From the NCBI GenBank assembly GCA_947628965.1, contig CANRBV010000005.1, forward strand, positions 1 through 51,925: a stretch of DNA of 51,925 nt, in the 5' to 3' direction. The DNA comes from an uncultured Bacilli bacterium. Lineage in GTDB: Bacteria; Bacillota_I; Bacilli_A; RF39; UBA660. How positions within the stretch are numbered: position 1 is the stretch's first letter; each line of letters begins with the position of its first letter. Position numbers and translations under genes: made by a program. Of the stretch, positions 1-51,925 are shown in pieces. The notes beneath the pieces were generated by a model. That model was given only the letters and a program-made list of their open reading frames with translations, had not been told where the DNA came from and searched no databases.

Positions 1-28
1 TTTGAAATAAGTATGTAATATATAAAAT

Positions 29-64
29 AATGGAGTTTGATTTCTCAAGCTCCATTGTTTTTTT
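29..64 (+). terminator. Intrinsic terminator for a transcript entering from the left
   Basis: AATGGAGTTTGA-tttc-TCAAGCTCCATT hairpin followed by a T-run; its G-U pair works only on the + strand. Confidence 0.6.
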
Positions 65-91
65 ATGTCTTAAAATACGAAAAAATTATAA

Positions 92-167
92 AAATGCCAC
101 CTAAATGCCACCTAAAATTGGTTTTTAAAATTTGGTTGTCTCACAAACCCTTATAAATAAAGGGTTT
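92..167. repeat. Putative integrase arm/core-type sites (element junction)
   Basis: 11-bp tandem repeat AAATGCCACCT x2 (92-113) and inverted repeat AAACCCTT-ataaata-AAGGGTTT (145-167). Confidence 0.45.
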
Positions 168-171
168 CAAC

Positions 172-276
172 AAAAATGGAGCGCTATTGCGCTCCTTCAG
201 GGGGTTTTGGTTGATACATTCTCACATCAAAAATCGTAAGAATGTTGAAAGGTTAGCATGATATTGTATCATGCTA
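172..276 (-). ncRNA. Putative ~105-nt small RNA
   Basis: Minus-strand TTGACA(310-305)-17 bp-TATTAT(287-282); 5' hairpin TAGCATGATA-caa-TATCATGCTA; 3' hairpin GGAGCGC-aata-GCGCTCC plus T-run; no convincing ORF. Confidence 0.55.
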
Positions 277-352
277 TTAAAATAATATAATGAATTTCTT
301 TCTTTGTCAAACAATTTTGTTAAAAGTGACAAAAAAAGTGTTAAAAACCCAA

Positions 353-982
353 TTATTTTATTCCTTTTTTCTTTTTTAATTCTTCGTAATAAATTGCTTC
401 AGAAATTGTTACATAAGGAAGGGTGTAAATAAATCCTATACCTAAAGTAACAGTTGATAGCAGAATCCATCCCAAAAAACTTAGAATAAATATAAAATAA
501 TCTAATTTATAGCCATTCATCAATTCTTTACTTTGATTTAAATAATCCATTGGGTTATCTGCTTTACCCTCTTCATGTTTATCAGCATAAAGATAAAAAA
601 CCATTGTATAACTTATGGCAGCAATAATTCCTGGGATTATAAATAAAAAGCTCCAAAGAATAATGAATATCATCATTAAAATGCTAATGGCTGCAATTGG
701 TAAAACATTTTTTACAAACCTAAAAATATCTTCATTACTATAAGATTCATTACGAATCATTTTTAAAACGTAAAGAATAAAACCTACAGTTAAAGTTGAT
801 GTAAAAAAAGAAACTACGATATTTAGTGCTGCATAAAGCATACTATCAGGCTTATTAAAAATTGTTAATACTAAAGAACACAAAAAAGAAATTAATAAAA
901 TGATGATATAACCCTTCCAAAAATCTTTAAAATTTTCTTTTAAAATGGTTTTTGCTTTTTTCTTAATTTCTACTCTATCCAT
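353..982 (-). CDS. DUF975 family membrane protein
   Basis: R.EIKKKAK start, LWSFLFIIPGIIAAISY and SKELMNGYK motifs, several TM helices; AGGAGG RBS. Confidence 0.85.
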   Translation of the reverse strand: MDRVEIKKKAKTILKENFKDFWKGYIIILLISFLCSLVLTIFNKPDSMLYAALNIVVSFFTSTLTVGFILYVLKMIRNESYSNEDIFRFVKNVLPIAAISILMMIFIILWSFLFIIPGIIAAISYTMVFYLYADKHEEGKADNPMDYLNQSKELMNGYKLDYFIFILSFLGWILLSTVTLGIGFIYTLPYVTISEAIYYEELKKKKGIK

Positions 983-1024
983 CTTTTATCCTCCTTTAAA
1001 ATAATTATATTTTAAAATCCAAAT

Positions 1025-3007
1025 TTAATCAATATTCTTAACACAACTTAATAAAGTTTCATATTTTTTTTCTAAATTTCTATAATCGTTTAAAAAACAT
1101 TTACTATCTTCCTTTGTTTGTAATAAAATTTTGAAATCTCTTCTTAAATCTGCCATTTTAAATACCATATCCCCACTTTGTCTTGTTCCAAATAAATCTC
1201 CTTCTTTTCGCATTAAGAAATCCTGTTCGCTAATATAAAAACCATCATTACTTTTTTCTAACACTTTTAATCGTTCAATATCATAATTGCTAATCAAAAA
1301 ACAAGTTGATTCTAAATCATTTCGACCTACTCTTCCTCTTAATTGATGAAGTGTAGCAAGTCCAAACATTTCTGCATTAAATATTACCATTGTTGTTGCA
1401 TTTTTTATATCTACTCCAACTTCAATAACGATTGTAGCAATTAAAATTTTTGTTTCTCCTGTTTTAAAACGTTTTATAATTTCTTCTTTCTCGCGAGCAT
1501 TTATCTTTCCATGTAAAACTTCACTTTTAACTTTATAATTAAATGCTTTATCAAAACTCAATTTTAGATTATTAACATCATGTACATTTCGTTCTTCGTT
1601 TTCCATAATAGCAGGAGCAACTACATAAATTTGGTGCCCCAATTTTATTTCTTCCAAAATACTTTGCAAAACACTTTTTAGTTCACTTTCTTTTTTAACA
1701 TAAGTTTTAATTTCTTTTCGTCCCATAGGTTTCGTTTTAATTAAAGAAGTATCCATATCTTGATAAATAGTTAAAGCATACGTTCTTGGAATAGGTGTAG
1801 CACTCATATAAATTGTATCTGGAAGCATTCCCTTATTTTGTAAATTTCCTCTTTGATTCACTCCAAAACGATGTTGTTCATCGGTAATAACAAGACCTAA
1901 ATTTTTAAAAGTAACATCATCACTAATAAGTGCATGCGTCCCAATTAAAATGTCTATAGTCCCTTCTTTTAATTTTTCAAGTATTTCTTGGCGCTTGGTC
2001 TTCTTTAAATTACCTGTTAGTAAAGCAATATGAATTGGAAAATTTTCCACTAATTTACAAAGCGTTTCATAATGTTGATTAGCAAGTATTTCTGTAGGAG
2101 CCATCAAAGCACTTTGATATCCACTAAAGCTATTAGCAACCATAGCAATTATAGCAACGATTGTTTTTCCACTACCTACATCTCCTTCAATTAAACGATT
2201 CATTCTTTTAGAACTTTTTAAATCTGTCAAGCATTCGTTAACTGCTTTTACTTGATCGGTTGTTAATTCAAATGGAAGACTTGCTAAAAAGGCGTCTAAT
2301 TTTTCTTGATCATATTCTTTTTTAATTCCAATAATATGTTCATTTTTGTTTTTCAAATAATTAATTTTTAACATAAAAACAAAAAATTCTTCGTAAATAC
2401 TTCTTAGTTTAGCCAATTTTAAAGATTGAAAATCTTTAGGATTATGTAAAATGGCAATTGCATCAGCTTTACTTAAAAAATGATATTTCTTTTGATATTC
2501 TAAAGGAATATAATCCATGATATCCTCTTTTAAATGAATAGCATTTTCTATATACTTTATTATTTGATTTTTTTTTACCCCTTTTATCGTGTGATATACG
2601 GGTTCTATTTTTGGCTCCAATAACCAATATAATTTCAATTCACTGGCTACAAAAGTATTTTTTTGTTTATTGTATTTACCTATCAAACAAATATTTTTTC
2701 CAACATCTAAATTTTTATAAAGATAAGCACGATTAAAAATAACAACATTTATTAATAAATGATGGCTTAAAGCTTTAAAAGATAAACGATTGAAATTACG
2801 CCTTATATAAGAAATTTTTGGAGTTGTTTCAATCGTAACATTAATTGTAACGACATCCATTTCACTAGCATTTTCTAGATCTATAGGGTTATAAATATTA
2901 TATCGGTAGGGATAATAAGTGAGTAAATCGTCAATTGTAAAGATATTTAATTTATTTAATACTTCTAAAGATTTTGCACCAATACCTTTTATTTCTTGTA
3001 GTTCCAT
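1025..3007 (-). CDS. recG: ATP-dependent DNA helicase RecG
   Basis: GDVGSGKT, DEQHRFGV, SATPIPRT and HQLRGRVGR motifs. Confidence 0.97.
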   Translation of the reverse strand: MELQEIKGIGAKSLEVLNKLNIFTIDDLLTYYPYRYNIYNPIDLENASEMDVVTINVTIETTPKISYIRRNFNRLSFKALSHHLLINVVIFNRAYLYKNLDVGKNICLIGKYNKQKNTFVASELKLYWLLEPKIEPVYHTIKGVKKNQIIKYIENAIHLKEDIMDYIPLEYQKKYHFLSKADAIAILHNPKDFQSLKLAKLRSIYEEFFVFMLKINYLKNKNEHIIGIKKEYDQEKLDAFLASLPFELTTDQVKAVNECLTDLKSSKRMNRLIEGDVGSGKTIVAIIAMVANSFSGYQSALMAPTEILANQHYETLCKLVENFPIHIALLTGNLKKTKRQEILEKLKEGTIDILIGTHALISDDVTFKNLGLVITDEQHRFGVNQRGNLQNKGMLPDTIYMSATPIPRTYALTIYQDMDTSLIKTKPMGRKEIKTYVKKESELKSVLQSILEEIKLGHQIYVVAPAIMENEERNVHDVNNLKLSFDKAFNYKVKSEVLHGKINAREKEEIIKRFKTGETKILIATIVIEVGVDIKNATTMVIFNAEMFGLATLHQLRGRVGRNDLESTCFLISNYDIERLKVLEKSNDGFYISEQDFLMRKEGDLFGTRQSGDMVFKMADLRRDFKILLQTKEDSKCFLNDYRNLEKKYETLLSCVKNID

Positions 3008-3149
3008 AACTTCAACACCTATCTTTTGTTAACATTATACTAAAGAACAGAACAAATGTATAGTTAAGAATCTTATTTACAGCATTAAGGAGTGAAAATT
3101 TTTCGCAATCAGCCAATTTGGTATAATATAGAAAAGGTGGTCGATTAAA

Positions 3150-3671
3150 TTGATGACAAGAAAAGAAAAAAGAGAGTTAATGAAAGATAAGTCGTTGGTA
3201 TGTACTTTGATTATTGACAAATACTTACCACGGCTTTTTATTATGTTTGATCAGCTAACTGATTTAAGACAGCTTGGCAAAGTTACTTACAGTATGAAAT
3301 CTATTTGTGTTACTCGTCTCTTTGCTTTGCTATGTGGTTTAACTTCTATGAACTCCATGACAAATAAATTAAATACGAACATCTCTATTACTAATTTATC
3401 TAAAATTATTAATGAAGAATTATCTGACTTACCTCATTATGATACAATTAATGATATTTTTGATGATTTAAAGATTGATGAATTAAGAAAGATTTAAAAA
3501 TATATTGTTTATGCTTTGATTCGTTCTAAAATGTTTGATAAATTTCGTTACAATGGTAAATTTCAAATTCTTGTGGATGGCACTGGTTTAATCTCTTTTA
3601 ATTATCAACATTGTGATCATTGTTTAGTTAAACAACATAAAGATGGCACTAAAACTTATGAGTTAATTTAG
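3150..3671 (+). pseudogene. Truncated DDE transposase (IS4-superfamily/ISNCY-like)
   Basis: LTDLRQLGKVTY...PHYDTIND; the frame continues past TAA at 3495-3497 as KYIVYALIRSKMF...ILVDGTG...HCDHCL, then ends at 3671 without the rest of the catalytic domain. Confidence 0.8.
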
Positions 3672-3673
3672 AT

Positions 3674-4234
3674 ATGGATTCTAAAGCCTTAATAGAAATA
3701 TATAAATTATTTTATGACGAAAATCCTGATTTTAGTCTTTCAAATATAAATATTAGAGTGCAGACAATGATGTCTATTTTAGCACAGTTTGGAATAACTC
3801 TTGGAGCTGATTATTCATTTAGCCTGCTAGAAAAAAGTAAAATGCCCAATTCTTTATATATTGAACAACTTGTAAACAAATTATTTCCATTAGGAGAAAT
3901 AACTGACATTGATGAGCCAATTAAACTTGCAGATGAACCAAAGAAAATTATAAAAATTGTTGGAGAATGTGTGAGAGAAGTAATTAATGATGGATATAAT
4001 AAAGATGATGCTTTAATAACAATTAGTAAAGTTATTCATGCAGGAAGATATAATCTTTCTTCAAATTCAAATGTTAAAGAATTAAGCAATTTTACTAATC
4101 GTACACAAAATGAAGTTGAATCTAGTATAAGATTAGTTAACCGTATTGAAAAAAAATTAAACAATGATAAAAAAAAGAAGATTTTAAGCACTAATATTCA
4201 AAATCTTCTTTTTATATTGTACTATTTTCTTTAA
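3674..4234 (+). CDS. Hypothetical protein, possibly YwgA/Panacea-like winged helix
   Basis: 186-aa ORF; RVQTMMSILAQFG..LG..YSF....MPNSLYIE loosely resembles the QK..Y.L...G..Y.F....GPYS..L pattern. Confidence 0.55.
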   Translation: MDSKALIEIYKLFYDENPDFSLSNINIRVQTMMSILAQFGITLGADYSFSLLEKSKMPNSLYIEQLVNKLFPLGEITDIDEPIKLADEPKKIIKIVGECVREVINDGYNKDDALITISKVIHAGRYNLSSNSNVKELSNFTNRTQNEVESSIRLVNRIEKKLNNDKKKKILSTNIQNLLFILYYFL

Positions 4235-4430
4235 TAATTTGATATATCTTTATAATTTTCTTTTGTTATAAAAAAATCGGTTTCTTGATTTTTATCAAAA
4301 GACAAAAAATATAAATCTCCGTTATCACAATATATTATTCCTAACTTTTTATTGCCATCTATCAAATAATAATTATAAAATTCACTATTACTTATTACTT
4401 ATATTATTTCTTAATATCTTCAATATCATC
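4231..4430 (-). pseudogene. Degraded hypothetical gene fragment
   Basis: AAGGTG RBS plus MILKILRN..., then a frameshift into SEFYNYYLIDGNKKLGIIYCDNGDLYF...FFITKENY and a stop. Confidence 0.3.
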
Positions 4431-4499
4431 ACCTTCTTATTGTTTTGACAATATGCAAGTGTGTTTTCTAAATTGGCATAAATTTAGTATCAAATTCTA

Positions 4500-4528
4500 T
4501 TGTATAAAGAACAATCGTTTGATATAAT
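4500..4528 (+). promoter_or_regulatory. SigA promoter of the small toxin mRNA
   Basis: TTGTAT-17 bp-TATAAT with extended TGn. Confidence 0.65.
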
Positions 4529-4593
4529 TTTCATAGGGAATATCAGTTGTTGAGTGTCTACCAAATCTCTTATAGAGAGGAGGTTTGATAAAG

Positions 4594-4686
4594 ATGAAAA
4601 CTAAGACTTTTGTTATAAAAGTTCTAAAGCTCATTGCTATCATTTTATTTCTCCTTATCGTTATGATAGTAGTAATAAAAAAATGA
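4594..4686 (+). CDS. 30-aa hydrophobic peptide, putative type I toxin (not in the ORF track)
   Basis: MKTKTFVIKVLKLIAIILFLLIVMIVVIKK; GAGGAGGT RBS; one TM helix with basic ends. Confidence 0.75.
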   Translation: MKTKTFVIKVLKLIAIILFLLIVMIVVIKK

Positions 4687-4793
4687 CACTTAATTCTTCA
4701 TTGAATTAAATGTCTAAACAATATTAATTGGGTAGGCATTCAACTCGCAAAAACTGAATGTTCCCTTTTTTATTTTATGCAAGTTTCCTTGAC
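4676..4793 (-). ncRNA. Putative antisense antitoxin RNA
   Basis: Minus-strand TTGTCA(4828-4823)-17 bp-TATTAT(4805-4800); terminator GACATTTAATTC-aatgaa-GAATTAAGTGTC followed by a T-run; convergent overlap with the 3' end of the toxin mRNA. Confidence 0.65.
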
Positions 4794-4808
4794 ATATTCA
4801 TAATAACA

Positions 4809-4838
4809 TAAAAACGACTTTTTGACAAGTCGTTTTAT
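4809..4838 (-). terminator. Terminator downstream of tRNA-Leu
   Basis: AAAACGACTT...AAGTCGTTTT inverted repeat; overlaps the antisense promoter. Confidence 0.55.
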
Positions 4839-4873
4839 ATTGTTACTCGAAAAGTCCGAGTTTCCTATCAATC

Positions 4874-4960
4874 TGGTGCCCCTGGCCAGACTTGAACTGG
4901 CACAGTATTGCTACTACTGGATTTTGAGTCCAGCGCGTCTACCAATTCCACCACAGAGGC
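4874..4960 (-). tRNA. tRNA-Leu(CAA)
   Basis: GCCTCTG...CAGGGGC-ACCA acceptor stem, CTGGA-CTCAAAA-TCCAG anticodon arm, long variable arm, GTTCAAGT T-loop, encoded CCA. Confidence 0.97.
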
Positions 4961-5064
4961 ATGAACTAATTATAACATACAATTTCTAATTTTAAAACAA
5001 CTTTTTTAGCAAAATATTTGTAAACAAAAAAGTAAATCTTTTGTAAATTGACATATTGAATAAA

Positions 5065-5655
5065 TTATTCATTTTTCTCTGTGTTCTCTTCTTTATAGAT
5101 GCTGGTAAACAATTCTTTTTCTTCACTATCTTCCTTAAATTTACTCATATCTATAGATGGTAAATCATCAATAGTTGCAAGTCCAAAATAATCTAAAAAA
5201 TCACTTGTTGTTTTATAAAGATTAGGTCTACCTGGCATTGTACTTTTTCCAGCTTCTTTTAACAGTCCTTTTGCTACTAATCTACGTATCATATGACTAG
5301 ATGAAACTCCTCGCATTTCATCTATTTCAACTCTTGTAATTGGTTGGTTATAAGCAACAATTGCAAGTACTTCTAAAGCAGATGGACTAAGCAAATTATT
5401 TTCAGGATTTTCAACTAATTTTTTATAATATTCCTTATGTTCTTGTTTTGTCGTTAATTTAAAAGCATCCCCCAGATAACTTATACGTAAACCTCGTTCA
5501 TTACTCTCATAAGCACTTTTAAGTTCTTTTAATAAATTTTTAGCTTCTTCCATTGAAATGTTCATAATTTCACAAATCTTATTTAAAGTGATTCCTTCAT
5601 CCCCTACTACAAATAAAATTCCTTCAAGTACACCTTTCATATTCAATTTCATCAC
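5065..5655 (-). CDS. scpB: SMC-Scp complex subunit ScpB
   Basis: LSPSALEVLAIVAYNQPITRVEIDEMRGV, GRPNLYKTT..FLDYFGL. Confidence 0.96.
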   Translation of the reverse strand: MMKLNMKGVLEGILFVVGDEGITLNKICEIMNISMEEAKNLLKELKSAYESNERGLRISYLGDAFKLTTKQEHKEYYKKLVENPENNLLSPSALEVLAIVAYNQPITRVEIDEMRGVSSSHMIRRLVAKGLLKEAGKSTMPGRPNLYKTTSDFLDYFGLATIDDLPSIDMSKFKEDSEEKELFTSIYKEENTEKNE

Positions 5656-6374
5656 CTGCTTTCAACAAATATATTACCAAAATTTTTTTCTTGATAGATA
5701 TTAATCTCATCATTTTTATTCATTTGTAAAATAGCTAAAAAAGTTACAATTAAATATTCTTTTGTAATCTCTTCAAATAAATCAATAAAATTTACTTTTT
5801 TTCCTTTTTTTAACTTTGATTTAATAGAAGTCATTCGTTCTTCAATACTTAATTCTTTTCTTGTAATTTTCGTTTGAATTGGCTTTTGTTCATTTATTCT
5901 TTCTTGATAAGCAAGAAGAGCATTTACCAAATCTTCTATAGTAAGACTTCCATCATTTGTGAGTGATTTATCGGTATATTCTTTCAAAGAAGATGGACCT
6001 TTTGTAAAAAAGTCCGATCTTTTTTCTTCTAACTCTTTAAAAACTTCCGTCATATTCTTATATTTTTCATACTCTAATATACGTTGTTTTAATTCATCTT
6101 CGCTATTTATCTCATATTCTTCATCTAAAGATGTATCTTCTTCAGTATTTCCAATCAACATTTTACTTTTTAAATGTACAAGTGTTGCGGCCATAACTAA
6201 AAATTCACTTGCAATATCTATATTTAAATCTTGCATTTTTTTTATATAATTCAAGTATTCTTCAATAATTACATGTATATCAATTTCGTAAATATCCATT
6301 TGAGTAGAACGAACTAAATGTAATAATAAATCAAGTGGCCCATGAAAGTTATTGATATCAATTAAGTAATCCAC
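5652..6374 (-). CDS. scpA: Segregation/condensation protein ScpA
   Basis: FHGPLDLLLHL, ASEFLVMAATL, IVTFLAIL; overlaps scpB. Confidence 0.96.
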   Translation of the reverse strand: MDYLIDINNFHGPLDLLLHLVRSTQMDIYEIDIHVIIEEYLNYIKKMQDLNIDIASEFLVMAATLVHLKSKMLIGNTEEDTSLDEEYEINSEDELKQRILEYEKYKNMTEVFKELEEKRSDFFTKGPSSLKEYTDKSLTNDGSLTIEDLVNALLAYQERINEQKPIQTKITRKELSIEERMTSIKSKLKKGKKVNFIDLFEEITKEYLIVTFLAILQMNKNDEINIYQEKNFGNIFVESR

Positions 6375-6388
6375 TTGACATCCCTCCT

Positions 6389-7333
6389 TTATTTACAACT
6401 AAACCCTCTCGCTTCCATTTCAAAATTAACTACTTTAGCAAGCGATTGATTAGCAAAATAATACTTGCTATCTGTATTGGAAATTTTAGCATCCGCTAAA
6501 TCGATTGACGTATTTACAACAAAATTAGTCCCAGTATTAACAAAAACAGAAGTAATACCCTCTAAATTATTTAGCGTTTCTGATTTTGTTTTCCACTCAT
6601 TTACTAACGTTGTGTAATCATCATTTGTACTGTTAACACTTACATTATCATTAATTTCATACAATTTTTCATTTTTAAATTTATAAGATAATGTTTCTAT
6701 ATCATTTGAACAAACCAATACTTCTTCTTCTAAATCATTTTTTGATAATGTAATATTTGGATAATCACTTATTTCTTTTTGAACAAACAAAATTTTTTCG
6801 GCAGTATTCGTAACACTCTTTTCCAAACTTAAATTAACGGTAATAGAAGAATCTCTAGCAATAATATCATCTAATAAAATTCTTTCCAGCAATGTATTAT
6901 CATCCGTATACAATTCTAAAAAATAATTTTTAGCATCAAAATCAAAACGACTTGTTCCATTATTGGTTGCTTGAAAAGATAAGACTTCATCCTTTAATGA
7001 AAAATCCTTTAATTCTATAGTATCTTCTAGAGTAATCGATAAAGAATCACTTATCGTATATAAAGTAAGTTCTTCTTCTGGCTCTAAAACAGGTTCTTCT
7101 GTTTTTTCATTAGTGTTTGGAGTTTCATAAGTTGTATTTTTCTTATCTTCTTTTAAATAATTTGTAATTGTTGGTAAAAAGAAAATAAAAGCAAAGATTA
7201 AGCCAAACAATACGAATAAAAAAATTGGACTTTGAGATGCGGTTGCTAATTCACCTATTTTCGTAACAGAAAGCTCTTCTTCGTTGACTTTTAAATTTTT
7301 GTAATTCATTTTTTCTTTTTTTTCTTTTGCCAT
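6389..7333 (-). CDS. Membrane-anchored hypothetical protein
   Basis: One N-terminal TM helix followed by an acidic domain; start moved to MAKEK by RBS position. Confidence 0.75.
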   Translation of the reverse strand: MAKEKKEKMNYKNLKVNEEELSVTKIGELATASQSPIFLFVLFGLIFAFIFFLPTITNYLKEDKKNTTYETPNTNEKTEEPVLEPEEELTLYTISDSLSITLEDTIELKDFSLKDEVLSFQATNNGTSRFDFDAKNYFLELYTDDNTLLERILLDDIIARDSSITVNLSLEKSVTNTAEKILFVQKEISDYPNITLSKNDLEEEVLVCSNDIETLSYKFKNEKLYEINDNVSVNSTNDDYTTLVNEWKTKSETLNNLEGITSVFVNTGTNFVVNTSIDLADAKISNTDSKYYFANQSLAKVVNFEMEARGFSCK

Positions 7334-7419
7334 CCATAATCCCTTCATTCTTATAAAAATAATTATAGCACGAAATCTATTCTTTTATCAATTATTTCCT
7401 TGAAAAAATCATTTATTCG

Positions 7420-7848
7420 CTATTTTTTTAATTTTAAAATAATAGAAGTTAAAAGACAAATAAATAGAGCCATGACTATAGCAAATCCATAATGGAATAA
7501 ATTAGAAAAGAATCCCAAGAGTCCATTTATTTTAAAGCCTGACAAAAGTACAAGGACAAAATCAGAGCCAAAATTCACCATTTTACTTATTACGTTAATT
7601 TTGGCATAAATAGAAAACTTATTATAAAAACGAAAAAGAGTGTAATATAGTCCAAAGAGTCCAGGTAAAGATTCCATTAAACTTACTATCAGAGGTAGAC
7701 AAAAAATAAAAACCATAATAATTCCAAATAATAGTAAAATAAAAATAGAACTTTCTTCTTCTTTTGTGGTAATTTTCCCAATTTTTGTAATAGAAAGTTC
7801 TTCCTCATTTATTTTAATATTTTCGTAATTAAAATTTTCATTTTTCAT
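7420..7848 (-). CDS. Hypothetical membrane protein, N-terminus paralogous to 6389-7333
   Basis: NYENIKINEEELSITKIG vs NYKNLKVNEEELSVTKIG; several hydrophobic segments; probable start MKNENF. Confidence 0.6.
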   Translation of the reverse strand: MKNENFNYENIKINEEELSITKIGKITTKEEESSIFILLLFGIIMVFIFCLPLIVSLMESLPGLFGLYYTLFRFYNKFSIYAKINVISKMVNFGSDFVLVLLSGFKINGLLGFFSNLFHYGFAIVMALFICLLTSIILKLKK

Positions 7849-7934
7849 ACCCGATTGCCTTCTTTTGTCTTTATTATAACATGCACAATTAAACAATCGC
7901 AATTGATTTTCTTAAAGCATTTACATTGTATAAA

Positions 7935-8285
7935 TTAATCTTTTGGTTTAAAAATCAAAGTAAGAACAAAAGAAAATAAAACAGCTCCTGTTATCGCACA
8001 AGAACTATATTGTAAAAGTCCTGTAAATAAACCTAGAATTCCATTTTCTTGAAAACCTAAATAAGCCCCTTTATAAAGCATATATCCAAAATTAGAAATA
8101 ATTGTTGTAGCCCCAGCTCCTGCAAAGGAAATGAATTTATCATAAAGTCCAACTAAACCTAAAAAAGCACCAAAAACAGTAAAGAAGCTTGTCACATGAC
8201 CTGGGGTTAATTTTGTATTATCTAAAAATATTTGGGCAAATAAACAAAAAATTCCTGAAAAAAGAAAAGCACAAAGAAAATTCAT
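7935..8285 (-). CDS. spoVAE: Stage V sporulation protein AE
   Basis: AFLFSGIFCLFAQIFLD.TKLTP, FAGAGAT, LIFKPK. Confidence 0.92.
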   Translation of the reverse strand: MNFLCAFLFSGIFCLFAQIFLDNTKLTPGHVTSFFTVFGAFLGLVGLYDKFISFAGAGATTIISNFGYMLYKGAYLGFQENGILGLFTGLLQYSSCAITGAVLFSFVLTLIFKPKD

Positions 8286-9256
8286 GACAACACCTCCAAA
8301 CTTACAGCATGGGCAATACTAGGAATGGATTTCTTTTGATTTGTTGTATCTTTTGAGTGCAAAGAACCTGTGGCAATTAGTAAGATCTTTTTATATTTTT
8401 TATTTTTAAGAATTTTATTAAATAAAACCATAGGTAAAGTGACAGGCCCAGAGGAACCAGAATATACTTCTTGACTTTTTAAAAATATTTCACAACCTGC
8501 ATCCATATGATTTTTAATTTTTATTCCATAATTTACTTTTAAAAATTCGCGAAAAATATCTTTTCCAACACTACCTAAATCCCCTGTTACAATTAAATCG
8601 TAATCATCGACAGTTCTTTTTAAATCATGCAAATGATCTATTAAAACACTTACCGCAGCAGGTGTCATGACAGCACCCATATGCGTAGCATCTTTTTGGT
8701 TATAATCCTCAATTTTTCCAATAGTGGCTGATTCTACTTTAATATTACTTTTTTCGTTTGAAAGTATTGCACCAACTGCACCTGTTGCAGTAAATGTGGT
8801 TGTACTAGCTCTTGGAGCACCATATTCTATAGGAAAACGGAATTGTCTTTCTGCATTTAAATTATGGCTACTCGTAATCATAAGAGCATTTTTTATTGTA
8901 TTCATTTCAATAAAATGCCCTCCTATAATCATACTTTCTAAAAATGTTGCACAAGCACTATAGATTCCAAAAAAAGGATAGGAAAAATTTCTTACGGCAT
9001 AACTTGTAATTCCAAGTTGATTGGATAAATCTCCCCCTAATATTAAATCAATTTTTTTCCCTAACTTATTTCTATAAAGTAAATTATCCATCACTACTTT
9101 TTGCATTTTTACTTCAGCATCAATAAAAGATTTTTCTCCGTAATAATAATCATCCATAGTTAAATCAAATTTACGAATTTGTCCTTCACTTTCTAAAGGC
9201 CCTGCAATTGTAAAAGCATCTTTAATATAAACGTTGTTAAACTTTATACTAGCCAT
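8282..9256 (-). CDS. spoVAD: Stage V sporulation protein AD
   Basis: GGDLSNQ, SSHN..AERQFRFPIEYG, HMGAVM, IVTGDLG, SIPSIAHAV. Confidence 0.95.
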   Translation of the reverse strand: MASIKFNNVYIKDAFTIAGPLESEGQIRKFDLTMDDYYYGEKSFIDAEVKMQKVVMDNLLYRNKLGKKIDLILGGDLSNQLGITSYAVRNFSYPFFGIYSACATFLESMIIGGHFIEMNTIKNALMITSSHNLNAERQFRFPIEYGAPRASTTTFTATGAVGAILSNEKSNIKVESATIGKIEDYNQKDATHMGAVMTPAAVSVLIDHLHDLKRTVDDYDLIVTGDLGSVGKDIFREFLKVNYGIKIKNHMDAGCEIFLKSQEVYSGSSGPVTLPMVLFNKILKNKKYKKILLIATGSLHSKDTTNQKKSIPSIAHAVSLEVLS

Positions 9257-9686
9257 AAAGAATCACCCCTATTATTGCAAAAAGAAAAGCACTTACCATA
9301 CCATATAAAATAACACTACCCGCTAGCTTAAAAAAGTTAGCTCCAATTCCTGTAATAAAACCATCTTTTTTATAATCGAGTCCAGCACTCATAATAGAAT
9401 GAGCAAATCCTGTAGTAGGAAGTATAATACCCATTTTAACTTTTGTAACCCAATTATCAAAAAAACCTAATGCAGTAAATAAACAAGAAAGGAAAATAAC
9501 GACTAAGCAAGTTACTAAATAAGCATCTACTCGAGAAAGTCCTGTAAATTCCATAACAATAGTAGCAAAAACCTCTGCTAAAAAACCAATGAATCCCCCA
9601 ACTAAAAAAGCTACAAGTGCATTTTTACTTTTATTTTCTTTAGGTGTTAATCTTTTAACTAACTTGTTGTATTCATCTTTATTCAT
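9249..9686 (-). CDS. spoVAC: Stage V sporulation protein AC
   Basis: AFLVGGFIG, PTTGFAHS, FKLAGSVILYG; start moved to MNKDE after the GGAGG RBS. Confidence 0.93.
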   Translation of the reverse strand: MNKDEYNKLVKRLTPKENKSKNALVAFLVGGFIGFLAEVFATIVMEFTGLSRVDAYLVTCLVVIFLSCLFTALGFFDNWVTKVKMGIILPTTGFAHSIMSAGLDYKKDGFITGIGANFFKLAGSVILYGMVSAFLFAIIGVILYG

Positions 9687-9704
9687 AAGATAAGCCTCCA
9701 TTTT

Positions 9705-9734
9705 TATTATGAAGGCTTTTTATATTTTTTATAC
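9705..9734 (-). promoter_or_regulatory. SigG-type promoter of spoVA
   Basis: GTATA-18 bp-CATAATA immediately upstream of the spoVAC RBS; spoVA is SigG-dependent in B. subtilis. Confidence 0.7.
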
Positions 9735-9755
9735 AATAAAGAATAAAATATTTTT

Positions 9756-12707
9756 TTAATCTAAATCTTTTGGTTTATTTCCATTTATAATTCCCCCAGT
9801 TTTTTCATATGTCGCACCAGAAACAACGTGAATACCTCCAGCACAATTATCTTTATTACAAACATTATTTATAATACTTCCACCCGACATTTTAAAATTA
9901 GATCCAGTATCAATATGGACTCCTCCGCCATTCGCATCTGACGTATTATCTTTTATGATACCATTATTGAAATTAATCGTACCATTTGAATTAGCTTGTT
10001 GAAATAAACCTCCTCCACCGACACGAATCGATTTATTTCCAACAATCATTGTTCCTGAATCAATATTTAATGTCCCTGGTCCTGTATATATTCCGCCTCC
10101 TGCTGCTTGTGCTTCATTATTTGCTATTTCTACATTTTTTAAATTCAAAATATTTTTTTCAGAACCGTTAAAACGAATTCCACCGCCAACACCATTTTGA
10201 TTATCAACCTCAGTAGCTACATTATTTGCTATAGTTCCGCCAGTAATATTGTAAATATTCTCCACAGTATTTTCAGAGTTGTTAATATAGAGTCCTCCAC
10301 CACTTTTAGCATGGTTATTTTCTATATTGCCAACGCTCATTTCAAATTCAATTTTTTCATTCATGGGATCAATATTGATTCCTCCACCAAAGGTTTCACT
10401 AGTATTATTTATAAAATCAGTTCCTTTTAATTTAATAATAGCAGATTGTGAAGTGCTATTTCCATGATATTCTAAACCACCACCAGAAGTTTGAGCAACA
10501 TTATTGGATATAACGCCATCGTTAAATTCATATAGGGAACCAGCTACTGAATTATAGGAATATACTCCGCCCCCTGATCCTCCTGCAGTATTTTCGGAAA
10601 TTTCTCCACCGTTCATTTCAAATATGTTTAACGTTATTAAAACAATTCCACCTCCATAACCAGTAGCTTTGTTTTTATTTATTTGGCCACTTTCCAATAC
10701 AATTTTCCCAGTTGAATAAATTCCTCCACCTGCATCTGTTGTTTGATTATTAGAAATACTAGAATTTGAAATTATAAGTGGTCTAGTTTTAGCGTTTTCT
10801 ATAGTTGTTGCATTTGTATTAAAACGTATGCCTCCACCGACTCCGTTAGTAGTTTCTTTTTTTTCAGAAAAATTATTTTCAACTTTTACATTATCAAGTT
10901 TATAAGTGACATTATTCATGTTGGATTGGATATACATTCCACCTCCACTTATAGCGTGGTTATTCGTAATTATGGCATTACTGATTTTTGTTTCTGAAAC
11001 ATTGTTTTTCTTTGTTAATAAATACATTCCTCCACCATAGTTAGCGTGATTATTATCGAAAATGCCTCCCGTGATTTCGTTTGTACTTGAACCATCTTTA
11101 GAATCATCTCCTAACCAAAGAGCTCCGCCATTGGTACCAGCTGTGTTATTGCTAAACGTTCCTCCACTTATCGTTAATTTAGTTTCAATACCATTAGCTA
11201 AATACATTCCCCCACCAAGTCCACTTGCTGTATTATCTTTTATTTCTCCTCCAGTTATTTCAATAGTGATTTCACCACAATTTTGGGATATACCAATACC
11301 AGCACCTTGCCCAGTTGAAGTATTCCCTGATATAGTTCCTCCTTCTATTTTGATCTTTGAACCATTATAACCATCAGTTGCTACGTGAATACCACCACCA
11401 TTAACTCCTGTAGTGTTTAAAACTTTATTATTTGAAACTTTTCCACCCTTCATAATAAAAGTATTGGAAGCTCCGCCATATATCCCTATTCCTCCACCAT
11501 ATTGAGCTTCATTATTTACTATTTCTCCTTCGTTTAAAATTAGGGTGCTACCATTAGCCACTTGGATTCCTCCACCTTTATTCGTAGAAGAGTTGTTTCT
11601 TACGATACCCCCATTTATATTTAAAGTGCTGCTAGATATATCTATTCCTCCACCACTATTTTTTATATTCTTTGCCTTTTCTACTACACTTCCTGTTTCT
11701 AAGTTTAATGTAGAATTATTTGAGGCTATAATTAAAGATTCGTTTGATTCTAGCTCTAAACCAGAAAACGTTATATTTTCTAAGCGTACATTATTATTAT
11801 GATCAATACGTACCATTTCGCTATTAGTTAAACTCGTATCTCTTTGCACTTCATAAATTTGCTTTTTACTAGTTAAATGGCTAGTAATTACTACTTCTTT
11901 TCCTTCTTCATCTAAATTTATTTTATTAACTGGCTTTATATCACTTAATAAACTAATAATTCCACCACTTGGTACTTCTTGATAAGCTTTATTTATCGTT
12001 TTATATGGATTATTATAAGTTCCATCTCCCGTTTCGTCACTACCACTTTCTGCTACATAATACATTCTTGCATATTCAACAGTAACAGCAACTTTTCCTC
12101 TCCAGGTAGCATTCATATTTTCATCGGTTGCTGGGGTTTCTTCATCCATAAAAAGAAACATATTAAATTCTTTTGTTTCTTGTCCTCTTAGAGTAAAATG
12201 ATACAAACTATAAGCTTTCGTTGCTTCTTCTATTACTTTATTTTTAGTATTATCTCCATTTGTTGTCAATTTTAAATCTTGACTAGAGAGTATAGGTGGA
12301 TCATTTTTTATATCCTCTTCACCATCATAAAGCATGACATCTATCCATTGATCATCTAACTTTTTTTCGCCCTCTTTAGCATCAAATGTTTCCAAATTTA
12401 TTGTGGCACTCGCATAGTTGTCACAAATATTGGTTACTTTAAAATGATAGGGTTTAGTTGTTTTAAAAAATTCTTCTTTTTCCTCTTCATTCATGGGATA
12501 AGCTTCCATCAATTGAATATCGGTATTTTCTGTTTCTTCAAAGTTAATTTTAAAACAATCTGATGTAACTAAATTTTGATCTACTTGTCCTTCTGTAAAT
12601 CTCCAAAAGCCATAAGAAATTCCCCCTATTAACAGAGTAATTCCTATAATTCCTATAATAATTGAAAGTATTTGTTTTCTTTTGGATCCTAATTTTGATA
12701 TATTCAT
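9756..12707 (-). CDS. Large surface protein with right-handed parallel beta-helix
   Basis: N-terminal TM/signal ending ISYGFW, DUF1565-like YYVAESGSDETGDGTYNNPYKTINKA, many GG.I..N.A..GGGI repeats. Confidence 0.85.
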   Translation of the reverse strand: MNISKLGSKRKQILSIIIGIIGITLLIGGISYGFWRFTEGQVDQNLVTSDCFKINFEETENTDIQLMEAYPMNEEEKEEFFKTTKPYHFKVTNICDNYASATINLETFDAKEGEKKLDDQWIDVMLYDGEEDIKNDPPILSSQDLKLTTNGDNTKNKVIEEATKAYSLYHFTLRGQETKEFNMFLFMDEETPATDENMNATWRGKVAVTVEYARMYYVAESGSDETGDGTYNNPYKTINKAYQEVPSGGIISLLSDIKPVNKINLDEEGKEVVITSHLTSKKQIYEVQRDTSLTNSEMVRIDHNNNVRLENITFSGLELESNESLIIASNNSTLNLETGSVVEKAKNIKNSGGGIDISSSTLNINGGIVRNNSSTNKGGGIQVANGSTLILNEGEIVNNEAQYGGGIGIYGGASNTFIMKGGKVSNNKVLNTTGVNGGGIHVATDGYNGSKIKIEGGTISGNTSTGQGAGIGISQNCGEITIEITGGEIKDNTASGLGGGMYLANGIETKLTISGGTFSNNTAGTNGGALWLGDDSKDGSSTNEITGGIFDNNHANYGGGMYLLTKKNNVSETKISNAIITNNHAISGGGMYIQSNMNNVTYKLDNVKVENNFSEKKETTNGVGGGIRFNTNATTIENAKTRPLIISNSSISNNQTTDAGGGIYSTGKIVLESGQINKNKATGYGGGIVLITLNIFEMNGGEISENTAGGSGGGVYSYNSVAGSLYEFNDGVISNNVAQTSGGGLEYHGNSTSQSAIIKLKGTDFINNTSETFGGGINIDPMNEKIEFEMSVGNIENNHAKSGGGLYINNSENTVENIYNITGGTIANNVATEVDNQNGVGGGIRFNGSEKNILNLKNVEIANNEAQAAGGGIYTGPGTLNIDSGTMIVGNKSIRVGGGGLFQQANSNGTINFNNGIIKDNTSDANGGGVHIDTGSNFKMSGGSIINNVCNKDNCAGGIHVVSGATYEKTGGIINGNKPKDLD

Positions 12708-12751
12708 TTTTTCCTCCTACTACTACTATAATTTAATTATACATAACTGTG

Positions 12752-12780
12752 ATAGCACTATGCAAGCATAAATTTGCTAT
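12752..12780. promoter_or_regulatory. Nested inverted repeat, putative RHH operator
   Basis: ATAGCA...TGCTAT enclosing TATGC-aa-GCATA, between divergent genes. Confidence 0.4.
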
Positions 12781-12820
12781 AAAATAGTATATTATTAAAA
12801 TAACCAAGGAGAAAAATTTT

Positions 12821-12985
12821 ATGAATAAGGAGATTATTTTTGTTAGAATTGATGAAGATTTAAAGAAAAAACTTGATATGATTGCTTTAGAAGAACAAAG
12901 AAGTTTAAATAACTTAGTCGTAAGAGTCCTTACTAAATTTATAATGGATTATGAAAAAAAATCTATTTTAGAAGAAAGTAAATAA
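12821..12985 (+). CDS. Arc/CopG-like ribbon-helix-helix DNA-binding protein (54 aa, not in the ORF track)
   Basis: MNKEIIFVRIDEDLKKKLDMIALEEQRSLNNLVVRVLTKFI...; AAGGAG RBS. Confidence 0.85.
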   Translation: MNKEIIFVRIDEDLKKKLDMIALEEQRSLNNLVVRVLTKFIMDYEKKSILEESK

Positions 12986-12986
12986 T

Positions 12987-13640
12987 TTAGTAGTTCGAAT
13001 AATATTCTCGAATTTTATCAATTCCCTTTTTTTCATAACGAGAGACCATTACTTGCGTCTTTTTTAATTTTCTAGCTACTTCACTTTGTGTCATATCCTG
13101 TAAATAACGATATTTTAGAATTTGTCTTTCTTCTTCATTTAATTGTTCTAATCCTTCTTGAATTAATAATTTATCTTCTATAGAAATAGGCTCCTTTGTT
13201 GGAATTGTTTCATATAAACTTCTATCTTCTGTATCGTGATTATCCAAACTACTTACCATAATAGATCCTGCAATAATAGCTTGTTCAAGTTCATGAATAT
13301 CCATTTCTAAAAAAAGAGCAAGTTCTGTATTCGTGGGAATTCTTCCCCACTTTTGGGCAAGACTATAGCGAGATGTTTCAATGGATTTATATAATCGTAA
13401 ATAATTAGGATTTACTTTAATTTGTTTTTGCATGGCCAATTGATACATTTCTCCAAAAATAGATTTAAAAGCATAACTTGAAAATTTTGCTACACTACTT
13501 TCTTGATAATTTTTCATAGCTTTTAGAATCCCTAAAACACCTGCTTGATATAAATCTTCTCTTTCTATTCCATAAAAGTAATGATTGGCGATTTTGTAGA
13601 TAAGTCCTGTATTTTCCTTTATAATTTGTTCCGAAGTCAT
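12987..13640 (-). CDS. sigF: SigF/SigG-family sporulation sigma factor, SigF by synteny
   Basis: EDLYQAGVLGILKA, KFSSYA, GRIPT..ELA, DMTQSEVA..L..TQVMVSRYEKK; lies after spoIIAA and before spoVA. Confidence 0.8.
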   Translation of the reverse strand: MTSEQIIKENTGLIYKIANHYFYGIEREDLYQAGVLGILKAMKNYQESSVAKFSSYAFKSIFGEMYQLAMQKQIKVNPNYLRLYKSIETSRYSLAQKWGRIPTNTELALFLEMDIHELEQAIIAGSIMVSSLDNHDTEDRSLYETIPTKEPISIEDKLLIQEGLEQLNEEERQILKYRYLQDMTQSEVARKLKKTQVMVSRYEKKGIDKIREYYSNY

Positions 13641-13649
13641 AACATCCTC

Positions 13650-13982
13650 CTATATTTTAATTAATTGTAATGCAGACAACTCATTTTCTACTTCTTTTAT
13701 ATGCAATCGTTGAATGAATTTTTTTATTGTTTCTGTTACTTCACAAACATAAATTTTTCCTTTATTCACTCGAATAGCACATTTGCTATTTAATAAAGCA
13801 TCGACTCCACTTTCATCAATCGTATTTAATTCATATAAATTATAAACTAAATATTTTATTTTATGTTTTAAAAGCACTGGAACTAAATAATTATTTAATT
13901 CATAGGTTTTTTTACTTGTCAAATTTCCTTTCAAGCGAACAAATAAAACGCCTTTATTGTACTCTAAGTCCATTTGAAACAT
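13650..13982 (-). CDS. spoIIAA: STAS-domain anti-sigma-factor antagonist, SpoIIAA-like
   Basis: GVLFVRLKGNL...LVYNLYELNTIDESG aligns with SpoIIAA VLCIRLTGEL...IVLNLEDLSFMDSSG. Confidence 0.8.
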   Translation of the reverse strand: MFQMDLEYNKGVLFVRLKGNLTSKKTYELNNYLVPVLLKHKIKYLVYNLYELNTIDESGVDALLNSKCAIRVNKGKIYVCEVTETIKKFIQRLHIKEVENELSALQLIKI

Positions 13983-14035
13983 TTTTGATCACCCGCTATA
14001 TGAATATAGTAAAAATTTTTAACTTTTTAAATACA

Positions 14036-14054
14036 TTCGACAAAGGATGTCAAA
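14036..14054. promoter_or_regulatory. Spo0A boxes upstream of spoIIAA
   Basis: Perfect TGTCGAA on - (14036-14042) and near-match TGTCAAA on + (14048-14054). Confidence 0.6.
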
Positions 14055-14078
14055 AAAAGTTTTTCAATAATTTAATTG

Positions 14079-14732
14079 TTATAAAGTTCTTTTTTTGTTT
14101 ATAAAGAAAAGAAAGAGAAAGATAATACCCAAAAATAGTATAGTTAAAGCTAGCAAAAAATTTCCTAGTAAAGGGGTAAGGGGACTTTCAAAAGTATCTA
14201 AATAGACAACACCAAAAATTTCTTTAAAATTATTTTCATTCACCACTTCTTGTTCAAGAATTTTATTTAATGCACGAGTTGCTTCTTCTTGCAAATCTTT
14301 AGGAATAAGCTTAGTCATTCCTTTTATCGTTACACTTGAAGGGGCTTCCATTTTTGCTTCACTATAAGAATAGGTATAGATTTCATCCAATTGTTTTCTT
14401 GTTTTATCATTTAAATCAACTAAATAAACATTTTCACTATCCCAAATAAAATACGTTTTATGTTCTATTCCAGCATAATCGTGAGTAACAAAATAATCGG
14501 TCATCACGTTTGCTTCTATCTTAGCGTATACATCTTGCCTTCTAACACTTTTTAAATCGGCTACAGTAGCGAATCTATTTTTGGCATTTAAATAAAGAAG
14601 CAAGACAAACAAAATTCCAATTATGAAAAAAAGAACCCCAAGAAAAACATTGCGATTGTAACTCAGTTTTTTTAAAAGTTCTTTTTTTGTTTTCATTGGC
14701 AATTTCTCCATTTCTATTAAAGAATATATCAA
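14079..14732 (-). CDS. Hypothetical membrane protein (two TM helices flanking a soluble domain)
   Basis: Hydrophobic segments at both ends; start codon uncertain. Confidence 0.7.
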   Translation of the reverse strand: MIYSLIEMEKLPMKTKKELLKKLSYNRNVFLGVLFFIIGILFVLLLYLNAKNRFATVADLKSVRRQDVYAKIEANVMTDYFVTHDYAGIEHKTYFIWDSENVYLVDLNDKTRKQLDEIYTYSYSEAKMEAPSSVTIKGMTKLIPKDLQEEATRALNKILEQEVVNENNFKEIFGVVYLDTFESPLTPLLGNFLLALTILFLGIIFLFLFFINKKRTL

Positions 14733-14758
14733 AATGCCTTTATTTAGTAAATATTTTT

Positions 14759-16237
14759 TTATTCATTTTCCCTTAAAGATTTTATCTTTTCTTTTGCTTC
14801 GTTTATAGAATCAAGATTTGGTTCCATAACATAGGATTTAACGGTTTTATAAGAGTAAGTATATTGATGAGCATCCGTTCCCGTTAAAGAATAGTTAGAA
14901 AAAGACCAAGAAGGCATCTCTTTAATTTGTTTCTTTACTAAAGCCGTTATATTTTCCGTACCTAAATTTGTAATAAATTTACCATTTAAAGCATTTAATA
15001 GATCATTATATTTTAATAGAATTGTTTTTGATAATGCTTTATTTAAAATCGCTTCTAATAATTGTTGTTGGTGTCTAACACGTCCTAAATCCCCATCTGC
15101 TAAACTTTTTCTTTCTCTAGCAAAAGCTAAGGCTTGTTTACCATTTAAATGATTGATACCTTTTTTAAAAGAATAGTTAACAACTTCTTCTTCCTCATAG
15201 TATGCTCTAAATGGTTCACTTACTTCTACATCTACTCCACCTAATTCATCGACAATCTTAATTAAAGAAGTAAAATTAACTTTTGCATAATAATTAATAT
15301 CAATGCCTAGTAAATCTTCAACGGTTTTTACGGAGGTATCAATACCGTGAATTCCTGCATGGGTTATTTTATCTTTTAAATTTGTATCTATCCCATGTAA
15401 TTGAACATAGTAATCTCTTGGAATACTGGTTAGAAGAACTTTATGTGTTTTTGGATTTACAGATACCACCATGTTTACATCACTTCTAGACACACTGGTA
15501 ATTTTTCCATAACTATCAATTCCTGAAATAAATATATTAAAAGGATCATTCGTAATATCAACATTTTTTATTAAATTATCTTGAATTTCAATATCAACAG
15601 AAAATTCATAAATAATTCTTTCTTTATCTTTGAGTTCTTTACACGTATCTTCTAGTAATGTTTTTTGAGCTTCTTCCATCAAAATAGCATCTACATTAGA
15701 TTGTATTAGGGCTTCTAATAAAGCATCCGTATCTTCTACTTCAATATATTCTAAAGATGTTTTTTTATTTAAATATTGTTTGGCTTTTGTAACCCCATCT
15801 TCTTTGGATTTCAAAATACCTATTTTTTTATCTTTAATATCTTTTAATTTTGTATAAGAACTTGTATTTAAAACAATAATACTATAATTCTCAGTATTGA
15901 AATTTCCTTTACTTAGATTATTTAGAAAAAATAAGGTATGAACAAAATAAATTAAAATAACGATAGTGCCAATTATTTTTAAAAGGGTTAGAACTGTTGC
16001 AATTCCTTTTCTTTTCCAACCTTTTTTTAAAGTTAGAAAGAGCATAAAAAAATCAAAAGAAACGAGTCCTACACTAAGAAGTCCAAAATACAAAATAGGC
16101 AAAACATTTAACTTGGCAAGAGCAATTAAAAAGAGAATCGTAAAAGAAAAAGAAACATAAAATAAACGTCGAAATATTTTTTTCTTACCATGTTTTCTTC
16201 TTGTATTTTTAGTATTTGCATTACTCGAATTTTTCAT
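14759..16237 (-). CDS. LCP family glycopolymer transferase, CpsA/Wzg-like
   Basis: Three N-terminal TM helices; FNIFISGID, SRSDVN, TSIPRDYYV, ALAFARER, GD.GR..HQQ. Confidence 0.92.
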   Translation of the reverse strand: MKNSSNANTKNTRRKHGKKKIFRRLFYVSFSFTILFLIALAKLNVLPILYFGLLSVGLVSFDFFMLFLTLKKGWKRKGIATVLTLLKIIGTIVILIYFVHTLFFLNNLSKGNFNTENYSIIVLNTSSYTKLKDIKDKKIGILKSKEDGVTKAKQYLNKKTSLEYIEVEDTDALLEALIQSNVDAILMEEAQKTLLEDTCKELKDKERIIYEFSVDIEIQDNLIKNVDITNDPFNIFISGIDSYGKITSVSRSDVNMVVSVNPKTHKVLLTSIPRDYYVQLHGIDTNLKDKITHAGIHGIDTSVKTVEDLLGIDINYYAKVNFTSLIKIVDELGGVDVEVSEPFRAYYEEEEVVNYSFKKGINHLNGKQALAFARERKSLADGDLGRVRHQQQLLEAILNKALSKTILLKYNDLLNALNGKFITNLGTENITALVKKQIKEMPSWSFSNYSLTGTDAHQYTYSYKTVKSYVMEPNLDSINEAKEKIKSLRENE

Positions 16238-16327
16238 AAGTCCCTCACTTTATTCTATGTCTATTATAGCACGTAGAAAAAAAGGACTGTTAAAAGTTAA
16301 CAGTTCATTTGTAAATTAAAAGTCAAA

Positions 16328-17482
16328 TTAAATAGGGATACCACTTGTCAAAGCTTTAAATAAACGATTTCCTAAATTCCAAAGACTTGCCTTTTTTATT
16401 TCTTCTTTCGTAACAACATTTACTTCTTTTAAAATATTTCCTTCTTTATCTAAAACTTCTAAAGTTCCTACTACGGTACCACTTGCAACAGGAGCTTTAA
16501 TAGGATTGACGATTAAATTGTAATCGTATTCTTCTTTCGTGTCGGTCACTTTCTTTAAAATGGTGATATCTTCTTCTACATATAGTTTTGTACTTAACAA
16601 TTGTCCTTTTTCAATTTTTATTTCTCCTAAATCTTGCTCTTTCGTTTTTAAAATATCTAAATTATACGTATTAAAACCATAATTTAACATATTAACTGTA
16701 TCTTTACTTCTCAAATCACTTGTTTCGGCATTCATAACGACAGACAAAAGTCTCATATTTCCTTTTTTAGCCGTTGTTGTAATACAGTAGCCAGCTTGGT
16801 TCGTAAAACCTGTTTTTAAACCATCTACACCTTCATAAAACCTAACTAAACGATTTGTATTTACAAGCCATATACTAGAACCATCTGGTTTTTTTAAGTA
16901 ATCTTCATAAAGAGAAGTATATTCTAAAATTCGTTCATGTTTTAATAATTCTTTAGCCATTATAGACATATCTCTTGCTGTTGTATAGTGATTTTCACTT
17001 TCGAGTCCATGAGGATTATCAAAATGTGTATTTTTAAGTCCTAAATCTTTGGCTTTTTCATTCATGGCATTTACAAAGGCAGAGACACTACCACTCACCT
17101 TTTCAGCCATTGCAACGACCGCATCATTTCCACTTGCAATAGCAATTCCTTTTAATAACTCGTGGACCTTATATTTTTCTCCTGTTTGCAAAAAGATTTG
17201 ACTTCCACCCATACTGGAAGCATTGTCACTAATGATCACTTCATCATCAAAAGATAATCTTCCTGAATCAATAGCTTCCATAATAAGTAACATACTCATG
17301 ACTTTTGTCATGGAAGCAGGGGCAAGTTTTTTATCGGCATTTTTTTCATATAAAACTTTTCCAGTGGAAACTTCCATTAAAAGAGCACTTTCACTATTAA
17401 ATGCTAATTCTTCTGCTTGTACTCTTCCAATAAAGAGAATACCAAGAAGAAAAAGAAATCCAATTTTTTTCATATTAGTCAC
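16328..17482 (-). CDS. dacF: D-Ala-D-Ala carboxypeptidase (S11), DacF-like
   Basis: PASMTKVM, SGNDA, GLKTGFT; LVNTNRLVRFYEGVDG; upstream of spoIIAA-sigF. Confidence 0.8.
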   Translation of the reverse strand: MTNMKKIGFLFLLGILFIGRVQAEELAFNSESALLMEVSTGKVLYEKNADKKLAPASMTKVMSMLLIMEAIDSGRLSFDDEVIISDNASSMGGSQIFLQTGEKYKVHELLKGIAIASGNDAVVAMAEKVSGSVSAFVNAMNEKAKDLGLKNTHFDNPHGLESENHYTTARDMSIMAKELLKHERILEYTSLYEDYLKKPDGSSIWLVNTNRLVRFYEGVDGLKTGFTNQAGYCITTTAKKGNMRLLSVVMNAETSDLRSKDTVNMLNYGFNTYNLDILKTKEQDLGEIKIEKGQLLSTKLYVEEDITILKKVTDTKEEYDYNLIVNPIKAPVASGTVVGTLEVLDKEGNILKEVNVVTKEEIKKASLWNLGNRLFKALTSGIPI

Positions 17483-17569
17483 CTAATAAAAAATATGTGC
17501 TTTACTACAAAATATGACATAACAATACAAAATAATTTTATAGAATAAATATAGAAAGAAGGTAACAAA

Positions 17570-18604
17570 ATGAAGATGAAAGAACTTATTTTAGCCAGTA
17601 GTTTTACTATTCTTCTTACAGGTTTATTTTCATATTTTATTTATCAAGAGAATAGAAATGCTAATAAGGTGATTCCTGTTATGAAAGAAACGCAAAAAGT
17701 TATTTCTTATATTCAAAATACAAACGAATTTAAAGAAGAATATAAAAGTATGTATGAACAGATTACTTTTCATGAAGAAGAAAATTTTTTTCATGAAATT
17801 AATTGTTTACTTCATTTAAATTATACTCCTATAGAAATAAATGAACTGTATGATTTTGTTTCTCACAAAAATATCGAAAAACTATTAGATTTTGAAAAAA
17901 TGAATTTAAAAAACTACTATACAATTCCCAATTTTGAAGTGGATAAAATTCCTCGCTATGAAATGTACCAAGATAAAACAAACACTACTTTAGAAGAAGC
18001 TGTTTTAAAAGTCAATATTGGATTAGACCATGAATTTTATACTCAAATTGAAGAAATTGCAAAAAAAGACGATTATGCTATTTTGGTTAATAAATATCGT
18101 TTTTTAGGTCAATATGAACCAACCGATTTAAAAAGTTTAAGTTATGATGAGAAGTATCAATTAAGACAAAAAGCAGCGGATGCCTTTGAAGAATTGGTTA
18201 GTTTTGCAAAATTAGAAAATGTTTTTATAAGACCTTATAGTGCTTATCGCTCTTATTTTTATCAACAATCTATTTATAATACTTATGTAAACAAAGATGG
18301 AAAAAATATGGCCGATACTTATTCAGCAAGGCCAGGACATTCGGAACATCAAACTGGACTTGCTGTTGATGTATGGAGTGAAGGTTTAGAAGAATTAAAA
18401 GAAAGTGATGCCAATTGGTTAAAAGAAAATGCCTATCTATTTGGATTTATTGTTCGTTATACAAAGGAAACAGAAAAGATTACTGGGTATATTGAAGAAC
18501 CATGGCATTTAAGATATTTAGGAAAAGACTTAGCTAAAAAAGTTTATGAAAGTCATCTTACCTATGATGAATATTACGATTTATATTTAAAAAATTTAAA
18601 CTAA
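17570..18604 (+). CDS. M15B (VanY/LdcB-like) carboxypeptidase
   Basis: SAYRSY..Q, SARPGHSEHQTGLAVD, EPWHLRYLG; N-terminal TM helix. Confidence 0.92.
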   Translation: MKMKELILASSFTILLTGLFSYFIYQENRNANKVIPVMKETQKVISYIQNTNEFKEEYKSMYEQITFHEEENFFHEINCLLHLNYTPIEINELYDFVSHKNIEKLLDFEKMNLKNYYTIPNFEVDKIPRYEMYQDKTNTTLEEAVLKVNIGLDHEFYTQIEEIAKKDDYAILVNKYRFLGQYEPTDLKSLSYDEKYQLRQKAADAFEELVSFAKLENVFIRPYSAYRSYFYQQSIYNTYVNKDGKNMADTYSARPGHSEHQTGLAVDVWSEGLEELKESDANWLKENAYLFGFIVRYTKETEKITGYIEEPWHLRYLGKDLAKKVYESHLTYDEYYDLYLKNLN

Positions 18605-18612
18605 AAAAAGGA

Positions 18613-20799
18613 CTATTCATCCTTTTTCTTCTTTATAGTTACTCTTTTTTTAACTTTTTCTTTTTCCATATTTTTTTCTTTTGGTAATGCTTCTTTTCTA
18701 GATAAGTTTAAACGTCCTCTATTATCATAACCTAAACTTTTAACAACAATTTTATCGCCAACTTTAAATAAATCACTTGGTTTATTTACTCTTTCATGAG
18801 CAAGTTGGGAAACGTGTACCAATCCTTCACAACCACTCCATAATTCTACAAAGCAACCAAAGTCTTCTACTTTTGTAACGGTTCCTGTATAGATTTCACC
18901 CTCTTCTACCACACGCACAACATTTAAAATCATTTCTTTGGTTTTTTTAATAATTTCTGGATCGGTATGATAAATGATGACACGTCCATCATCTTCTAAA
19001 TCGACTTTAACGGCATCTTTATCATTTACTGTAGAAACATTACTAGCTTCTAAGATAATTTTTGTAATCATTTCGCCACCGCGACCAATTACGTCTTTAA
19101 TCTTTTCAGGATCAATTCTGAATGTTTCAATTTTAGGTGCATATGGAGATAATTCTTTACGTGGTTCTTTAATACAATCGGTCATGACATCTAATATTTC
19201 AAGTCTTGCTTTTTTTGCTTGGGCAAGGGCTTCTTTTAAAATGTTTTTGGTAACACCTTTGATTTTAATATCCATTTGTAAAGCACAAATACCATCTTTT
19301 GTTCCAGCAACTTTAAAATCCATATCTCCCATGTGGTCTTCTAACCCAGCAATATCGGTTAAGATGGTGTATTTTTTACCATTCGTAATTAAGCCCATCG
19401 CTATACCTGCGACTGGTTTTTTAATCGGAACTCCTGCAGCCATTAAAGAAAGACATCCCGCACAAATGGTTGCTTGACTACTTGAACCATTACTTTCTAG
19501 TATTTCACTTACGACACGAATCGTATAAGGAAATTCTTCTTCACTAGGTATTACTTGAGCAAGAGCTCTTTCTCCTAAAGCTCCATGACCGATTTCACGT
19601 CGACCTGGAGAACCATATCTACCAGTTTCACCAACAGAAAATTGCGGGAAGTTATAGTGAAGCATGAATCGTTTGGTATCTTCAAGACCTAGTCCATCAA
19701 GAATTTGATGTTCTCCTAAAGCCCCTAGTGTTGTGGTGGCTAAACTTTGGGTTTCACCACGCGTAAATAAAGCACTACCATGTGGTCGAGGCAAAATATC
19801 GACTTGGGCATCCAAATGTCTTATTTCGTCCATCGCTCTTCCATCTGGTCTTACTTTCTTCTCTGTAATTAAACGTCTTACCTCGTCGCCTTCAATCGTA
19901 TCGACAACCTTTTTAACATCTTTTAAAATTTGTTCGATGTTTTCATCATTTGCATAGATTTCGGCAAAATTTTCTAAAGTAGAATTTTTTACCTCTTCAA
20001 TTCGTTCATAACTTGCTAGTTTATCTTTAATTTGAATAGCTGAAAGCATATCTTTTGTTGCATACTCTCTTACCGCGCGTTCTAATTCTTCATCGATAGA
20101 TGCAACGGCAAGTTCTTGTTTTTGAATACCGATTTCATCAATAATCTTTTGTTCAAATTCACATAACGTTTTAATATGCTCATGTCCAAACATTAAAGCT
20201 TCTAACATGTCTTTTTCACTTAATTCTTGGGCACCTGCTTCCACCATACAAATAGCATCTTTTGTTCCAGCAACAGTTAAATTAAGACTACTTTGTTCTA
20301 ATTCTTCTACTGTTGGATTAATAATAAATTTTTTACCAATTTTACCAACTACAACTCCCGCCACTGGTCCATCAAAAGGAATATCACTAATTCCTAAACA
20401 TAAACTTGAACCAAATAATGCCGCCATAATAGGAGAATTATCTTGGTCAACAGATAAGACTGTGTTAATCACTTGAATTTCATTTCTTAAATTCTCATCA
20501 AACATTGGACGAATTGGACGGTCAATAATTCTTGCCGCAAGTGTTGCTTCATCCGTAGGACGTCCTTCCCTTTTAATAAACCCTCCTGGTATTTTACCAA
20601 CAGAATATAATTTTTCTTGGTATAAAACGGTTAATGGGAAAAAGTCTGCCGTTATGGTATTTTTTCCCATTACACAAACGGATAAGATAACGGTATCTCC
20701 ATAACGAACCAGTACTGACCCATTGGTTTGTTTTGCTAGTTCTCCAGTTTCTACTACTAAATCTCTTCCTAAAAAATCTAATTTAAATACTTTCTTCAT
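18613..20799 (-). CDS. pnp: Polyribonucleotide nucleotidyltransferase
   Basis: [40 protein letters not shown] and S1 domains. Confidence 0.98.
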
Positions 20800-20821
20800 T
20801 TTTTTCCTCCTTTACTAGCAT

Positions 20822-20850
20822 AAAAAAAGACACTTTAAAAAACAAGTGCC
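20822..20850 (-). terminator. rpsO terminator
   Basis: GGCACTT...AAGTGTC followed by a T-run on -. Confidence 0.65.
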
Positions 20851-21120
20851 CTATTTTCTTAAATTTAATTTTTCAATTAGATTACGATAAGATACAACAT
20901 TATTTTCTTTTAAGTAATCTAATAGTTTTCTTCTTTTACCAACCATCATTAAAAGGCCTCTTTTAGAATGAAAATCATGGATGTGTACTTTTAAGTGTTC
21001 AGTTAATGCATTAATTTCTTTTGTTAAAATTGCAATTTGAACCTCTGTAGATCCACAATCTTTTTCATTTTTACCAAACTCTTTAATGATTGCTTGTTTT
21101 TCTTCTTTGGTAACTGCCAT
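20851..21120 (-). CDS. rpsO: 30S ribosomal protein S15
   Basis: [33 protein letters not shown]. Confidence 0.98.
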
Positions 21121-21134
21121 ATTTTTTCCTCCTT

Positions 21135-21200
21135 ACTTTCTAATCGGTTTAAACTGAGTAAGAAAACGAGGTGTTTTTCTAACTAAGATTAAACTTCGTT
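21135..21200 (-). promoter_or_regulatory. Putative S15 autoregulatory leader
   Basis: Long imperfect hairpin GTTTAA..AGT.AGAAAA-loop-TTTTCT.ACT..TTAAAC just upstream of the rpsO RBS. Confidence 0.5.
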
Positions 21201-21266
21201 TATATTATATTATAACTTATATAAAAATTGCAATATTTTTTTATAATTTATACATGCATGTACTCT

Positions 21267-21707
21267 TTATCTTGATTTTACACGTTGTTTTTTTAAGTCT
21301 TCGGAAACAATGCAAAAAAATCGATCTATTTCTTGATTTTCTAAAACATTCAAATCTGTAAAATTGGTCATTACTTTTAAAAAAGCCCTTTTTAACTCTA
21401 ACCCTTCTATATAAGTAAAACACTCTAGTACTTGTGGTAACCACTTTATTAATACATCTACATCCGTAGTTTCTAAAATATATTTACTATAATTTTTTAA
21501 ACCCATAATGCGAACAATACAAATATAATGATAAAAATCATTAAAATCAAAAGAAATAGGAATATTTAGAATTTGATTTAAATCTTCATGATAGAAAATG
21601 GCCTTTTCAATATCTAAAGGTATCAAATCTATCTTTTGGTCTTTTAATTCTTTATTGATTTTTGTATATAAAATATTTGCTATTTTTTTTATTTCTACTT
21701 TATCCAT
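21267..21707 (-). CDS. Hypothetical protein
   Basis: 146-aa ORF with GAGG RBS, between truB and rpsO. Confidence 0.7.
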   Translation of the reverse strand: MDKVEIKKIANILYTKINKELKDQKIDLIPLDIEKAIFYHEDLNQILNIPISFDFNDFYHYICIVRIMGLKNYSKYILETTDVDVLIKWLPQVLECFTYIEGLELKRAFLKVMTNFTDLNVLENQEIDRFFCIVSEDLKKQRVKSR

Positions 21708-21765
21708 AACAAAACCTCTTTTTTAAAGTAATCTTAATCTAGCATAAAAGAGAACAAAAAGCAAT

Positions 21766-22605
21766 TTATAAAACAAAAACTGGTTTATAAATTGCATCTT
21801 TCTTTTCATATAAAGCAACAATCTTGTTTTCATACTCTAAAAGTATTTCCTTACTCGTTTCTAAAAGTTCTAAAGTATTACCATTTTTTACTTTTAGATA
21901 TTCTTTTTCTTTTAAAGAGTAACGAGGATAAGTAAAAATATCTTCTAATTGAAGTATTTTAAAATTTCCATTTTGAATTTCTTGTAAAGTATAACCTTCT
22001 TCAAGAGTAAAATTTCCTTGTCTTATACGGATTAAATTAGACATTGTTCCTAAAACATTTAACTTAATACAAATATCACGTATTAAACTGCGAATATAAG
22101 TTCCTTTGGAAACTACACATGAAAACGTAATATGATTTTCTTTATACTCTAAAAGTTTTATTTTTTTTATTTCGATTTCTCTTTTAGGTAATTCTACATA
22201 AATATTTTCTCTTGCGTATTCATACAATTTTTTTCCTTTTATTTTAATTGCTGAAAATTTAGGAACTTCTTGCATAGTTTTTCCTAAAAAGGAATTTAAT
22301 GTTTTACGAATATCTTCTTCGTTTAAAGGCATCGGTTCTTCTTTTTCTAAGATAGTTCCTGTACAATCTAAAGTATCGGTTTTTATTCCCAACTCTATTG
22401 TGGCAATATACTCCTTTTCATGATTGGTTATTTTTTCTACTAATTTGGTATATTTTCCAATACAGACAACCAATACTCCACTAGCTATAGGATCAAGTGT
22501 TCCTGTATGACCTATTTTTTTGGTATGAAAAAGCTTATTTAAGATATTTATTACATCACGGCTTGTATACCCAGCACTTTTATTGACTACTAGAACACCA
22601 TTCAT
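21766..22605 (-). CDS. truB: tRNA pseudouridine(55) synthase
   Basis: KIGHTGTLDPIASGVL, VSKGTYIRSL. Confidence 0.97.
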   Translation of the reverse strand: MNGVLVVNKSAGYTSRDVINILNKLFHTKKIGHTGTLDPIASGVLVVCIGKYTKLVEKITNHEKEYIATIELGIKTDTLDCTGTILEKEEPMPLNEEDIRKTLNSFLGKTMQEVPKFSAIKIKGKKLYEYARENIYVELPKREIEIKKIKLLEYKENHITFSCVVSKGTYIRSLIRDICIKLNVLGTMSNLIRIRQGNFTLEEGYTLQEIQNGNFKILQLEDIFTYPRYSLKEKEYLKVKNGNTLELLETSKEILLEYENKIVALYEKKDAIYKPVFVL

Positions 22606-22955
22606 TCTTCATTATCTTTCTTGTGAATTTCATCAATTATTTGTTCAATGTGCGCCCCATATTCAATAGATTCATCATAATAAAACTTAAGTTTTGGCGT
22701 ATTTCTTAAATCCATTTTTTCAGCCAACTCTTTTCGAATAAAAGATGAGGCTTCTTCCATTTCATATTCGAGTTCTCTATGCGTTTTATCTTCAATCAAA
22801 CTAGTAAAATATATTTTGGCATAGGACAAATCCGCTGCTACTTCTGCTCCCGTGATACTAATAGTTTTTAGTAAATCATCTCTTGCTTCTTCTAGTATAA
22901 TTTCACTAATTGCTTTTACCATTTCGCTTTCGATTCTCTTAATTTTAATACTCAT
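22602..22955 (-). CDS. rbfA: Ribosome-binding factor A
   Basis: DLSYAKIY, LRNTPKLKFYYDESIEYG; follows infB. Confidence 0.96.
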   Translation of the reverse strand: MSIKIKRIESEMVKAISEIILEEARDDLLKTISITGAEVAADLSYAKIYFTSLIEDKTHRELEYEMEEASSFIRKELAEKMDLRNTPKLKFYYDESIEYGAHIEQIIDEIHKKDNEE

Positions 22956-25066
22956 CTTTTAACCTCTACCATTTCATAGGATTTAATAATATCTCCCTCT
23001 TTAATATCACTAAAATTTTCTAAAGTTATTCCACATTCAAAACCTTTTTTAACTTCTTTTGCTACATCTTTTTCTCTTTGAACACTAGCAATTTTTCCTT
23101 CATAAACAACAATACCATCACGAATAAGTCTTGCAAGACTTCCATTTTTAATAGAACCTTCCGTAACATAGGATCCAGCAATATTACCGACTTTGGAGAA
23201 TTTAAATATTTTACGAATTTCTGCTTCTCCTAAATCCTTTTCTTCAAATTCTGGATCTAACATTCCTTTCATAGCAAGTTCCATTTCTTCTACTACTTTA
23301 TAAATAATGGTATAAAGGCGAATCTCAACATTGTATTCTTTTGCAATTTCTTTGGTCATTCCACTAGGACTTACGTTAAAACCAATAATGATAGCATTCG
23401 AAGCATTTGCTAAAACAACATCGCTTTCTGTAATTGTTCCGATTCCACTGCGGATAACTTTTACTTTTACGCCTTCGATATCTATTTTTTCTAAAGCATT
23501 TCGTACGGCTTCTTCGCTACCTCTTACATCAGCTTTTAATACAACATTTATTTCTTTTTGTCCTTCATTAATTTTACTGAATAAATCATCTAAAGATAAT
23601 GGATTTGATCTTGTTTTACTATCTCTTTCAGCGGATTTTCTTTTACTCGCTATAAGTTTAGCTTCACTTTCTGTTTCAAATGCCATAAAACGATCTCCTG
23701 CACTAGGATTATCCGATAAGCCAGTAATTTCAACTGGAGTAGAAGGCCCAGCACTTACAATGGATTGTCCTAAATCATTTTTCATAGTACGGATTTTACC
23801 AAAACAAGTGCCAACAACGACAGGATCTCCTAAACGTAATGTACCATTTTGAATTAAAAGAGAAGCAACACCACCGATATTCTTATCTACTCTACTTTCG
23901 ATAACTGAACCAACGGCATAACGATTTGGATTAGCTTTTAATTCTTTTACTTCACTAATTGTTTGAATTGTTTCTAAAAGTAAATCAACACCACTTCCCG
24001 TTTTAGCTGAAATATCAACAAATGGATATTCTCCGCCCCATTCTTCTGGTGTAATACCAGCTTCACTCATTTCTTGACGAATGCGTTCTTTATTTGCTTC
24101 TGGTTTATCAATTTTATTAACAGCAACAATAATTGGAACATCTGCCGCTTTCGCATGATCAATTGCTTCTTTCGTTTGAGGCATTACTCCATCATCTGCT
24201 GCAACAATAATGATGACAATATCTGTAACACTTGCTCCTCTAGCGCGCATTTCTGTGAATGCTGCATGTCCTGGAGTATCAATAAAAGTAATTATATTTC
24301 CATTATGCTCGACTTGATAGGCACCAATATGTTGGGTAATTCCTCCAAATTCACTTTCAGCTACTTTTGAATGGCGAATATAATCCAATAGAGAAGTTTT
24401 TCCATGATCAACATGACCCATAATAGTAACGACTGGTGGCCTTACAACTAAATCACTTTCATTATCTGTAATTTCATATTCTTCAAAATTAGAAACATCT
24501 TGAGTTTCTTCATCTTTAAGCGTTTTATTGTAATCCATAGCAATTAGCGAAGCATTATCAAAATCAATAGGTTGGTTAACATTTACCATTAAACCAAGCA
24601 TCATTAATTTTTTGATAATTTCGTTTGCATTAATTTCAAGTTCATCAGCCAAATCTTTAACCGTCATATTCTTTTTGTAAAGAATTATATTTTCATCGAC
24701 ACTATTTGACATTAATTTTTCTTTATGTTTATACATTTCTTTACGTTTTGTCATATATTCTTCTTGGTTATTGATATTTATTTGACTTTTCTTTTTTAGT
24801 TTTTGCTTTTTTTCACTATCATTCATTTTAACTAGAGAACTATTTTCCATGATTTCTTCTACAACTTCATCAATATCATCGCTATCTTCCAAAGTTGCCT
24901 CTGTATCTGTACTAATTAAACTAATAGCATTATCAAGGATTATGACATCATCTTCACTAAGTTCATCTGTCGCATTTTTTACTTCTATTCCAATTTCTTG
25001 GGCTTTTTTTAGCACTTCTGCAACGGATAAATCGACACTTTGGGCATATTCTTTAACATTCATCAT
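22952..25066 (-). CDS. infB: Translation initiation factor IF-2
   Basis: [24 protein letters not shown]. Confidence 0.98.
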
Positions 25067-25368
25067 TTTACTTCACCTTCCTTTTCTATCTTATTTAATA
25101 ATTCTTCATAAATAGATTTTGGTACCTCTACTTCTAAGGCTCTATCTATTATTTTATTTTGCATTGCTTTTTTTATGACTTCTTGATCCTTTTTAACATA
25201 AGCTCCTTTGCCATTTGCTTTTCCTGTTAAATCAATAATAATTTCTTTCTCAGGAGTTCTTACAATACGGATTAAATCTTTTTTTTCTAATCTTTCCTTT
25301 GTTACAACACACATTCTTAAAGGTATTTTTCTTTGCTTCAAAAAATCACATCCTTTATTCTTTAACAA
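25063..25368 (-). CDS. ylxR: YlxR/RnpM (DUF448) RNA-binding protein
   Basis: RKIPLRMCVVT...DLIRIVR...GKANGKGAY; true start may be the TTG of LKQRK. Confidence 0.92.
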   Translation of the reverse strand: MLKNKGCDFLKQRKIPLRMCVVTKERLEKKDLIRIVRTPEKEIIIDLTGKANGKGAYVKKDQEVIKKAMQNKIIDRALEVEVPKSIYEELLNKIEKEGEVK

Positions 25369-25389
25369 CTTTAAAATATGATTTATATT

Positions 25390-26514
25390 CTATTCCGTCT
25401 TATTTCCCTCTTCATTAATTTGAGCAAGAGTTTTTACTTCAATTTTATATTTTGTTAAACGACTTGCAAGTTTTACATTGCTTCCTTTTTTACCAATGGC
25501 TAGACTTAAATTTTCATCATTTACAATTGCTAAGGCTTCCTTATTTTCGGCATCGACAATATTTACAATTACATCTTTTGCAGGACTTAAAGCATTTTTA
25601 ATAAATTCTTGCGGATCTTCACTATATAAAACTAAATCAACACGCTCACCATTTAATTCTTTTAAAATGTTAGCAATTCTGCTTCCTCTTTCTCCAATGC
25701 AAGCTCCAATTGGATCGACTTTATCATTTGTTGAGTATACAGCTACTTTGCTACGAATGCCAGCTTCTCTTACAACAGTATATAATTCAATGGTACCATC
25801 TGCTAGTTCGGGGATTTCCGTTTCAAATAAGCGTCTTACAAATCCATAATGTTTACGAGAAAGTAAAATTAATGGTCCTTTTGTTGTTGCTTCTACTTTT
25901 GTAATATAGACCTTTATGCTAGACCCCATTTTGACAACTTCATCTGGTATCATTTCGCTTTTAGGTAAAATACCACGCGTTCTTCCTAAATCGACGTAAT
26001 AGTTTCTGGCATCTTCCATGGCTAGCATTCCAACCATTAATTCGCCTTCTTTACCTTCAAATTCAGTCATAATACTATTTCTTTCTGCTTCGCGTATTTT
26101 TTGATTAATTACTTGTTTTGCTGTCGATGTAGCTACACGTCCAAAATCTTTTGGAGTTACTTCTTTTTCAATTGTTTCTCCTACTTTAATTCCAGGAACG
26201 ATTTTTTCAGCATCTTCTAAAAGAATTTGGGCATCTTCATTAATTTCTGGTGGTATTTTTACAATATTTCCTTCTTCATCCGTAGTTTCACTTCCCTCAT
26301 CATAATCTTCTACAACAACGAGATAAGAAATTACTTTAATCTCTCCAGTATCGGGATTAATATCAACTCGAACATTGGTTTTTGAATCAAAATTCTTTTT
26401 GTATGCGGTTGTTAGGGCAAGTTCCATTGCTTCTAATACAACCTCTCGACTAATATTTTTTTCTTCTACAATATGATCAAGTGCTTTTAAAAATTCTTTA
26501 GCATTCATTTTCAT
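25390..26514 (-). CDS. nusA: Transcription termination factor NusA
   Basis: FGRVA..TAKQVI, DPIGACIG, SLAIGKKGSNVKLA. Confidence 0.97.
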   Translation of the reverse strand: MKMNAKEFLKALDHIVEEKNISREVVLEAMELALTTAYKKNFDSKTNVRVDINPDTGEIKVISYLVVVEDYDEGSETTDEEGNIVKIPPEINEDAQILLEDAEKIVPGIKVGETIEKEVTPKDFGRVATSTAKQVINQKIREAERNSIMTEFEGKEGELMVGMLAMEDARNYYVDLGRTRGILPKSEMIPDEVVKMGSSIKVYITKVEATTKGPLILLSRKHYGFVRRLFETEIPELADGTIELYTVVREAGIRSKVAVYSTNDKVDPIGACIGERGSRIANILKELNGERVDLVLYSEDPQEFIKNALSPAKDVIVNIVDAENKEALAIVNDENLSLAIGKKGSNVKLASRLTKYKIEVKTLAQINEEGNKTE

Positions 26515-26764
26515 TCCCTCTTTCTTTACTTAAAACATCTAGAATATATTCTTCGTCAATTAGATCTAACTTATCAAGTATTGGATTTATTATATTAGTA
26601 GCCATAACTATTGTATCTAAATCAATTCCATTTACTTTATCAAGAACAATACGTAAGAAATTGTATTTACCTTCATGTTCAAAAGTAATACTATCTATAA
26701 CAATTTCTTTTTCTTTTAAAATACTTTCTAAAGACTCTCTAATTTTTTCTAATTTTGATTCCAT
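26498..26764 (-). CDS. rimP: Ribosome maturation factor RimP, N-terminal domain only
   Basis: FLRIVLDK..GIDLD...INPILD..DLIDEEYILDVLS; first gene of the nusA-infB operon. Confidence 0.8.
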   Translation of the reverse strand: MESKLEKIRESLESILKEKEIVIDSITFEHEGKYNFLRIVLDKVNGIDLDTIVMATNIINPILDKLDLIDEEYILDVLSKERGNENEC

Positions 26765-26784
26765 ATTCACCTCACCATTTCAAT

Positions 26785-26812
26785 AATAAAAGTGGGATTT
26801 TCATGCCCACTT
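26785..26812 (-). promoter_or_regulatory. rimP leader hairpin
   Basis: AAGTGGG-catgaaaat-CCCACTT plus T-run directly upstream of rimP, the layout of the known rimP leader. Confidence 0.75.
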
Positions 26813-26929
26813 ATATCTGTTAGTTGTATTTTAACAAAAGATTATCAAAAAGAAAAGCTTTTTTTACAATTTTAACTAAATTCCGTTCTATTTTATATGA
26901 AAATACATATTTATAAAGAGAAACTTCAT

Positions 26930-27113
26930 TTGACATTCCAAAGTTTTAGTGTATAATTAGTAAGTGCAATGAGTTAGGCAGAAGAAATGAAAAAAAGTAA
27001 CGTGTTTATAATGTTTCAAAGTATCAAAGCTGCCTTTTTGAGAAATGATTAATATAAACTCCCTATTTTTTTAATTTCATAACTTATAGCAAATAAAAAG
27101 AAAGGAGAAAATT
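26930..27113 (+). promoter_or_regulatory. rpsD promoter and putative S4 leader
   Basis: TTGACA-16 bp-TATAAT (26930-26957); ~150-nt leader with AGGCAG/CTGCCT pairing. Confidence 0.6.
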
Positions 27114-27716
27114 ATGGCAAGATACACAGGACCTGCTTATAAAAAAGCAAGAAGACTTAATTTTTCATTACTTGAAAATGGTCGTGAAATGGCACGTCGT
27201 CCTTATGCACCTGGTATGCATGGAGTTGATCGTCGTAAAAAAGTAAGTGAATATGGAGTCCAATTACAAGAAAAACAAAAAGTACGTTTGATGTATGGTT
27301 TAACTGAAAAACAATTTAGAAAAACATTTGAACATGCCTCTCGTATGAAAGGTGTAGCTGGTGAAAACTTACTTCGTTTATTAGAAAGTCGTTTAGATAA
27401 CATTGTTTATCGTATGGGACTAGCTAGAACAAGACGTGGAGCAAGACAAGTTGTCAATCATGGTCATATCCTAGTTAACGGTAAAAAGGTAAATATTCCT
27501 TCTTATCAAGTAAAGCCTGGCGATACTATTAGTGTTAAAGAACAATCTTTAGAGCATAAAGCAATCAAAGAATCTTTAGAAGCCAATGTAAAAAGCCCTG
27601 CTTATGTTACATTTGATGCTAAGAAAATGTCTGGTACTTATGTAAGATATCCAGATCGTAGTGAACTTAATAGTGAAATCGACGAAAGTCTTATTGTTGA
27701 ATTCTATAACAGATAA
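27114..27716 (+). CDS. rpsD: 30S ribosomal protein S4
   Basis: [38 protein letters not shown]. Confidence 0.99.
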
Positions 27717-27748
27717 AAAAAGCGTTCAATTATTTGAACGTTTTTTTA
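27715..27748. terminator. Bidirectional terminator between rpsD and essC
   Basis: A-run-GCGTTCAA-ttat-TTGAACGT-T-run. Confidence 0.8.
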
Positions 27749-27751
27749 TAT

Positions 27752-30700
27752 CTAGATGTTTGTATCTTTTGCTTTAAAATCTGTAAGCAATTTCACTTTA
27801 TATAGTTTTGCATTATTTATTACATATCCAAAATCATTTGGAATTTCCTCTCGGTCGTCTCTTGTAATTTTAGAAATTTTAAACAATGTTTGATCAGCAA
27901 CCCCACTACCAATCCATATTCCTTTCGTCAAATCCGCACCAACCTTAAACCATTCTTCATAGGTAAATGGTTTAATCACATCTGGATTATCGATGATAAC
28001 AAAAGAAATTAAGTTCATTTGAGCATCTTTTTTCATACATTCTCCAAACCTTTTTTTCGCCTCATCGCTTAACTTATTCATAAAGGAATAAAGACCATAA
28101 ATAAAGCAATACATTTTCTTTTGATTTTGAATAGAATCAAGTTCCATATGATTTTGTTCGTAAATAGCATAGACTTGATCAATATAATCTAGTATTTTTA
28201 AAAGATTTTCTTCAATATTTTTAGTAATATAGTTTCGAGTTAAATTTTCATTTGTTATAACATGTTCAGACGCATTAAAGAAATAAAGATTTGCATATTT
28301 CTCATAACAAATTTGGTTAATAAAAGCATTAAGAGTGGCATCTACATTTTCAATATCATAAGAACCGATAAAATGTAGGGCATTCTTAGAAAAGTTATAT
28401 TTTTCAACGGTAAGTGTCTCTTTATTTACCCCTACTGCAATAGAAAAATCATGAGATAAAGCACTTTCGATACTTTCAAAATTAACAACTTCAGGTAAAA
28501 CAGGAATTTTCTTAGCTCGATAAAGAGAAGCTTTACTAAATTTTTCACATACTTCCCTTATGTATTCACTCGTATTTTCTTGTTTAATACTTGCTGTTTG
28601 AAATTCATAGATTTTATCCTTTTTAAATAACCCTCTTCCCTTAATCTTCGATGGAACTTTACCACGAACATTACCAAGAATGGCTGAATAATCAAAATCA
28701 TTATTTTGTTGCAATGCATAAATTAAATTAAAGTTTTGTTTTAAACGCATACGGACACTACTTTCACTTGAAGCACTCATAACAAAATATATTCCATAAC
28801 GTGTTGCTTCTCTAGTAATCGTTGTTAATTCTTCATTTAAATCTTCATAGTTTTCAACAAAAGCTTCATAGTTATTAAGGACCACCACAATATTGGGAAG
28901 CGTTTTACCACTTGAACGTAAATAATTTATATAACTACCACCGAAACTAGCAAATAAATTTTTTCGATTTTGTAATTCCTCTTCAATCATTTTAAATAAG
29001 TTAATAATTTTATCGGTATCTCCTAAATAGGCGATATCGCCAACATGAGGAGCAGAAACAAAATTACGTAGAGTTTCTCCGCCAAAATCTAAAAGATAGA
29101 AATTTAATTCGGCAATAGAATACGTTGTCATTCCAGAATAAACGAGTGTTTCTAAAAATTCTTCTTTGCCACTATCCGCAATACCATACACGATGGCATT
29201 TCCACTTTCAAATAAAGGAAGCGTTAAAACGTATTGATTTTGGCTATCTGGATCATCATATTCCCCAATAATAGGATTTAAAATATAATTTTGACGTTTA
29301 AAATTGTATTTACTTTTCAAACTATCCACATAAATTTTTTCGGGTATTTTTTCTAACCATAGTTTTTTAATCTCTATATGTTCATTTCTAGCCAGATCAC
29401 TTAAGTATTTTACAACGCTAGATAACTCTTCTCCCTCAGCATGAACAACTTGAGGTTTTTGCGTATCCTTACTCATAGTTGTAATTCCAATATTATTAAT
29501 CAAATTTACAGAAGTATCTACGTCTTTTTTAAACATTTGACTTGGGATGTATCTTGCTCCAGCCCAAGCAGCTTGTCCCAAAGTAAAGACTTCATCATAT
29601 CCAACTTGTAAATAGAACCTTCCTGTTTTCTTTAAATAAGCAGCGTCTGGTTTTTTTAATACTTCTTGAGAATCTCCTGTATCTTGTACTTTTAAACAAA
29701 CACGAAAACGCGTATTCGACCAAATTTGTTGGTCGACAACACCGCCAGGTTTTTGAGTAGCAAGTATTAAATGAACCCCTAAACTACGTCCCACACGAGC
29801 AACTGAAATTAACTTATCCATAAATTCTGGTTGTTGTTCTTTTAATTCGGCAAACTCATCACTAATAATGAATAAATGGGCAATTTGGTCTTTTCCTTTT
29901 AAGCGACCTTCACGCCACAATTTTTGGTATTTATAAATATCAATGGTACTTTCATTTGTCATGACTCTCGCTTCATTAAATTCTCTTTGACGTCTTTTAA
30001 TTTCACTTTCGATAGATGCAAGAGAACGTGTTAATTCACTTCCATCTAAGTTCGTCATTATTCCTGCTAAATGAGGAAGGGTATAGTAATCGTTTTGAAA
30101 AGCTAAGGCAAGTCCTCCACCCTTATAATCGATTAAAATCACTTGCACTTCATAAGGACTATAATTAACCGCTAAAGAAAGTACATAGGAAATAATAAAT
30201 TCAGATTTACCACTACCCGTTGTTCCAGCAATCAAACCATGGGGTCCATGATATTTTTCGTGTAAATCCAAACTAATAATTTCTCCACCTTTACCAATTC
30301 CAACAGGAGTTTGTAAAGAAAGCATTGGATTACTTTTTTTCCATCGATCTAGTGAATTTAATTGTTCTACTTTCCCAACTTGGTACATTTCTAAGAAATG
30401 ATAAACATCTGGTAAACTGCTTTCTGTTTCACTTTTTATTTCTACTTTAATATTAGCAAGTTCTTTACTACAATTGTAAAGTTCATCCATAGAAGATAAA
30501 TCCATTTTAAAACTTTGGGCTTGCTCATTTAAAACACTTTTAAAAATAGCACATTCTTCTTGATTCACATGAATAAAGTTTTTACATTCATTAGGACAAG
30601 CAGAAACACGATCGACTAACATAATGATACTAAATCCATAATTTTCACTACTTCCTAAAATATTTTTAATTAAATCATAATTATCAATAGATTTAATAGC

Positions 30701-32350
30701 ATCTGTAACAAGAACATAATGAGGAACATGTTTTTGTTTTTCTTTACTTTCACGTCTTTCATGAAAAATTTTATCTAATTGATAAATCATTTCTCTATAT
30801 TCATCATTGGTAGATCCAAAATATCGAAAGGTATGATCGTTCGACCAACTATGAGGTAATGTTTTAACATAATCCCATAAGGATTCATTCTCTAAAGAAG
30901 TAAAGGTTACAATTTTCACTTCATCATAACTATAGTTAGTCATAATTTGTAATAGAAGTCGATCTGCTAATTCTTTTGTTAAAGCAGGACTCCCGACAAT
31001 TCCAGTTGCTTTATTTTCATAAAAAGAATACGTAATAGGAACGTCTCTTAAAATTCGTTTTGTTTCTCCTAGTTCATGAACTAAATCAAGCAAGTTATCT
31101 TCGGTTAGAGAAAAATGTTCTTCAGGATATTGTACTTCAATTTCCATTGGAATATTTCCAATTCCTACGGGAAGGTCTAAAAAATCTTCATCTCCAATTC
31201 TTCTTTGCCATAAACGTACATTATGGGCTCTTATAATATCAAGACATTCAGAAACACTTAGATTATTAGAAACTAAAGAGCTTTTTTGCTTATTCATTTC
31301 CATTTCAATTTCTTTTTCTTTTTTATCTAAATATTTTTTATAAAGTTTTTGACGTTTTTTCTCCCATCTTTTATCTGAAAATTTTTGATAAGCTTTCGTA
31401 AGAGTTGGCCAAAGTAGCGAACTTGCAAGCATTACAATACACATTGCAATAGAGGTTGCAGAATCACTTACGGTTCTTTCTCCTTTGTTAATTGCATTCA
31501 TTGTTGACATAAGCATTACAACACTCATCATAGACATGGTAAGCATTGGGCCAATCGTTAAAATCGCTGGTGTTTGATTTTCATCTTTTTTAAAAGGAGG
31601 AGCATCAATTTTCAAAACAAATTTATTAGTTTTTTCGTAAAATCTAGGGGTACGATAAAAATAATCTTCACCATAGTAATCTAAAGTTAATTCTTCATAA
31701 TTCTCATTAAAATTGGAAATTTCTTTTGTACATGTAGCATATAAAGCAGACGGAGCAACAAGACCATTTGGATTATTCACTAAAAAATAATCAGCACCTT
31801 CTTTGCGCATCAAAATTAGTTTTAAACCAAAAACAAAAATAATATCTCCATATTCTATTTTTTTTACATTACGGACACGTTTTTGATTTACATAAACAAA
31901 ACTATTTTCATCTACCAATTTTAACATATAATATTTTTCTTGCTTTTCAATTGTAAATATTGTACTACTTAATCCTGGTAATTGATAATTAATCTTATTG
32001 TTATCTCCATTTCCAACGGAAATACCTTCATCTTTGACTAAATTAAATTCTCTAAAAGTTTGATCACATAAGGGTGAACAATAAAGGTAATATTTTTCTT
32101 GTTTGTAATTATTTTTAATAGATAATAATTTTCCTTCTTCTAGCTTTACATAAGGGACCATAACTTCTTGATTATCAATAATGAAAGCTTCACGATTGCT
32201 ATATAGCAACCATCCTTCTTCCGTAGCATCAATATTCATCAAATTTATTTTGCGGCCATTTTCAAAATCGCTAAGCCAATAACTCCCTATTCTATTTTTA
32301 GGAAGTGTAAAGAGAATTAATTTATTTTCTTTTATGAGAGCTATTTGCAT
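27752..32350 (-). CDS. essC: Type VII secretion ATPase EssC (YukB-like)
   Basis: Two FHA-like domains, FYRTPR, two TM helices, HGPHGLIAGTTGSGKSE, IDYKGG, DEFAELK, GRSLGVHLILATQKP, two further FtsK-type domains. Confidence 0.95.
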   Translation of the reverse strand: MQIALIKENKLILFTLPKNRIGSYWLSDFENGRKINLMNIDATEEGWLLYSNREAFIIDNQEVMVPYVKLEEGKLLSIKNNYKQEKYYLYCSPLCDQTFREFNLVKDEGISVGNGDNNKINYQLPGLSSTIFTIEKQEKYYMLKLVDENSFVYVNQKRVRNVKKIEYGDIIFVFGLKLILMRKEGADYFLVNNPNGLVAPSALYATCTKEISNFNENYEELTLDYYGEDYFYRTPRFYEKTNKFVLKIDAPPFKKDENQTPAILTIGPMLTMSMMSVVMLMSTMNAINKGERTVSDSATSIAMCIVMLASSLLWPTLTKAYQKFSDKRWEKKRQKLYKKYLDKKEKEIEMEMNKQKSSLVSNNLSVSECLDIIRAHNVRLWQRRIGDEDFLDLPVGIGNIPMEIEVQYPEEHFSLTEDNLLDLVHELGETKRILRDVPITYSFYENKATGIVGSPALTKELADRLLLQIMTNYSYDEVKIVTFTSLENESLWDYVKTLPHSWSNDHTFRYFGSTNDEYREMIYQLDKIFHERRESKEKQKHVPHYVLVTDAIKSIDNYDLIKNILGSSENYGFSIIMLVDRVSACPNECKNFIHVNQEECAIFKSVLNEQAQSFKMDLSSMDELYNCSKELANIKVEIKSETESSLPDVYHFLEMYQVGKVEQLNSLDRWKKSNPMLSLQTPVGIGKGGEIISLDLHEKYHGPHGLIAGTTGSGKSEFIISYVLSLAVNYSPYEVQVILIDYKGGGLALAFQNDYYTLPHLAGIMTNLDGSELTRSLASIESEIKRRQREFNEARVMTNESTIDIYKYQKLWREGRLKGKDQIAHLFIISDEFAELKEQQPEFMDKLISVARVGRSLGVHLILATQKPGGVVDQQIWSNTRFRVCLKVQDTGDSQEVLKKPDAAYLKKTGRFYLQVGYDEVFTLGQAAWAGARYIPSQMFKKDVDTSVNLINNIGITTMSKDTQKPQVVHAEGEELSSVVKYLSDLARNEHIEIKKLWLEKIPEKIYVDSLKSKYNFKRQNYILNPIIGEYDDPDSQNQYVLTLPLFESGNAIVYGIADSGKEEFLETLVYSGMTTYSIAELNFYLLDFGGETLRNFVSAPHVGDIAYLGDTDKIINLFKMIEEELQNRKNLFASFGGSYINYLRSSGKTLPNIVVVLNNYEAFVENYEDLNEELTTITREATRYGIYFVMSASSESSVRMRLKQNFNLIYALQQNNDFDYSAILGNVRGKVPSKIKGRGLFKKDKIYEFQTASIKQENTSEYIREVCEKFSKASLYRAKKIPVLPEVVNFESIESALSHDFSIAVGVNKETLTVEKYNFSKNALHFIGSYDIENVDATLNAFINQICYEKYANLYFFNASEHVITNENLTRNYITKNIEENLLKILDYIDQVYAIYEQNHMELDSIQNQKKMYCFIYGLYSFMNKLSDEAKKRFGECMKKDAQMNLISFVIIDNPDVIKPFTYEEWFKVGADLTKGIWIGSGVADQTLFKISKITRDDREEIPNDFGYVINNAKLYKVKLLTDFKAKDTNI

Positions 32351-32363
32351 ATTACTACCCCTT

Positions 32364-32618
32364 TTAATATAAAATTAGTTTAGATCCATTTCTAATTTTA
32401 CTTTCTTTTACATATTCTTCTTCATTTATTTTTTCCCCTGTTTCTTGATCATACAAACAGGAAGTATGATCATCAATAAAGGCTTGATTACTTTCTTCTT
32501 CAATTATTTGAACAATCAAATTTTTAATTGTTCCTACTTTTTTTGTTGTTGGAATATAAAGATCAATGTTTTTTTCCAACATAGGAACGGTAACAACAAC
32601 GTATATTTTACTATTCAT
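32364..32618 (-). CDS. EsaB/YukD-like ubiquitin-fold protein
   Basis: 84 aa, IDLYIP...IRNGSKLILY ending; directly upstream of essC. Confidence 0.75.
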   Translation of the reverse strand: MNSKIYVVVTVPMLEKNIDLYIPTTKKVGTIKNLIVQIIEEESNQAFIDDHTSCLYDQETGEKINEEEYVKESKIRNGSKLILY

Positions 32619-32851
32619 TATACCCTCCTAAAAAAACAAATGAGCAAAATAACAAGAAGCATTAAGAAAAAAACACCAATTGCACAAAAAATAGCAAAAC
32701 GAATATTTTTTTTCTTTTCTACTACTGTTTCTATCTCAACTGTTTTATCAATACCTGGAACATAAGAATGAGCAAGACTTAATTTTGCTTTACAATTGAT
32801 ACAAATTTGATCCCCAGGATGGGTTTCATAACCACACTTTTCACACCTCAT
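32618..32851 (-). CDS. Zinc-ribbon single-pass membrane protein (full copy)
   Basis: MRCEKCG...CINC, C-terminal TM helix; stop overlaps the esaB-like start. Confidence 0.8.
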   Translation of the reverse strand: MRCEKCGYETHPGDQICINCKAKLSLAHSYVPGIDKTVEIETVVEKKKNIRFAIFCAIGVFFLMLLVILLICFFRRV

Positions 32852-32908
32852 GTTTATCACCCTTTATTATGTCTTTATTTTACCATAAGGAAAAATAAAA
32901 GAAAAGAA
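32687..32908. repeat. 222-bp direct repeat, copy 1
   Basis: Matches 34462-34683 (offset 1775 bp); no differences seen by eye. Confidence 0.92.
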
Positions 32909-32935
32909 AAACCAAATGATTTCACTTGATTTTTC

Positions 32936-34126
32936 CTATTTTTCTAAAAGCCAATCAAAGATATTTATTTGTTTTATTCCGTTATAAGATGTATATGGGG
33001 TGTAATCTGTTGTAAGTAAATATTTGGGATTATGGTCATTAATTATATCTAAAGATTTTAGTTCTCGTTCTAAAGTTTTTTCATCTTTTACAGTATAACT
33101 TACTTGATAATACTCTACACCTTTTTCATTTATAGCAACAAAATCAACTTCATTCATATCTTGTTTTCCAATATAAACTTCATATCCTCTTCTTAATAGT
33201 TCTAAATAAACAATATTTTCTAAAATACGGCCATCATCACCTTTTGTACTTCCTAACAAATAATATCTTAAACCAACATCAGAAACATAATATTTTGCCC
33301 CCGAAGTTAAATAATTTTTTCCTTTTATATCGTATCTTGGTGCTTTATATAAAACAAAAGATTCAACCAAAGCATCTAAATATTTTTCAACAGTCGGTAC
33401 GGATATTTTACGTCCATTTGAAGTCATTGTATTTGATATACTTGTACTAGAACAAATATTTCCAATATTATCAAACATAAACTTAATGATATCTTTTAAC
33501 ATGCCAATGTCTGAAATATCTTTTCGCTCTGCTATATCATTTACAATAACGGTATTATACAAGCCATCCAAATACATTTTAATATCTTTTGCATTATTTA
33601 GCATTAAAGTATAGGGAAAAGAACTTTTGGTAATATAATCAACATATTTTTTTTGAATATCATTTTCTCCCACATAAGAAATGTATTCTTTAAAAGATAA
33701 AGGTAACATTTTTATTTCAACGTATCTTCCTGATAGTAAGGTTGCTAATTCCCCTGATAATAATTTTGAATTCGAACCAGTAATATATAAATCCACATTC
33801 TTTTTTATGTATAAACTATCACAGGCTTTTTGAAAATCTATTACTTTTTGTACTTCATCAATAAAAACATAATTTTGTTTATTTTTTATTAATTTAGAAT
33901 CAATATACTCATATAAATCTTTATAATCTCTGATATTATCGAAAGTATAATCTTCTAAATTAAGATAGATAATTTGCTCATTAGAAACCCCCTTACTTTT
34001 TAAATATTCTATATACAATTCATATAAAGTTGATTTACCACATCTTCTTATACCTGTAACAATTTTAATTAATTTTTTATCTTTAAATTGAATTAACTGA
34101 TTTAAATATTCGGGTCTTTCTATCAT
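32936..34126 (-). CDS. AAA_14 + DUF4143 family ATPase
   Basis: GIRRCGKST, FIDEVQ, ITGSNS, KYYVSDVGL, LENIVYLELLRRG, EVDFVA...YYQV. Confidence 0.92.
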   Translation of the reverse strand: MIERPEYLNQLIQFKDKKLIKIVTGIRRCGKSTLYELYIEYLKSKGVSNEQIIYLNLEDYTFDNIRDYKDLYEYIDSKLIKNKQNYVFIDEVQKVIDFQKACDSLYIKKNVDLYITGSNSKLLSGELATLLSGRYVEIKMLPLSFKEYISYVGENDIQKKYVDYITKSSFPYTLMLNNAKDIKMYLDGLYNTVIVNDIAERKDISDIGMLKDIIKFMFDNIGNICSSTSISNTMTSNGRKISVPTVEKYLDALVESFVLYKAPRYDIKGKNYLTSGAKYYVSDVGLRYYLLGSTKGDDGRILENIVYLELLRRGYEVYIGKQDMNEVDFVAINEKGVEYYQVSYTVKDEKTLERELKSLDIINDHNPKYLLTTDYTPYTSYNGIKQINIFDWLLEK

Positions 34127-34144
34127 CTGTATCCCTCCATAAAC

Positions 34145-34189
34145 ATTATAGCAGAAAGTTATATTTTTGTAAATTATATTTTACAAAAA
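34145..34189 (-). promoter_or_regulatory. ATPase promoter overlapped by a palindrome
   Basis: TTTACA-17 bp-TATAAT on -; TTTTTGTAAA-ttatat-TTTACAAAAA (34164-34189) covers the -35. Confidence 0.6.
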
Positions 34190-34443
34190 CGTCAAAATAC
34201 TTAGTTTTGTAAAATGTAATTTATTATTATTCAAGTCCCTTATTTTTAAAATTATTTATCAATATTTGATAATATTGTACAGTAACTAGATAATTGAGAC
34301 TTAAAAAAAATATGAATTTAGAGAATTAATTGGTTTAGGTTATTTACCAAATTCAATATTTCAATTATTACAGAACAATTACATAATTTTTAAATTTGAT
34401 ACAAAGTTATGACATAATTGACTATAAGAAATTTAAAAAATTT

Positions 34444-34626
34444 TTAATATAGAGCCAAAATAAAAATAGCAAAACGAATATTTTTTTTCTTTTCTACTAC
34501 TGTTTCTATCTCAACTGTTTTATCAATACCTGGAACATAAGAATGAGCAAGACTTAATTTTGCTTTACAATTGATACAAATTTGATCCCCAGGATGGGTT
34601 TCATAACCACACTTTTCACACCTCAT
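34444..34626 (-). pseudogene. 3'-truncated duplicate of the zinc-ribbon membrane protein
   Basis: Identical up to RFAIF, then ILALY-stop; most of the TM helix is lost. Confidence 0.75.
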
Positions 34627-34683
34627 GTTTATCACCCTTTATTATGTCTTTATTTTACCATAAGGAAAAATAAAAGAAAAGAA
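34462..34683. repeat. 222-bp direct repeat, copy 2
   Basis: Matches 32687-32908. Confidence 0.92.
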
Positions 34684-34693
34684 GAATTCATTG

Positions 34694-35404
34694 CTAAATT
34701 CTTTCTAAATCCTGTTTCAATTCTTTTACGTTTTTATAATTTAAATTTTTATCCTCTACTAGAGTTTTTCCTAATATAGAATCAAGAAGGAAAGGTGCTC
34801 CTATTACATGTTCCGTAATAGATAACTTTAACGATTCTTTTTCAATGATGATTTCATTTTTTGTTAAACCATAAAAAAGATTTTCTCCCGTAAATAATTG
34901 ATACATAATAATTCCAAAAGCATAAATATCATAGGATACATCTGCCTTTTTTTCATAAATTTGACTAAGAGAACAATATTTAATCGTTCCATATTCTATT
35001 TGTTCTCCTATAAAAGCAGAACTTCCCCAATCTAGTACATAAACCATTCCTTCTTTAGAAATCATAATATTATTTGGCTTCAAGTCACAATGGATAATAT
35101 TTTTAGCGTGCGTATATTCTAATATAGTACACAATTGAATTAAAAAATTACGTGTTGTCTTTCTATCATAGAATGTTTTATCTTGCAATAGCTCTCCTTC
35201 AATATATTCATAAAGAATATAATGCTGTTCTTTATTATATTCAACTATTTTAGGTACAAAAGGATATTCTTTTAATAAATTGACTTTTTCATACTCATTT
35301 TGTAATATTTTTAACGTTGCCTCATTAATTGTAGCCAGCTGTTTTTTTAAATATTTTTTATTATTACTAGAAATAACTTCACAATAAAAATTATCTTTCT
35401 TCAT
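34694..35404 (-). CDS. Small soluble Hanks-type Ser/Thr protein kinase
   Basis: YEYIEG, IIHCDLKPNNIM, LDWG, GTIKY, DIYAFGIIMYQLFTG; no TM helix. Confidence 0.88.
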   Translation of the reverse strand: MKKDNFYCEVISSNNKKYLKKQLATINEATLKILQNEYEKVNLLKEYPFVPKIVEYNKEQHYILYEYIEGELLQDKTFYDRKTTRNFLIQLCTILEYTHAKNIIHCDLKPNNIMISKEGMVYVLDWGSSAFIGEQIEYGTIKYCSLSQIYEKKADVSYDIYAFGIIMYQLFTGENLFYGLTKNEIIIEKESLKLSITEHVIGAPFLLDSILGKTLVEDKNLNYKNVKELKQDLERI

Positions 35405-35730
35405 CTTTTAATCTCCTGACTACTTTCACGACTCACAATTTCCGTAATATCCATTTGTTCTATTAGATAATAATTATTTGCATCTTCATTTTCATTTATA
35501 CAAGCATAATCAAAATCATTAAAATCTACTTCTACTATGGTATAGATGGCTTCACTATTGGCAATTTTAATTTTGTCTCCAACATTTAATTTTTCACTTA
35601 TAAAAGGATTTTTTCTTTTTTCTTCTAAATAATCATAGTACTCTTTTCCTTTTAAAATTTTTCCATCCACAGTTTCATATTGTATTTCATTTGTATAAAG
35701 TTCACTTGTAAAATTACCTTGTTCTTCCAT
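35401..35730 (-). CDS. Small acidic protein, candidate immunity protein
   Basis: 109 aa, directly after the effector; ATGA overlap with the kinase; SH3/KOW-like LNVGDKIKI...YTIVEVD. Confidence 0.65.
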   Translation of the reverse strand: MEEQGNFTSELYTNEIQYETVDGKILKGKEYYDYLEEKRKNPFISEKLNVGDKIKIANSEAIYTIVEVDFNDFDYACINENEDANNYYLIEQMDITEIVSRESSQEIKR

Positions 35731-35749
35731 TTATATCACTCTCCTTTAG

Positions 35750-35778
35750 ATTATAGTATGTTTATTTTATAAGCACAA
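35750..35778 (-). promoter_or_regulatory. Internal promoter for the small protein plus kinase
   Basis: TTGTGC-17 bp-TATAAT upstream of an AAGGAG RBS. Confidence 0.5.
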
Positions 35779-35821
35779 TCCCCATTAAAATTCTTTTATT
35801 TTATCTAAACTATAAGACTTT

Positions 35822-38800
35822 TTATACTTCCGAATGAACTTCCTCATCTTTTACATTAGACATTTGGACAGATGAATTTTTATTTTTTATAGTGTTCATA
35901 TCATCTAATTGTTCAATATTTATTGTTTCTTTCTTAACATTCGAAGTTTCAATAGGAATTGCATCTACTTGAATAATATATTGTCTGCTTTCCTTATTAT
36001 AAATCGGAGCAGATTTTACTTTATATTGCATATTTCTAGGTAATAATAACTCTTGTTGGTTATAGCCTCCTACTCCAGTAAATGATTCTAAATACATAGC
36101 TTTCATACCTTTTGGTAACTCAATTCTTAACAAAATTTTTCTTGTCGAATTTATATGAGCTGGCAACACACTAGTACTAGAATGAGCACTATCATTTAAA
36201 ATTGTTCCAATTCTGATATCCTTTAATTTAATTTGTTCTCCATTTGAATATAATTGATTAACACCACGGTAAACCAACAAATTATCTTGTAGTCCTGGAC
36301 TTTGTTCTATCAAATTATCTAATATTTCATTTATTTGTTCTACACTCAAAGAATCTGATATTGGATGATTAGGATGAGATTCGTTATATTCTCGCTTACA
36401 TTCATTTAAATAGTCTTCTATAAATTCAAGTTTTGTTCCATCCATTCTATAATTATCATAATAAGTTACTGCATTTCTATTATAAGCCGCTAAGGCTGGA
36501 CCAAAATATCGTGTAAACATATAAATGGTTTGTTTCTCTATATTTGTTAAATTTAACTGTTCATTGTTCATGTACTTTATCAATTGTTTCTGTTCATCGG
36601 AAAGATATTTTTCTAACACATTATATAAAAGTTGTTCATCCATGTCTCCTACAAGTATATTTTTTCTTACTTTTTGATTATTTTCATCTAGTTTCATTTC
36701 ATATGTTATACCCTCTATACCGTGAAACATATTTTCTTCTATATCATATAAGTATTGCTTTGCATCATGAAAATAATTAGCAACTTCTTGTCTATTAAGT
36801 AAATTGACATTATTAGAAGAATCACGATGATAAATAGTATTTACAACTGTATTAAAAGATTTTTGAAAACGATTTAATTCATCTAAACTTTCATTTTTTG
36901 ATTTTAAATCATAAAGCAATTTTTGTTTTAAAGTAGAAATTTTATTTTTAATATTTGTAAAGCCATTTATTTTTAATTTTTCTGTTGTTTCTAATTTTTC
37001 TGTTGTTTCCATGTCCCGATTAGAATCTAAATCTGCATTTTTCATTTCCATATAAATTTGTTCTATTTCTTCAGGTTTGTAATTATATATACCTTTTTCC
37101 ATATTATCTGCAATAGCTGAATACTTTATATCCATCATTTGGAGCCATTCTTCACCAAATAGTTCTTTAGAAATTTCTAAAGCTGTTTGCATATCATAAA
37201 ATTTCATTCTTGTAAAATCAGCAAATTGTTCATCAAAACTTCTAGATGGATTGGCTTGAAAATAATTTTTATCATGTGTACGTAAAAAACCATTATCATA
37301 AATTGTACTATAATAAGGATTATCCCCATTATAAATACTATCTACAATACCGCAGATAACATCATAAATCTGCATTGTTTCATCATTATCACACATATAA
37401 AAGAAATTGTTTTTTCCCCATTCATTTTTATATCCACTAAGAATATATTCTTTTATCTTTGCTTTATCATTTGCTTCTATCAACTGATTAACTGTTTCTG
37501 GTTTATCCTTCTTAATTTTACAAGCATCTTCTAAAGATTCTCGAAGAGAAGTAGGATTTTCCATTATTTTTTCTATTTCTGCATCAAAAGTTTCTTTATT
37601 ATATTCCATGTAATTATTTACATCTATAATAGATTGTTGCCATAATCTTTCTTTGTAATCGCGTGCTTCTTGTAAAAAAGATTCTATCTTTTTAGGATTA
37701 TTCTTCCATTTTGTTTTTATATTTTCTGAAATATCTGAATATTCATCTGGTACATGAACTCCATCAATTAAATGAAAAAGTGCATGGCCAAGTTCATGAG
37801 AAAATGTTCCATTACTAATCTCAATTTCTCTTTGAATGTCAAAAGTACCATTATCAAATATATAATTTGTATCCCTAAACAAAGTTTTACCTAAAGTCTG
37901 AATATCGTATAAATTTATTTTTAGGACATTTTCTAATTTATTAATATTATTTACAATTTTTTTAGTACTTTCATCTCCCGTATTTAAAGCATGCAATAAA
38001 ACATCACTAAACACTTTAGCAGAACCATAATCCATATTATCAATATTGTTTCTAATATAATCTTGAGCGGACTTAGGTAATTTATTAAAATTAGAATCTA
38101 ACGTTATATTTTCTATATTATCAGCATTCAAAACTTCTATATTTCCCGTGTTATTAGCCTGCAAATCTAAAGATTTATTTTTGGGATTTTTAAATAAGGA
38201 ATTTAAATAACTATCTTTAATGGATTGAACATTCTTTTTATTATTAACATAAGCTTCAATTTTTTTTCCTTCTTCAGTATTTTTATAATTATCATATACA
38301 TCTTTTGAGACAGATTCATAAACTAATTCATCATTTTGTTGCTTTAATATAAAATATTCTTTGGTTGCATTTTGATTTGTTAAATCAAATTTTCCATCAT
38401 AACTAATTGCATGATCATCCAGATTTCTTATTTTTAATTTTGAACTTTCGATAACATCTGTTGTTGGCATAACTTTAATGGCTGTTGCTGTCAAAGGCAA
38501 ATAATCTAAATTGGTTGCAAAAGCACCTACATCAGGAATTTCGGAAAAAAAGAAAGTTTTTGGATTTCCATAAGAAGCATTTATACCACTAGGTTTAATA
38601 TAACCACTTTGAAGAATTTGATCTGCCGCATTGGTAAAATGATACAAACCACTTTTTTCAATTTTCTCATTTATTCCAACAAAATTATTCGTATTTTTAT
38701 ATACATATCTTTTTAAATTTGATTCTAAAGTAAGTCGCAATGATTGTGGTAACGAAAAATTATTATATTTTAAACCAGTTATTTTATTTTGAGTTTGAAC

Positions 38801-40900
38801 ATTTTGTTTTACTATTTGTGCATTAATTTCACTAGCTACTAGATTTGGTGAATTTAAAATTCCACCCGTAATGGCTCCATAAATAGCACTCTTTTCTGCA
38901 TTTTTTGTTACTTCTTTTAGATCAATTTCTTCATTAAAAATTTTATATCGCATTAAAGCATCTACATATTCTTGTGAACCTTCTTCTATACCTTCTTTTA
39001 ACATAGAGTGTGCAAATGTTTTTAAACTAGTAACATTAACATCACTTAATCCTGGTATTGCTCCTAAAAATCTTTCTAAAGTTGTTTCTGATACCCCAGA
39101 TAAAACTCCATATGCTACGGCATGTTTCAATTCTTTACCTTCTACCATCGCACTATGATAGCTACTACCTCCAGCACTTATTCCCATACTAATACTACCT
39201 ACCGCTGGTGTACAAAGAATACCTAAGGCCATACTTGGTAACATGTTTCCAATACTTTGGGATATTTCATAATTATTATCGAGTATTCCATCGTATTTTT
39301 CCGTATTTTGTAATGCTTCTAAAATATACATAGATTCATATTCATCTTCACTATAAATTCTCGAATCAATTTCTAAATTATTTTCAATTCCTAAAAGGGA
39401 AGAAGCATATGCCCCTACTCCTTTTATTGCATTTGCAAATCCGCTAAAATGCAACTCTGTTCCATCTCCAACACCTTTTGCTGTTACTTTCACATGATTT
39501 TTTAAAAAACTTGATAACCTTTTCTTGGTTTCTTCATTCGCTTTTTCATCCTCTAAACCATTTAAAAACTTTTGAGCTTTTATATATCCATTTAATTGAT
39601 TGACACTATTTTTAGTGGCAAATAAATATTCCTCTGCTGTATCTTTACCACATTTTTCCCATAAGTAATTATACATTTTTGCAAGTTCAGGATTCGTTTC
39701 CGATGCTTTTAGTAAACTTTCTAGTTCTCCTTTATGCTCTATTGTAATTTGATCTCGATTGAAGCTTTGATTTAATACTCTAAATTCTTCTAAAGGACTC
39801 ACCTTTATTCCATCTTTATTTGCTGTTCGGTAGGAATCTAAACTTAGTGTATCATACGTATAATCTTGATAATCCTTAGTCAAAGGTAATAAGTCATAAA
39901 TCACACATTTTTTTAATTCATTTGTTTTTTCAATAGAAGCTTCTAAAGTTGCTTTATCACTTTTTAAATCATTTAATCTTTTACTAAATTCTTGATATGT
40001 AAGAAATCCTGTTGATTCTTTTACTGAATTTGTTAATTCTTTTTCATTCTTAGCAAGAGTATCATACCATTCCTTTATGGTACTATCTTTTTCTTTACAT
40101 AATTTAAATAACGCATCAAAACTTAATTTTTTTAATTCTTCTTCTGTTATTCCTAATTCTTTTAATTTATCTTCATTAACCCCTAATGTTTTATAATCAC
40201 TAATTGCACCTCTGGCATCAGATTCTACTACTCTTTTTTGATCTTCCAAAAATTCATATTGTCTATTAAAACCTTTTTCAAAAGGTAATAATTTTGCTAA
40301 TTCTTCATCTACTATTTTTAATAATTCATTATATTCATCAATTTCTTTTTGGTACGCTTCTTCATATGTACTAAGTAAACTTTGAAAGTCATCACTTTCA
40401 ATACTTTCTAATAAATTGGCATTATCAGCATAGGCACCTAAATCCATATTAAAATTGTTATTAGCATCATTTAAGTTTTCTGTATCAAAAGTAGCCTTTT
40501 GAATTGTATTTAAGTTTGGAGTTTCTAAAGAAACATGTAGAACTGAAAAAATATCTTCGTCGGTTAATTTTAATTTTTTTAAGGAATTACGATATTGTTC
40601 TACAGAGCCTTTTGTACTTGAATCAAAAATATTTTGTGTTCCAATATTACTTAAATTTTGTTCAATAGCTTCTAAATCATTGGTATATTCACTAATATAT
40701 TCTGAAACGTTTTCAATATTCTTAGCAATCGTTTGATAATTTTTATTAATTTTTTCTAAATATTTGGATACCAATGTACCGCTCGAATTAAATCCATTTG
40801 GAATAAAAGTATTTTTTTTATTTTGATAGTAGGTTTTAAAATTTTTCATTTTATCTACATTTATTTTCATTGCACTCGTATTAGCATAAAATCGTTCCAT
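35822..40900 (-). CDS. Multidomain T7SS effector (helical N-terminus, Gly-rich hydrophobic region, HYD-like ART, HEXXH metallopeptidase, R-S-E ART)
   Basis: GLYHFT..I..SG.IKPS...SYG; SHELGH...EQFAD; VYRG...SSTS...LPKG...QQELLLPRN; lies within the WXG100/essC locus. Confidence 0.8.
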   Translation of the reverse strand: MERFYANTSAMKINVDKMKNFKTYYQNKKNTFIPNGFNSSGTLVSKYLEKINKNYQTIAKNIENVSEYISEYTNDLEAIEQNLSNIGTQNIFDSSTKGSVEQYRNSLKKLKLTDEDIFSVLHVSLETPNLNTIQKATFDTENLNDANNNFNMDLGAYADNANLLESIESDDFQSLLSTYEEAYQKEIDEYNELLKIVDEELAKLLPFEKGFNRQYEFLEDQKRVVESDARGAISDYKTLGVNEDKLKELGITEEELKKLSFDALFKLCKEKDSTIKEWYDTLAKNEKELTNSVKESTGFLTYQEFSKRLNDLKSDKATLEASIEKTNELKKCVIYDLLPLTKDYQDYTYDTLSLDSYRTANKDGIKVSPLEEFRVLNQSFNRDQITIEHKGELESLLKASETNPELAKMYNYLWEKCGKDTAEEYLFATKNSVNQLNGYIKAQKFLNGLEDEKANEETKKRLSSFLKNHVKVTAKGVGDGTELHFSGFANAIKGVGAYASSLLGIENNLEIDSRIYSEDEYESMYILEALQNTEKYDGILDNNYEISQSIGNMLPSMALGILCTPAVGSISMGISAGGSSYHSAMVEGKELKHAVAYGVLSGVSETTLERFLGAIPGLSDVNVTSLKTFAHSMLKEGIEEGSQEYVDALMRYKIFNEEIDLKEVTKNAEKSAIYGAITGGILNSPNLVASEINAQIVKQNVQTQNKITGLKYNNFSLPQSLRLTLESNLKRYVYKNTNNFVGINEKIEKSGLYHFTNAADQILQSGYIKPSGINASYGNPKTFFFSEIPDVGAFATNLDYLPLTATAIKVMPTTDVIESSKLKIRNLDDHAISYDGKFDLTNQNATKEYFILKQQNDELVYESVSKDVYDNYKNTEEGKKIEAYVNNKKNVQSIKDSYLNSLFKNPKNKSLDLQANNTGNIEVLNADNIENITLDSNFNKLPKSAQDYIRNNIDNMDYGSAKVFSDVLLHALNTGDESTKKIVNNINKLENVLKINLYDIQTLGKTLFRDTNYIFDNGTFDIQREIEISNGTFSHELGHALFHLIDGVHVPDEYSDISENIKTKWKNNPKKIESFLQEARDYKERLWQQSIIDVNNYMEYNKETFDAEIEKIMENPTSLRESLEDACKIKKDKPETVNQLIEANDKAKIKEYILSGYKNEWGKNNFFYMCDNDETMQIYDVICGIVDSIYNGDNPYYSTIYDNGFLRTHDKNYFQANPSRSFDEQFADFTRMKFYDMQTALEISKELFGEEWLQMMDIKYSAIADNMEKGIYNYKPEEIEQIYMEMKNADLDSNRDMETTEKLETTEKLKINGFTNIKNKISTLKQKLLYDLKSKNESLDELNRFQKSFNTVVNTIYHRDSSNNVNLLNRQEVANYFHDAKQYLYDIEENMFHGIEGITYEMKLDENNQKVRKNILVGDMDEQLLYNVLEKYLSDEQKQLIKYMNNEQLNLTNIEKQTIYMFTRYFGPALAAYNRNAVTYYDNYRMDGTKLEFIEDYLNECKREYNESHPNHPISDSLSVEQINEILDNLIEQSPGLQDNLLVYRGVNQLYSNGEQIKLKDIRIGTILNDSAHSSTSVLPAHINSTRKILLRIELPKGMKAMYLESFTGVGGYNQQELLLPRNMQYKVKSAPIYNKESRQYIIQVDAIPIETSNVKKETINIEQLDDMNTIKNKNSSVQMSNVKDEEVHSEV
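36974..37009. repeat. 18-bp tandem repeat in the effector linker (ETTEKL x2)
   Basis: TAATTTTTCTGTTGTTTC twice. Confidence 0.85.
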
Positions 40901-40983
40901 CTAAATACATCCTTTCTAAATAGAGGCATGAAAAAATAACCTACTCTACATTAAATAAATTTTAGCATATTTTTAGATTGCTT

Positions 40984-41481
40984 TCAATGACTTAATAGGT
41001 TATCAATCGTTTTTTCTAAGGTGGTAATATTTCGAGTTTTAGTAGCTATTAAATTACTTTTAGCGTTAATTTGGTTCACTACACCTTGATCAAGAATTGT
41101 TCTTTCTTCTTCATATTCTTCTCCATAATCATCTATATAAGAATATATTTCCGTTTTATATTTATGTTTTTCTAGCTCTACAATCTCTGCTTTTAAATTT
41201 TTTATTTCTTTTTCTAAAGTTTGAATTCTAATGATGTGTTCACAAGCGGTTTTTAAAGTGGTTAAGTTTTTTTTCAAAGTAGAAACTGAACCGATTTTAG
41301 AACTCGCCATAATTTCATCTGTTTTTGTTTTAATCACACCAGTAATAGAAGAATATAAAACATCAGAATTTGTTAAATTGGCTTTTATTGTTTCCAGACT
41401 ATAAATTGGTAATTCATTTAAAGCAGACTCAATTGTATTTTTTAAGGATTCTGCTGAAACATTTGAATATTTACTCATCAT
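40984..41481 (-). CDS. Helical/coiled-coil protein, probable effector partner
   Basis: 165 aa, amphipathic helices, immediately upstream of the effector. Confidence 0.65.
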   Translation of the reverse strand: MMSKYSNVSAESLKNTIESALNELPIYSLETIKANLTNSDVLYSSITGVIKTKTDEIMASSKIGSVSTLKKNLTTLKTACEHIIRIQTLEKEIKNLKAEIVELEKHKYKTEIYSYIDDYGEEYEEERTILDQGVVNQINAKSNLIATKTRNITTLEKTIDNLLSH

Positions 41482-41492
41482 ATCAAATTCCT

Positions 41493-41780
41493 CTAAAACT
41501 TCATATAATTGCTTATTCCGTGATCTGTTTTTCGATAATTTTCAACAACAGCATCCAAATATACTTTTACATTATAAAATTTAGTATTCACACTTTCCAT
41601 ATTATTTAAAATCATTTTTACTTGTTCAAAAAAATAGTTTCTTGTTTCAGAATTCCAATTGGCATTATTATAAATAATTTTATAAGATTCTTCCAGGGAA
41701 TCCATGATTGTATTAATTTTTTTAAAAAAAGAATTTAATGCCGTAGCATAATTTTCTAGTTCATTATAATCGCAATACAT
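41493..41780 (-). CDS. WXG100-like protein
   Basis: 95 aa, central W (WNS), C-terminal YRKTD (YxxxD/E). Confidence 0.75.
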   Translation of the reverse strand: MYCDYNELENYATALNSFFKKINTIMDSLEESYKIIYNNANWNSETRNYFFEQVKMILNNMESVNTKFYNVKVYLDAVVENYRKTDHGISNYMKF

Positions 41781-41791
41781 AGTTATCCCTT

Positions 41792-42085
41792 CTATTCTAT
41801 ATTCAGTTCTTTATTTAAATATTGTGTATCTACTATCTCTTCTGTTTTTACATAGCCTTTTACAAATTCATTAAAAGATTCTATTTGCTTTTTAAAATTA
41901 TCTAATTCACTCATAAAGTCATTCATTTTTGTCAAAAAATTAGAATATTCCTTTTTTTTCCAAATATTTCCAATATCTGCTATAGTTTTTTCTATATCAT
42001 TTGTATTGGATTCCAAATCTTCAATATATCCTTCACATTTATTTGTTTCATTTCGAAGTATTTTGGTATTTGCTAGAATTATCAT
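41792..42085 (-). CDS. WXG100-like protein
   Basis: 97 aa, central W (WKK), C-terminal YVKTE (YxxxD/E). Confidence 0.72.
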   Translation of the reverse strand: MIILANTKILRNETNKCEGYIEDLESNTNDIEKTIADIGNIWKKKEYSNFLTKMNDFMSELDNFKKQIESFNEFVKGYVKTEEIVDTQYLNKELNIE

Positions 42086-42095
42086 AGTATCACCC

Positions 42096-42159
42096 TTTTA
42101 TAAATAAGTTTTTAAATTATTTAAAAACTTATTTATAAAAACCACTTTAGTGGTTTTTA
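42096..42159 (-). terminator. Two overlapping hairpins after the tandem WXG100 gene
   Basis: 21-bp perfect inverted repeat (42096-42140) and TAAAAACCACT/AGTGGTTTTTA (42136-42159). Confidence 0.65.
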
Positions 42160-42804
42160 ACGTGCTACATCAGCATTTTGAGCATTTTCTGCTGCTTGTG
42201 AAATATTAGATATACATATTTCTAAATTGCTTAATACAGTTTTCATATTTGTTGTTAAAGTTTCTAATAATTCATCATGAGCACTTGCAGCAGCTTCTCC
42301 ATCCCATAAACCAGTTCCATCATTTACCTGCATAATTTCTCTTTCTAAGTTTCCATATACTTCTGTTAAGCGTTCTTTAATTGACTTTAAGCTTCCGCCA
42401 ATTTCTAAAATTCTTGCATAATCATAAACTACTGCTTCTTGTCTTATTATTTCAGGAACATAATCAGAAATATTAGAATAGCTTAAATTCATAGCTCCCG
42501 CTACGTTAGTATTTCCTCCTAAATTTGAAACTTCTAAGTTTTCAACATTTTTGTTTACAGAATTCATTGCTTCTTGAAAAGATGTACCAAAAGCATTAAT
42601 AAATTGAATTAAAGCCTTATGCGTTGCTGTAAAATCTTCATAGTTTTTTGCAGCGGCAGCTCCTGTCCATACATTTGGTTGAGCTAATGCATCCATTTGT
42701 TGTCCGAACTCTTTTGAACAACTTGAGATATTTTCGTCTAAATATCTTGCAACTTTGTTAGACCATTCATTAATTCTAATAGGGTCATATCTAAATATTG
42801 CCAT
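42157..42804 (-). CDS. Tandem double-WXG100 (EsxA-like) protein
   Basis: Two ~100-aa units, each starting YD and centred on WTGAAA or WDGEAA. Confidence 0.85.
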   Translation of the reverse strand: MAIFRYDPIRINEWSNKVARYLDENISSCSKEFGQQMDALAQPNVWTGAAAAKNYEDFTATHKALIQFINAFGTSFQEAMNSVNKNVENLEVSNLGGNTNVAGAMNLSYSNISDYVPEIIRQEAVVYDYARILEIGGSLKSIKERLTEVYGNLEREIMQVNDGTGLWDGEAAASAHDELLETLTTNMKTVLSNLEICISNISQAAENAQNADVAR

Positions 42805-42846
42805 TTTTTTACCTTCTTTCTATTGTATACATCATATACTATTTAA

Positions 42847-42875
42847 AGCATAACATGAAAGATTAAGAATTTCAA
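42847..42875 (-). promoter_or_regulatory. SigA promoter of the T7SS locus
   Basis: TTGAAA-17 bp-TATGCT with extended TGn. Confidence 0.55.
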
Positions 42876-42919
42876 AAGAATTGTAAACAACTAGACTTTA
42901 CTTTACATTTTATATATAC

Positions 42920-42952
42920 AAAAGAAGAAAAGCTTTTGAGCTTTCTTCTTTT
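42920..42952 (-). terminator. Terminator of the glycan cluster
   Basis: AAAGAAGAAA.GC...GCTTTCTTCTTT inverted repeat. Confidence 0.65.
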
Positions 42953-44903
42953 ATTTCAAAAGTTTATTTTTTATATCTGCAATATATGAGATAAATTTAT
43001 ATCGTTTACTATTTAAAATAGATTCATTTTCCTGTTTTAATAAAATATTTTCATTTGTTGTTTCGTGTATCTCATTTTTTAAATTTTCATTTTCATTAAT
43101 TTTAGAACTTATTTCATTTTTTAAAATTTCTATCTCCTCAATTTTAGAGTTCAAATTATTTATTAGTAAATTATTTTCATTAATTTTTGCATTTAAATCA
43201 TTCGTTAGCATGTCATTTTTAGTGATAATACTTGCATTTTTTTCTTTTAATATATTATTATTTTGAATCAATTTTTCATTGTCAGATTGCAATTCATTAA
43301 TATTTGAAATATAGTGAGAACTATTACATAATTTTGAAACTATTATATAAGAATTATTTTTTATACTTTCAGAAAATTTATTTTCTAATTTTGTAAAAAT
43401 TGTTGAATTAACATTATACTTTTTAAAAAGTGTTTCCATAAATATCTTATCTATATCATAAAATGTGTTATATATGGCACGATAAAGTATATATTCAATC
43501 GGAACATTTTTTTCATACCATTCTTGATCAAATAAAATGTATTCATTATTTTGTACAATAATATTATTTGGAATAATATCTATTATTCCATTTTCATAAA
43601 AATGCATTTTTTCTAATTCCTTTTTTGATATATTCATTTTATACTTATCAAAAATAGTATTAGAAGTATTCTCAATTTTATTTCCACAACTTACTTCTAT
43701 TAGCTTATAAAGTTTATCAAATCTTATATAAATATTTTCAAAATCCTTATTTTTGTAATAATTTATTAAAATATTATTTAAATTTTCTCCCTCTATTTTA
43801 TCTGTGTAAATTCCATATTTATAACTATGTGTTACAGCAATTTTTATTCCTTTGTCTTTTAAATAATTATATATTTCTTTTATTTCGTTTAATTTTCCAA
43901 TAGCTTCTTGATTAAAAATTTCTTTATAAAACTTATTATCTTTTAAATAAGTACAAAAATTGTATTTAATATCTCTATATTCATTATTAAATTTAGCATA
44001 TTTAACAATTTGTTCTTCTTTTCCTTTTGACAACTCAATAAAATAAGAATTAGCAAAAAAATCTACCTTTTTATTAGCATAAATTTCTTTAAATAAATTA
44101 TGTTCATTCATTACCAAATTCATTTTAGTATAATAATAAGGTGGATACTCGGTGTATAAATCTTTTTGTATTGAAAAATCTGTATATACAACTTTAGGAA
44201 ATTTATAATCAGGAAATAAATAATAAAAATTAATGTTTAATTCACATTTTTTGGCTAATTCTTCTAATTCATTTTTGCTAAATGTTTTGACATCATCGTT
44301 TTGAACATACCCATTAATACCATCAAATGGTATATTTGTATGGTCCTCATTGGCTCCACACCAATACTTAAGACCAAATTTATTTTCTATGGCTATTAAT
44401 ATTTTCCCAGATGGTTTTAAATTAAATTTTAACTTTTTTATAAAATCTTCATATGGATTTTCTGAATCCATATAAAGTTTCCCATATTCTAATACTCCGT
44501 TTAGTAGTATGTAATCATATTTTTCATTTAAAACTATATCTTTATAATTTCCAACAATTATTTCCAAATTTTTAGCATTTTTATTTCTTTCTAAAATTGC
44601 AGTTGCGCGTTTTTTAGATAATTCGATACTTGTTACTTTTTTACATTTTCTACATAATTCTTCAGTAATAGCACCCATTCCAGCTCCAACCTCTAGAATT
44701 GTACTATTTTTTTCAAATGGATACCATCTTATCACATTTTTTCGCATGTCAGATAAATGATAAAAAACTGGCCAGGAACTATCTTCTTCAAATGCCTTTT
44801 CATAATTATCAGGATATTTTTTAATATATTCGATTATTTTATCTTCGATATCACCATCACTATAAGAATCACTACCATTATAAAATTTTAAATTTAATTT
44901 CAT
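42951..44903 (-). CDS. Class I SAM methyltransferase with kinase-like middle and coiled-coil tail
   Basis: ILEVGAGMGA, GVLEY, AIENKFGLKYW.G..EDH; DIIPNNII...LFDQEW; N/E/K-rich heptads. Confidence 0.85.
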   Translation of the reverse strand: MKLNLKFYNGSDSYSDGDIEDKIIEYIKKYPDNYEKAFEEDSSWPVFYHLSDMRKNVIRWYPFEKNSTILEVGAGMGAITEELCRKCKKVTSIELSKKRATAILERNKNAKNLEIIVGNYKDIVLNEKYDYILLNGVLEYGKLYMDSENPYEDFIKKLKFNLKPSGKILIAIENKFGLKYWCGANEDHTNIPFDGINGYVQNDDVKTFSKNELEELAKKCELNINFYYLFPDYKFPKVVYTDFSIQKDLYTEYPPYYYTKMNLVMNEHNLFKEIYANKKVDFFANSYFIELSKGKEEQIVKYAKFNNEYRDIKYNFCTYLKDNKFYKEIFNQEAIGKLNEIKEIYNYLKDKGIKIAVTHSYKYGIYTDKIEGENLNNILINYYKNKDFENIYIRFDKLYKLIEVSCGNKIENTSNTIFDKYKMNISKKELEKMHFYENGIIDIIPNNIIVQNNEYILFDQEWYEKNVPIEYILYRAIYNTFYDIDKIFMETLFKKYNVNSTIFTKLENKFSESIKNNSYIIVSKLCNSSHYISNINELQSDNEKLIQNNNILKEKNASIITKNDMLTNDLNAKINENNLLINNLNSKIEEIEILKNEISSKINENENLKNEIHETTNENILLKQENESILNSKRYKFISYIADIKNKLLK

Positions 44904-45058
44904 ATTTAGCTCCTTCTATTTTGTTCTTTTATTAGTTTTAATCATTGTGTCAAAAAATAAACACTTATTTTAATATAAATATGATAACACAATTTATTTT
45001 TTTGAACAAGATAACCAATTACCTAATTAAATATTAAGCAAAAGAAATACCATAACAA

Positions 45059-46231
45059 TTATTTAAGTACCCCCCCCCCAGGCAATATTTTTTCATTATA
45101 AATCTTTTCCTTTTTTCTAGTAAATTTGAAAAAAGATTTCCAATCATAATTATCAATTATCTCAGTCATTAAGTAACCCATAAAAACCGAAGCAAAAAAA
45201 TATATTAAAAAAACACCAGTTGGCCATATAAGCATTACATGTTTTATAAACGGAGCATTACTTGTCCAATTATTTATAATTAATAAATGCCAAATATAGA
45301 TTCCATATTCATATTTTGAAATAAATAGTAAAATTTTACTAAAAATCGAACGTAATTTCCATTTCATAATACTAAATGAATACATCAATAATCCTAAAAC
45401 AACTGCTAAAATACTATACCAAACATAAGCCATTACACAATCACTATAAATGCCAGTATTTTTTAAAAATGGGATTCCATTAAAAGTTATTAGACGTAAA
45501 ACATAATATAAACCAACTAATGAGCATAGAAAAATCATACAATTTAAATATTTATTAATCGGTTTTTTTTCTAAATTTAATTTTGCTATAAACATTCCTA
45601 ATACAAAAAAGTTAAGGGATGTAAATATTTGATTTCCATAATTAAAATATAAAACTACATTAGTATTGTTAGTTGGCGCGAGCAAGTAATGAAAAACAAA
45701 AAACTTTAAAAATATAGACATAACAAATGAACCTATCAAAGTCAATTTAGGTATTTTTTCCAATATTTTAAAAAGAAAAGGAGCCAATAAATAAAATTGG
45801 AATATTAATGCCAAAGTCCAACACACTCCACTTATAGCACCAGAAAGTTTATAAAAAAAATTATGAAAGAAAAAAAGATGCGAAACCAATGTAAGAATAT
45901 GTCCTTTTGTTAAATAAGCAGCATTTGAAGTAAGCAATAGTAAAATTAATAATGAAATGTAATATTGTGGTGCAATTCTTAAAAATCTTTTGGCAATAAA
46001 TTTATGATACACAAATTTTTCTCCACTTAACTTTTGCCTCTTCAAAGAATTATAAATTCCATATCCACTTAAGATTAAAAAGATGGCAACACCTACAATT
46101 CCACCATATATTAAAAAAGTATTTACAATTGGATTCTTGGCATAAAGTCCAGTAATAGCATTTACGTGATAAAACAAAACCATTAAAATTGCAATTGCCC
46201 TTATAATATCCATATTTTTATTTTTTTTCAT
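45059..46231 (-). CDS. Acyltransferase-3 (OafA-like) O-acyltransferase
   Basis: MDIIRAIAILMVLFYH, GVAIFLILSGY, KRFLRIAPQY, WTLALIFQFYLLAP, YGIYIWH. Confidence 0.92.
   Translation of the reverse strand: MKKNKNMDIIRAIAILMVLFYHVNAITGLYAKNPIVNTFLIYGGIVGVAIFLILSGYGIYNSLKRQKLSGEKFVYHKFIAKRFLRIAPQYYISLLILLLLTSNAAYLTKGHILTLVSHLFFFHNFFYKLSGAISGVCWTLALIFQFYLLAPFLFKILEKIPKLTLIGSFVMSIFLKFFVFHYLLAPTNNTNVVLYFNYGNQIFTSLNFFVLGMFIAKLNLEKKPINKYLNCMIFLCSLVGLYYVLRLITFNGIPFLKNTGIYSDCVMAYVWYSILAVVLGLLMYSFSIMKWKLRSIFSKILLFISKYEYGIYIWHLLIINNWTSNAPFIKHVMLIWPTGVFLIYFFASVFMGYLMTEIIDNYDWKSFFKFTRKKEKIYNEKILPGGGVLK
45070..45079. repeat. C10/G10 homopolymer
   Basis: 10 consecutive C on +, within the last codons of the acyltransferase. 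Confidence 0.9.
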
Positions 46232-46259
46232 AATTCACATCCTATTTTATTACTCAAAA

Positions 46260-48443
46260 TCACTTTATTATTTTTTTGACTGCTTTTTTTATAAATGGCG
46301 GAACTTTTATTTTCGACATAATTTTCCATTTTAATGTATTTAATATCCAAGCGGAATTATCTACCACAATTGTAGAATTATAAAAATAAGAATTCCTTTT
46401 TATATAATCTTGAATTTTGTCTACATCGATTTCTAAGTTTTTTCCATGCCCGTCATAAATTTTAATATATTCTCGAACCATTTCTTTAACACTTTTTATT
46501 TTATAAAGGTTAATACTATCTACAATTGTATTGTATTCTTCTGTATTTGATAAAATTTGATTTATTCTATCCACAACTTGACCAGCTTCTGAAGGATATG
46601 GAATTGTCCATCCAAGTTTAAATTTTTTAAGTCTCTCAGCAATAGCACCCATATTATAAGAAATTACAGGAATTCCGCAAGCAATCGCTTCCGTTAATGT
46701 ATAAGAGTATGTTTCTGGCCAAATTGAAAATAAACAAATTAAGTCAATATGATTTTCCTCCAAAATATTTTTTAATTCTGATCTTTCATATCTACCATGA
46801 TTTATAAAATGTGATGTACTTTCTTGTAATTTACTATCAAATATTCCAAATAAATGAATTGTTATATTATTCAATTTTTTATATGTAATTAACTCTTCTA
46901 ATAATTTACTTCCTTTATGATTTCCAATTGCTCCAATAAAAGCAATGTTATATTTTCTTTTACTTTCAATATATTTTGCTGGAGATTTTGTTATATTAAT
47001 TCCATGCTCAATTACTGAAATAGAAAGATTAGGATAAGTCTTTTTTACTTCTTCTTTTGCACTTTCTGAAGGTGCAATAATTTGATTTACTACTGAAAAT
47101 AATTTTTTCCATTCCTTTCTCCAAGAACAAATATCAACGCTTTCTTTCAATACATATGCTAAACATTCATTACATTTTTTTTCGGAAGGCTTATTACAAT
47201 AATTTTGATTTTTATAAATTTTATTAATGAGAGGACAGGCGCAAAAATAGTCATGCAAAGTAAGTATAGCATAAATTTTTCTTTCTTTAATAATATCCGC
47301 TATATCAAAATAATGTCCGATTAAATGATGAATATGTATTATGCTAATTCCAAATGTATCAATAATATTTTCTAACATTTTTTTGTATTCAAAATTATAA
47401 AATTTTAGCATATGAAATTCATTTACTGAAGGAAATTGAATAATAGTCTCATTATCTTCCCAATAGGAATATAATTTATACCAATTATCCTCAAGTGTTA
47501 AAACATGGAAATTATATTTACTGCGCATATTTTTAATTAAATCCATAGCATGAAGAGTCGTACCACCAAGATTACTCTCTTTCCAATCATGAATTATATA
47601 CAAAATATTTGTTCTTCCTTTTCTTTTTTCAAGGTTTAATGCTACATTCATTGAAATATTTTTTATAGGATTGTTAACACACCATGCATCCAATCTATCT
47701 TTATATATAGGGTACTTTTTTTTCAACTCTTCTAAACCTGATTCAATCAATTCTTTTTTATCTTCAGCAAAAGATTGAGATTCCTTATGATATATATAAG
47801 TATCGTCACATAATAAATGTCTGTAACCTTTGTTTAATGCTCTAAAACAAAAGTCATTTTCTTCACCATAACCCCTTCCATAAGTTTCTTCATCAAAATA
47901 ACCTACTTCATTTAATACATCTCTTTTAATATATAAACAAAAACCATGCCCCGTAGGAATTTCGGGATATTCCCTTTTAGAACATTTTTCTACTAATTCT
48001 GCCATCTCCTCTAAGCTTAAGCCTTTTGGGATATCATTTGGTACAAAACTTTTGGGTACAGAAGCTAAAGTAGCATTATTTGATAGTGGTGTAACAGTTG
48101 CAATTTTTTCTCCACTATAAGCACATTTTTGAATTTTATCTAACCAATTTTTTGTTACCTCTGTATCAGAATTTAATAGTAATACATCATGGTCCGAATA
48201 ATGCATTCCTCTATTAACTGTACCAACAAAACCTAAATTTACTTTATTAAAAAGTACAACTAAATTAGGATATTTATTCTTATAATTTTCCAATAATATT
48301 TTTATTCTTTTATCTGTACTTTTATCATCAATTAATACTAAACAATTATTTTTTAAATCCGTATTTTTTATTACAGATTCAATACATTCTACAACACAAT
48401 CATAAGCATTATAAATTGGAATAATAATGTCACACTTCTTCAT
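46260..48443 (-). CDS. Bifunctional GT2 + GT4 glycosyltransferase
   Basis: IIIPIYN, LLNSDT, GYGEENDFC; TLHDY, HKG, WPETYSYTLTEA. Confidence 0.92.
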   Translation of the reverse strand: MKKCDIIIPIYNAYDCVVECIESVIKNTDLKNNCLVLIDDKSTDKRIKILLENYKNKYPNLVVLFNKVNLGFVGTVNRGMHYSDHDVLLLNSDTEVTKNWLDKIQKCAYSGEKIATVTPLSNNATLASVPKSFVPNDIPKGLSLEEMAELVEKCSKREYPEIPTGHGFCLYIKRDVLNEVGYFDEETYGRGYGEENDFCFRALNKGYRHLLCDDTYIYHKESQSFAEDKKELIESGLEELKKKYPIYKDRLDAWCVNNPIKNISMNVALNLEKRKGRTNILYIIHDWKESNLGGTTLHAMDLIKNMRSKYNFHVLTLEDNWYKLYSYWEDNETIIQFPSVNEFHMLKFYNFEYKKMLENIIDTFGISIIHIHHLIGHYFDIADIIKERKIYAILTLHDYFCACPLINKIYKNQNYCNKPSEKKCNECLAYVLKESVDICSWRKEWKKLFSVVNQIIAPSESAKEEVKKTYPNLSISVIEHGINITKSPAKYIESKRKYNIAFIGAIGNHKGSKLLEELITYKKLNNITIHLFGIFDSKLQESTSHFINHGRYERSELKNILEENHIDLICLFSIWPETYSYTLTEAIACGIPVISYNMGAIAERLKKFKLGWTIPYPSEAGQVVDRINQILSNTEEYNTIVDSINLYKIKSVKEMVREYIKIYDGHGKNLEIDVDKIQDYIKRNSYFYNSTIVVDNSAWILNTLKWKIMSKIKVPPFIKKAVKKIIK

Positions 48444-48613
48444 ACTAACCTCCAGAATTTTGATACAACTAGTTTTCTAGTAGTTCCATTGCATTATTAT
48501 TATAACATAATGTGTATATGAACTGCAATAAACTAACGTAAAAAAAAGTATAACAGAGTCCTTTAAATACAAGAATTTCAATTATTTCTTAAAAATTATA
48601 AATTAAAAAAATA

Positions 48614-50062
48614 TTATTTTATTAATCGTTTTATCTTTTCTAAACCATCAACTGCCAAAATCCAAAATATTGGAAGTAGAGAATATATATATCTTGATTT
48701 TATCTCCCAAAAAAAGTAAAAACAAAACATACCAATTATAAAGTAAAATAATAGATCTTTTGTATTTTTAACAGCTTCCACTTTTTCTTCTTTTATAATT
48801 CCAATCAAAGATAATGTTATTAATACAATATATTGACCTTTCATTAAATAATCTAACGCTTTTCGTATTGTCGAATTTTCTGGATCTAATACATAGCTTG
48901 TTATGGCTGTTTCATATTCATATGAATCTTGTAATCCTGCTCCAAAAGCATATCTTTCAGTTTGAAAAGTACCTTCCGTCCAAAGCCAATATTCTTTTTT
49001 TAAAAACAATTTTATTAATCTTTTTATTCCTAAATCTTTGCATCTATTAATTATATCTATTGCTGTCCATTCTGTTGAAAAGCTTCCATCTTGGAACCCA
49101 AATTCTGTTTCATTCATCCCAATTTGGATATATGACCATATTGGATATTGTAAATTCTTTTGATTTTCAGGTATATATATTTTTTTAAGTGGAATGTATA
49201 ATAAATTACAAATAATAAATGTTACTACTATAACTATTAACACTTTGTAATTAGACTTTTTTAATATTAAATACATACCTTCCGCAATAATTAATATTAT
49301 CCCTACTGGTCTTATTATATATTGAAAAAATGATAATAATGATAATAAAAAAATGTCCTTATTTTTTAATTCATGTTTAGTTAAAATGTATATAACAATA
49401 GTAGTTAACATCGTAAAAATGATATCATTATATACATGATTCACATATAAAAACATGGGTATCGATGTCAAGCCCAAAAGTAAAACTAATTTATTGTCCT
49501 TTTTGTAAATATTATTATAAATTTTATATGAAAAATATATAATTAACAAATTACAAACTACATTTCCTAATTTTATAGCAAAAACTTTAGGATAAATTTT
49601 CAATATTAGCCAAAAAAGTAATGTCATTGGTAAATTATTAGGACATCTATATAAATACTCCATTCCTTCATTAAAATTACTTAAAGCAACTTGAACAATA
49701 TTAAGCATATCTGAAAATGGTTTTAAAGGAACAAATTTTAAATACAAAAATTCTAGTATAAAATAAAACGAAAATAAAGCGAAAATAAAACTATTTATAT
49801 TTATTTTTTTCTTTATTAATTTATATATCCATACTATAAAAATTAAACTAATTATTGTGATAAATATACTTAAATAATTCCAAATATTATTTAGTTGAAA
49901 TGATGGCATATCTATATACAAATACACAGAGTTAATACATAACATTCCTAATAAAATACAGATAAATAAAGTCATTATAAAAATTTTTGAAAATTTATGT
50001 ACTAATATATCAATTTTTTTCAATTTAATCATACTCCAATAAATTATAATTTCAAAAACCAC
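48614..50062 (-). CDS. Polytopic membrane protein, probable GT-C glycosyltransferase
   Basis: Many TM helices, P.SD loop motif, IRP, WEIKSRY; follows a gtrA/gtrB-like pair. Confidence 0.7.
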   Translation of the reverse strand: MVFEIIIYWSMIKLKKIDILVHKFSKIFIMTLFICILLGMLCINSVYLYIDMPSFQLNNIWNYLSIFITIISLIFIVWIYKLIKKKININSFIFALFSFYFILEFLYLKFVPLKPFSDMLNIVQVALSNFNEGMEYLYRCPNNLPMTLLFWLILKIYPKVFAIKLGNVVCNLLIIYFSYKIYNNIYKKDNKLVLLLGLTSIPMFLYVNHVYNDIIFTMLTTIVIYILTKHELKNKDIFLLSLLSFFQYIIRPVGIILIIAEGMYLILKKSNYKVLIVIVVTFIICNLLYIPLKKIYIPENQKNLQYPIWSYIQIGMNETEFGFQDGSFSTEWTAIDIINRCKDLGIKRLIKLFLKKEYWLWTEGTFQTERYAFGAGLQDSYEYETAITSYVLDPENSTIRKALDYLMKGQYIVLITLSLIGIIKEEKVEAVKNTKDLLFYFIIGMFCFYFFWEIKSRYIYSLLPIFWILAVDGLEKIKRLIK

Positions 50063-50063
50063 T

Positions 50064-50801
50064 TCAATTTTTTATTTTCTTTTTTATTTCTTTAAAATCT
50101 TTTAGAGATTGTAAACCTATTACAAAAATTTTTTTTAAATTAATAGAATTTTTTCCACCTTGGCGAGGCTTAAAAGTAATTGGAATAAAAGTTACCTTTT
50201 CATTATTATTAATCATTAAAACAGTCAGTATAACATTTGATAAATAAAATTTTTCAGGAATTTGTTTATAGTATTTTTTCAAAATTTCATTATTCATTAA
50301 TCTAAAAGGTGCGTTAGCATCAGTAATATTTAATTTAAATATTAAAAATAATATTAATTTCAACATCTTGGTAACAAAAACTCTCATTAAACCATCTTGA
50401 CGATGATTACGAAATCCTATAATAGCATCATATTCGTTTCTTTTTTCCCAAAATTTCCAAAAATCTTCAGGACTTGTTTGGTCATCAGAATCAGTTTGAA
50501 AAATATATGAAGCATTTTGTTTTAATGCATAATCATAACCATATAAAATGGTAGCACCATGCCCTTCATTACACTTATTTAGTGGTTCTAAATATTTAAA
50601 TTTTTTTTTAATTTTACATAATATTTGAAAAGTTTTATCTTTAGATCCATCATTAATAACTACTAATTTAGAATCATTTCCTACTTTCTTTACAACATCG
50701 TGCCACTCTCTTACAACATTTTCTATATTTTCCTCTTCATTATAGGCTGGCATTATTATATATAATTTGTCTTTTAATTCTTTTTGGACATTTTTCTTCA
50801 T
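50064..50801 (-). CDS. GT2 polyprenol-phosphate glycosyltransferase (GtrB/DPM1-like)
   Basis: MPAYNEEENI, INDGSKD, QTDSD, DANAPFRLM, FKPRQGG. Confidence 0.9.
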   Translation of the reverse strand: MKKNVQKELKDKLYIIMPAYNEEENIENVVREWHDVVKKVGNDSKLVVINDGSKDKTFQILCKIKKKFKYLEPLNKCNEGHGATILYGYDYALKQNASYIFQTDSDDQTSPEDFWKFWEKRNEYDAIIGFRNHRQDGLMRVFVTKMLKLILFLIFKLNITDANAPFRLMNNEILKKYYKQIPEKFYLSNVILTVLMINNNEKVTFIPITFKPRQGGKNSINLKKIFVIGLQSLKDFKEIKKKIKN

Positions 50802-50802
50802 T

Positions 50803-51231
50803 TTAATTTTTCCTCCTATATGTAATTGTTTTATTTAAAATAAATTGTAATATTGCAATAAAAATAATAGAAAATATTTTAATAATTATTTCATTTAAAT
50901 GCATAATTTTAACAAAAAATAACATAAAAAGCATAGATAAAAACAATCCAACGTAACCTATCATAAAAAAAGAAACAAACTTTTTCATTAAAAATTCTTT
51001 TTGCTTAAAATTTAAAAATGTATTAAGTATAAAACTTAATGCTATTCCAACATTTATTCCTATAAAATTTGAAAAAAATAAATTAACATTTAAATGCCTC
51101 AATAAAGTGAATACTAAACCATCCATAGTTGATGTAAATAATCCAATTAATCCATATGCAAAAAGTTCATTTAAAGTTTGAAACTCATTATTTATTTTTT
51201 TTACTAAATTCATAAGCGATTTATTCCTCAA
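50803..51231 (-). CDS. GtrA family flippase-like protein
   Basis: Four TM helices, YGLIG...D, SFILN, QFILNK.ITY; start may be the internal Met. Confidence 0.88.
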   Translation of the reverse strand: MRNKSLMNLVKKINNEFQTLNELFAYGLIGLFTSTMDGLVFTLLRHLNVNLFFSNFIGINVGIALSFILNTFLNFKQKEFLMKKFVSFFMIGYVGLFLSMLFMLFFVKIMHLNEIIIKIFSIIFIAILQFILNKTITYRRKN

Positions 51232-51332
51232 ATTTCATATCAGTAACATATAATCTTCAAACATAATTTTTTTAATTTATAATTTTTATAAAATATGTTA
51301 ATTTTAATTATCCTTATTACTAATTCATGCAA

Positions 51333-51361
51333 ATTATAACATACCCCCCCCCCGAAGTCAA
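51333..51361 (-). promoter_or_regulatory. SigA promoter with a G10 tract in the spacer
   Basis: TTGACT-tc-G10-tatgt-TATAAT; spacer is exactly 17 bp. Confidence 0.8.
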
Positions 51362-51401
51362 TTTATACTATAATTTTTTATTACTTTAACGTTAATTTTT
51401 A

Positions 51402-51579
51402 TTTGGAATTCCGTTTTTATATTAAAAACGGAATTAAGTCTGATTACAGTATAATTAAAAGCATCCTATTGAGTTAAAAACGGAAATAACTCTGTTATTT
51501 TGTATGCAACGATTTCCCTCCCTTCAGTCAAAATTAAAAGACTTATATCCATTTTTTTGTTTTAAATCCGAAATAAGTC
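51402..51579. repeat. Five imperfect 17-bp repeats (consensus AAAAACGGAAATAAGTC)
   Basis: 51402-51418(-), 51424-51440(+), 51476-51492(+), 51540-51556(-), 51563-51579(+). Confidence 0.6.
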
Positions 51580-51667
51580 TAGTAAATTAAACAAATTTTT
51601 ATAAACCTGCATTTAGTCTACAAATTTGCGATTTTTATAATATAATTTTAATTCATTTGTTTTAATA

Positions 51668-51705
51668 AAAAAGTAGATCTTCCCTTTAAGAAGTATCTAC
51701 TTTTA
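51668..51705 (-). terminator. Terminator after the partial gene at the window edge
   Basis: AAAAGTAGAT...ATCTACTTTT inverted repeat with a T-run on -. Confidence 0.6.
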
Positions 51706-51719
51706 AAAATCATTTTATT

Positions 51720-51925
51720 TTACTTTTCTTCTTTAATCTTTTCAATTTCATCCTGAGTTAAACCAGTTATTTCTATTATTTGTTCTATTGTATTAACTCC
51801 TAATTGAAGCATCTTCTTGGCTGTTTCAATTGCTTTTTCATTCTTACCATCATCAACACCCATTTGATACATTCCTGCTTCTTCTAGTTGCTTCTTGTCA
51901 TAGAATAAATAAGCATCTAATGCTT
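51720..51925 (-). CDS. C-terminal fragment of an Rpn/PD-(D/E)XK transposase-like protein (runs off the window)
   Basis: ...GVDDGKNEKAIETAKKMLQLG..IEQIIEITGLTQDEIEKIK, the typical Rpn-family C-terminal helix motif. Confidence 0.7.
   Translation of the reverse strand, partial: ALDAYLFYDKKQLEEAGMYQMGVDDGKNEKAIETAKKMLQLGVNTIEQIIEITGLTQDEIEKIKEEK

Follow-up and report, generated by a model that had tools for sequence, protein, structure and literature searches.

Together with the locus analyzed here, related loci from 73 species-level genomes reveal a broad lineage of Bacilli in which sigma F, SpoIIAA, spoVA, and other sporulation genes have been kept, while the kinase gene of the spoIIA operon and the phosphosite of SpoIIAA are gone. 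In the window (the whole stretch of 51,925 nucleotides that was analyzed), two minus-strand ORFs of the ORF listing, encoding a SpoIIAA-like STAS protein and a SigF-like sigma factor, occupy positions 12987 to 13982 and follow each other almost directly. Textbooks explain the restriction of sigma F activity to the forespore by the SpoIIAA/SpoIIAB/SpoIIE partner switch, and sigma F in this clade is probably controlled by something other than that switch. The arrangement we propose, to which we give an even chance, is a two-gene spoIIA variant in which spoIIAB has been deleted, the phosphosite has been lost, and the STAS protein regulates sigma F by phosphorylation-independent binding. The lineage suggests that compartment-specific control of sigma F can be built differently, or that some organisms manage without such control, and it provides a natural minimal system in which to ask what a STAS protein does without its kinase. 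It also calls for caution in metagenome-based predictions of sporulation, as the label "SpoIIAA present" need not imply function.

Identity of the two proteins and of the lineage

The first gene of the pair encodes a Pfam STAS domain (E = 7.4e-11), and its top NCBIfam model is SpoIIAA (TIGR02886), at 45.9 bits and under the cut-off of 114.75. In a phmmer search against solved structures, the SpoIIAA proteins of Geobacillus (1th8_B; E = 2.8e-9) and Bacillus subtilis (1auz_A) rank first. An AF2 model, made from an alignment of 30 relatives, has a pLDDT of 94, and its best Foldseek matches are the SpoIIAA chains 1tid_B and 1thn_B, which come from structures of the SpoIIAB complex (TM, 0.90 to 0.91; 30 to 31% identity); STAS domains of transporters and stressosomes are also among the matches. 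Pfam, AF2, and Foldseek therefore agree on the STAS fold of the SpoIIAA family, the members of which have about 110 to 117 residues. A protein search returned 180 relatives, with lengths of 107 to 138 aa among the 120 listed; few of those listed are named, with names such as "STAS domain-containing protein [Bacilli bacterium]." A search of the ESM Atlas with the same protein returned only generic STAS clusters of Bacillota.

The second gene encodes a protein with Sigma70 regions 2, 3, and 4 (Pfam). Its best NCBIfam equivalog is SigF (TIGR02885), at 125.6 bits versus a cut-off of 321.45, followed by SigG (81.5 and 75.1 bits with two models), FliA/WhiG (80.8 bits), and SigB (66.8 bits), all likewise under their cut-offs; the SigB/F/G subfamily model gives 136.7 bits versus a cut-off of 234.35. 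The closest solved relative is the sigma F chain 1l0o_C (E = 1e-25; 94 bits), and the next is SigA (48 bits). The N-terminus is about 27 residues shorter than that of 1l0o_C, with query residue 4 aligning to residue 31. For 135 of the 150 best sigma representatives, compared with NCBIfam at E ≤ 1e-55, every representative with a match had a higher score with a SigF-named model than with either SigG model, and none reached a SigG cut-off. One 365-aa protein (P0132) was considered as a possible SpoIIAB-SigF fusion and rejected, its N-terminal part being a second sigma region 2.

In a FastTree phylogeny of the sigma proteins, rooted with six canonical-length SigF-like representatives and built without SigG or SigB references, the clade forms a single group beside the canonical-length SigF-like proteins; because FastTree readily joins long branches, we use this tree for description only. 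Since both the STAS protein and the sigma protein score under the curated cut-offs, we base their orthology to SpoIIAA and SigF on best-hit rank and gene order. The earlier note on this DNA had assigned the second gene to sigF, and the assignment holds in the form of SigF-like, as HMM scores, closest solved relative, and gene order agree on it.

One scan of species-representative genomes yielded the 73 related loci, and all of their records are MAGs of uncultured organisms that carry the labels Bacilli, Tenericutes, or Mycoplasma sp. The G+C content is low (about 27%), and genes for sortase and SpoIIIAH are present in related loci. The clade is probably the order RF39. The MAG labels, the low G+C content, and the pattern of gene loss point to this placement, and spoVAD, sortase, and SpoIIIAH fit RF39 better than RFN20 or ML615J-28 as these orders are described in the accessible portion of PMC10868615. 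These organisms, none of which is in culture, are AT-rich, probably small-genome gut Bacilli and predicted spore-formers.

Gene pair, neighborhood, and expression signals

On the coding strand, the interval from the STAS stop codon to the sigma start codon reads TAG-GAGGATGTT-ATG, and the GGAGGA Shine-Dalgarno sequence of the sigma gene adjoins the STAS stop codon (both read directly from the sequence; Table 1). The 9 bp between the two genes are too few to hold a gene of about 140 codons. In all 73 related loci, the sigma gene likewise starts between −7 and +26 bp from the STAS stop codon, and the recurrence of the same arrangement in 73 of 73 loci makes it more than chance. The absence of spoIIAB from its place between spoIIAA and sigF, claimed in the earlier note from the window alone, is thus a property of the clade. 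With GGAGGA placed there, translation of the two genes may be coupled, and since the ribosome-binding site of one gene abuts the stop codon of the other, both proteins are probably made together.

Table 1. Features of the STAS-sigma locus and its surroundings in the window
Feature	Position	Strand	Remarks
dacF-like D-alanyl-D-alanine carboxypeptidase gene	16328..17482	-	Peptidase_S11, E = 8.6e-84; upstream of the STAS-sigma operon
LytR_cpsA_psr gene	14759-16237	-	Between dacF and the STAS gene (Pfam)
DUF6709 membrane-protein gene	14079-14732	-	Between dacF and the STAS gene (Pfam)
Putative Spo0A-box heptamer TGTCGAA (coding strand)	14036..14042	-	60 bp upstream of the STAS start codon
SpoIIAA-like STAS gene	13650..13982	-	110 aa; Glu57 replaces the phospho-serine
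Spacer with the GGAGGA ribosome-binding site of the sigma gene	13641..13649	-	9 bp, read directly
SigF-like sporulation sigma gene	12987..13640	-	217 aa
Putative forespore-type promoter upstream of spoVAC	9705..9734	-	GTATA, 18-nt spacer, CATAATA
spoVAC, spoVAD, spoVAE	7935..9701	-	SpoVAD, E = 2.2e-101; SpoVAC_SpoVAEB twice

The neighborhood of the pair is that of a spoIIA operon, with the STAS gene as its first gene, a dacF-like gene upstream, and spoVA genes followed by scpA and scpB downstream; in the window, sigF and spoVA are separated by a small HicB-like ORF in convergent orientation and by a gene for a 983-aa repeat protein. The order of dacF, spoIIA, and spoVA is that of B. subtilis. 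Across the 73 related loci, a dacF homologue occurs in 34 and a LytR homologue in 38, both mostly upstream of the STAS gene, and a DUF6709 homologue occurs in 12. The spoVAC-AD-AE genes are present in 46 of the 73, mostly straight after the sigma gene (within 400 bp of its end in 41 loci), with scpA in 17 and scpB in 16 after spoVA. Judged by this gene order, the locus is evidently the ancestral spoIIA (dacF/spoIIA/spoVA) region.

Two putative expression signals recur with the genes. The heptamer TGTCGAA, the Spo0A-box consensus, was found as an exact match at positions −49 to −74 (mostly −58 to −64) in 69 of 72 upstream regions, and its orientation never varies. The 72 regions are those of the window and of the 71 loci that offer 200 bp or more before the STAS gene; the background is 0.028 per 200 bp. 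The pattern G[CT]ATA-N17/18-CATA[ACT]TA, which we take to be a forespore-type promoter, has an exact match in 24 of 47 spoVAC upstream regions (background, 0.002 per 100 bp). Both signals fit a working sporulation program in which Spo0A would activate the operon and the forespore sigma factor would read spoVA.

Phosphosite and conservation of the STAS protein

The window protein reads NT-I-D-E-S-G-VDAL around the position of interest, and phmmer aligns this motif without gaps to the "..fMDSSGlgvil" of 1th8_B and 1auz_A. Because I-D-E57-S-G lies ungapped over M-D-S-S-G, Glu57 falls on the phospho-serine of SpoIIAA, and the phosphorylatable serine of the family motif D-S-x-G is missing from the window protein. 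In the window and the 73 related loci (n = 74), the residue at position 57 is Glu in 57, Asp in 8, Asn in 4, Ser in 2, and Val, Phe, or Leu in 1 each; it is therefore acidic in 65 and serine in only 2. The flanking residues of the motif are almost fixed (D56 in 73 and G59 in all 74). At position 58, Ser (31) or Thr (6) is found in 37 of the 74, and the other 37 have non-phosphorylatable residues (A, D, I, C, V, E, P, N, F, or R). In the sigma tree, the two genomes with Ser57 are sisters nested among Glu57 lineages, and both are also without spoIIAB at the locus. In the basal branch of the clade, position 57 is Val, Phe, or Asn, and position 58 is Ile. The common theme across the clade is a lost phosphosite, for which Glu is the commonest but not a universal replacement.

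These counts bear on the earlier note in several ways. Its observation of Glu at the phospho-serine site is upheld by the alignment with the solved SpoIIAA sequences. It had further read this residue as an acidic phosphomimic, as an acidic residue at the phosphosite of B. subtilis SpoIIAA mimics the inactive form that is unable to bind the kinase. Since Glu57 is not universal, with Val, Phe, or Asn in the basal members, the label "phosphomimic" is too specific. Phosphorylation of the adjacent serine, which the note had named beforehand as an observation that would speak against it, finds a phosphorylatable residue in only half of the clade.

All 73 related loci have an intact STAS gene. In comparisons with the six closest loci, dN/dS was 0.10 to 0.23 for the STAS gene and 0.10 to 0.30 for the sigma gene; with synonymous sites close to saturation, these figures are rough. 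Pairwise identity averages 60.6% for the STAS protein and 49.3% for the sigma protein, and in 94% of genome pairs the STAS protein is more conserved than the sigma protein. Thirteen STAS columns are invariant across 57 sequences, and the invariant or nearly invariant columns lie in three loops around position 57 and in helix alpha1 and strand beta3 (residues 27 to 48; secondary structure from the AF2 model). Helix alpha1 (residues 27 to 44) is nearly invariant in the clade, and over residues 27 to 48 the window protein differs from the two solved SpoIIAA sequences aligned. By these measures, the STAS gene is evidently under purifying selection and functional, in line with the earlier statement that SpoIIAA was kept.

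Control of sigma F and comparison with known systems

Neither a GHKL kinase gene nor a PP2C/SpoIIE phosphatase gene was found in the 52-kb window or in the scanned neighborhoods of the related loci (at most 10 kb to either side). In the window, HATPase_c, HATPase_c_2, and SpoIIE/PP2C domains were absent from 43 of the 49 ORFs of at least 90 aa, the other six being antisense or intergenic ORFs left out of the Pfam scan. In the 73 loci, the same domains were absent from the representatives of 237 of 384 ORF clusters (at least 90 aa); of the remaining clusters, 11 are homologues of scanned window proteins and 136 are singletons outside the scan. In the accessible portion of Field et al. 2024 (PMC10868615), spoIIAB and spoIIE of the order RF39 are reported to show "reduced presence or complete absence." We infer from these observations that kinase and phosphatase have probably been lost genome-wide. 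The loss of spoIIAB and spoIIE is already in print as tabulated there for RF39, and in the searchable literature we found no description of a strongly conserved, non-phosphorylatable SpoIIAA retained directly before sigF.

With no conserved Ser or Thr at positions 57 and 58, the SpoIIAB/SpoIIE phosphorylation cycle can hardly be the switch in this clade. In the mechanism we propose, spoIIAB, the anti-sigma kinase gene in the middle of the spoIIA operon, would have been deleted; the SpoIIAA-like STAS protein has lost its phosphorylatable serine. Spo0A would switch on the remaining two-gene STAS-sigF unit, and the STAS protein would still regulate sigma F through phosphorylation-independent protein binding. 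The predicted binding face would consist of the beta2-alpha1, beta3-alpha2, and beta4-alpha3 loops together with the unusually conserved helix alpha1.

As to what the STAS protein would bind, an anti-sigma protein encoded elsewhere, either not a kinase or too diverged for annotation, is the target that we tentatively rank first. STAS proteins that antagonize GHKL anti-sigma factors without being phosphorylated are known; RsfA of Mycobacterium tuberculosis, an anti-sigma antagonist, is an example. Proteins of the RsfA type resemble the clade protein as single-domain STAS proteins working without serine phosphorylation; they differ in acting on a GHKL-type anti-sigma factor of the same genome, none of which was found for the clade protein in the local scans.

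It is possible, though we consider it somewhat unlikely, that the target is sigma F itself, with the STAS protein replacing the lost kinase as a stoichiometric holder, an anti-sigma factor, or an activator. All 74 genomes have the two genes next to each other, often with the Shine-Dalgarno sequence at the stop codon or with an overlap; the STAS protein is conserved above its sigma neighbor; no other partner gene was found in the neighborhoods scanned; and the clade-invariant helix alpha1, in departing from solved SpoIIAA, fits a new binding surface. Against this, we are aware of no earlier case in which a STAS domain binds a sigma factor, and a search of the protein collection for longer relatives gave no natural STAS-sigma fusion. 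The sole longer relative (P0271), considered as such a fusion, was rejected as a frameshifted STAS gene read through into the sigma gene. A complex prediction for the sigma and STAS proteins, run without controls, scored 0.00 against a mark of 0.32 and weighs neither way. In the sigma-SsdA/SipA system of Actinoplanes missouriensis, as far as the available part of PMC10733313 describes it, the sigma factor carries a fused STAS domain, and this domain binds the anti-sigma domain and not the sigma domain. That system is similar to the clade in that a spore-former connects STAS, anti-sigma, and sigma modules in an unusual way and differs from it in that the clade STAS and sigma are separate proteins. 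Taken at the level of the order, a lineage truly without SpoIIAB and SpoIIE in which the SpoIIAA descendant binds sigma F independently of phosphorylation is similarly doubtful. If true, the forespore switch would consist of two proteins only, and a STAS domain would act on a sigma factor without an intermediary.

A STAS role not tied to sigma F seems improbable to us. In its explicit form, which we also rate as improbable, the STAS protein would have been recruited to an unrelated job with some other protein or ligand, and sigma F would be timed by transcription alone. STAS domains are versatile, as the transporter and stressosome domains among the fold matches illustrate, and a sigma-linked partner was not found; however, the STAS gene and sigF stay together behind one Spo0A box in every genome examined, which favors a role linked to sigma F. 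Without its anti-sigma factor, sigma F is harmful in B. subtilis, so some restraint on it is to be expected, which also counts against an unrelated job.

Very unlikely, in our view, is an intact canonical switch, with spoIIAB and spoIIE at other sites of the genome and Ser58, beside Glu57, as the target of the kinase. Ser58 is indeed present in the window protein, and the genome was inspected over 52 kb only. Against such a switch stand the many clade members with no Ser or Thr at position 58, the acidic phosphosite residue that in B. subtilis mimics the kinase-nonbinding form, and the lack of a GHKL or PP2C gene in the regions scanned. The report of both genes as reduced or absent in RF39 points the same way, although its wording, in the portion available, is not simply "absent" and leaves room for genomes retaining one, and its KEGG-based annotation could overlook a diverged kinase (PMC10868615). 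That the STAS gene is a functionless relic carried along with sigF after loss of the kinase is hardly credible, for although its known partner gene is gone and one database copy (P0271) is frameshifted, this reading already appears contradicted by the conservation data, namely, the intact genes, the low dN/dS, the conservation above sigma, and the invariant columns, as well as by the confidently predicted fold.

Among the closest known systems is the SpoIIAA-SpoIIAB-sigma F switch of B. subtilis and Geobacillus. The clade and this switch share dacF upstream, spoVA downstream, a Spo0A box upstream, the STAS fold (TM of 0.90 to 1tid/1thn), and sigma F as the closest solved relative of the sigma protein. 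In contrast, spoIIAB lies between the genes in 0 of 74 clade genomes, the phospho-serine has become Glu or Asp in 65 of 74, the proteins of the clade locus fall below the equivalog cut-offs, the sigma N-terminus is shortened by those roughly 27 residues, and the SpoIIE phosphatase of the known switch was not found locally in the clade.

The genes for SpoIIAA, SpoIIAB, and SpoIIE are counted in the conserved sporulation core in the accessible part of a preprint (10.1101/2022.02.25.481979). Turicibacter sanguinis and the spore-forming Erysipelotrichales are, like the clade, related low-GC Bacilli with a trimmed sporulation gene set, and all four sporulation sigma factors are reported for them in the portions available of PMC13492147 and 10.1101/2022.02.25.481979. 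Unlike the clade, T. sanguinis still has SpoIIAB beside sigma F, retaining SpoIIAA, SpoIIAB, and sigma F as J3478_01580, _01575, and _01570 (PMC13492147, as far as accessible). Since T. sanguinis keeps SpoIIAB with a reduced gene set, the loss of spoIIAB in the clade is unusual.

Length of the sigma factor

Compared with the solved sigma F chain (1l0o_C), the sigma protein of the window (12987-13640) begins approximately 27 residues further in. Among the related proteins (database entries P0121 to P0270), SigF-like proteins of canonical length have 234 to 256 amino acids, and many of the nearest sigma relatives outside the clade, at 205 to 225 amino acids, are likewise short. The short form may be linked to the loss of spoIIAB, for example, through a single deletion that removed the kinase gene together with the 5' end of sigF. 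In one further database entry (P0271; 321 amino acids, on a contig of 1,422 bp), the STAS frame shifts past residue 62 and continues into the sigma gene. The shift is due to a sequencing error, or else one population carries a pseudogene.

From sigF to spoVAC

Two genes are placed in the interval between sigF and spoVAC, namely, a small HicB-like open reading frame (ORF) convergent to sigF and a gene for a large repeat-rich protein. Homologues of both occur downstream of the sigma gene in six related loci (L001 to L003, L005, L006, and L033), while L004 carries the HicB-like ORF without a homologue of the repeat protein. In most of the remaining spoVA-bearing loci, spoVAC lies directly 3' of sigF, and the HicB-like ORF and the repeat-protein gene look like an insertion within one sub-branch.

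There are two candidate start codons for spoVAC. The earlier, the ATG at 9701 used in the ORF list, falls within the ribosome-binding site, and the ATG at 9686, which is preceded by GGAGG, is likely the true start.

Other genes of the window

The stretch from 27752 to 42804 resembles a type VII secretion region and has the appearance of a polymorphic toxin locus; besides the FtsK/SpoIIIE-family ATPase, the 1692-amino-acid protein, and the 215-amino-acid protein of the table, it contains several small ORFs without an assigned family. Nearer to spoVA, the 319-amino-acid ORF is kept in 17 of the 73 related loci, where it is positioned between spoVAE and scpA. The short ORF at 3150-3497 is probably a transposase fragment.

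Features of the window, with family matches and placement
Feature	Position	Strand	Match or placement
Short ORF	3150-3497		Sole match, DDE_Tnp_1-associated domain (E 3.4e-10)
319-aa ORF	6389-7348		No Pfam match
160-aa ORF	7420-7902		No Pfam match
Forespore-type promoter, GTATA-N18-CATAATA	within 9684-9734		Upstream of spoVAC
Repeat-rich protein, 983 aa	9756-12707	-	No Pfam match; sigF-spoVAC interval
HicB-like/ribbon-helix-helix ORF, 54 aa	12821-12985	+	Pfam HicB (E 3.9e-5)
FtsK/SpoIIIE-family ATPase, 1532 aa	27752-32350		
Hanks-type protein kinase, 236 aa	34694-35404		Adjoins putative toxin locus
1692-aa protein	35822-40900		C-terminal ADP-ribosyltransferase exoenzyme family (PF03496, E 1.1e-15)
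215-aa protein	42157-42804		WXG100

Follow-up and report, generated by a model that had tools for sequence, protein, structure and literature searches.

[quoted passage not shown] The window, that is, the whole 51,925-nt stretch of DNA that was analysed, comes from the draft genome (coded G000; 91.47% complete, 57 contigs) of an uncultured small-genome gut bacterium, and carries the T7SS gene block on its minus strand, from 42804 to 27752. In the direction of the minus strand, the block comprises a fused double WXG100 protein, two WXG100-like proteins (W97 and W95), a helical protein (Hel165), a 1692-aa toxin, a 109-aa protein, a 236-aa kinase, a Zn-ribbon transmembrane (TM) protein (ZnTM), YukD/EsaB and EssC. 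All ORFs are intact and co-oriented, as the first-pass annotation had listed them for 27752-42875; that list was nevertheless incomplete, since it overlooked an inserted AAA_14/DUF4143 gene, a 225-nt repeat and a truncated copy of the Zn-ribbon gene. The block had also been described as bounded by a promoter and a terminator. The second boundary is matched by a terminator-like hairpin and T-run directly 3' of the EssC stop (27723..27740, minus strand; 7-pair stem with 3 G-C pairs, tail CTTTTTTTAT); the region holds 6 terminator-like sites, where 4.2 +/- 2.4 would be expected. The first boundary corresponds to a TG-extended site, TTGAAA-17-TATGCT, upstream of the double-WXG gene (42847..42875, minus strand), which has only 9/12 consensus matches and is a weak lead only, because promoter-like sites are not enriched across the region (95 found vs 110.9 +/- 10 expected).

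For comparison, EssC was used to retrieve 30 related loci. In 27 of these, EssC is 56-91% identical, and all 27 come from records titled uncultured metagenome-assembled genomes. The conserved set in these 27 consists of YukD-EssC together with double-WXG, W97, W95 and the helical protein. EssC (1532 aa; 27752..32350, minus strand) presents tandem FHA domains (about residues 1-200), two TM helices (262-280 and 299-317) and FtsK-like ATPase domains, and matches TIGR03928 at 1025.6 bits (cut-off 778.4) and FtsK_SpoIIIE at 143.5 bits. Comparison of a structural model of residues 1-340 with known structures retrieved YukB (9qks_H, E 9.5e-8), the EssC FHA structure 5fwh (TM-score 0.71 on target) and 1wv3, so that the predicted fold is a tandem FHA fold as in YukB/EssC. 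The retention of these domains might reflect continued binding by an unrecognised partner, which would speak against a minimal reading. In the first ATPase domain (D1), the Walker A motif GTTGSGKS is invariant in 25/25 sequences and, like the Walker B-like motif, intact. EssC is under strong purifying selection (dN/dS 0.063 for the window vs L022 and 0.083 vs L004). The ubiquitin-like YukD/EsaB protein (84 aa; 32364..32618, minus strand) matches PF08817 at 22.4 bits (E 2.2e-4), under the cut-off of 27; a homologue immediately precedes EssC in all 24 related loci that include that region, and its dN/dS values are 0.088 and 0.120 for the same two pairs.

Such an EssC, a free-standing YukD/EsaB gene beside it, a WXG100 substrate and a large polymorphic toxin accompanied by genes for small helical partners and followed by a small gene are all features shared with T7SSb (Ess of Staphylococcus aureus, Yuk/Yue of Bacillus subtilis). 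Unlike T7SSb, the locus has neither the EssB/YukC pseudokinase nor EsaA/YueB, its EssA is replaced, at least positionally, by ZnTM (not present in a third of loci), its WXG100 protein is a fused double domain, and its EssC is 32% identical to canonical EssC, over residues 297-1292 only. The earlier observation that EssB/YukC and EsaA/YueB are not recognisable, made on the locus, extends to the whole genome: HMM searches of G000 with PF10140, TIGR03926, TIGR03929, TIGR03061 and TIGR03062 gave 0 matches at E<=10, and those for T7SSa-type EccB and EccD, also reported absent before, and for DUF5050 gave 0 matches at E<=1. In a canonical control locus, the EssB/YukC and EsaA/YueB models detected both proteins, with 171 bits for YukC, 147.5 for TIGR03926, 51.4 for TIGR03929 and 39.8 for TIGR03061. 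Among the 61 genomes searched, EssC exceeds its cut-off in 19 and YukC in only one (G038), where it adjoins EssC in the canonical locus that served as control.

These searches bear on the possibility that the machine is not minimal at all, its counterparts of EssA, EssB and EsaA being too divergent, encoded away from the locus or contained in the ~8% of the genome that is not assembled. The draft state of G000 leaves room for this, as does the tandem FHA region kept by EssC, given that in the canonical T7SSb of B. subtilis EssB is reported to bind the FHA2 domain of EssC (10.1101/2025.01.24.634720). However, YukC exceeds its cut-off in none of the family's 18 EssC-positive genomes (G000 among them), although the same search detects it beside the EssC of G038, and the EsaA and YhgE/Pip models, with control scores of 51 and 40 bits, have no match at E<=10 in G000. 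The claim that EssC is almost the only membrane component also held, as hydrophobic segments occur among the 12 locus proteins in EssC and ZnTM only, and no further conserved membrane gene was seen in the 27 related loci. Unrecognised counterparts are, on this balance, an unlikely explanation, though the failure of the EssA models on the canonical control and the position and tail-anchored layout of ZnTM count in its favour.

ZnTM (80 aa; 32618..32860, minus strand; DZR 18.8 bits) is a tail-anchored protein with a four-cysteine ribbon, a linker and one C-terminal TM segment (at about 51-69), in which C6, C9, G10, G16-D17-Q18, C20 and C23 are invariant in 15 sequences; its dN/dS is 0.303 for the window vs L022 and 0.185 vs L004. 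It occupies the gene slot where canonical loci have essA, and resembles EssA in gross architecture, both being small with one TM segment near the C-terminal end. As the EssA models miss a 138-aa EssA-position protein even in the canonical control locus, the initial description of the locus as lacking EssA is not supported and may be wrong. The gene stands immediately upstream of yukD in 17/25 assessable loci (16/24 related loci and the window) and is missing from the other 8, and a search of 5 of the genomes with ZnTM-less loci turned up no ~80-aa orthologue outside the locus; either ZnTM is thus dispensable or other, unrecognised parts exist.

At the opposite end of the block, the double WXG100 protein (215 aa; 42157..42804, minus strand) matches PF06013 at 35.2 bits in two stretches and TIGR03930 at 47.9 bits (cut-off 44.85). 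Its W-x-G motifs lie at residues 46 and 167, and an AlphaFold2 model (pLDDT 86, pTM 0.81) predicts four helices (8-41, 49-95, 129-157 and 170-213). The family is present in 20/27 related loci. W97 (97 aa; 41792..42085, minus strand), kept beside the double-WXG gene in 18 other loci, and W95 (95 aa; 41493..41780, minus strand), found in 17, are helical and score 18.7 and 20.7 bits for WXG100, below the cut-off of 27.3; W95 also reaches 26.1 bits for TIGR03930, again below cut-off, and neither sequence contains a W-x-G motif. Hel165 (165 aa; 40984..41481, minus strand) belongs to no family at cut-off, has no TM or other hydrophobic segment, and occurs in 17 other loci, in each downstream of W97-W95.

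The toxin (1692 aa; 35822..40900, minus strand) is of the polymorphic type, with an N-terminal helical domain of ~130 aa, a long variable middle and a C-terminal ADP-ribosyltransferase (PF03496, 58 bits, residues 1494-1644) bearing the motifs YRG at 1544, STS at 1575 and QQE at 1615. The N-terminal domain is common to 15 effectors of related loci, whose sequences diverge beyond it. This arrangement resembles that of LXG toxins and their Lap partners in T7SSb, in which a shared N-terminal helical targeting domain precedes differing C-termini, two or three genes for small helical partners adjoin, and the toxic enzyme domain is followed by a small gene. It differs in that the conserved domain spans only about 130 aa and is not detectably LXG (no match to Pfam PF04740 in residues 1-250 at E<=5), and in that the W97, W95 and Hel165 genes stay with the double-WXG gene even in loci without an adjacent toxin gene. 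The 109-aa protein encoded directly downstream of the toxin (35401..35730, minus strand) has no family, and no homologue was found in related loci or elsewhere in the genome; from its position only, it is a candidate immunity protein.

The next gene encodes a Hanks-type soluble kinase (236 aa; 34694..35404, minus strand; Pkinase 94.2 bits) without a glycine-rich loop and with no TM segment found. Only 7 clusters were found for it in a collection of 5.8 billion proteins; K21, E37, H105-C-D107, N112 and D125 are invariant in 7 sequences. Within the 30 fetched loci, a kinase accompanies the system in L022 and L030 only (in the latter, a 690-aa protein at 27% identity), and G009 (L039), identified separately, has another small kinase. 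Its placement among the parts of the system is therefore not borne out by conservation: neither the kinase nor the AAA_14 gene belongs to the core, both being accessory or inserted.

The AAA_14/DUF4143 ATPase gene (396 aa; 32936..34126, minus strand; 123.6 and 74.5 bits, respectively), an insert and not a T7SS part, has a second copy in the same genome, on contig C42. It is flanked by the two copies of a perfect 225-nt direct repeat (32687..32911 and 34462..34686, 100% identical), the downstream one taking in the 5' portion of the Zn-ribbon gene together with the sequence upstream of it. Sequencing depth over the repeat is about twice that of the flanks (32.3 and 31.3 vs 13-17) in two runs, X1 and X3, probably from the source sample. 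The upstream copy yields the truncated Zn-ribbon duplicate that falls in it (63 aa; 34444..34635, minus strand), equal to the 80-aa gene through residue 58 and devoid of the TM segment. The insert also carries its own promoter-like site (34173-34145, 11/12) and a terminator-like hairpin (32937-32904) just upstream of ZnTM, so that the operon in G000 is split. This would suit a decaying or silenced remnant, in which the insertion has parted the toxin and kinase from ZnTM-YukD-EssC. Such a reading is nonetheless very improbable: every ORF is intact, dN/dS is 0.06-0.30 for EssC, YukD and ZnTM, and gene order is unchanged in the close relative L022, where all of the insert but a 93-nt remnant at this position has been deleted. 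Moreover, the duplication by the repeat extends to the region preceding ZnTM, which leaves the intact copy with upstream sequence of its own.

A pared-down locus may still be one already on record. T7SS variants without EssB were described in 2024 as T7SSc-j (Garrett, Higginson and Palmer, PMC11217815), in a survey that drew on RefSeq, and the general idea of an EssB-less T7SS is therefore not new. According to the text of that paper, T7SSg of Acetivibrio/Paenibacillus is similarly simple, with two WXG100 units, a YukD-like protein, an ATPase and one further component; its ATPase TsgC lacks the FHA domains that EssC has here, its TsgL is a DUF5050 beta-propeller of a kind not found in G000, and its WXG100 units are separate genes instead of one fused gene. 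T7SSf, T7SSi and T7SSj of Clostridia/Vallitalea share with the locus an FHA-bearing ATPase, a YukD-like protein and the lack of EssB, EsaA and EssA, and their clusters, like that of G000, often include kinases. A reduced form of a described subtype, most plausibly f, i or j, would make the arrangement nothing new. In keeping with this, the EssC of G000 shares 36-39% full-length identity with FHA-bearing EssCs of five non-canonical loci (L030, L032, L033, L045 and L046), a higher figure than for canonical EssC, and the TIGR03928 cut-off is passed by all compared EssCs, canonical and non-canonical. One of the five, L030 of Murimonas, resembles T7SSj and encodes a TPR-kinase, an Ig-like protein and Zn-ribbon/DUF5050 proteins.

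The component sets that the Results text of PMC11217815 describes nevertheless include no match. The 12 locus proteins contain no PPM phosphatase, DUF6382-FHA, TadZ-AAA+, DUF5050 or (by Pfam only) EspG-like protein, no large Ig-like protein and no membrane kinase with a TPR or other outer domain, the kinase here being small, soluble and rarely present. Conversely, the main text of PMC11217815 mentions no zinc or ribbon protein, and its "tandem" and "fused" do not refer to WXG100. That survey covered RefSeq; the 27 related loci come from records titled as metagenome-assembled genomes. In the EssC tree, the full-length clade sequences, 25 with that of the window, group by themselves (SH-aLRT 91, under thin reference sampling). 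That the locus reduces to a described subtype is accordingly improbable, and what is new is this particular composition only.

Taken as a whole, the sequence evidence points to a functional, self-contained and pared-down T7SS subtype as the probable explanation, one that would be confined, within the search made, to a clade of uncultured, small-genome, walled and spore-forming Bacilli. In such a system, an EssC oligomer stabilised by YukD would form the membrane channel with neither an EssB scaffold nor the wall-spanning part of EsaA, and the single-chain double WXG100 protein would do the job of the EsxA dimer. W97, W95 and Hel165 may act as Lap-type partners that bind the N-terminal domain of the toxin, forming with it a composite export signal to be read by the ATPase domains of EssC, and the exported toxin would serve competition between bacteria. 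The locus may thus show the minimum parts that a type VII export machine needs: a motor, without the usual large membrane helpers.

The draft genome to which the window belongs amounts to 1.23 Mb in 57 contigs (completeness 91.47%, contamination 0.35%), the window being all of contig C5, with a G+C content of approximately 23-33%. [quoted passage not shown] In transcription order, the locus opens with a 215-aa double WXG100 protein, which matches PF06013 with 35.2 bits (cut-off 27.3) and TIGR03930 with 47.9 (cut-off 44.85), and which carries W-x-G motifs at residues 46 and 167. It is followed by two proteins of 97 and 95 aa (W97 and W95), whose WXG100 matches lie below threshold and which have no W-x-G, by a helical protein of 165 aa (Hel165), by a 1692-aa toxin with a PF03496 match of 58 bits (cut-off 23.4) in its last 200 residues, by a 109-aa protein without relatives (p109) and by a 236-aa kinase (Pkinase, 94.2 bits). 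The remaining genes encode a truncated, 63-aa Zn-ribbon copy, a 396-aa AAA_14/DUF4143 ATPase (32936-34126), the intact 80-aa protein composed of a Zn-ribbon and a transmembrane (TM) segment (ZnTM), an 84-aa YukD-like protein and, lastly, the 1532-aa EssC (TIGR03928, 1025.6 bits, cut-off 778.4; PF01580, 143.5 bits). The first-pass annotation had described one co-oriented block bounded by a promoter and a terminator. All the genes it named are present and co-oriented, although it left out the AAA_14 gene and the truncated Zn-ribbon duplicate; regarding the boundaries, the hairpin immediately behind the EssC stop codon is a plausible terminator, but the promoter is a 9/12 match of a kind that is not enriched in the region (95 promoter-like matches found vs 110.9 +/- 10 expected). 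Directly upstream of the block, 42951-44903 encodes a protein of 650 aa whose N-terminal domain is a class I methyltransferase.

The AAA_14 gene is bracketed by a 225-nt direct repeat of 100% identity (32687-32911 and 34462-34686), and this repeat is the origin of the truncated Zn-ribbon duplicate. The AAA_14 gene has sites of its own, namely a strong promoter-like sequence at 34173-34145 (11/12) and a terminator-like hairpin at 32937-32904, and a second copy of it is carried by contig C42 of the same genome. In the closest relative (L022, with an EssC 91% identical to that of the window), only a 93-nt remnant of AAA_14 is found at the same place. In two sequencing runs (X1 and X3), the repeat appears as a separate piece with depths of 32.3 and 31.3 vs 13-17 for the flanks, while the AAA_14 pieces have flank depth. 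A repeat depth of about twice that of the flanks is compatible with a genuine duplication, although it does not represent independent evidence because both runs probably derive from the source sample. An empty-site comparison through the upstream methyltransferase-like gene was dropped, as this gene occurs in one of five genomes searched in the genus, on a contig other than that of EssC, and conservation thus does not extend to the flank.

The best PDB sequence match of EssC is YukB (9qks, 419 bits). The Walker A motif of its D1 domain, GTTGSGKS, is invariant in 25/25 EssCs of the clade, the EssC of the window also contains a Walker B-like LFIISDE, and the second P-loop has the form G-x4-G-K-E in all of them. 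A profile built from residues 1-300 matched FHA domains in the PDB (Ki-67, E 1.5e-4), and in this profile alignment the phosphothreonine-binding Arg and Ser/His of the second FHA domain (FHA2) are not conserved. Residues 1-340 were modelled with AlphaFold2 (pLDDT of 80-93 for residues 1-200, with low values at 207-247); the model has YukB of the B. subtilis core unit as its closest Foldseek match (9qks_H, E 9.5e-8), and it also resembles 1wv3 and the tandem FHA structure of EssC, 5fwh (TM-score 0.71 on the target). From this likeness it follows that a tandem FHA module of the Ess/Yuk type of the system (T7SSb) has been kept, and the want of phosphothreonine-binding residues in FHA2 is itself a T7SSb trait; what differs from T7SSb is that EssB and EsaA are not found. 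The match of the YukD-like protein to PF08817 falls short of the cut-off of 27 (22.4 bits, E 2.2e-4) and extends from residue 6 to residue 83, over profile positions 1-76 of 76.

In sequence, the EssC of the window is 32% identical to that of a canonical T7SSb locus (L042, from genome G038 of another family), over residues 297-1292 only, whereas it shares 36-39% identity over the full length with the EssCs of five further loci (L030, L032, L033, L045 and L046), near which no YukC was found. All the EssCs compared here pass the TIGR03928 model (897-1054 bits), so that a score above its cut-off does not by itself make a system T7SSb in the strict sense. A quick maximum-likelihood tree (34 rows) places the 25 full-length EssCs of the clade, including that of the window, in one group with an SH-aLRT support of 91, and the canonical EssC sits elsewhere on a long branch; the reference sampling of this tree is too thin for further conclusions.

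The claim that the T7SSb helpers and the T7SSa components are missing was addressed with whole-genome HMM searches. Neither EssB/YukC (PF10140, TIGR03926) nor EsaA/YueB (TIGR03929, and the YhgE/Pip N- and C-terminal models TIGR03061 and TIGR03062) has any match in the genome at E<=10. Likewise, EccB and EccD (PF05108, TIGR03920) and the DUF5050 propeller (PF16472) give no match at E<=1. For EssA, PF10661 yields three sub-threshold matches (E>=0.02), all outside the locus. The canonical locus L042 served as a control. Its genes encode, in order, a WXG100 protein, proteins of 725, 138, 73 and 363 aa, and EssC; the 363-aa protein is recognised as YukC (171 bits; TIGR03926, 147.5 bits) and the 725-aa protein by the EsaA (51.4 bits) and YhgE/Pip (39.8 bits) models, but the 138-aa protein at the EssA position and the 73-aa protein at the EsaB position have no match in Pfam or NCBIfam. 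Since the control EssB and EsaA are detected, their absence from the genome under study carries weight, while the negative result for EssA carries none, given that the model also misses the protein at the EssA position of the control. The lack of any recognisable EssB, EsaA or T7SSa EccB/EccD was borne out, and the proposed whole-genome check for YukC, YueB and YueC is informative for the first two but not for YueC (EssA).

The same contrast appears among relatives. Over 61 genomes (the one under study and 60 relatives), EssC exceeds the cut-off in 19, made up of G038, 17 of the 31 genomes of the genus and one further member of the family; YukC does so in 1/61, again G038, where it lies just upstream of EssC. 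The other YukC matches at E<=0.01 are seven weak ones (13.9-22.9 bits), of which two were inspected: the one in G009 (22.9 bits) is a small kinase resembling the 236-aa kinase of the window, and the one in G016 corresponds to an ORF of 269 aa, on a contig of 2.6 kb with no EssC near it. Seven genomes of the same genus or family (G003, G012, G013, G016, G023, G024 and G034) have two EssC genes above the cut-off each. In G034, two loci (L045 and L046, with EssCs 36-38% identical to that of the window) have no YukC, and the genes next to EssC are all small; the lineage therefore harbours more than one type of EssB-less cluster.

With the EssC of the window as query, 30 loci were retrieved from species-representative genomes (49 pattern matches, 31 of them confirmed). 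EssC identity is 56-91% in 27 of them, whose record titles name uncultured, metagenome-assembled Bacilli, 'Tenericutes' or 'Mycoplasma', and 38-39% in the remaining three. All 24 loci in which the region before EssC is available encode a YukD homologue immediately upstream of it, and the ZnTM gene adjoins yukD upstream in 16 of these 24, as it does in the window. The other eight (L007, L009, L015, L016, L020, L021, L026 and L027) have no ZnTM there, and whole-genome searches in five of these eight genomes returned only larger proteins (open frames of 93-741 aa) with a similar ribbon or hydrophobic stretch. The double WXG100 family is present in 20 of the 27 loci, followed by W97, W95 and Hel165 in 18, 17 and 17 other loci, respectively. 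Toxin genes, with a common N-terminal domain of ~130 aa and differing bodies, are placed after Hel165 or upstream of yukD. No large membrane protein conserved across the 27 related loci was found. Estimates of dN/dS for the window vs L022 and L004 amount to 0.063 and 0.083 for EssC, 0.088 and 0.120 for YukD, and 0.303 and 0.185 for ZnTM, respectively.

Among the 12 proteins of the locus, hydrophobic segments are confined to EssC (two) and ZnTM (one), which agrees with the earlier view of EssC as almost the only membrane component. In the alignment of ZnTM proteins, the pattern C-x2-C-G-x5-G-D-Q-x-C-x2-C is invariant; after it come a linker that varies, a stretch rich in lysine and a TM helix whose end lies at most three residues from the C-terminus. 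The 138-aa protein at the EssA position of the control locus is, like ZnTM, small and provided with one C-terminal TM segment; ZnTM may be the positional counterpart of EssA, by a resemblance in gene position and C-terminal TM. A complex prediction of ZnTM with EssC residues 1-340 gave no answer (score 0.00, mark 0.32) and speaks neither for nor against contact. Zinc ribbons also occur in the locus of Murimonas intestini (L030, 6891-24557), where two proteins of 293 and 1045 aa start with a Pfam zinc-ribbon domain and the start of a 1053-aa protein is weakly similar to ZnTM (tblastn). The 1045-aa protein additionally carries TPR and DUF5050 domains, and the locus contains a kinase-TPR protein, a Big_2 protein and two WXG100 genes. 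Zinc ribbons at the N-terminus may be a more general feature of membrane proteins linked to T7SS, and ZnTM could be a cut-down relative.

Regarding the candidate substrates, the AlphaFold2 model of the double WXG100 protein (pLDDT 86) comprises helices at residues 8-41, 49-95, 129-157 and 170-213, and its comparison with the PDB returned generic helical bundles and nothing at E<=0.001. The toxin contains the motifs YRG (1544), STS (1575) and QQE (1615). The triad R / S-T-S / [QE]-x-E is the catalytic signature of the ADP-ribosyltransferase exoenzyme family PF03496; by its PF03496 match and these motifs, the toxin classifies as a member of this family and is a predicted enzyme. Its N-terminus was considered as an LXG domain and this assignment was rejected, with no PF04740 match at E<=5 over residues 1-250 and no support from PDB profiles. 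A profile of 16 toxin N-termini found only chance-level coiled-coil matches among PDB sequences, and a language-model search placed the N-terminus near WXG100/LXG clusters at 0.80-0.83, a level that serves only as a lead.

The kinase was considered as a stand-in for the pseudokinase EssB. It retains K21, E37, HCD107, N112 and D125, the glycine-rich loop being absent, and it has no TM segment. It is also rare: of the 30 loci, L022 alone has it, apart from L030, where it takes the form of a 690-aa kinase-TPR protein of 27% identity; a further small kinase was found separately in G009 (L039), and 5.8 billion proteins yielded only seven clusters of the kinase. A role as an EssB substitute is not supported for a protein that is rare, soluble and equipped with catalytic residues. 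As FHA2 is devoid of phosphothreonine-binding residues, no specific role beyond regulation is proposed for it.

Loss of EsaA in a wall-less host was also considered and rejected, since the window encodes Peptidase_S11, a VanY-family D-Ala-D-Ala carboxypeptidase, LCP-family and spoVA genes. The carboxypeptidases of the Peptidase_S11 and VanY families and the LCP-family protein are located at 14759-18604, and SpoVAC, SpoVAD and SpoVAEB at 7935-9701 and 12987-13982, close to genes for a STAS-domain protein and a sigma factor. The spoVA and wall-enzyme genes point to a walled spore-former, despite the titles 'Tenericutes' or 'Mycoplasma' of its relatives. Between the spoVA genes and the sigma-factor gene sits a 983-aa ORF (9756-12707, minus strand) with no Pfam match at E<=1e-5, in the most G+C-rich stretch of the window (0.33). 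Another candidate was a DUF87/HerA-like ATPase of ~645 aa, which flanks the T7SS genes in 17 loci. All but one of the 30 other genomes in the genus contain a homologue (E<=1e-50), mostly of 84-95% identity, whether they carry EssC or not, and in the genome under study the gene lies on contig C2 (8520-10340; L034), beside gatB and aspS and not at the T7SS locus. Being widespread in the genus irrespective of EssC and placed here among housekeeping genes, it was rejected as a core part and looks like a frequent flanking gene rather than a component. Four paralogues of this ATPase (~600 aa) are present in the 1.2-Mb genome, on contigs C2, C37, C3 and C54.

Several types of T7SS without EssB, EsaA and EssA have been described by Garrett, Higginson and Palmer (Microlife 2024), whose RefSeq-based survey distinguishes T7SSc-j, several of them with kinases (PMC11217815). 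The general idea of a helper-less, non-canonical T7SS is therefore already published, and what can be compared is composition, as far as the survey's text describes it (PMC11217815). T7SSg, termed relatively simple, has TsgL, a DUF5050 propeller, and its ATPase lacks FHA domains (PMC11217815), whereas EssC here bears FHA domains and the genome has no DUF5050 match. T7SSf includes a PPM phosphatase, a DUF6382-FHA protein and a TadZ-AAA+ protein, and T7SSe and T7SSj an outer-domain membrane kinase and a large Ig-like protein (PMC11217815); these extra families are unmatched in the 12 locus proteins (Pfam, E<=0.01). T7SSh and T7SSi combine an EspG-like chaperone with a kinase-like protein bearing a C-terminal TM helix (TshM/TsiM; PMC11217815); the kinase here has no TM segment and is present in few loci. 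By these text descriptions, the composition matches none of the eight component sets. The M. intestini locus resembles the published parts lists of T7SSj and T7SSg (PMC11217815). The distinguishing features are an FHA-bearing EssC, YukD, an optional ZnTM, a fused double WXG100 and the fixed trio of W97, W95 and Hel165. Neither zinc ribbons nor fused WXG100 proteins are mentioned in the Methods, Results and Discussion of the survey (PMC11217815), and word searches of the open-access literature found no later subtype names, including 'T7SSk', and no papers with phrases for tandem, double or fused WXG100. The novelty that the first-pass annotation left to be checked is probable for the composition, going by the text of the survey, but does not extend to the EssB-less T7SS as such, which is already catalogued (PMC11217815).

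With the parts list, its conservation and the non-detection of EssB and EsaA established here, the following working order may be proposed. An EssC oligomer held by YukD would constitute the channel, with the tail-anchored ZnTM as an optional accessory. The fused double WXG100 would form a single-chain four-helix unit acting as an EsxA dimer, and the N-terminal domain of the toxin would be bound by W97, W95 and Hel165, in the manner of Lap partners. The toxin, a predicted ADP-ribosyltransferase, would be exported, and p109 would counter it in the producer. The reading of the locus as a stripped-down variant is partly supported: EssB and EsaA are not found, but the kinase belongs to few loci and the EssA result is uninformative. 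Among natural T7SS, the locus is a candidate for the most reduced, EssC being the sole membrane protein of the cluster in a third of the loci. The broadest reading, which we put forward tentatively and with more doubt than confidence, is that in one walled, spore-forming lineage of Firmicutes EssC and YukD make up a complete translocon without EssB, EsaA or any other membrane subunit, and that a single-chain double WXG100 replaces the EsxA dimer. Such a system would count as the eleventh subtype of T7SS and the most reduced one in nature, with uncultured genomes as its only known source. In this reading no accessory membrane subunit would be needed, because a third of the loci are without even ZnTM.

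The first structure of a T7SSb core (YukB/YukC/YukD) reportedly dates from 2025, and work continues on which parts of the type VII system of Firmicutes form the channel and which act as scaffold or span the wall. A natural system with an FHA-bearing EssC and YukD, and with EssB and EsaA lost, would offer a small gene set for sufficiency tests, and a single-chain WXG100 would fix the stoichiometry of the EsxA-like unit. The clade is known here from uncultured genomes only, and surveys based on RefSeq miss the T7SS diversity of uncultured gut Bacilli, which are armed with large polymorphic toxins.

Follow-up and report, generated by a model that had tools for sequence, protein, structure and literature searches.

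A short soluble kinase encoded in the exchangeable toxin cassette of a type VII secretion locus

A stand-alone Hanks-type kinase encoded behind a polymorphic type VII effector belongs, as judged by sequence comparison of related loci, to the exchangeable toxin cassette, where it co-varies with the C-terminal type of the effector and not with the secretion ATPase EssC. The kinase lies in what is called here the window, the whole stretch of 51,925 nucleotides of DNA that was analysed, from an uncultured Bacilli bacterium (GCA_947628965.1, CANRBV010000005.1:1-51925) whose genome measures 1.23 Mb and is 91% complete. We tentatively propose that the kinase could be an active, effector-cognate accessory that modifies the toxin, or the complex of the toxin and its partner protein, inside the producing cell.

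Gene organization and effector types

The window harbors a compact type VII secretion locus (Pfam and NCBIfam profiles) on the minus strand, where all of its genes given below are located. Four WXG100-like genes are followed by the effector gene, the gene of a 109-aa protein, the kinase gene, an AAA_14/DUF4143 gene, a zinc-ribbon gene, an EsaB/YukD gene and the EssC gene. The four small helical proteins (165, 95, 97 and 215 aa; 40984-42804) give weak WXG100 matches, with the 215-aa protein lying over the TIGR03930 cut-off; their homologues are found in loci L101 and L120, and they are probable secretion partners of the effector. EssC (27752-32350) scores 1025.6 bits against the NCBIfam TIGR03928 cut-off of 778.4, and adjoins, as in relatives, the gene of a ubiquitin-fold protein resembling EsaB/YukD (32364-32618; Pfam YukD E 2.2e-4). 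In the N-terminus of EssC, a second FHA-like region (ISVGNGD...SSTIFTI) appears, by eye, to lack the Arg and His that usually bind phosphothreonine, an absence that has also been reported for other type VIIb EssC proteins. The 80-aa zinc-ribbon protein encoded beside EsaB (32618-32860; weak Pfam DZR match) has one membrane segment and homologues in the equivalent place in L120, L122 and L123, and could be a membrane component, specific to this lineage, of a minimal type VII machine.

The AAA_14/DUF4143 ATPase gene (32936-34126; Pfam), inserted between the kinase and the zinc-ribbon genes, is not part of the type VII system. A direct repeat of 225 nt, its two copies (32687-32911 and 34462-34686) perfectly matched, brackets the gene, and the syntenic locus L120 is without this insert, which reflects either recent insertion accompanied by duplication or an artefact of the assembly. 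The repeated segment comprises the start of the zinc-ribbon gene and the region upstream of it, so that a truncated 63-aa zinc-ribbon copy is left at 34444-34635.

The original prediction had named a small protein and a kinase directly behind the effector, and both open reading frames were recovered at the predicted positions, the 109-aa protein at 35401-35730 and the 236-aa kinase at 34694-35404. The coupling claimed for the pair was also borne out, the stop of the small gene and the start of the kinase sharing a 4-base ATGA overlap. The separate promoter ascribed to the pair is no more than putative: in the 91-nt gap between the toxin and the small gene (35731-35821), TTGTGC-N17-TATAAT, whose TATAAT could serve as a -10 box, can be read by eye together with the ribosome-binding site AGGAG, and a consensus promoter scan returned no minus-strand site there. 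The gap is peculiar to the window, since the distance from the toxin gene to the middle gene is at most 27 nt, or an overlap, in 12 of 12 related loci.

The effector (1692 aa; 35822-40900) shows mosaic similarity to other large proteins, with a homology break near residue 1332 that delimits a swappable C-terminal toxin cassette (residues 1332-1692; 35825-36907) containing an ADP-ribosyltransferase (ART) domain (Pfam ADPrib_exo_Tox, PF03496; residues 1494-1644; 58 bits against a cut-off of 23.4). The large proteins as a group are mosaics of at least three N-terminal and at least four C-terminal types. ART ends, often followed by an HD domain, are found in seven kinase loci, and all seven aligned ends share an invariant triad, R / STS / QxE. 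A second type of end, present in four kinase loci, belongs to no known family, has no sequence match in Pfam or the PDB, and is read as a putative Cys/His/Asp domain from its invariant Cys, His and Asp columns. The end in L101 is of unknown type, and that in L120 is weakly transglutaminase-like (E 0.0056).

Several features of the large genes and their surroundings were recorded in addition. In the ART ends of genus g25 (L098, 7800-9596; L115; L116), an HD phosphohydrolase domain follows the ART domain (Pfam E 4.3e-5, 3.5e-6 and 0.0087, respectively), and the effector of the window ends without one. The Cys/His-type domain of L125 (2221-9066), a locus that has no kinase, is located mid-protein (approximately residues 1179-1505 of 2281) with more sequence after it. 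In L120, the locus most like that of the window, an inserted IS66-family transposase gene (13651-15225) separates the small helical genes from that of the large effector, and a gene related to this transposase is found in L115 (13804-15285). In L099 (1168-5755), EssC is present as two overlapping open reading frames of 214 and 1318 aa, reflecting a frameshift or a sequencing error.

The kinase family and its linkage to the effector

The window kinase was recognized by Pfam Pkinase (PF00069) at 94.2 bits against a cut-off of 31.7 (E 1.1e-26), and its description in the original prediction proved right in each point: the catalytic loop (HCDLKPNN, residues 105-112), the DWG motif (residues 125-127) and the Lys/Glu pair are present, the latter as K21 and E37, which align with the β3 Lys and αC Glu of Staphylococcus aureus Stk1, and the Gly-rich loop, APE, membrane segment and sensor domain are absent. 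Among the 13 kinase loci fetched from small-genome relatives, K21, E37, D107, N112, D125 and D159 (the αF Asp) are retained in all and K109 in 12. The 21 residues ahead of the Lys contain zero glycines in the window, and from zero to two across the 13 loci, none of which has GxGxxG; APE is replaced by SLS in the window, with a Glu at that position in six of the 13 loci. No 19-residue stretch exceeds a Kyte-Doolittle mean of 1.19, whereas the adjoining zinc-ribbon protein reaches 3.27. A dN/dS of 0.10-0.23 in three close pairs indicates that the kinase is under purifying selection, and we infer from the retained residues that it is catalytically competent.

An AF2 model (pLDDT 92.4, pTM 0.90) has a two-lobed kinase fold in which the kinase domain occupies all 236 residues, and predicts a single hairpin (E6-13/E16-23) in place of β1-loop-β2-β3, β1 being absent. 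The best fold matches are PknB, Stk1 and IRAK4 (TMq ~0.8), with a Foldseek E of 3e-14 and TMq of 0.81 for PknB 5u94, and the nearest solved relatives by sequence are S. aureus Stk1 (4eqm/9ymt, E 5e-19) and Mycobacterium tuberculosis PknB (~1e-15). On the PASTA PknB/Stk1 profile NF033483, the kinase reaches 111.4 bits against a cut-off of 450, and covers profile positions 78-267 of 563 only. One ordinary full-length PknB-like gene (579 aa) is located on another contig of the same genome.

A profile search of 1.84 billion representative proteins revealed, among the best 150 matches, 29 stand-alone members of the family (228-262 aa; 26-42% identity to the window protein), in which K21, E37, H99, D107, D125, D159, Y161, G164 and Y223 are invariant and none of which has a Gly-rich loop. 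The short kinase is rare in the genome samples searched, which include many incomplete genomes: it was found in 5 of 301 genomes of the order sample, in 3 of 401 of the family sample (second matches in G235 and G139 are open reading frames of 700 and 1109 aa) and in 2 of 399 of the class sample, with 0 of 349 in genomes from 29 other families. The frequency is 7 of 53 genomes in genus g25 and 5 of 31 in the genus of the window. Each positive genome has one short-kinase match, always beside a toxin, and no orphan copy was seen. A contig scan with broader kinase patterns kept 80 of 421 relatives, all of them generic PknB-like kinases (24-40% identity), because the patterns were too general; a metagenome scan gave four distant loci, which were left out of the analysis.

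The order of large toxin, middle gene and kinase is maintained in 13 of 13 loci, with a gap of -47 to +9 nt between the middle gene and the kinase; this count includes L117, where the contig ends within the large gene, and L121, where the kinase open reading frame is 207 aa only. In L115 and L117, the module is found without EssC within the fetched stretch. The loci with closely related backbones indicate that the kinase is exchanged together with the toxin end. Between the window and L120, EssC is 91% identical and the toxin N-terminus 75% identical over 910 residues, whereas the kinases have 36% identity, and the toxin ends and middle genes are unrelated. Similarly, L098 and L100 are 84% identical in EssC and 83% in EsaB, but 32% in the kinase. 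Wherever the toxin end is common to two loci, on the other hand, the identity of the kinase tracks it, with values for kinase, small protein and large protein of 83/86/84% (L098-L114), 93/95/98% (L115-L117), 94/92/89% (L116-L118) and 49/49/52% (L098-L116). The check put forward with the original prediction, of whether the kinase goes with the effector type or with EssC, was thereby decided in favor of the effector, which speaks for a role tied to the effector within the immunity region. The independent backbone-matched swaps number two, the related genomes have a common history, and the co-divergence could be plain linkage within a cassette recombining as a block.

A kinase tree does not discriminate between toxin type and genus, since toxin type requires three changes (the minimum for four states) and genus likewise three (minimum two). 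Six of its 11 inner branches are unresolved, and L120, with the fourth toxin type, pairs with L121, with the second, at 98/93 support.

A kinase that accompanies EssC as a core gene was considered and rejected. Within the order sample of 301 genomes, EssC is over the cut-off in 142 and YukC/EssB in none, the short kinase is present in five, and two loci with the backbone of the window, L122 and L124 (EssC 69-71% identical, as measured for L122 on the fetched N-terminal 436 residues), have no kinase. By these counts, type VII secretion in the lineage operates with no EssB that could be detected and, in nearly every case, with no such kinase.

Partner genes and candidate roles of the kinase

Relatives of the small protein (103-122 aa) are located directly behind ART toxin ends in 8 of 8 loci, including one that has no kinase, and members of a 227-237-aa middle family behind toxin ends of the second type in 6 of 6. 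The middle gene thus appears to be the constant partner of each toxin type. No Pfam match and, in a collection of 5.8 billion proteins, no close relative was found for the small protein, and an ESM Atlas search with it and one middle protein gave no usable match. Its model has a pLDDT of 66.7, with a better core at residues 45-104, which is predicted to form an SH3-like barrel. The top Foldseek match of this barrel is the DUF4176 structure 9dcs (E 0.012; Z 8.5 over 64 residues), tied with a Spt5 KOW domain. The L098 copy matches Pfam DUF4176 with an E of 3.4e-4, below the cut-off, and the small protein aligns to DUF4176 weakly in hhalign (E 0.001, probability 21%). Genuine DUF4176 genes are present upstream of the toxin in several of the same loci, and the middle 227-229-aa protein is not DUF4176-like.

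The kinase is less constant. Of 31 genomes of the genus, 14 have the N-terminal type of the window's large toxin, and the kinase is present in only five of those 14. In genus g25, the small-protein family is present in 7 of 53 genomes, six of which carry the kinase together with an ART-type toxin end; in the seventh, G867, the ART-type end (locus L126) has a 122-aa small-family gene behind it, and the next gene is already the conserved 214-aa gene, with no kinase. L124 and L125 combine the Cys/His-type domain with a 227-237-aa middle-family gene, again without a kinase. Since L124, L125 and L126 have toxin and partner but no kinase, the kinase looks like an optional third gene and is probably not the main provider of immunity. 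The original prediction that the kinase and the small protein together confer immunity was thus upheld in part: both genes are just downstream of the toxin and vary with its C-terminal domain, but constant presence with a toxin type was found for the small or middle gene and not for the kinase. We consider the small protein most likely to be the cognate partner of the ART end, acting as its primary neutralizer or stabilizer by binding; it is taken as binding partner and likely neutralizer because L126 offers no other candidate gene. The accompanying claim that the locus lacks ADP-ribosylhydrolase and macrodomain genes was confirmed, neither domain being matched by Pfam in any locus protein, with ADP-ribosylhydrolase (PF03747) absent genome-wide and one macro-domain open reading frame present on another contig.

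In the mechanism that we tentatively favor, the variable 3' cassette would comprise the toxin C-terminal domain (ART in the window), its cognate small partner and the soluble kinase. The small protein would neutralize or stabilize the toxin by binding, and the kinase, traveling and diverging with the cassette as an optional accessory enzyme, would act in the cytoplasm of the producer by phosphorylating its cognate toxin, or the complex that this forms with the partner. Phosphorylation could add a layer of enzymatic control, either silencing the toxin or timing the release of the partner before export. Both the activity of the kinase and the identity of its substrate as toxin or partner are inferred. 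Several observations argue against this mechanism. The kinase is dispensable for the toxin-partner pair, one kinase family is found with at least four unrelated toxin ends, which is unusual for a specific neutralizer, and the co-divergence is also explicable by linkage; the independent backbone-matched swaps are just two. In addition, the deep branches of the kinase tree are unresolved and the L120-L121 pairing crosses toxin types, and without a Gly-rich loop the kinase may bind ATP weakly.

A more far-reaching form of this proposal, which we regard as possible but doubtful, is that stripped-down soluble Hanks-type kinases have been recruited as enzymatic co-immunity proteins, each phosphorylating its own toxin whatever the fold of the latter. 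Were this true, no earlier contact-dependent toxin system would have had an immunity component based on a kinase, and the producer would gain a catalytic off-switch alongside the binding partner.

It is unlikely that the kinase is itself the true immunity protein, neutralizing the toxin by phosphorylation, with the small protein serving as a chaperone of the DUF4176 type. Such an assignment agrees with the location of the kinase within the immunity region and the swapped cassette and with the weak DUF4176 signals of the small protein, and small DUF4176 proteins are described, in passages of PMC12478183, as toxin-specific chaperones that adjoin immunity genes and stabilize toxins. Against it stand the kinase-less loci of both toxin types, with the ART end and small-family gene of L126 and the second toxin type and partner of L124 and L125, together with the lack of orphan kinase copies, and the DUF4176 match of the small protein ties with generic KOW barrels.

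We assign a similarly low probability to a function in export or maturation, in which phosphorylation would free the partner or mark the toxin for EssC and offer no protection. The cassette linkage data fit this equally well, as does the optional presence of the kinase, and effector-specific accessory families that extend across many toxin types are typical of secretion helpers, the DUF4176 chaperones being an example (PMC12478183, in part). Most type VII loci of the lineage, however, work without the kinase, as the EssC and kinase counts of the order sample illustrate, and the FHA region of EssC seems to lack the residues with which a phosphothreonine mark would usually be bound. To our knowledge, no export helper of the kinase kind has been described.

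Indirect protection by the kinase, either through phosphorylation of the cellular target of the toxin or as a decoy for a housekeeping PknB-type kinase, is improbable. The closest relatives by sequence and fold are indeed PknB/Stk1 catalytic domains, and the genome does encode a full-length PknB-like protein, but four unrelated toxin ends would need to have related targets, and the intact catalytic residues speak against a pure decoy. An equally small chance is given to the kinase being a second co-delivered effector, or a linked gene of unrelated function. Its optional, cassette-borne nature would suit either, and kinase toxin domains exist in polymorphic toxin systems (PMC3482391, in part); yet the kinase has no delivery domain, no extra protecting gene accompanies it, the window cassette holding only the small protein, which as L126 shows goes with the ART end and not with the kinase, and tight coupling in all 13 loci argues against an unrelated function.

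The original suggestion that the kinase stands in for the pseudokinase EssB is rejected as highly improbable, and so is a core role in the regulation of EssC: although the genome is without YukC/EssB (PF10140 has no match genome-wide at E 1, nor in the kinase at E 0.01) and kinases are core genes in other type VII variants according to sections of PMC11217815, the order-wide counts, the kinase identity of 32-36% where EssC identity is 84-91%, the lack of a membrane segment and the kinase-less syntenic loci L122 and L124 with the same backbone all contradict it.

Relation to known systems

Polymorphic toxin cassettes are understood as two-part units consisting of a toxin end and a binding immunity protein. 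In the window a third gene is added, coding for an enzyme whose catalytic residues are intact; among the related loci, with at least four toxin types, this gene is swapped along with the toxin end. If the kinase acts on the toxin or its partner, post-translational control would be added to interbacterial toxin systems, and a compact natural kinase without a Gly-rich loop would become available for study. In the literature consulted, no kinase was found to be described as serving a polymorphic toxin in immunity or as part of its cassette, and no soluble kinase linked to a cassette was found; in the sections consulted of Zhang et al. 2012 (PMC3482391), kinases are listed only as toxin domains in polymorphic toxin systems.

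Among known kinases, the PASTA kinases PknB/Stk1 have the catalytic Lys, Glu, Asp, Asn, DFG-Asp and αF Asp in common with the window kinase, which differs from them in its length of 236 aa and in having no Gly-rich loop, juxtamembrane region, membrane helix or PASTA repeats. Unlike the genomic PknB-like gene on another contig, it is encoded in the toxin cassette. EssB/YukC likewise has a kinase fold and a place in type VII loci, but the window kinase has no PF10140 match, membrane helix or outer domain, its catalytic residues are intact and not degenerate, and it varies with the toxin and not with EssC. The kinases TscD, TsdD, TseD and TsjD of type VII variants c, d, e and j are described in passages of Garrett and Palmer 2024 (PMC11217815) as membrane-bound core kinases with large C-terminal domains. 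By these passages, they resemble the window kinase in being Ser/Thr kinases with a conserved active site encoded in type VII clusters, whereas the latter is soluble, short, rare in its lineage and cassette-linked. Our results set the window kinase further apart from the kinases and pseudokinase (EssB) of type VII machines, the former being membrane-bound.

The DUF4176 chaperones, as characterized in part of PMC12478183 and by structure 9dcs, resemble the 109-aa protein in being the products of small toxin-specific genes beside a type VII toxin; the 109-aa protein differs in having no Pfam match, and its similarity to 9dcs is tied with that to unrelated KOW barrels. A precedent for toxin neutralization by phosphorylation is provided by TakA, which, according to PMC7205606, phosphorylates and neutralizes the toxin TglT; the likeness to the window kinase is one of description only, and TakA-TglT is an addiction module of two genes that involves no secreted toxin. 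Lastly, the kinase-fold enzyme SidJ modifies SidE, a Legionella effector family with an ADP-ribosyltransferase domain, as reported in PMC6858067, and offers a case of a kinase-fold enzyme switching off an ART-bearing effector. SidJ is a calmodulin-dependent glutamylase that is delivered into host cells, in contrast to the window kinase, whose residues are canonical for phosphotransfer and whose setting is bacterial competition.
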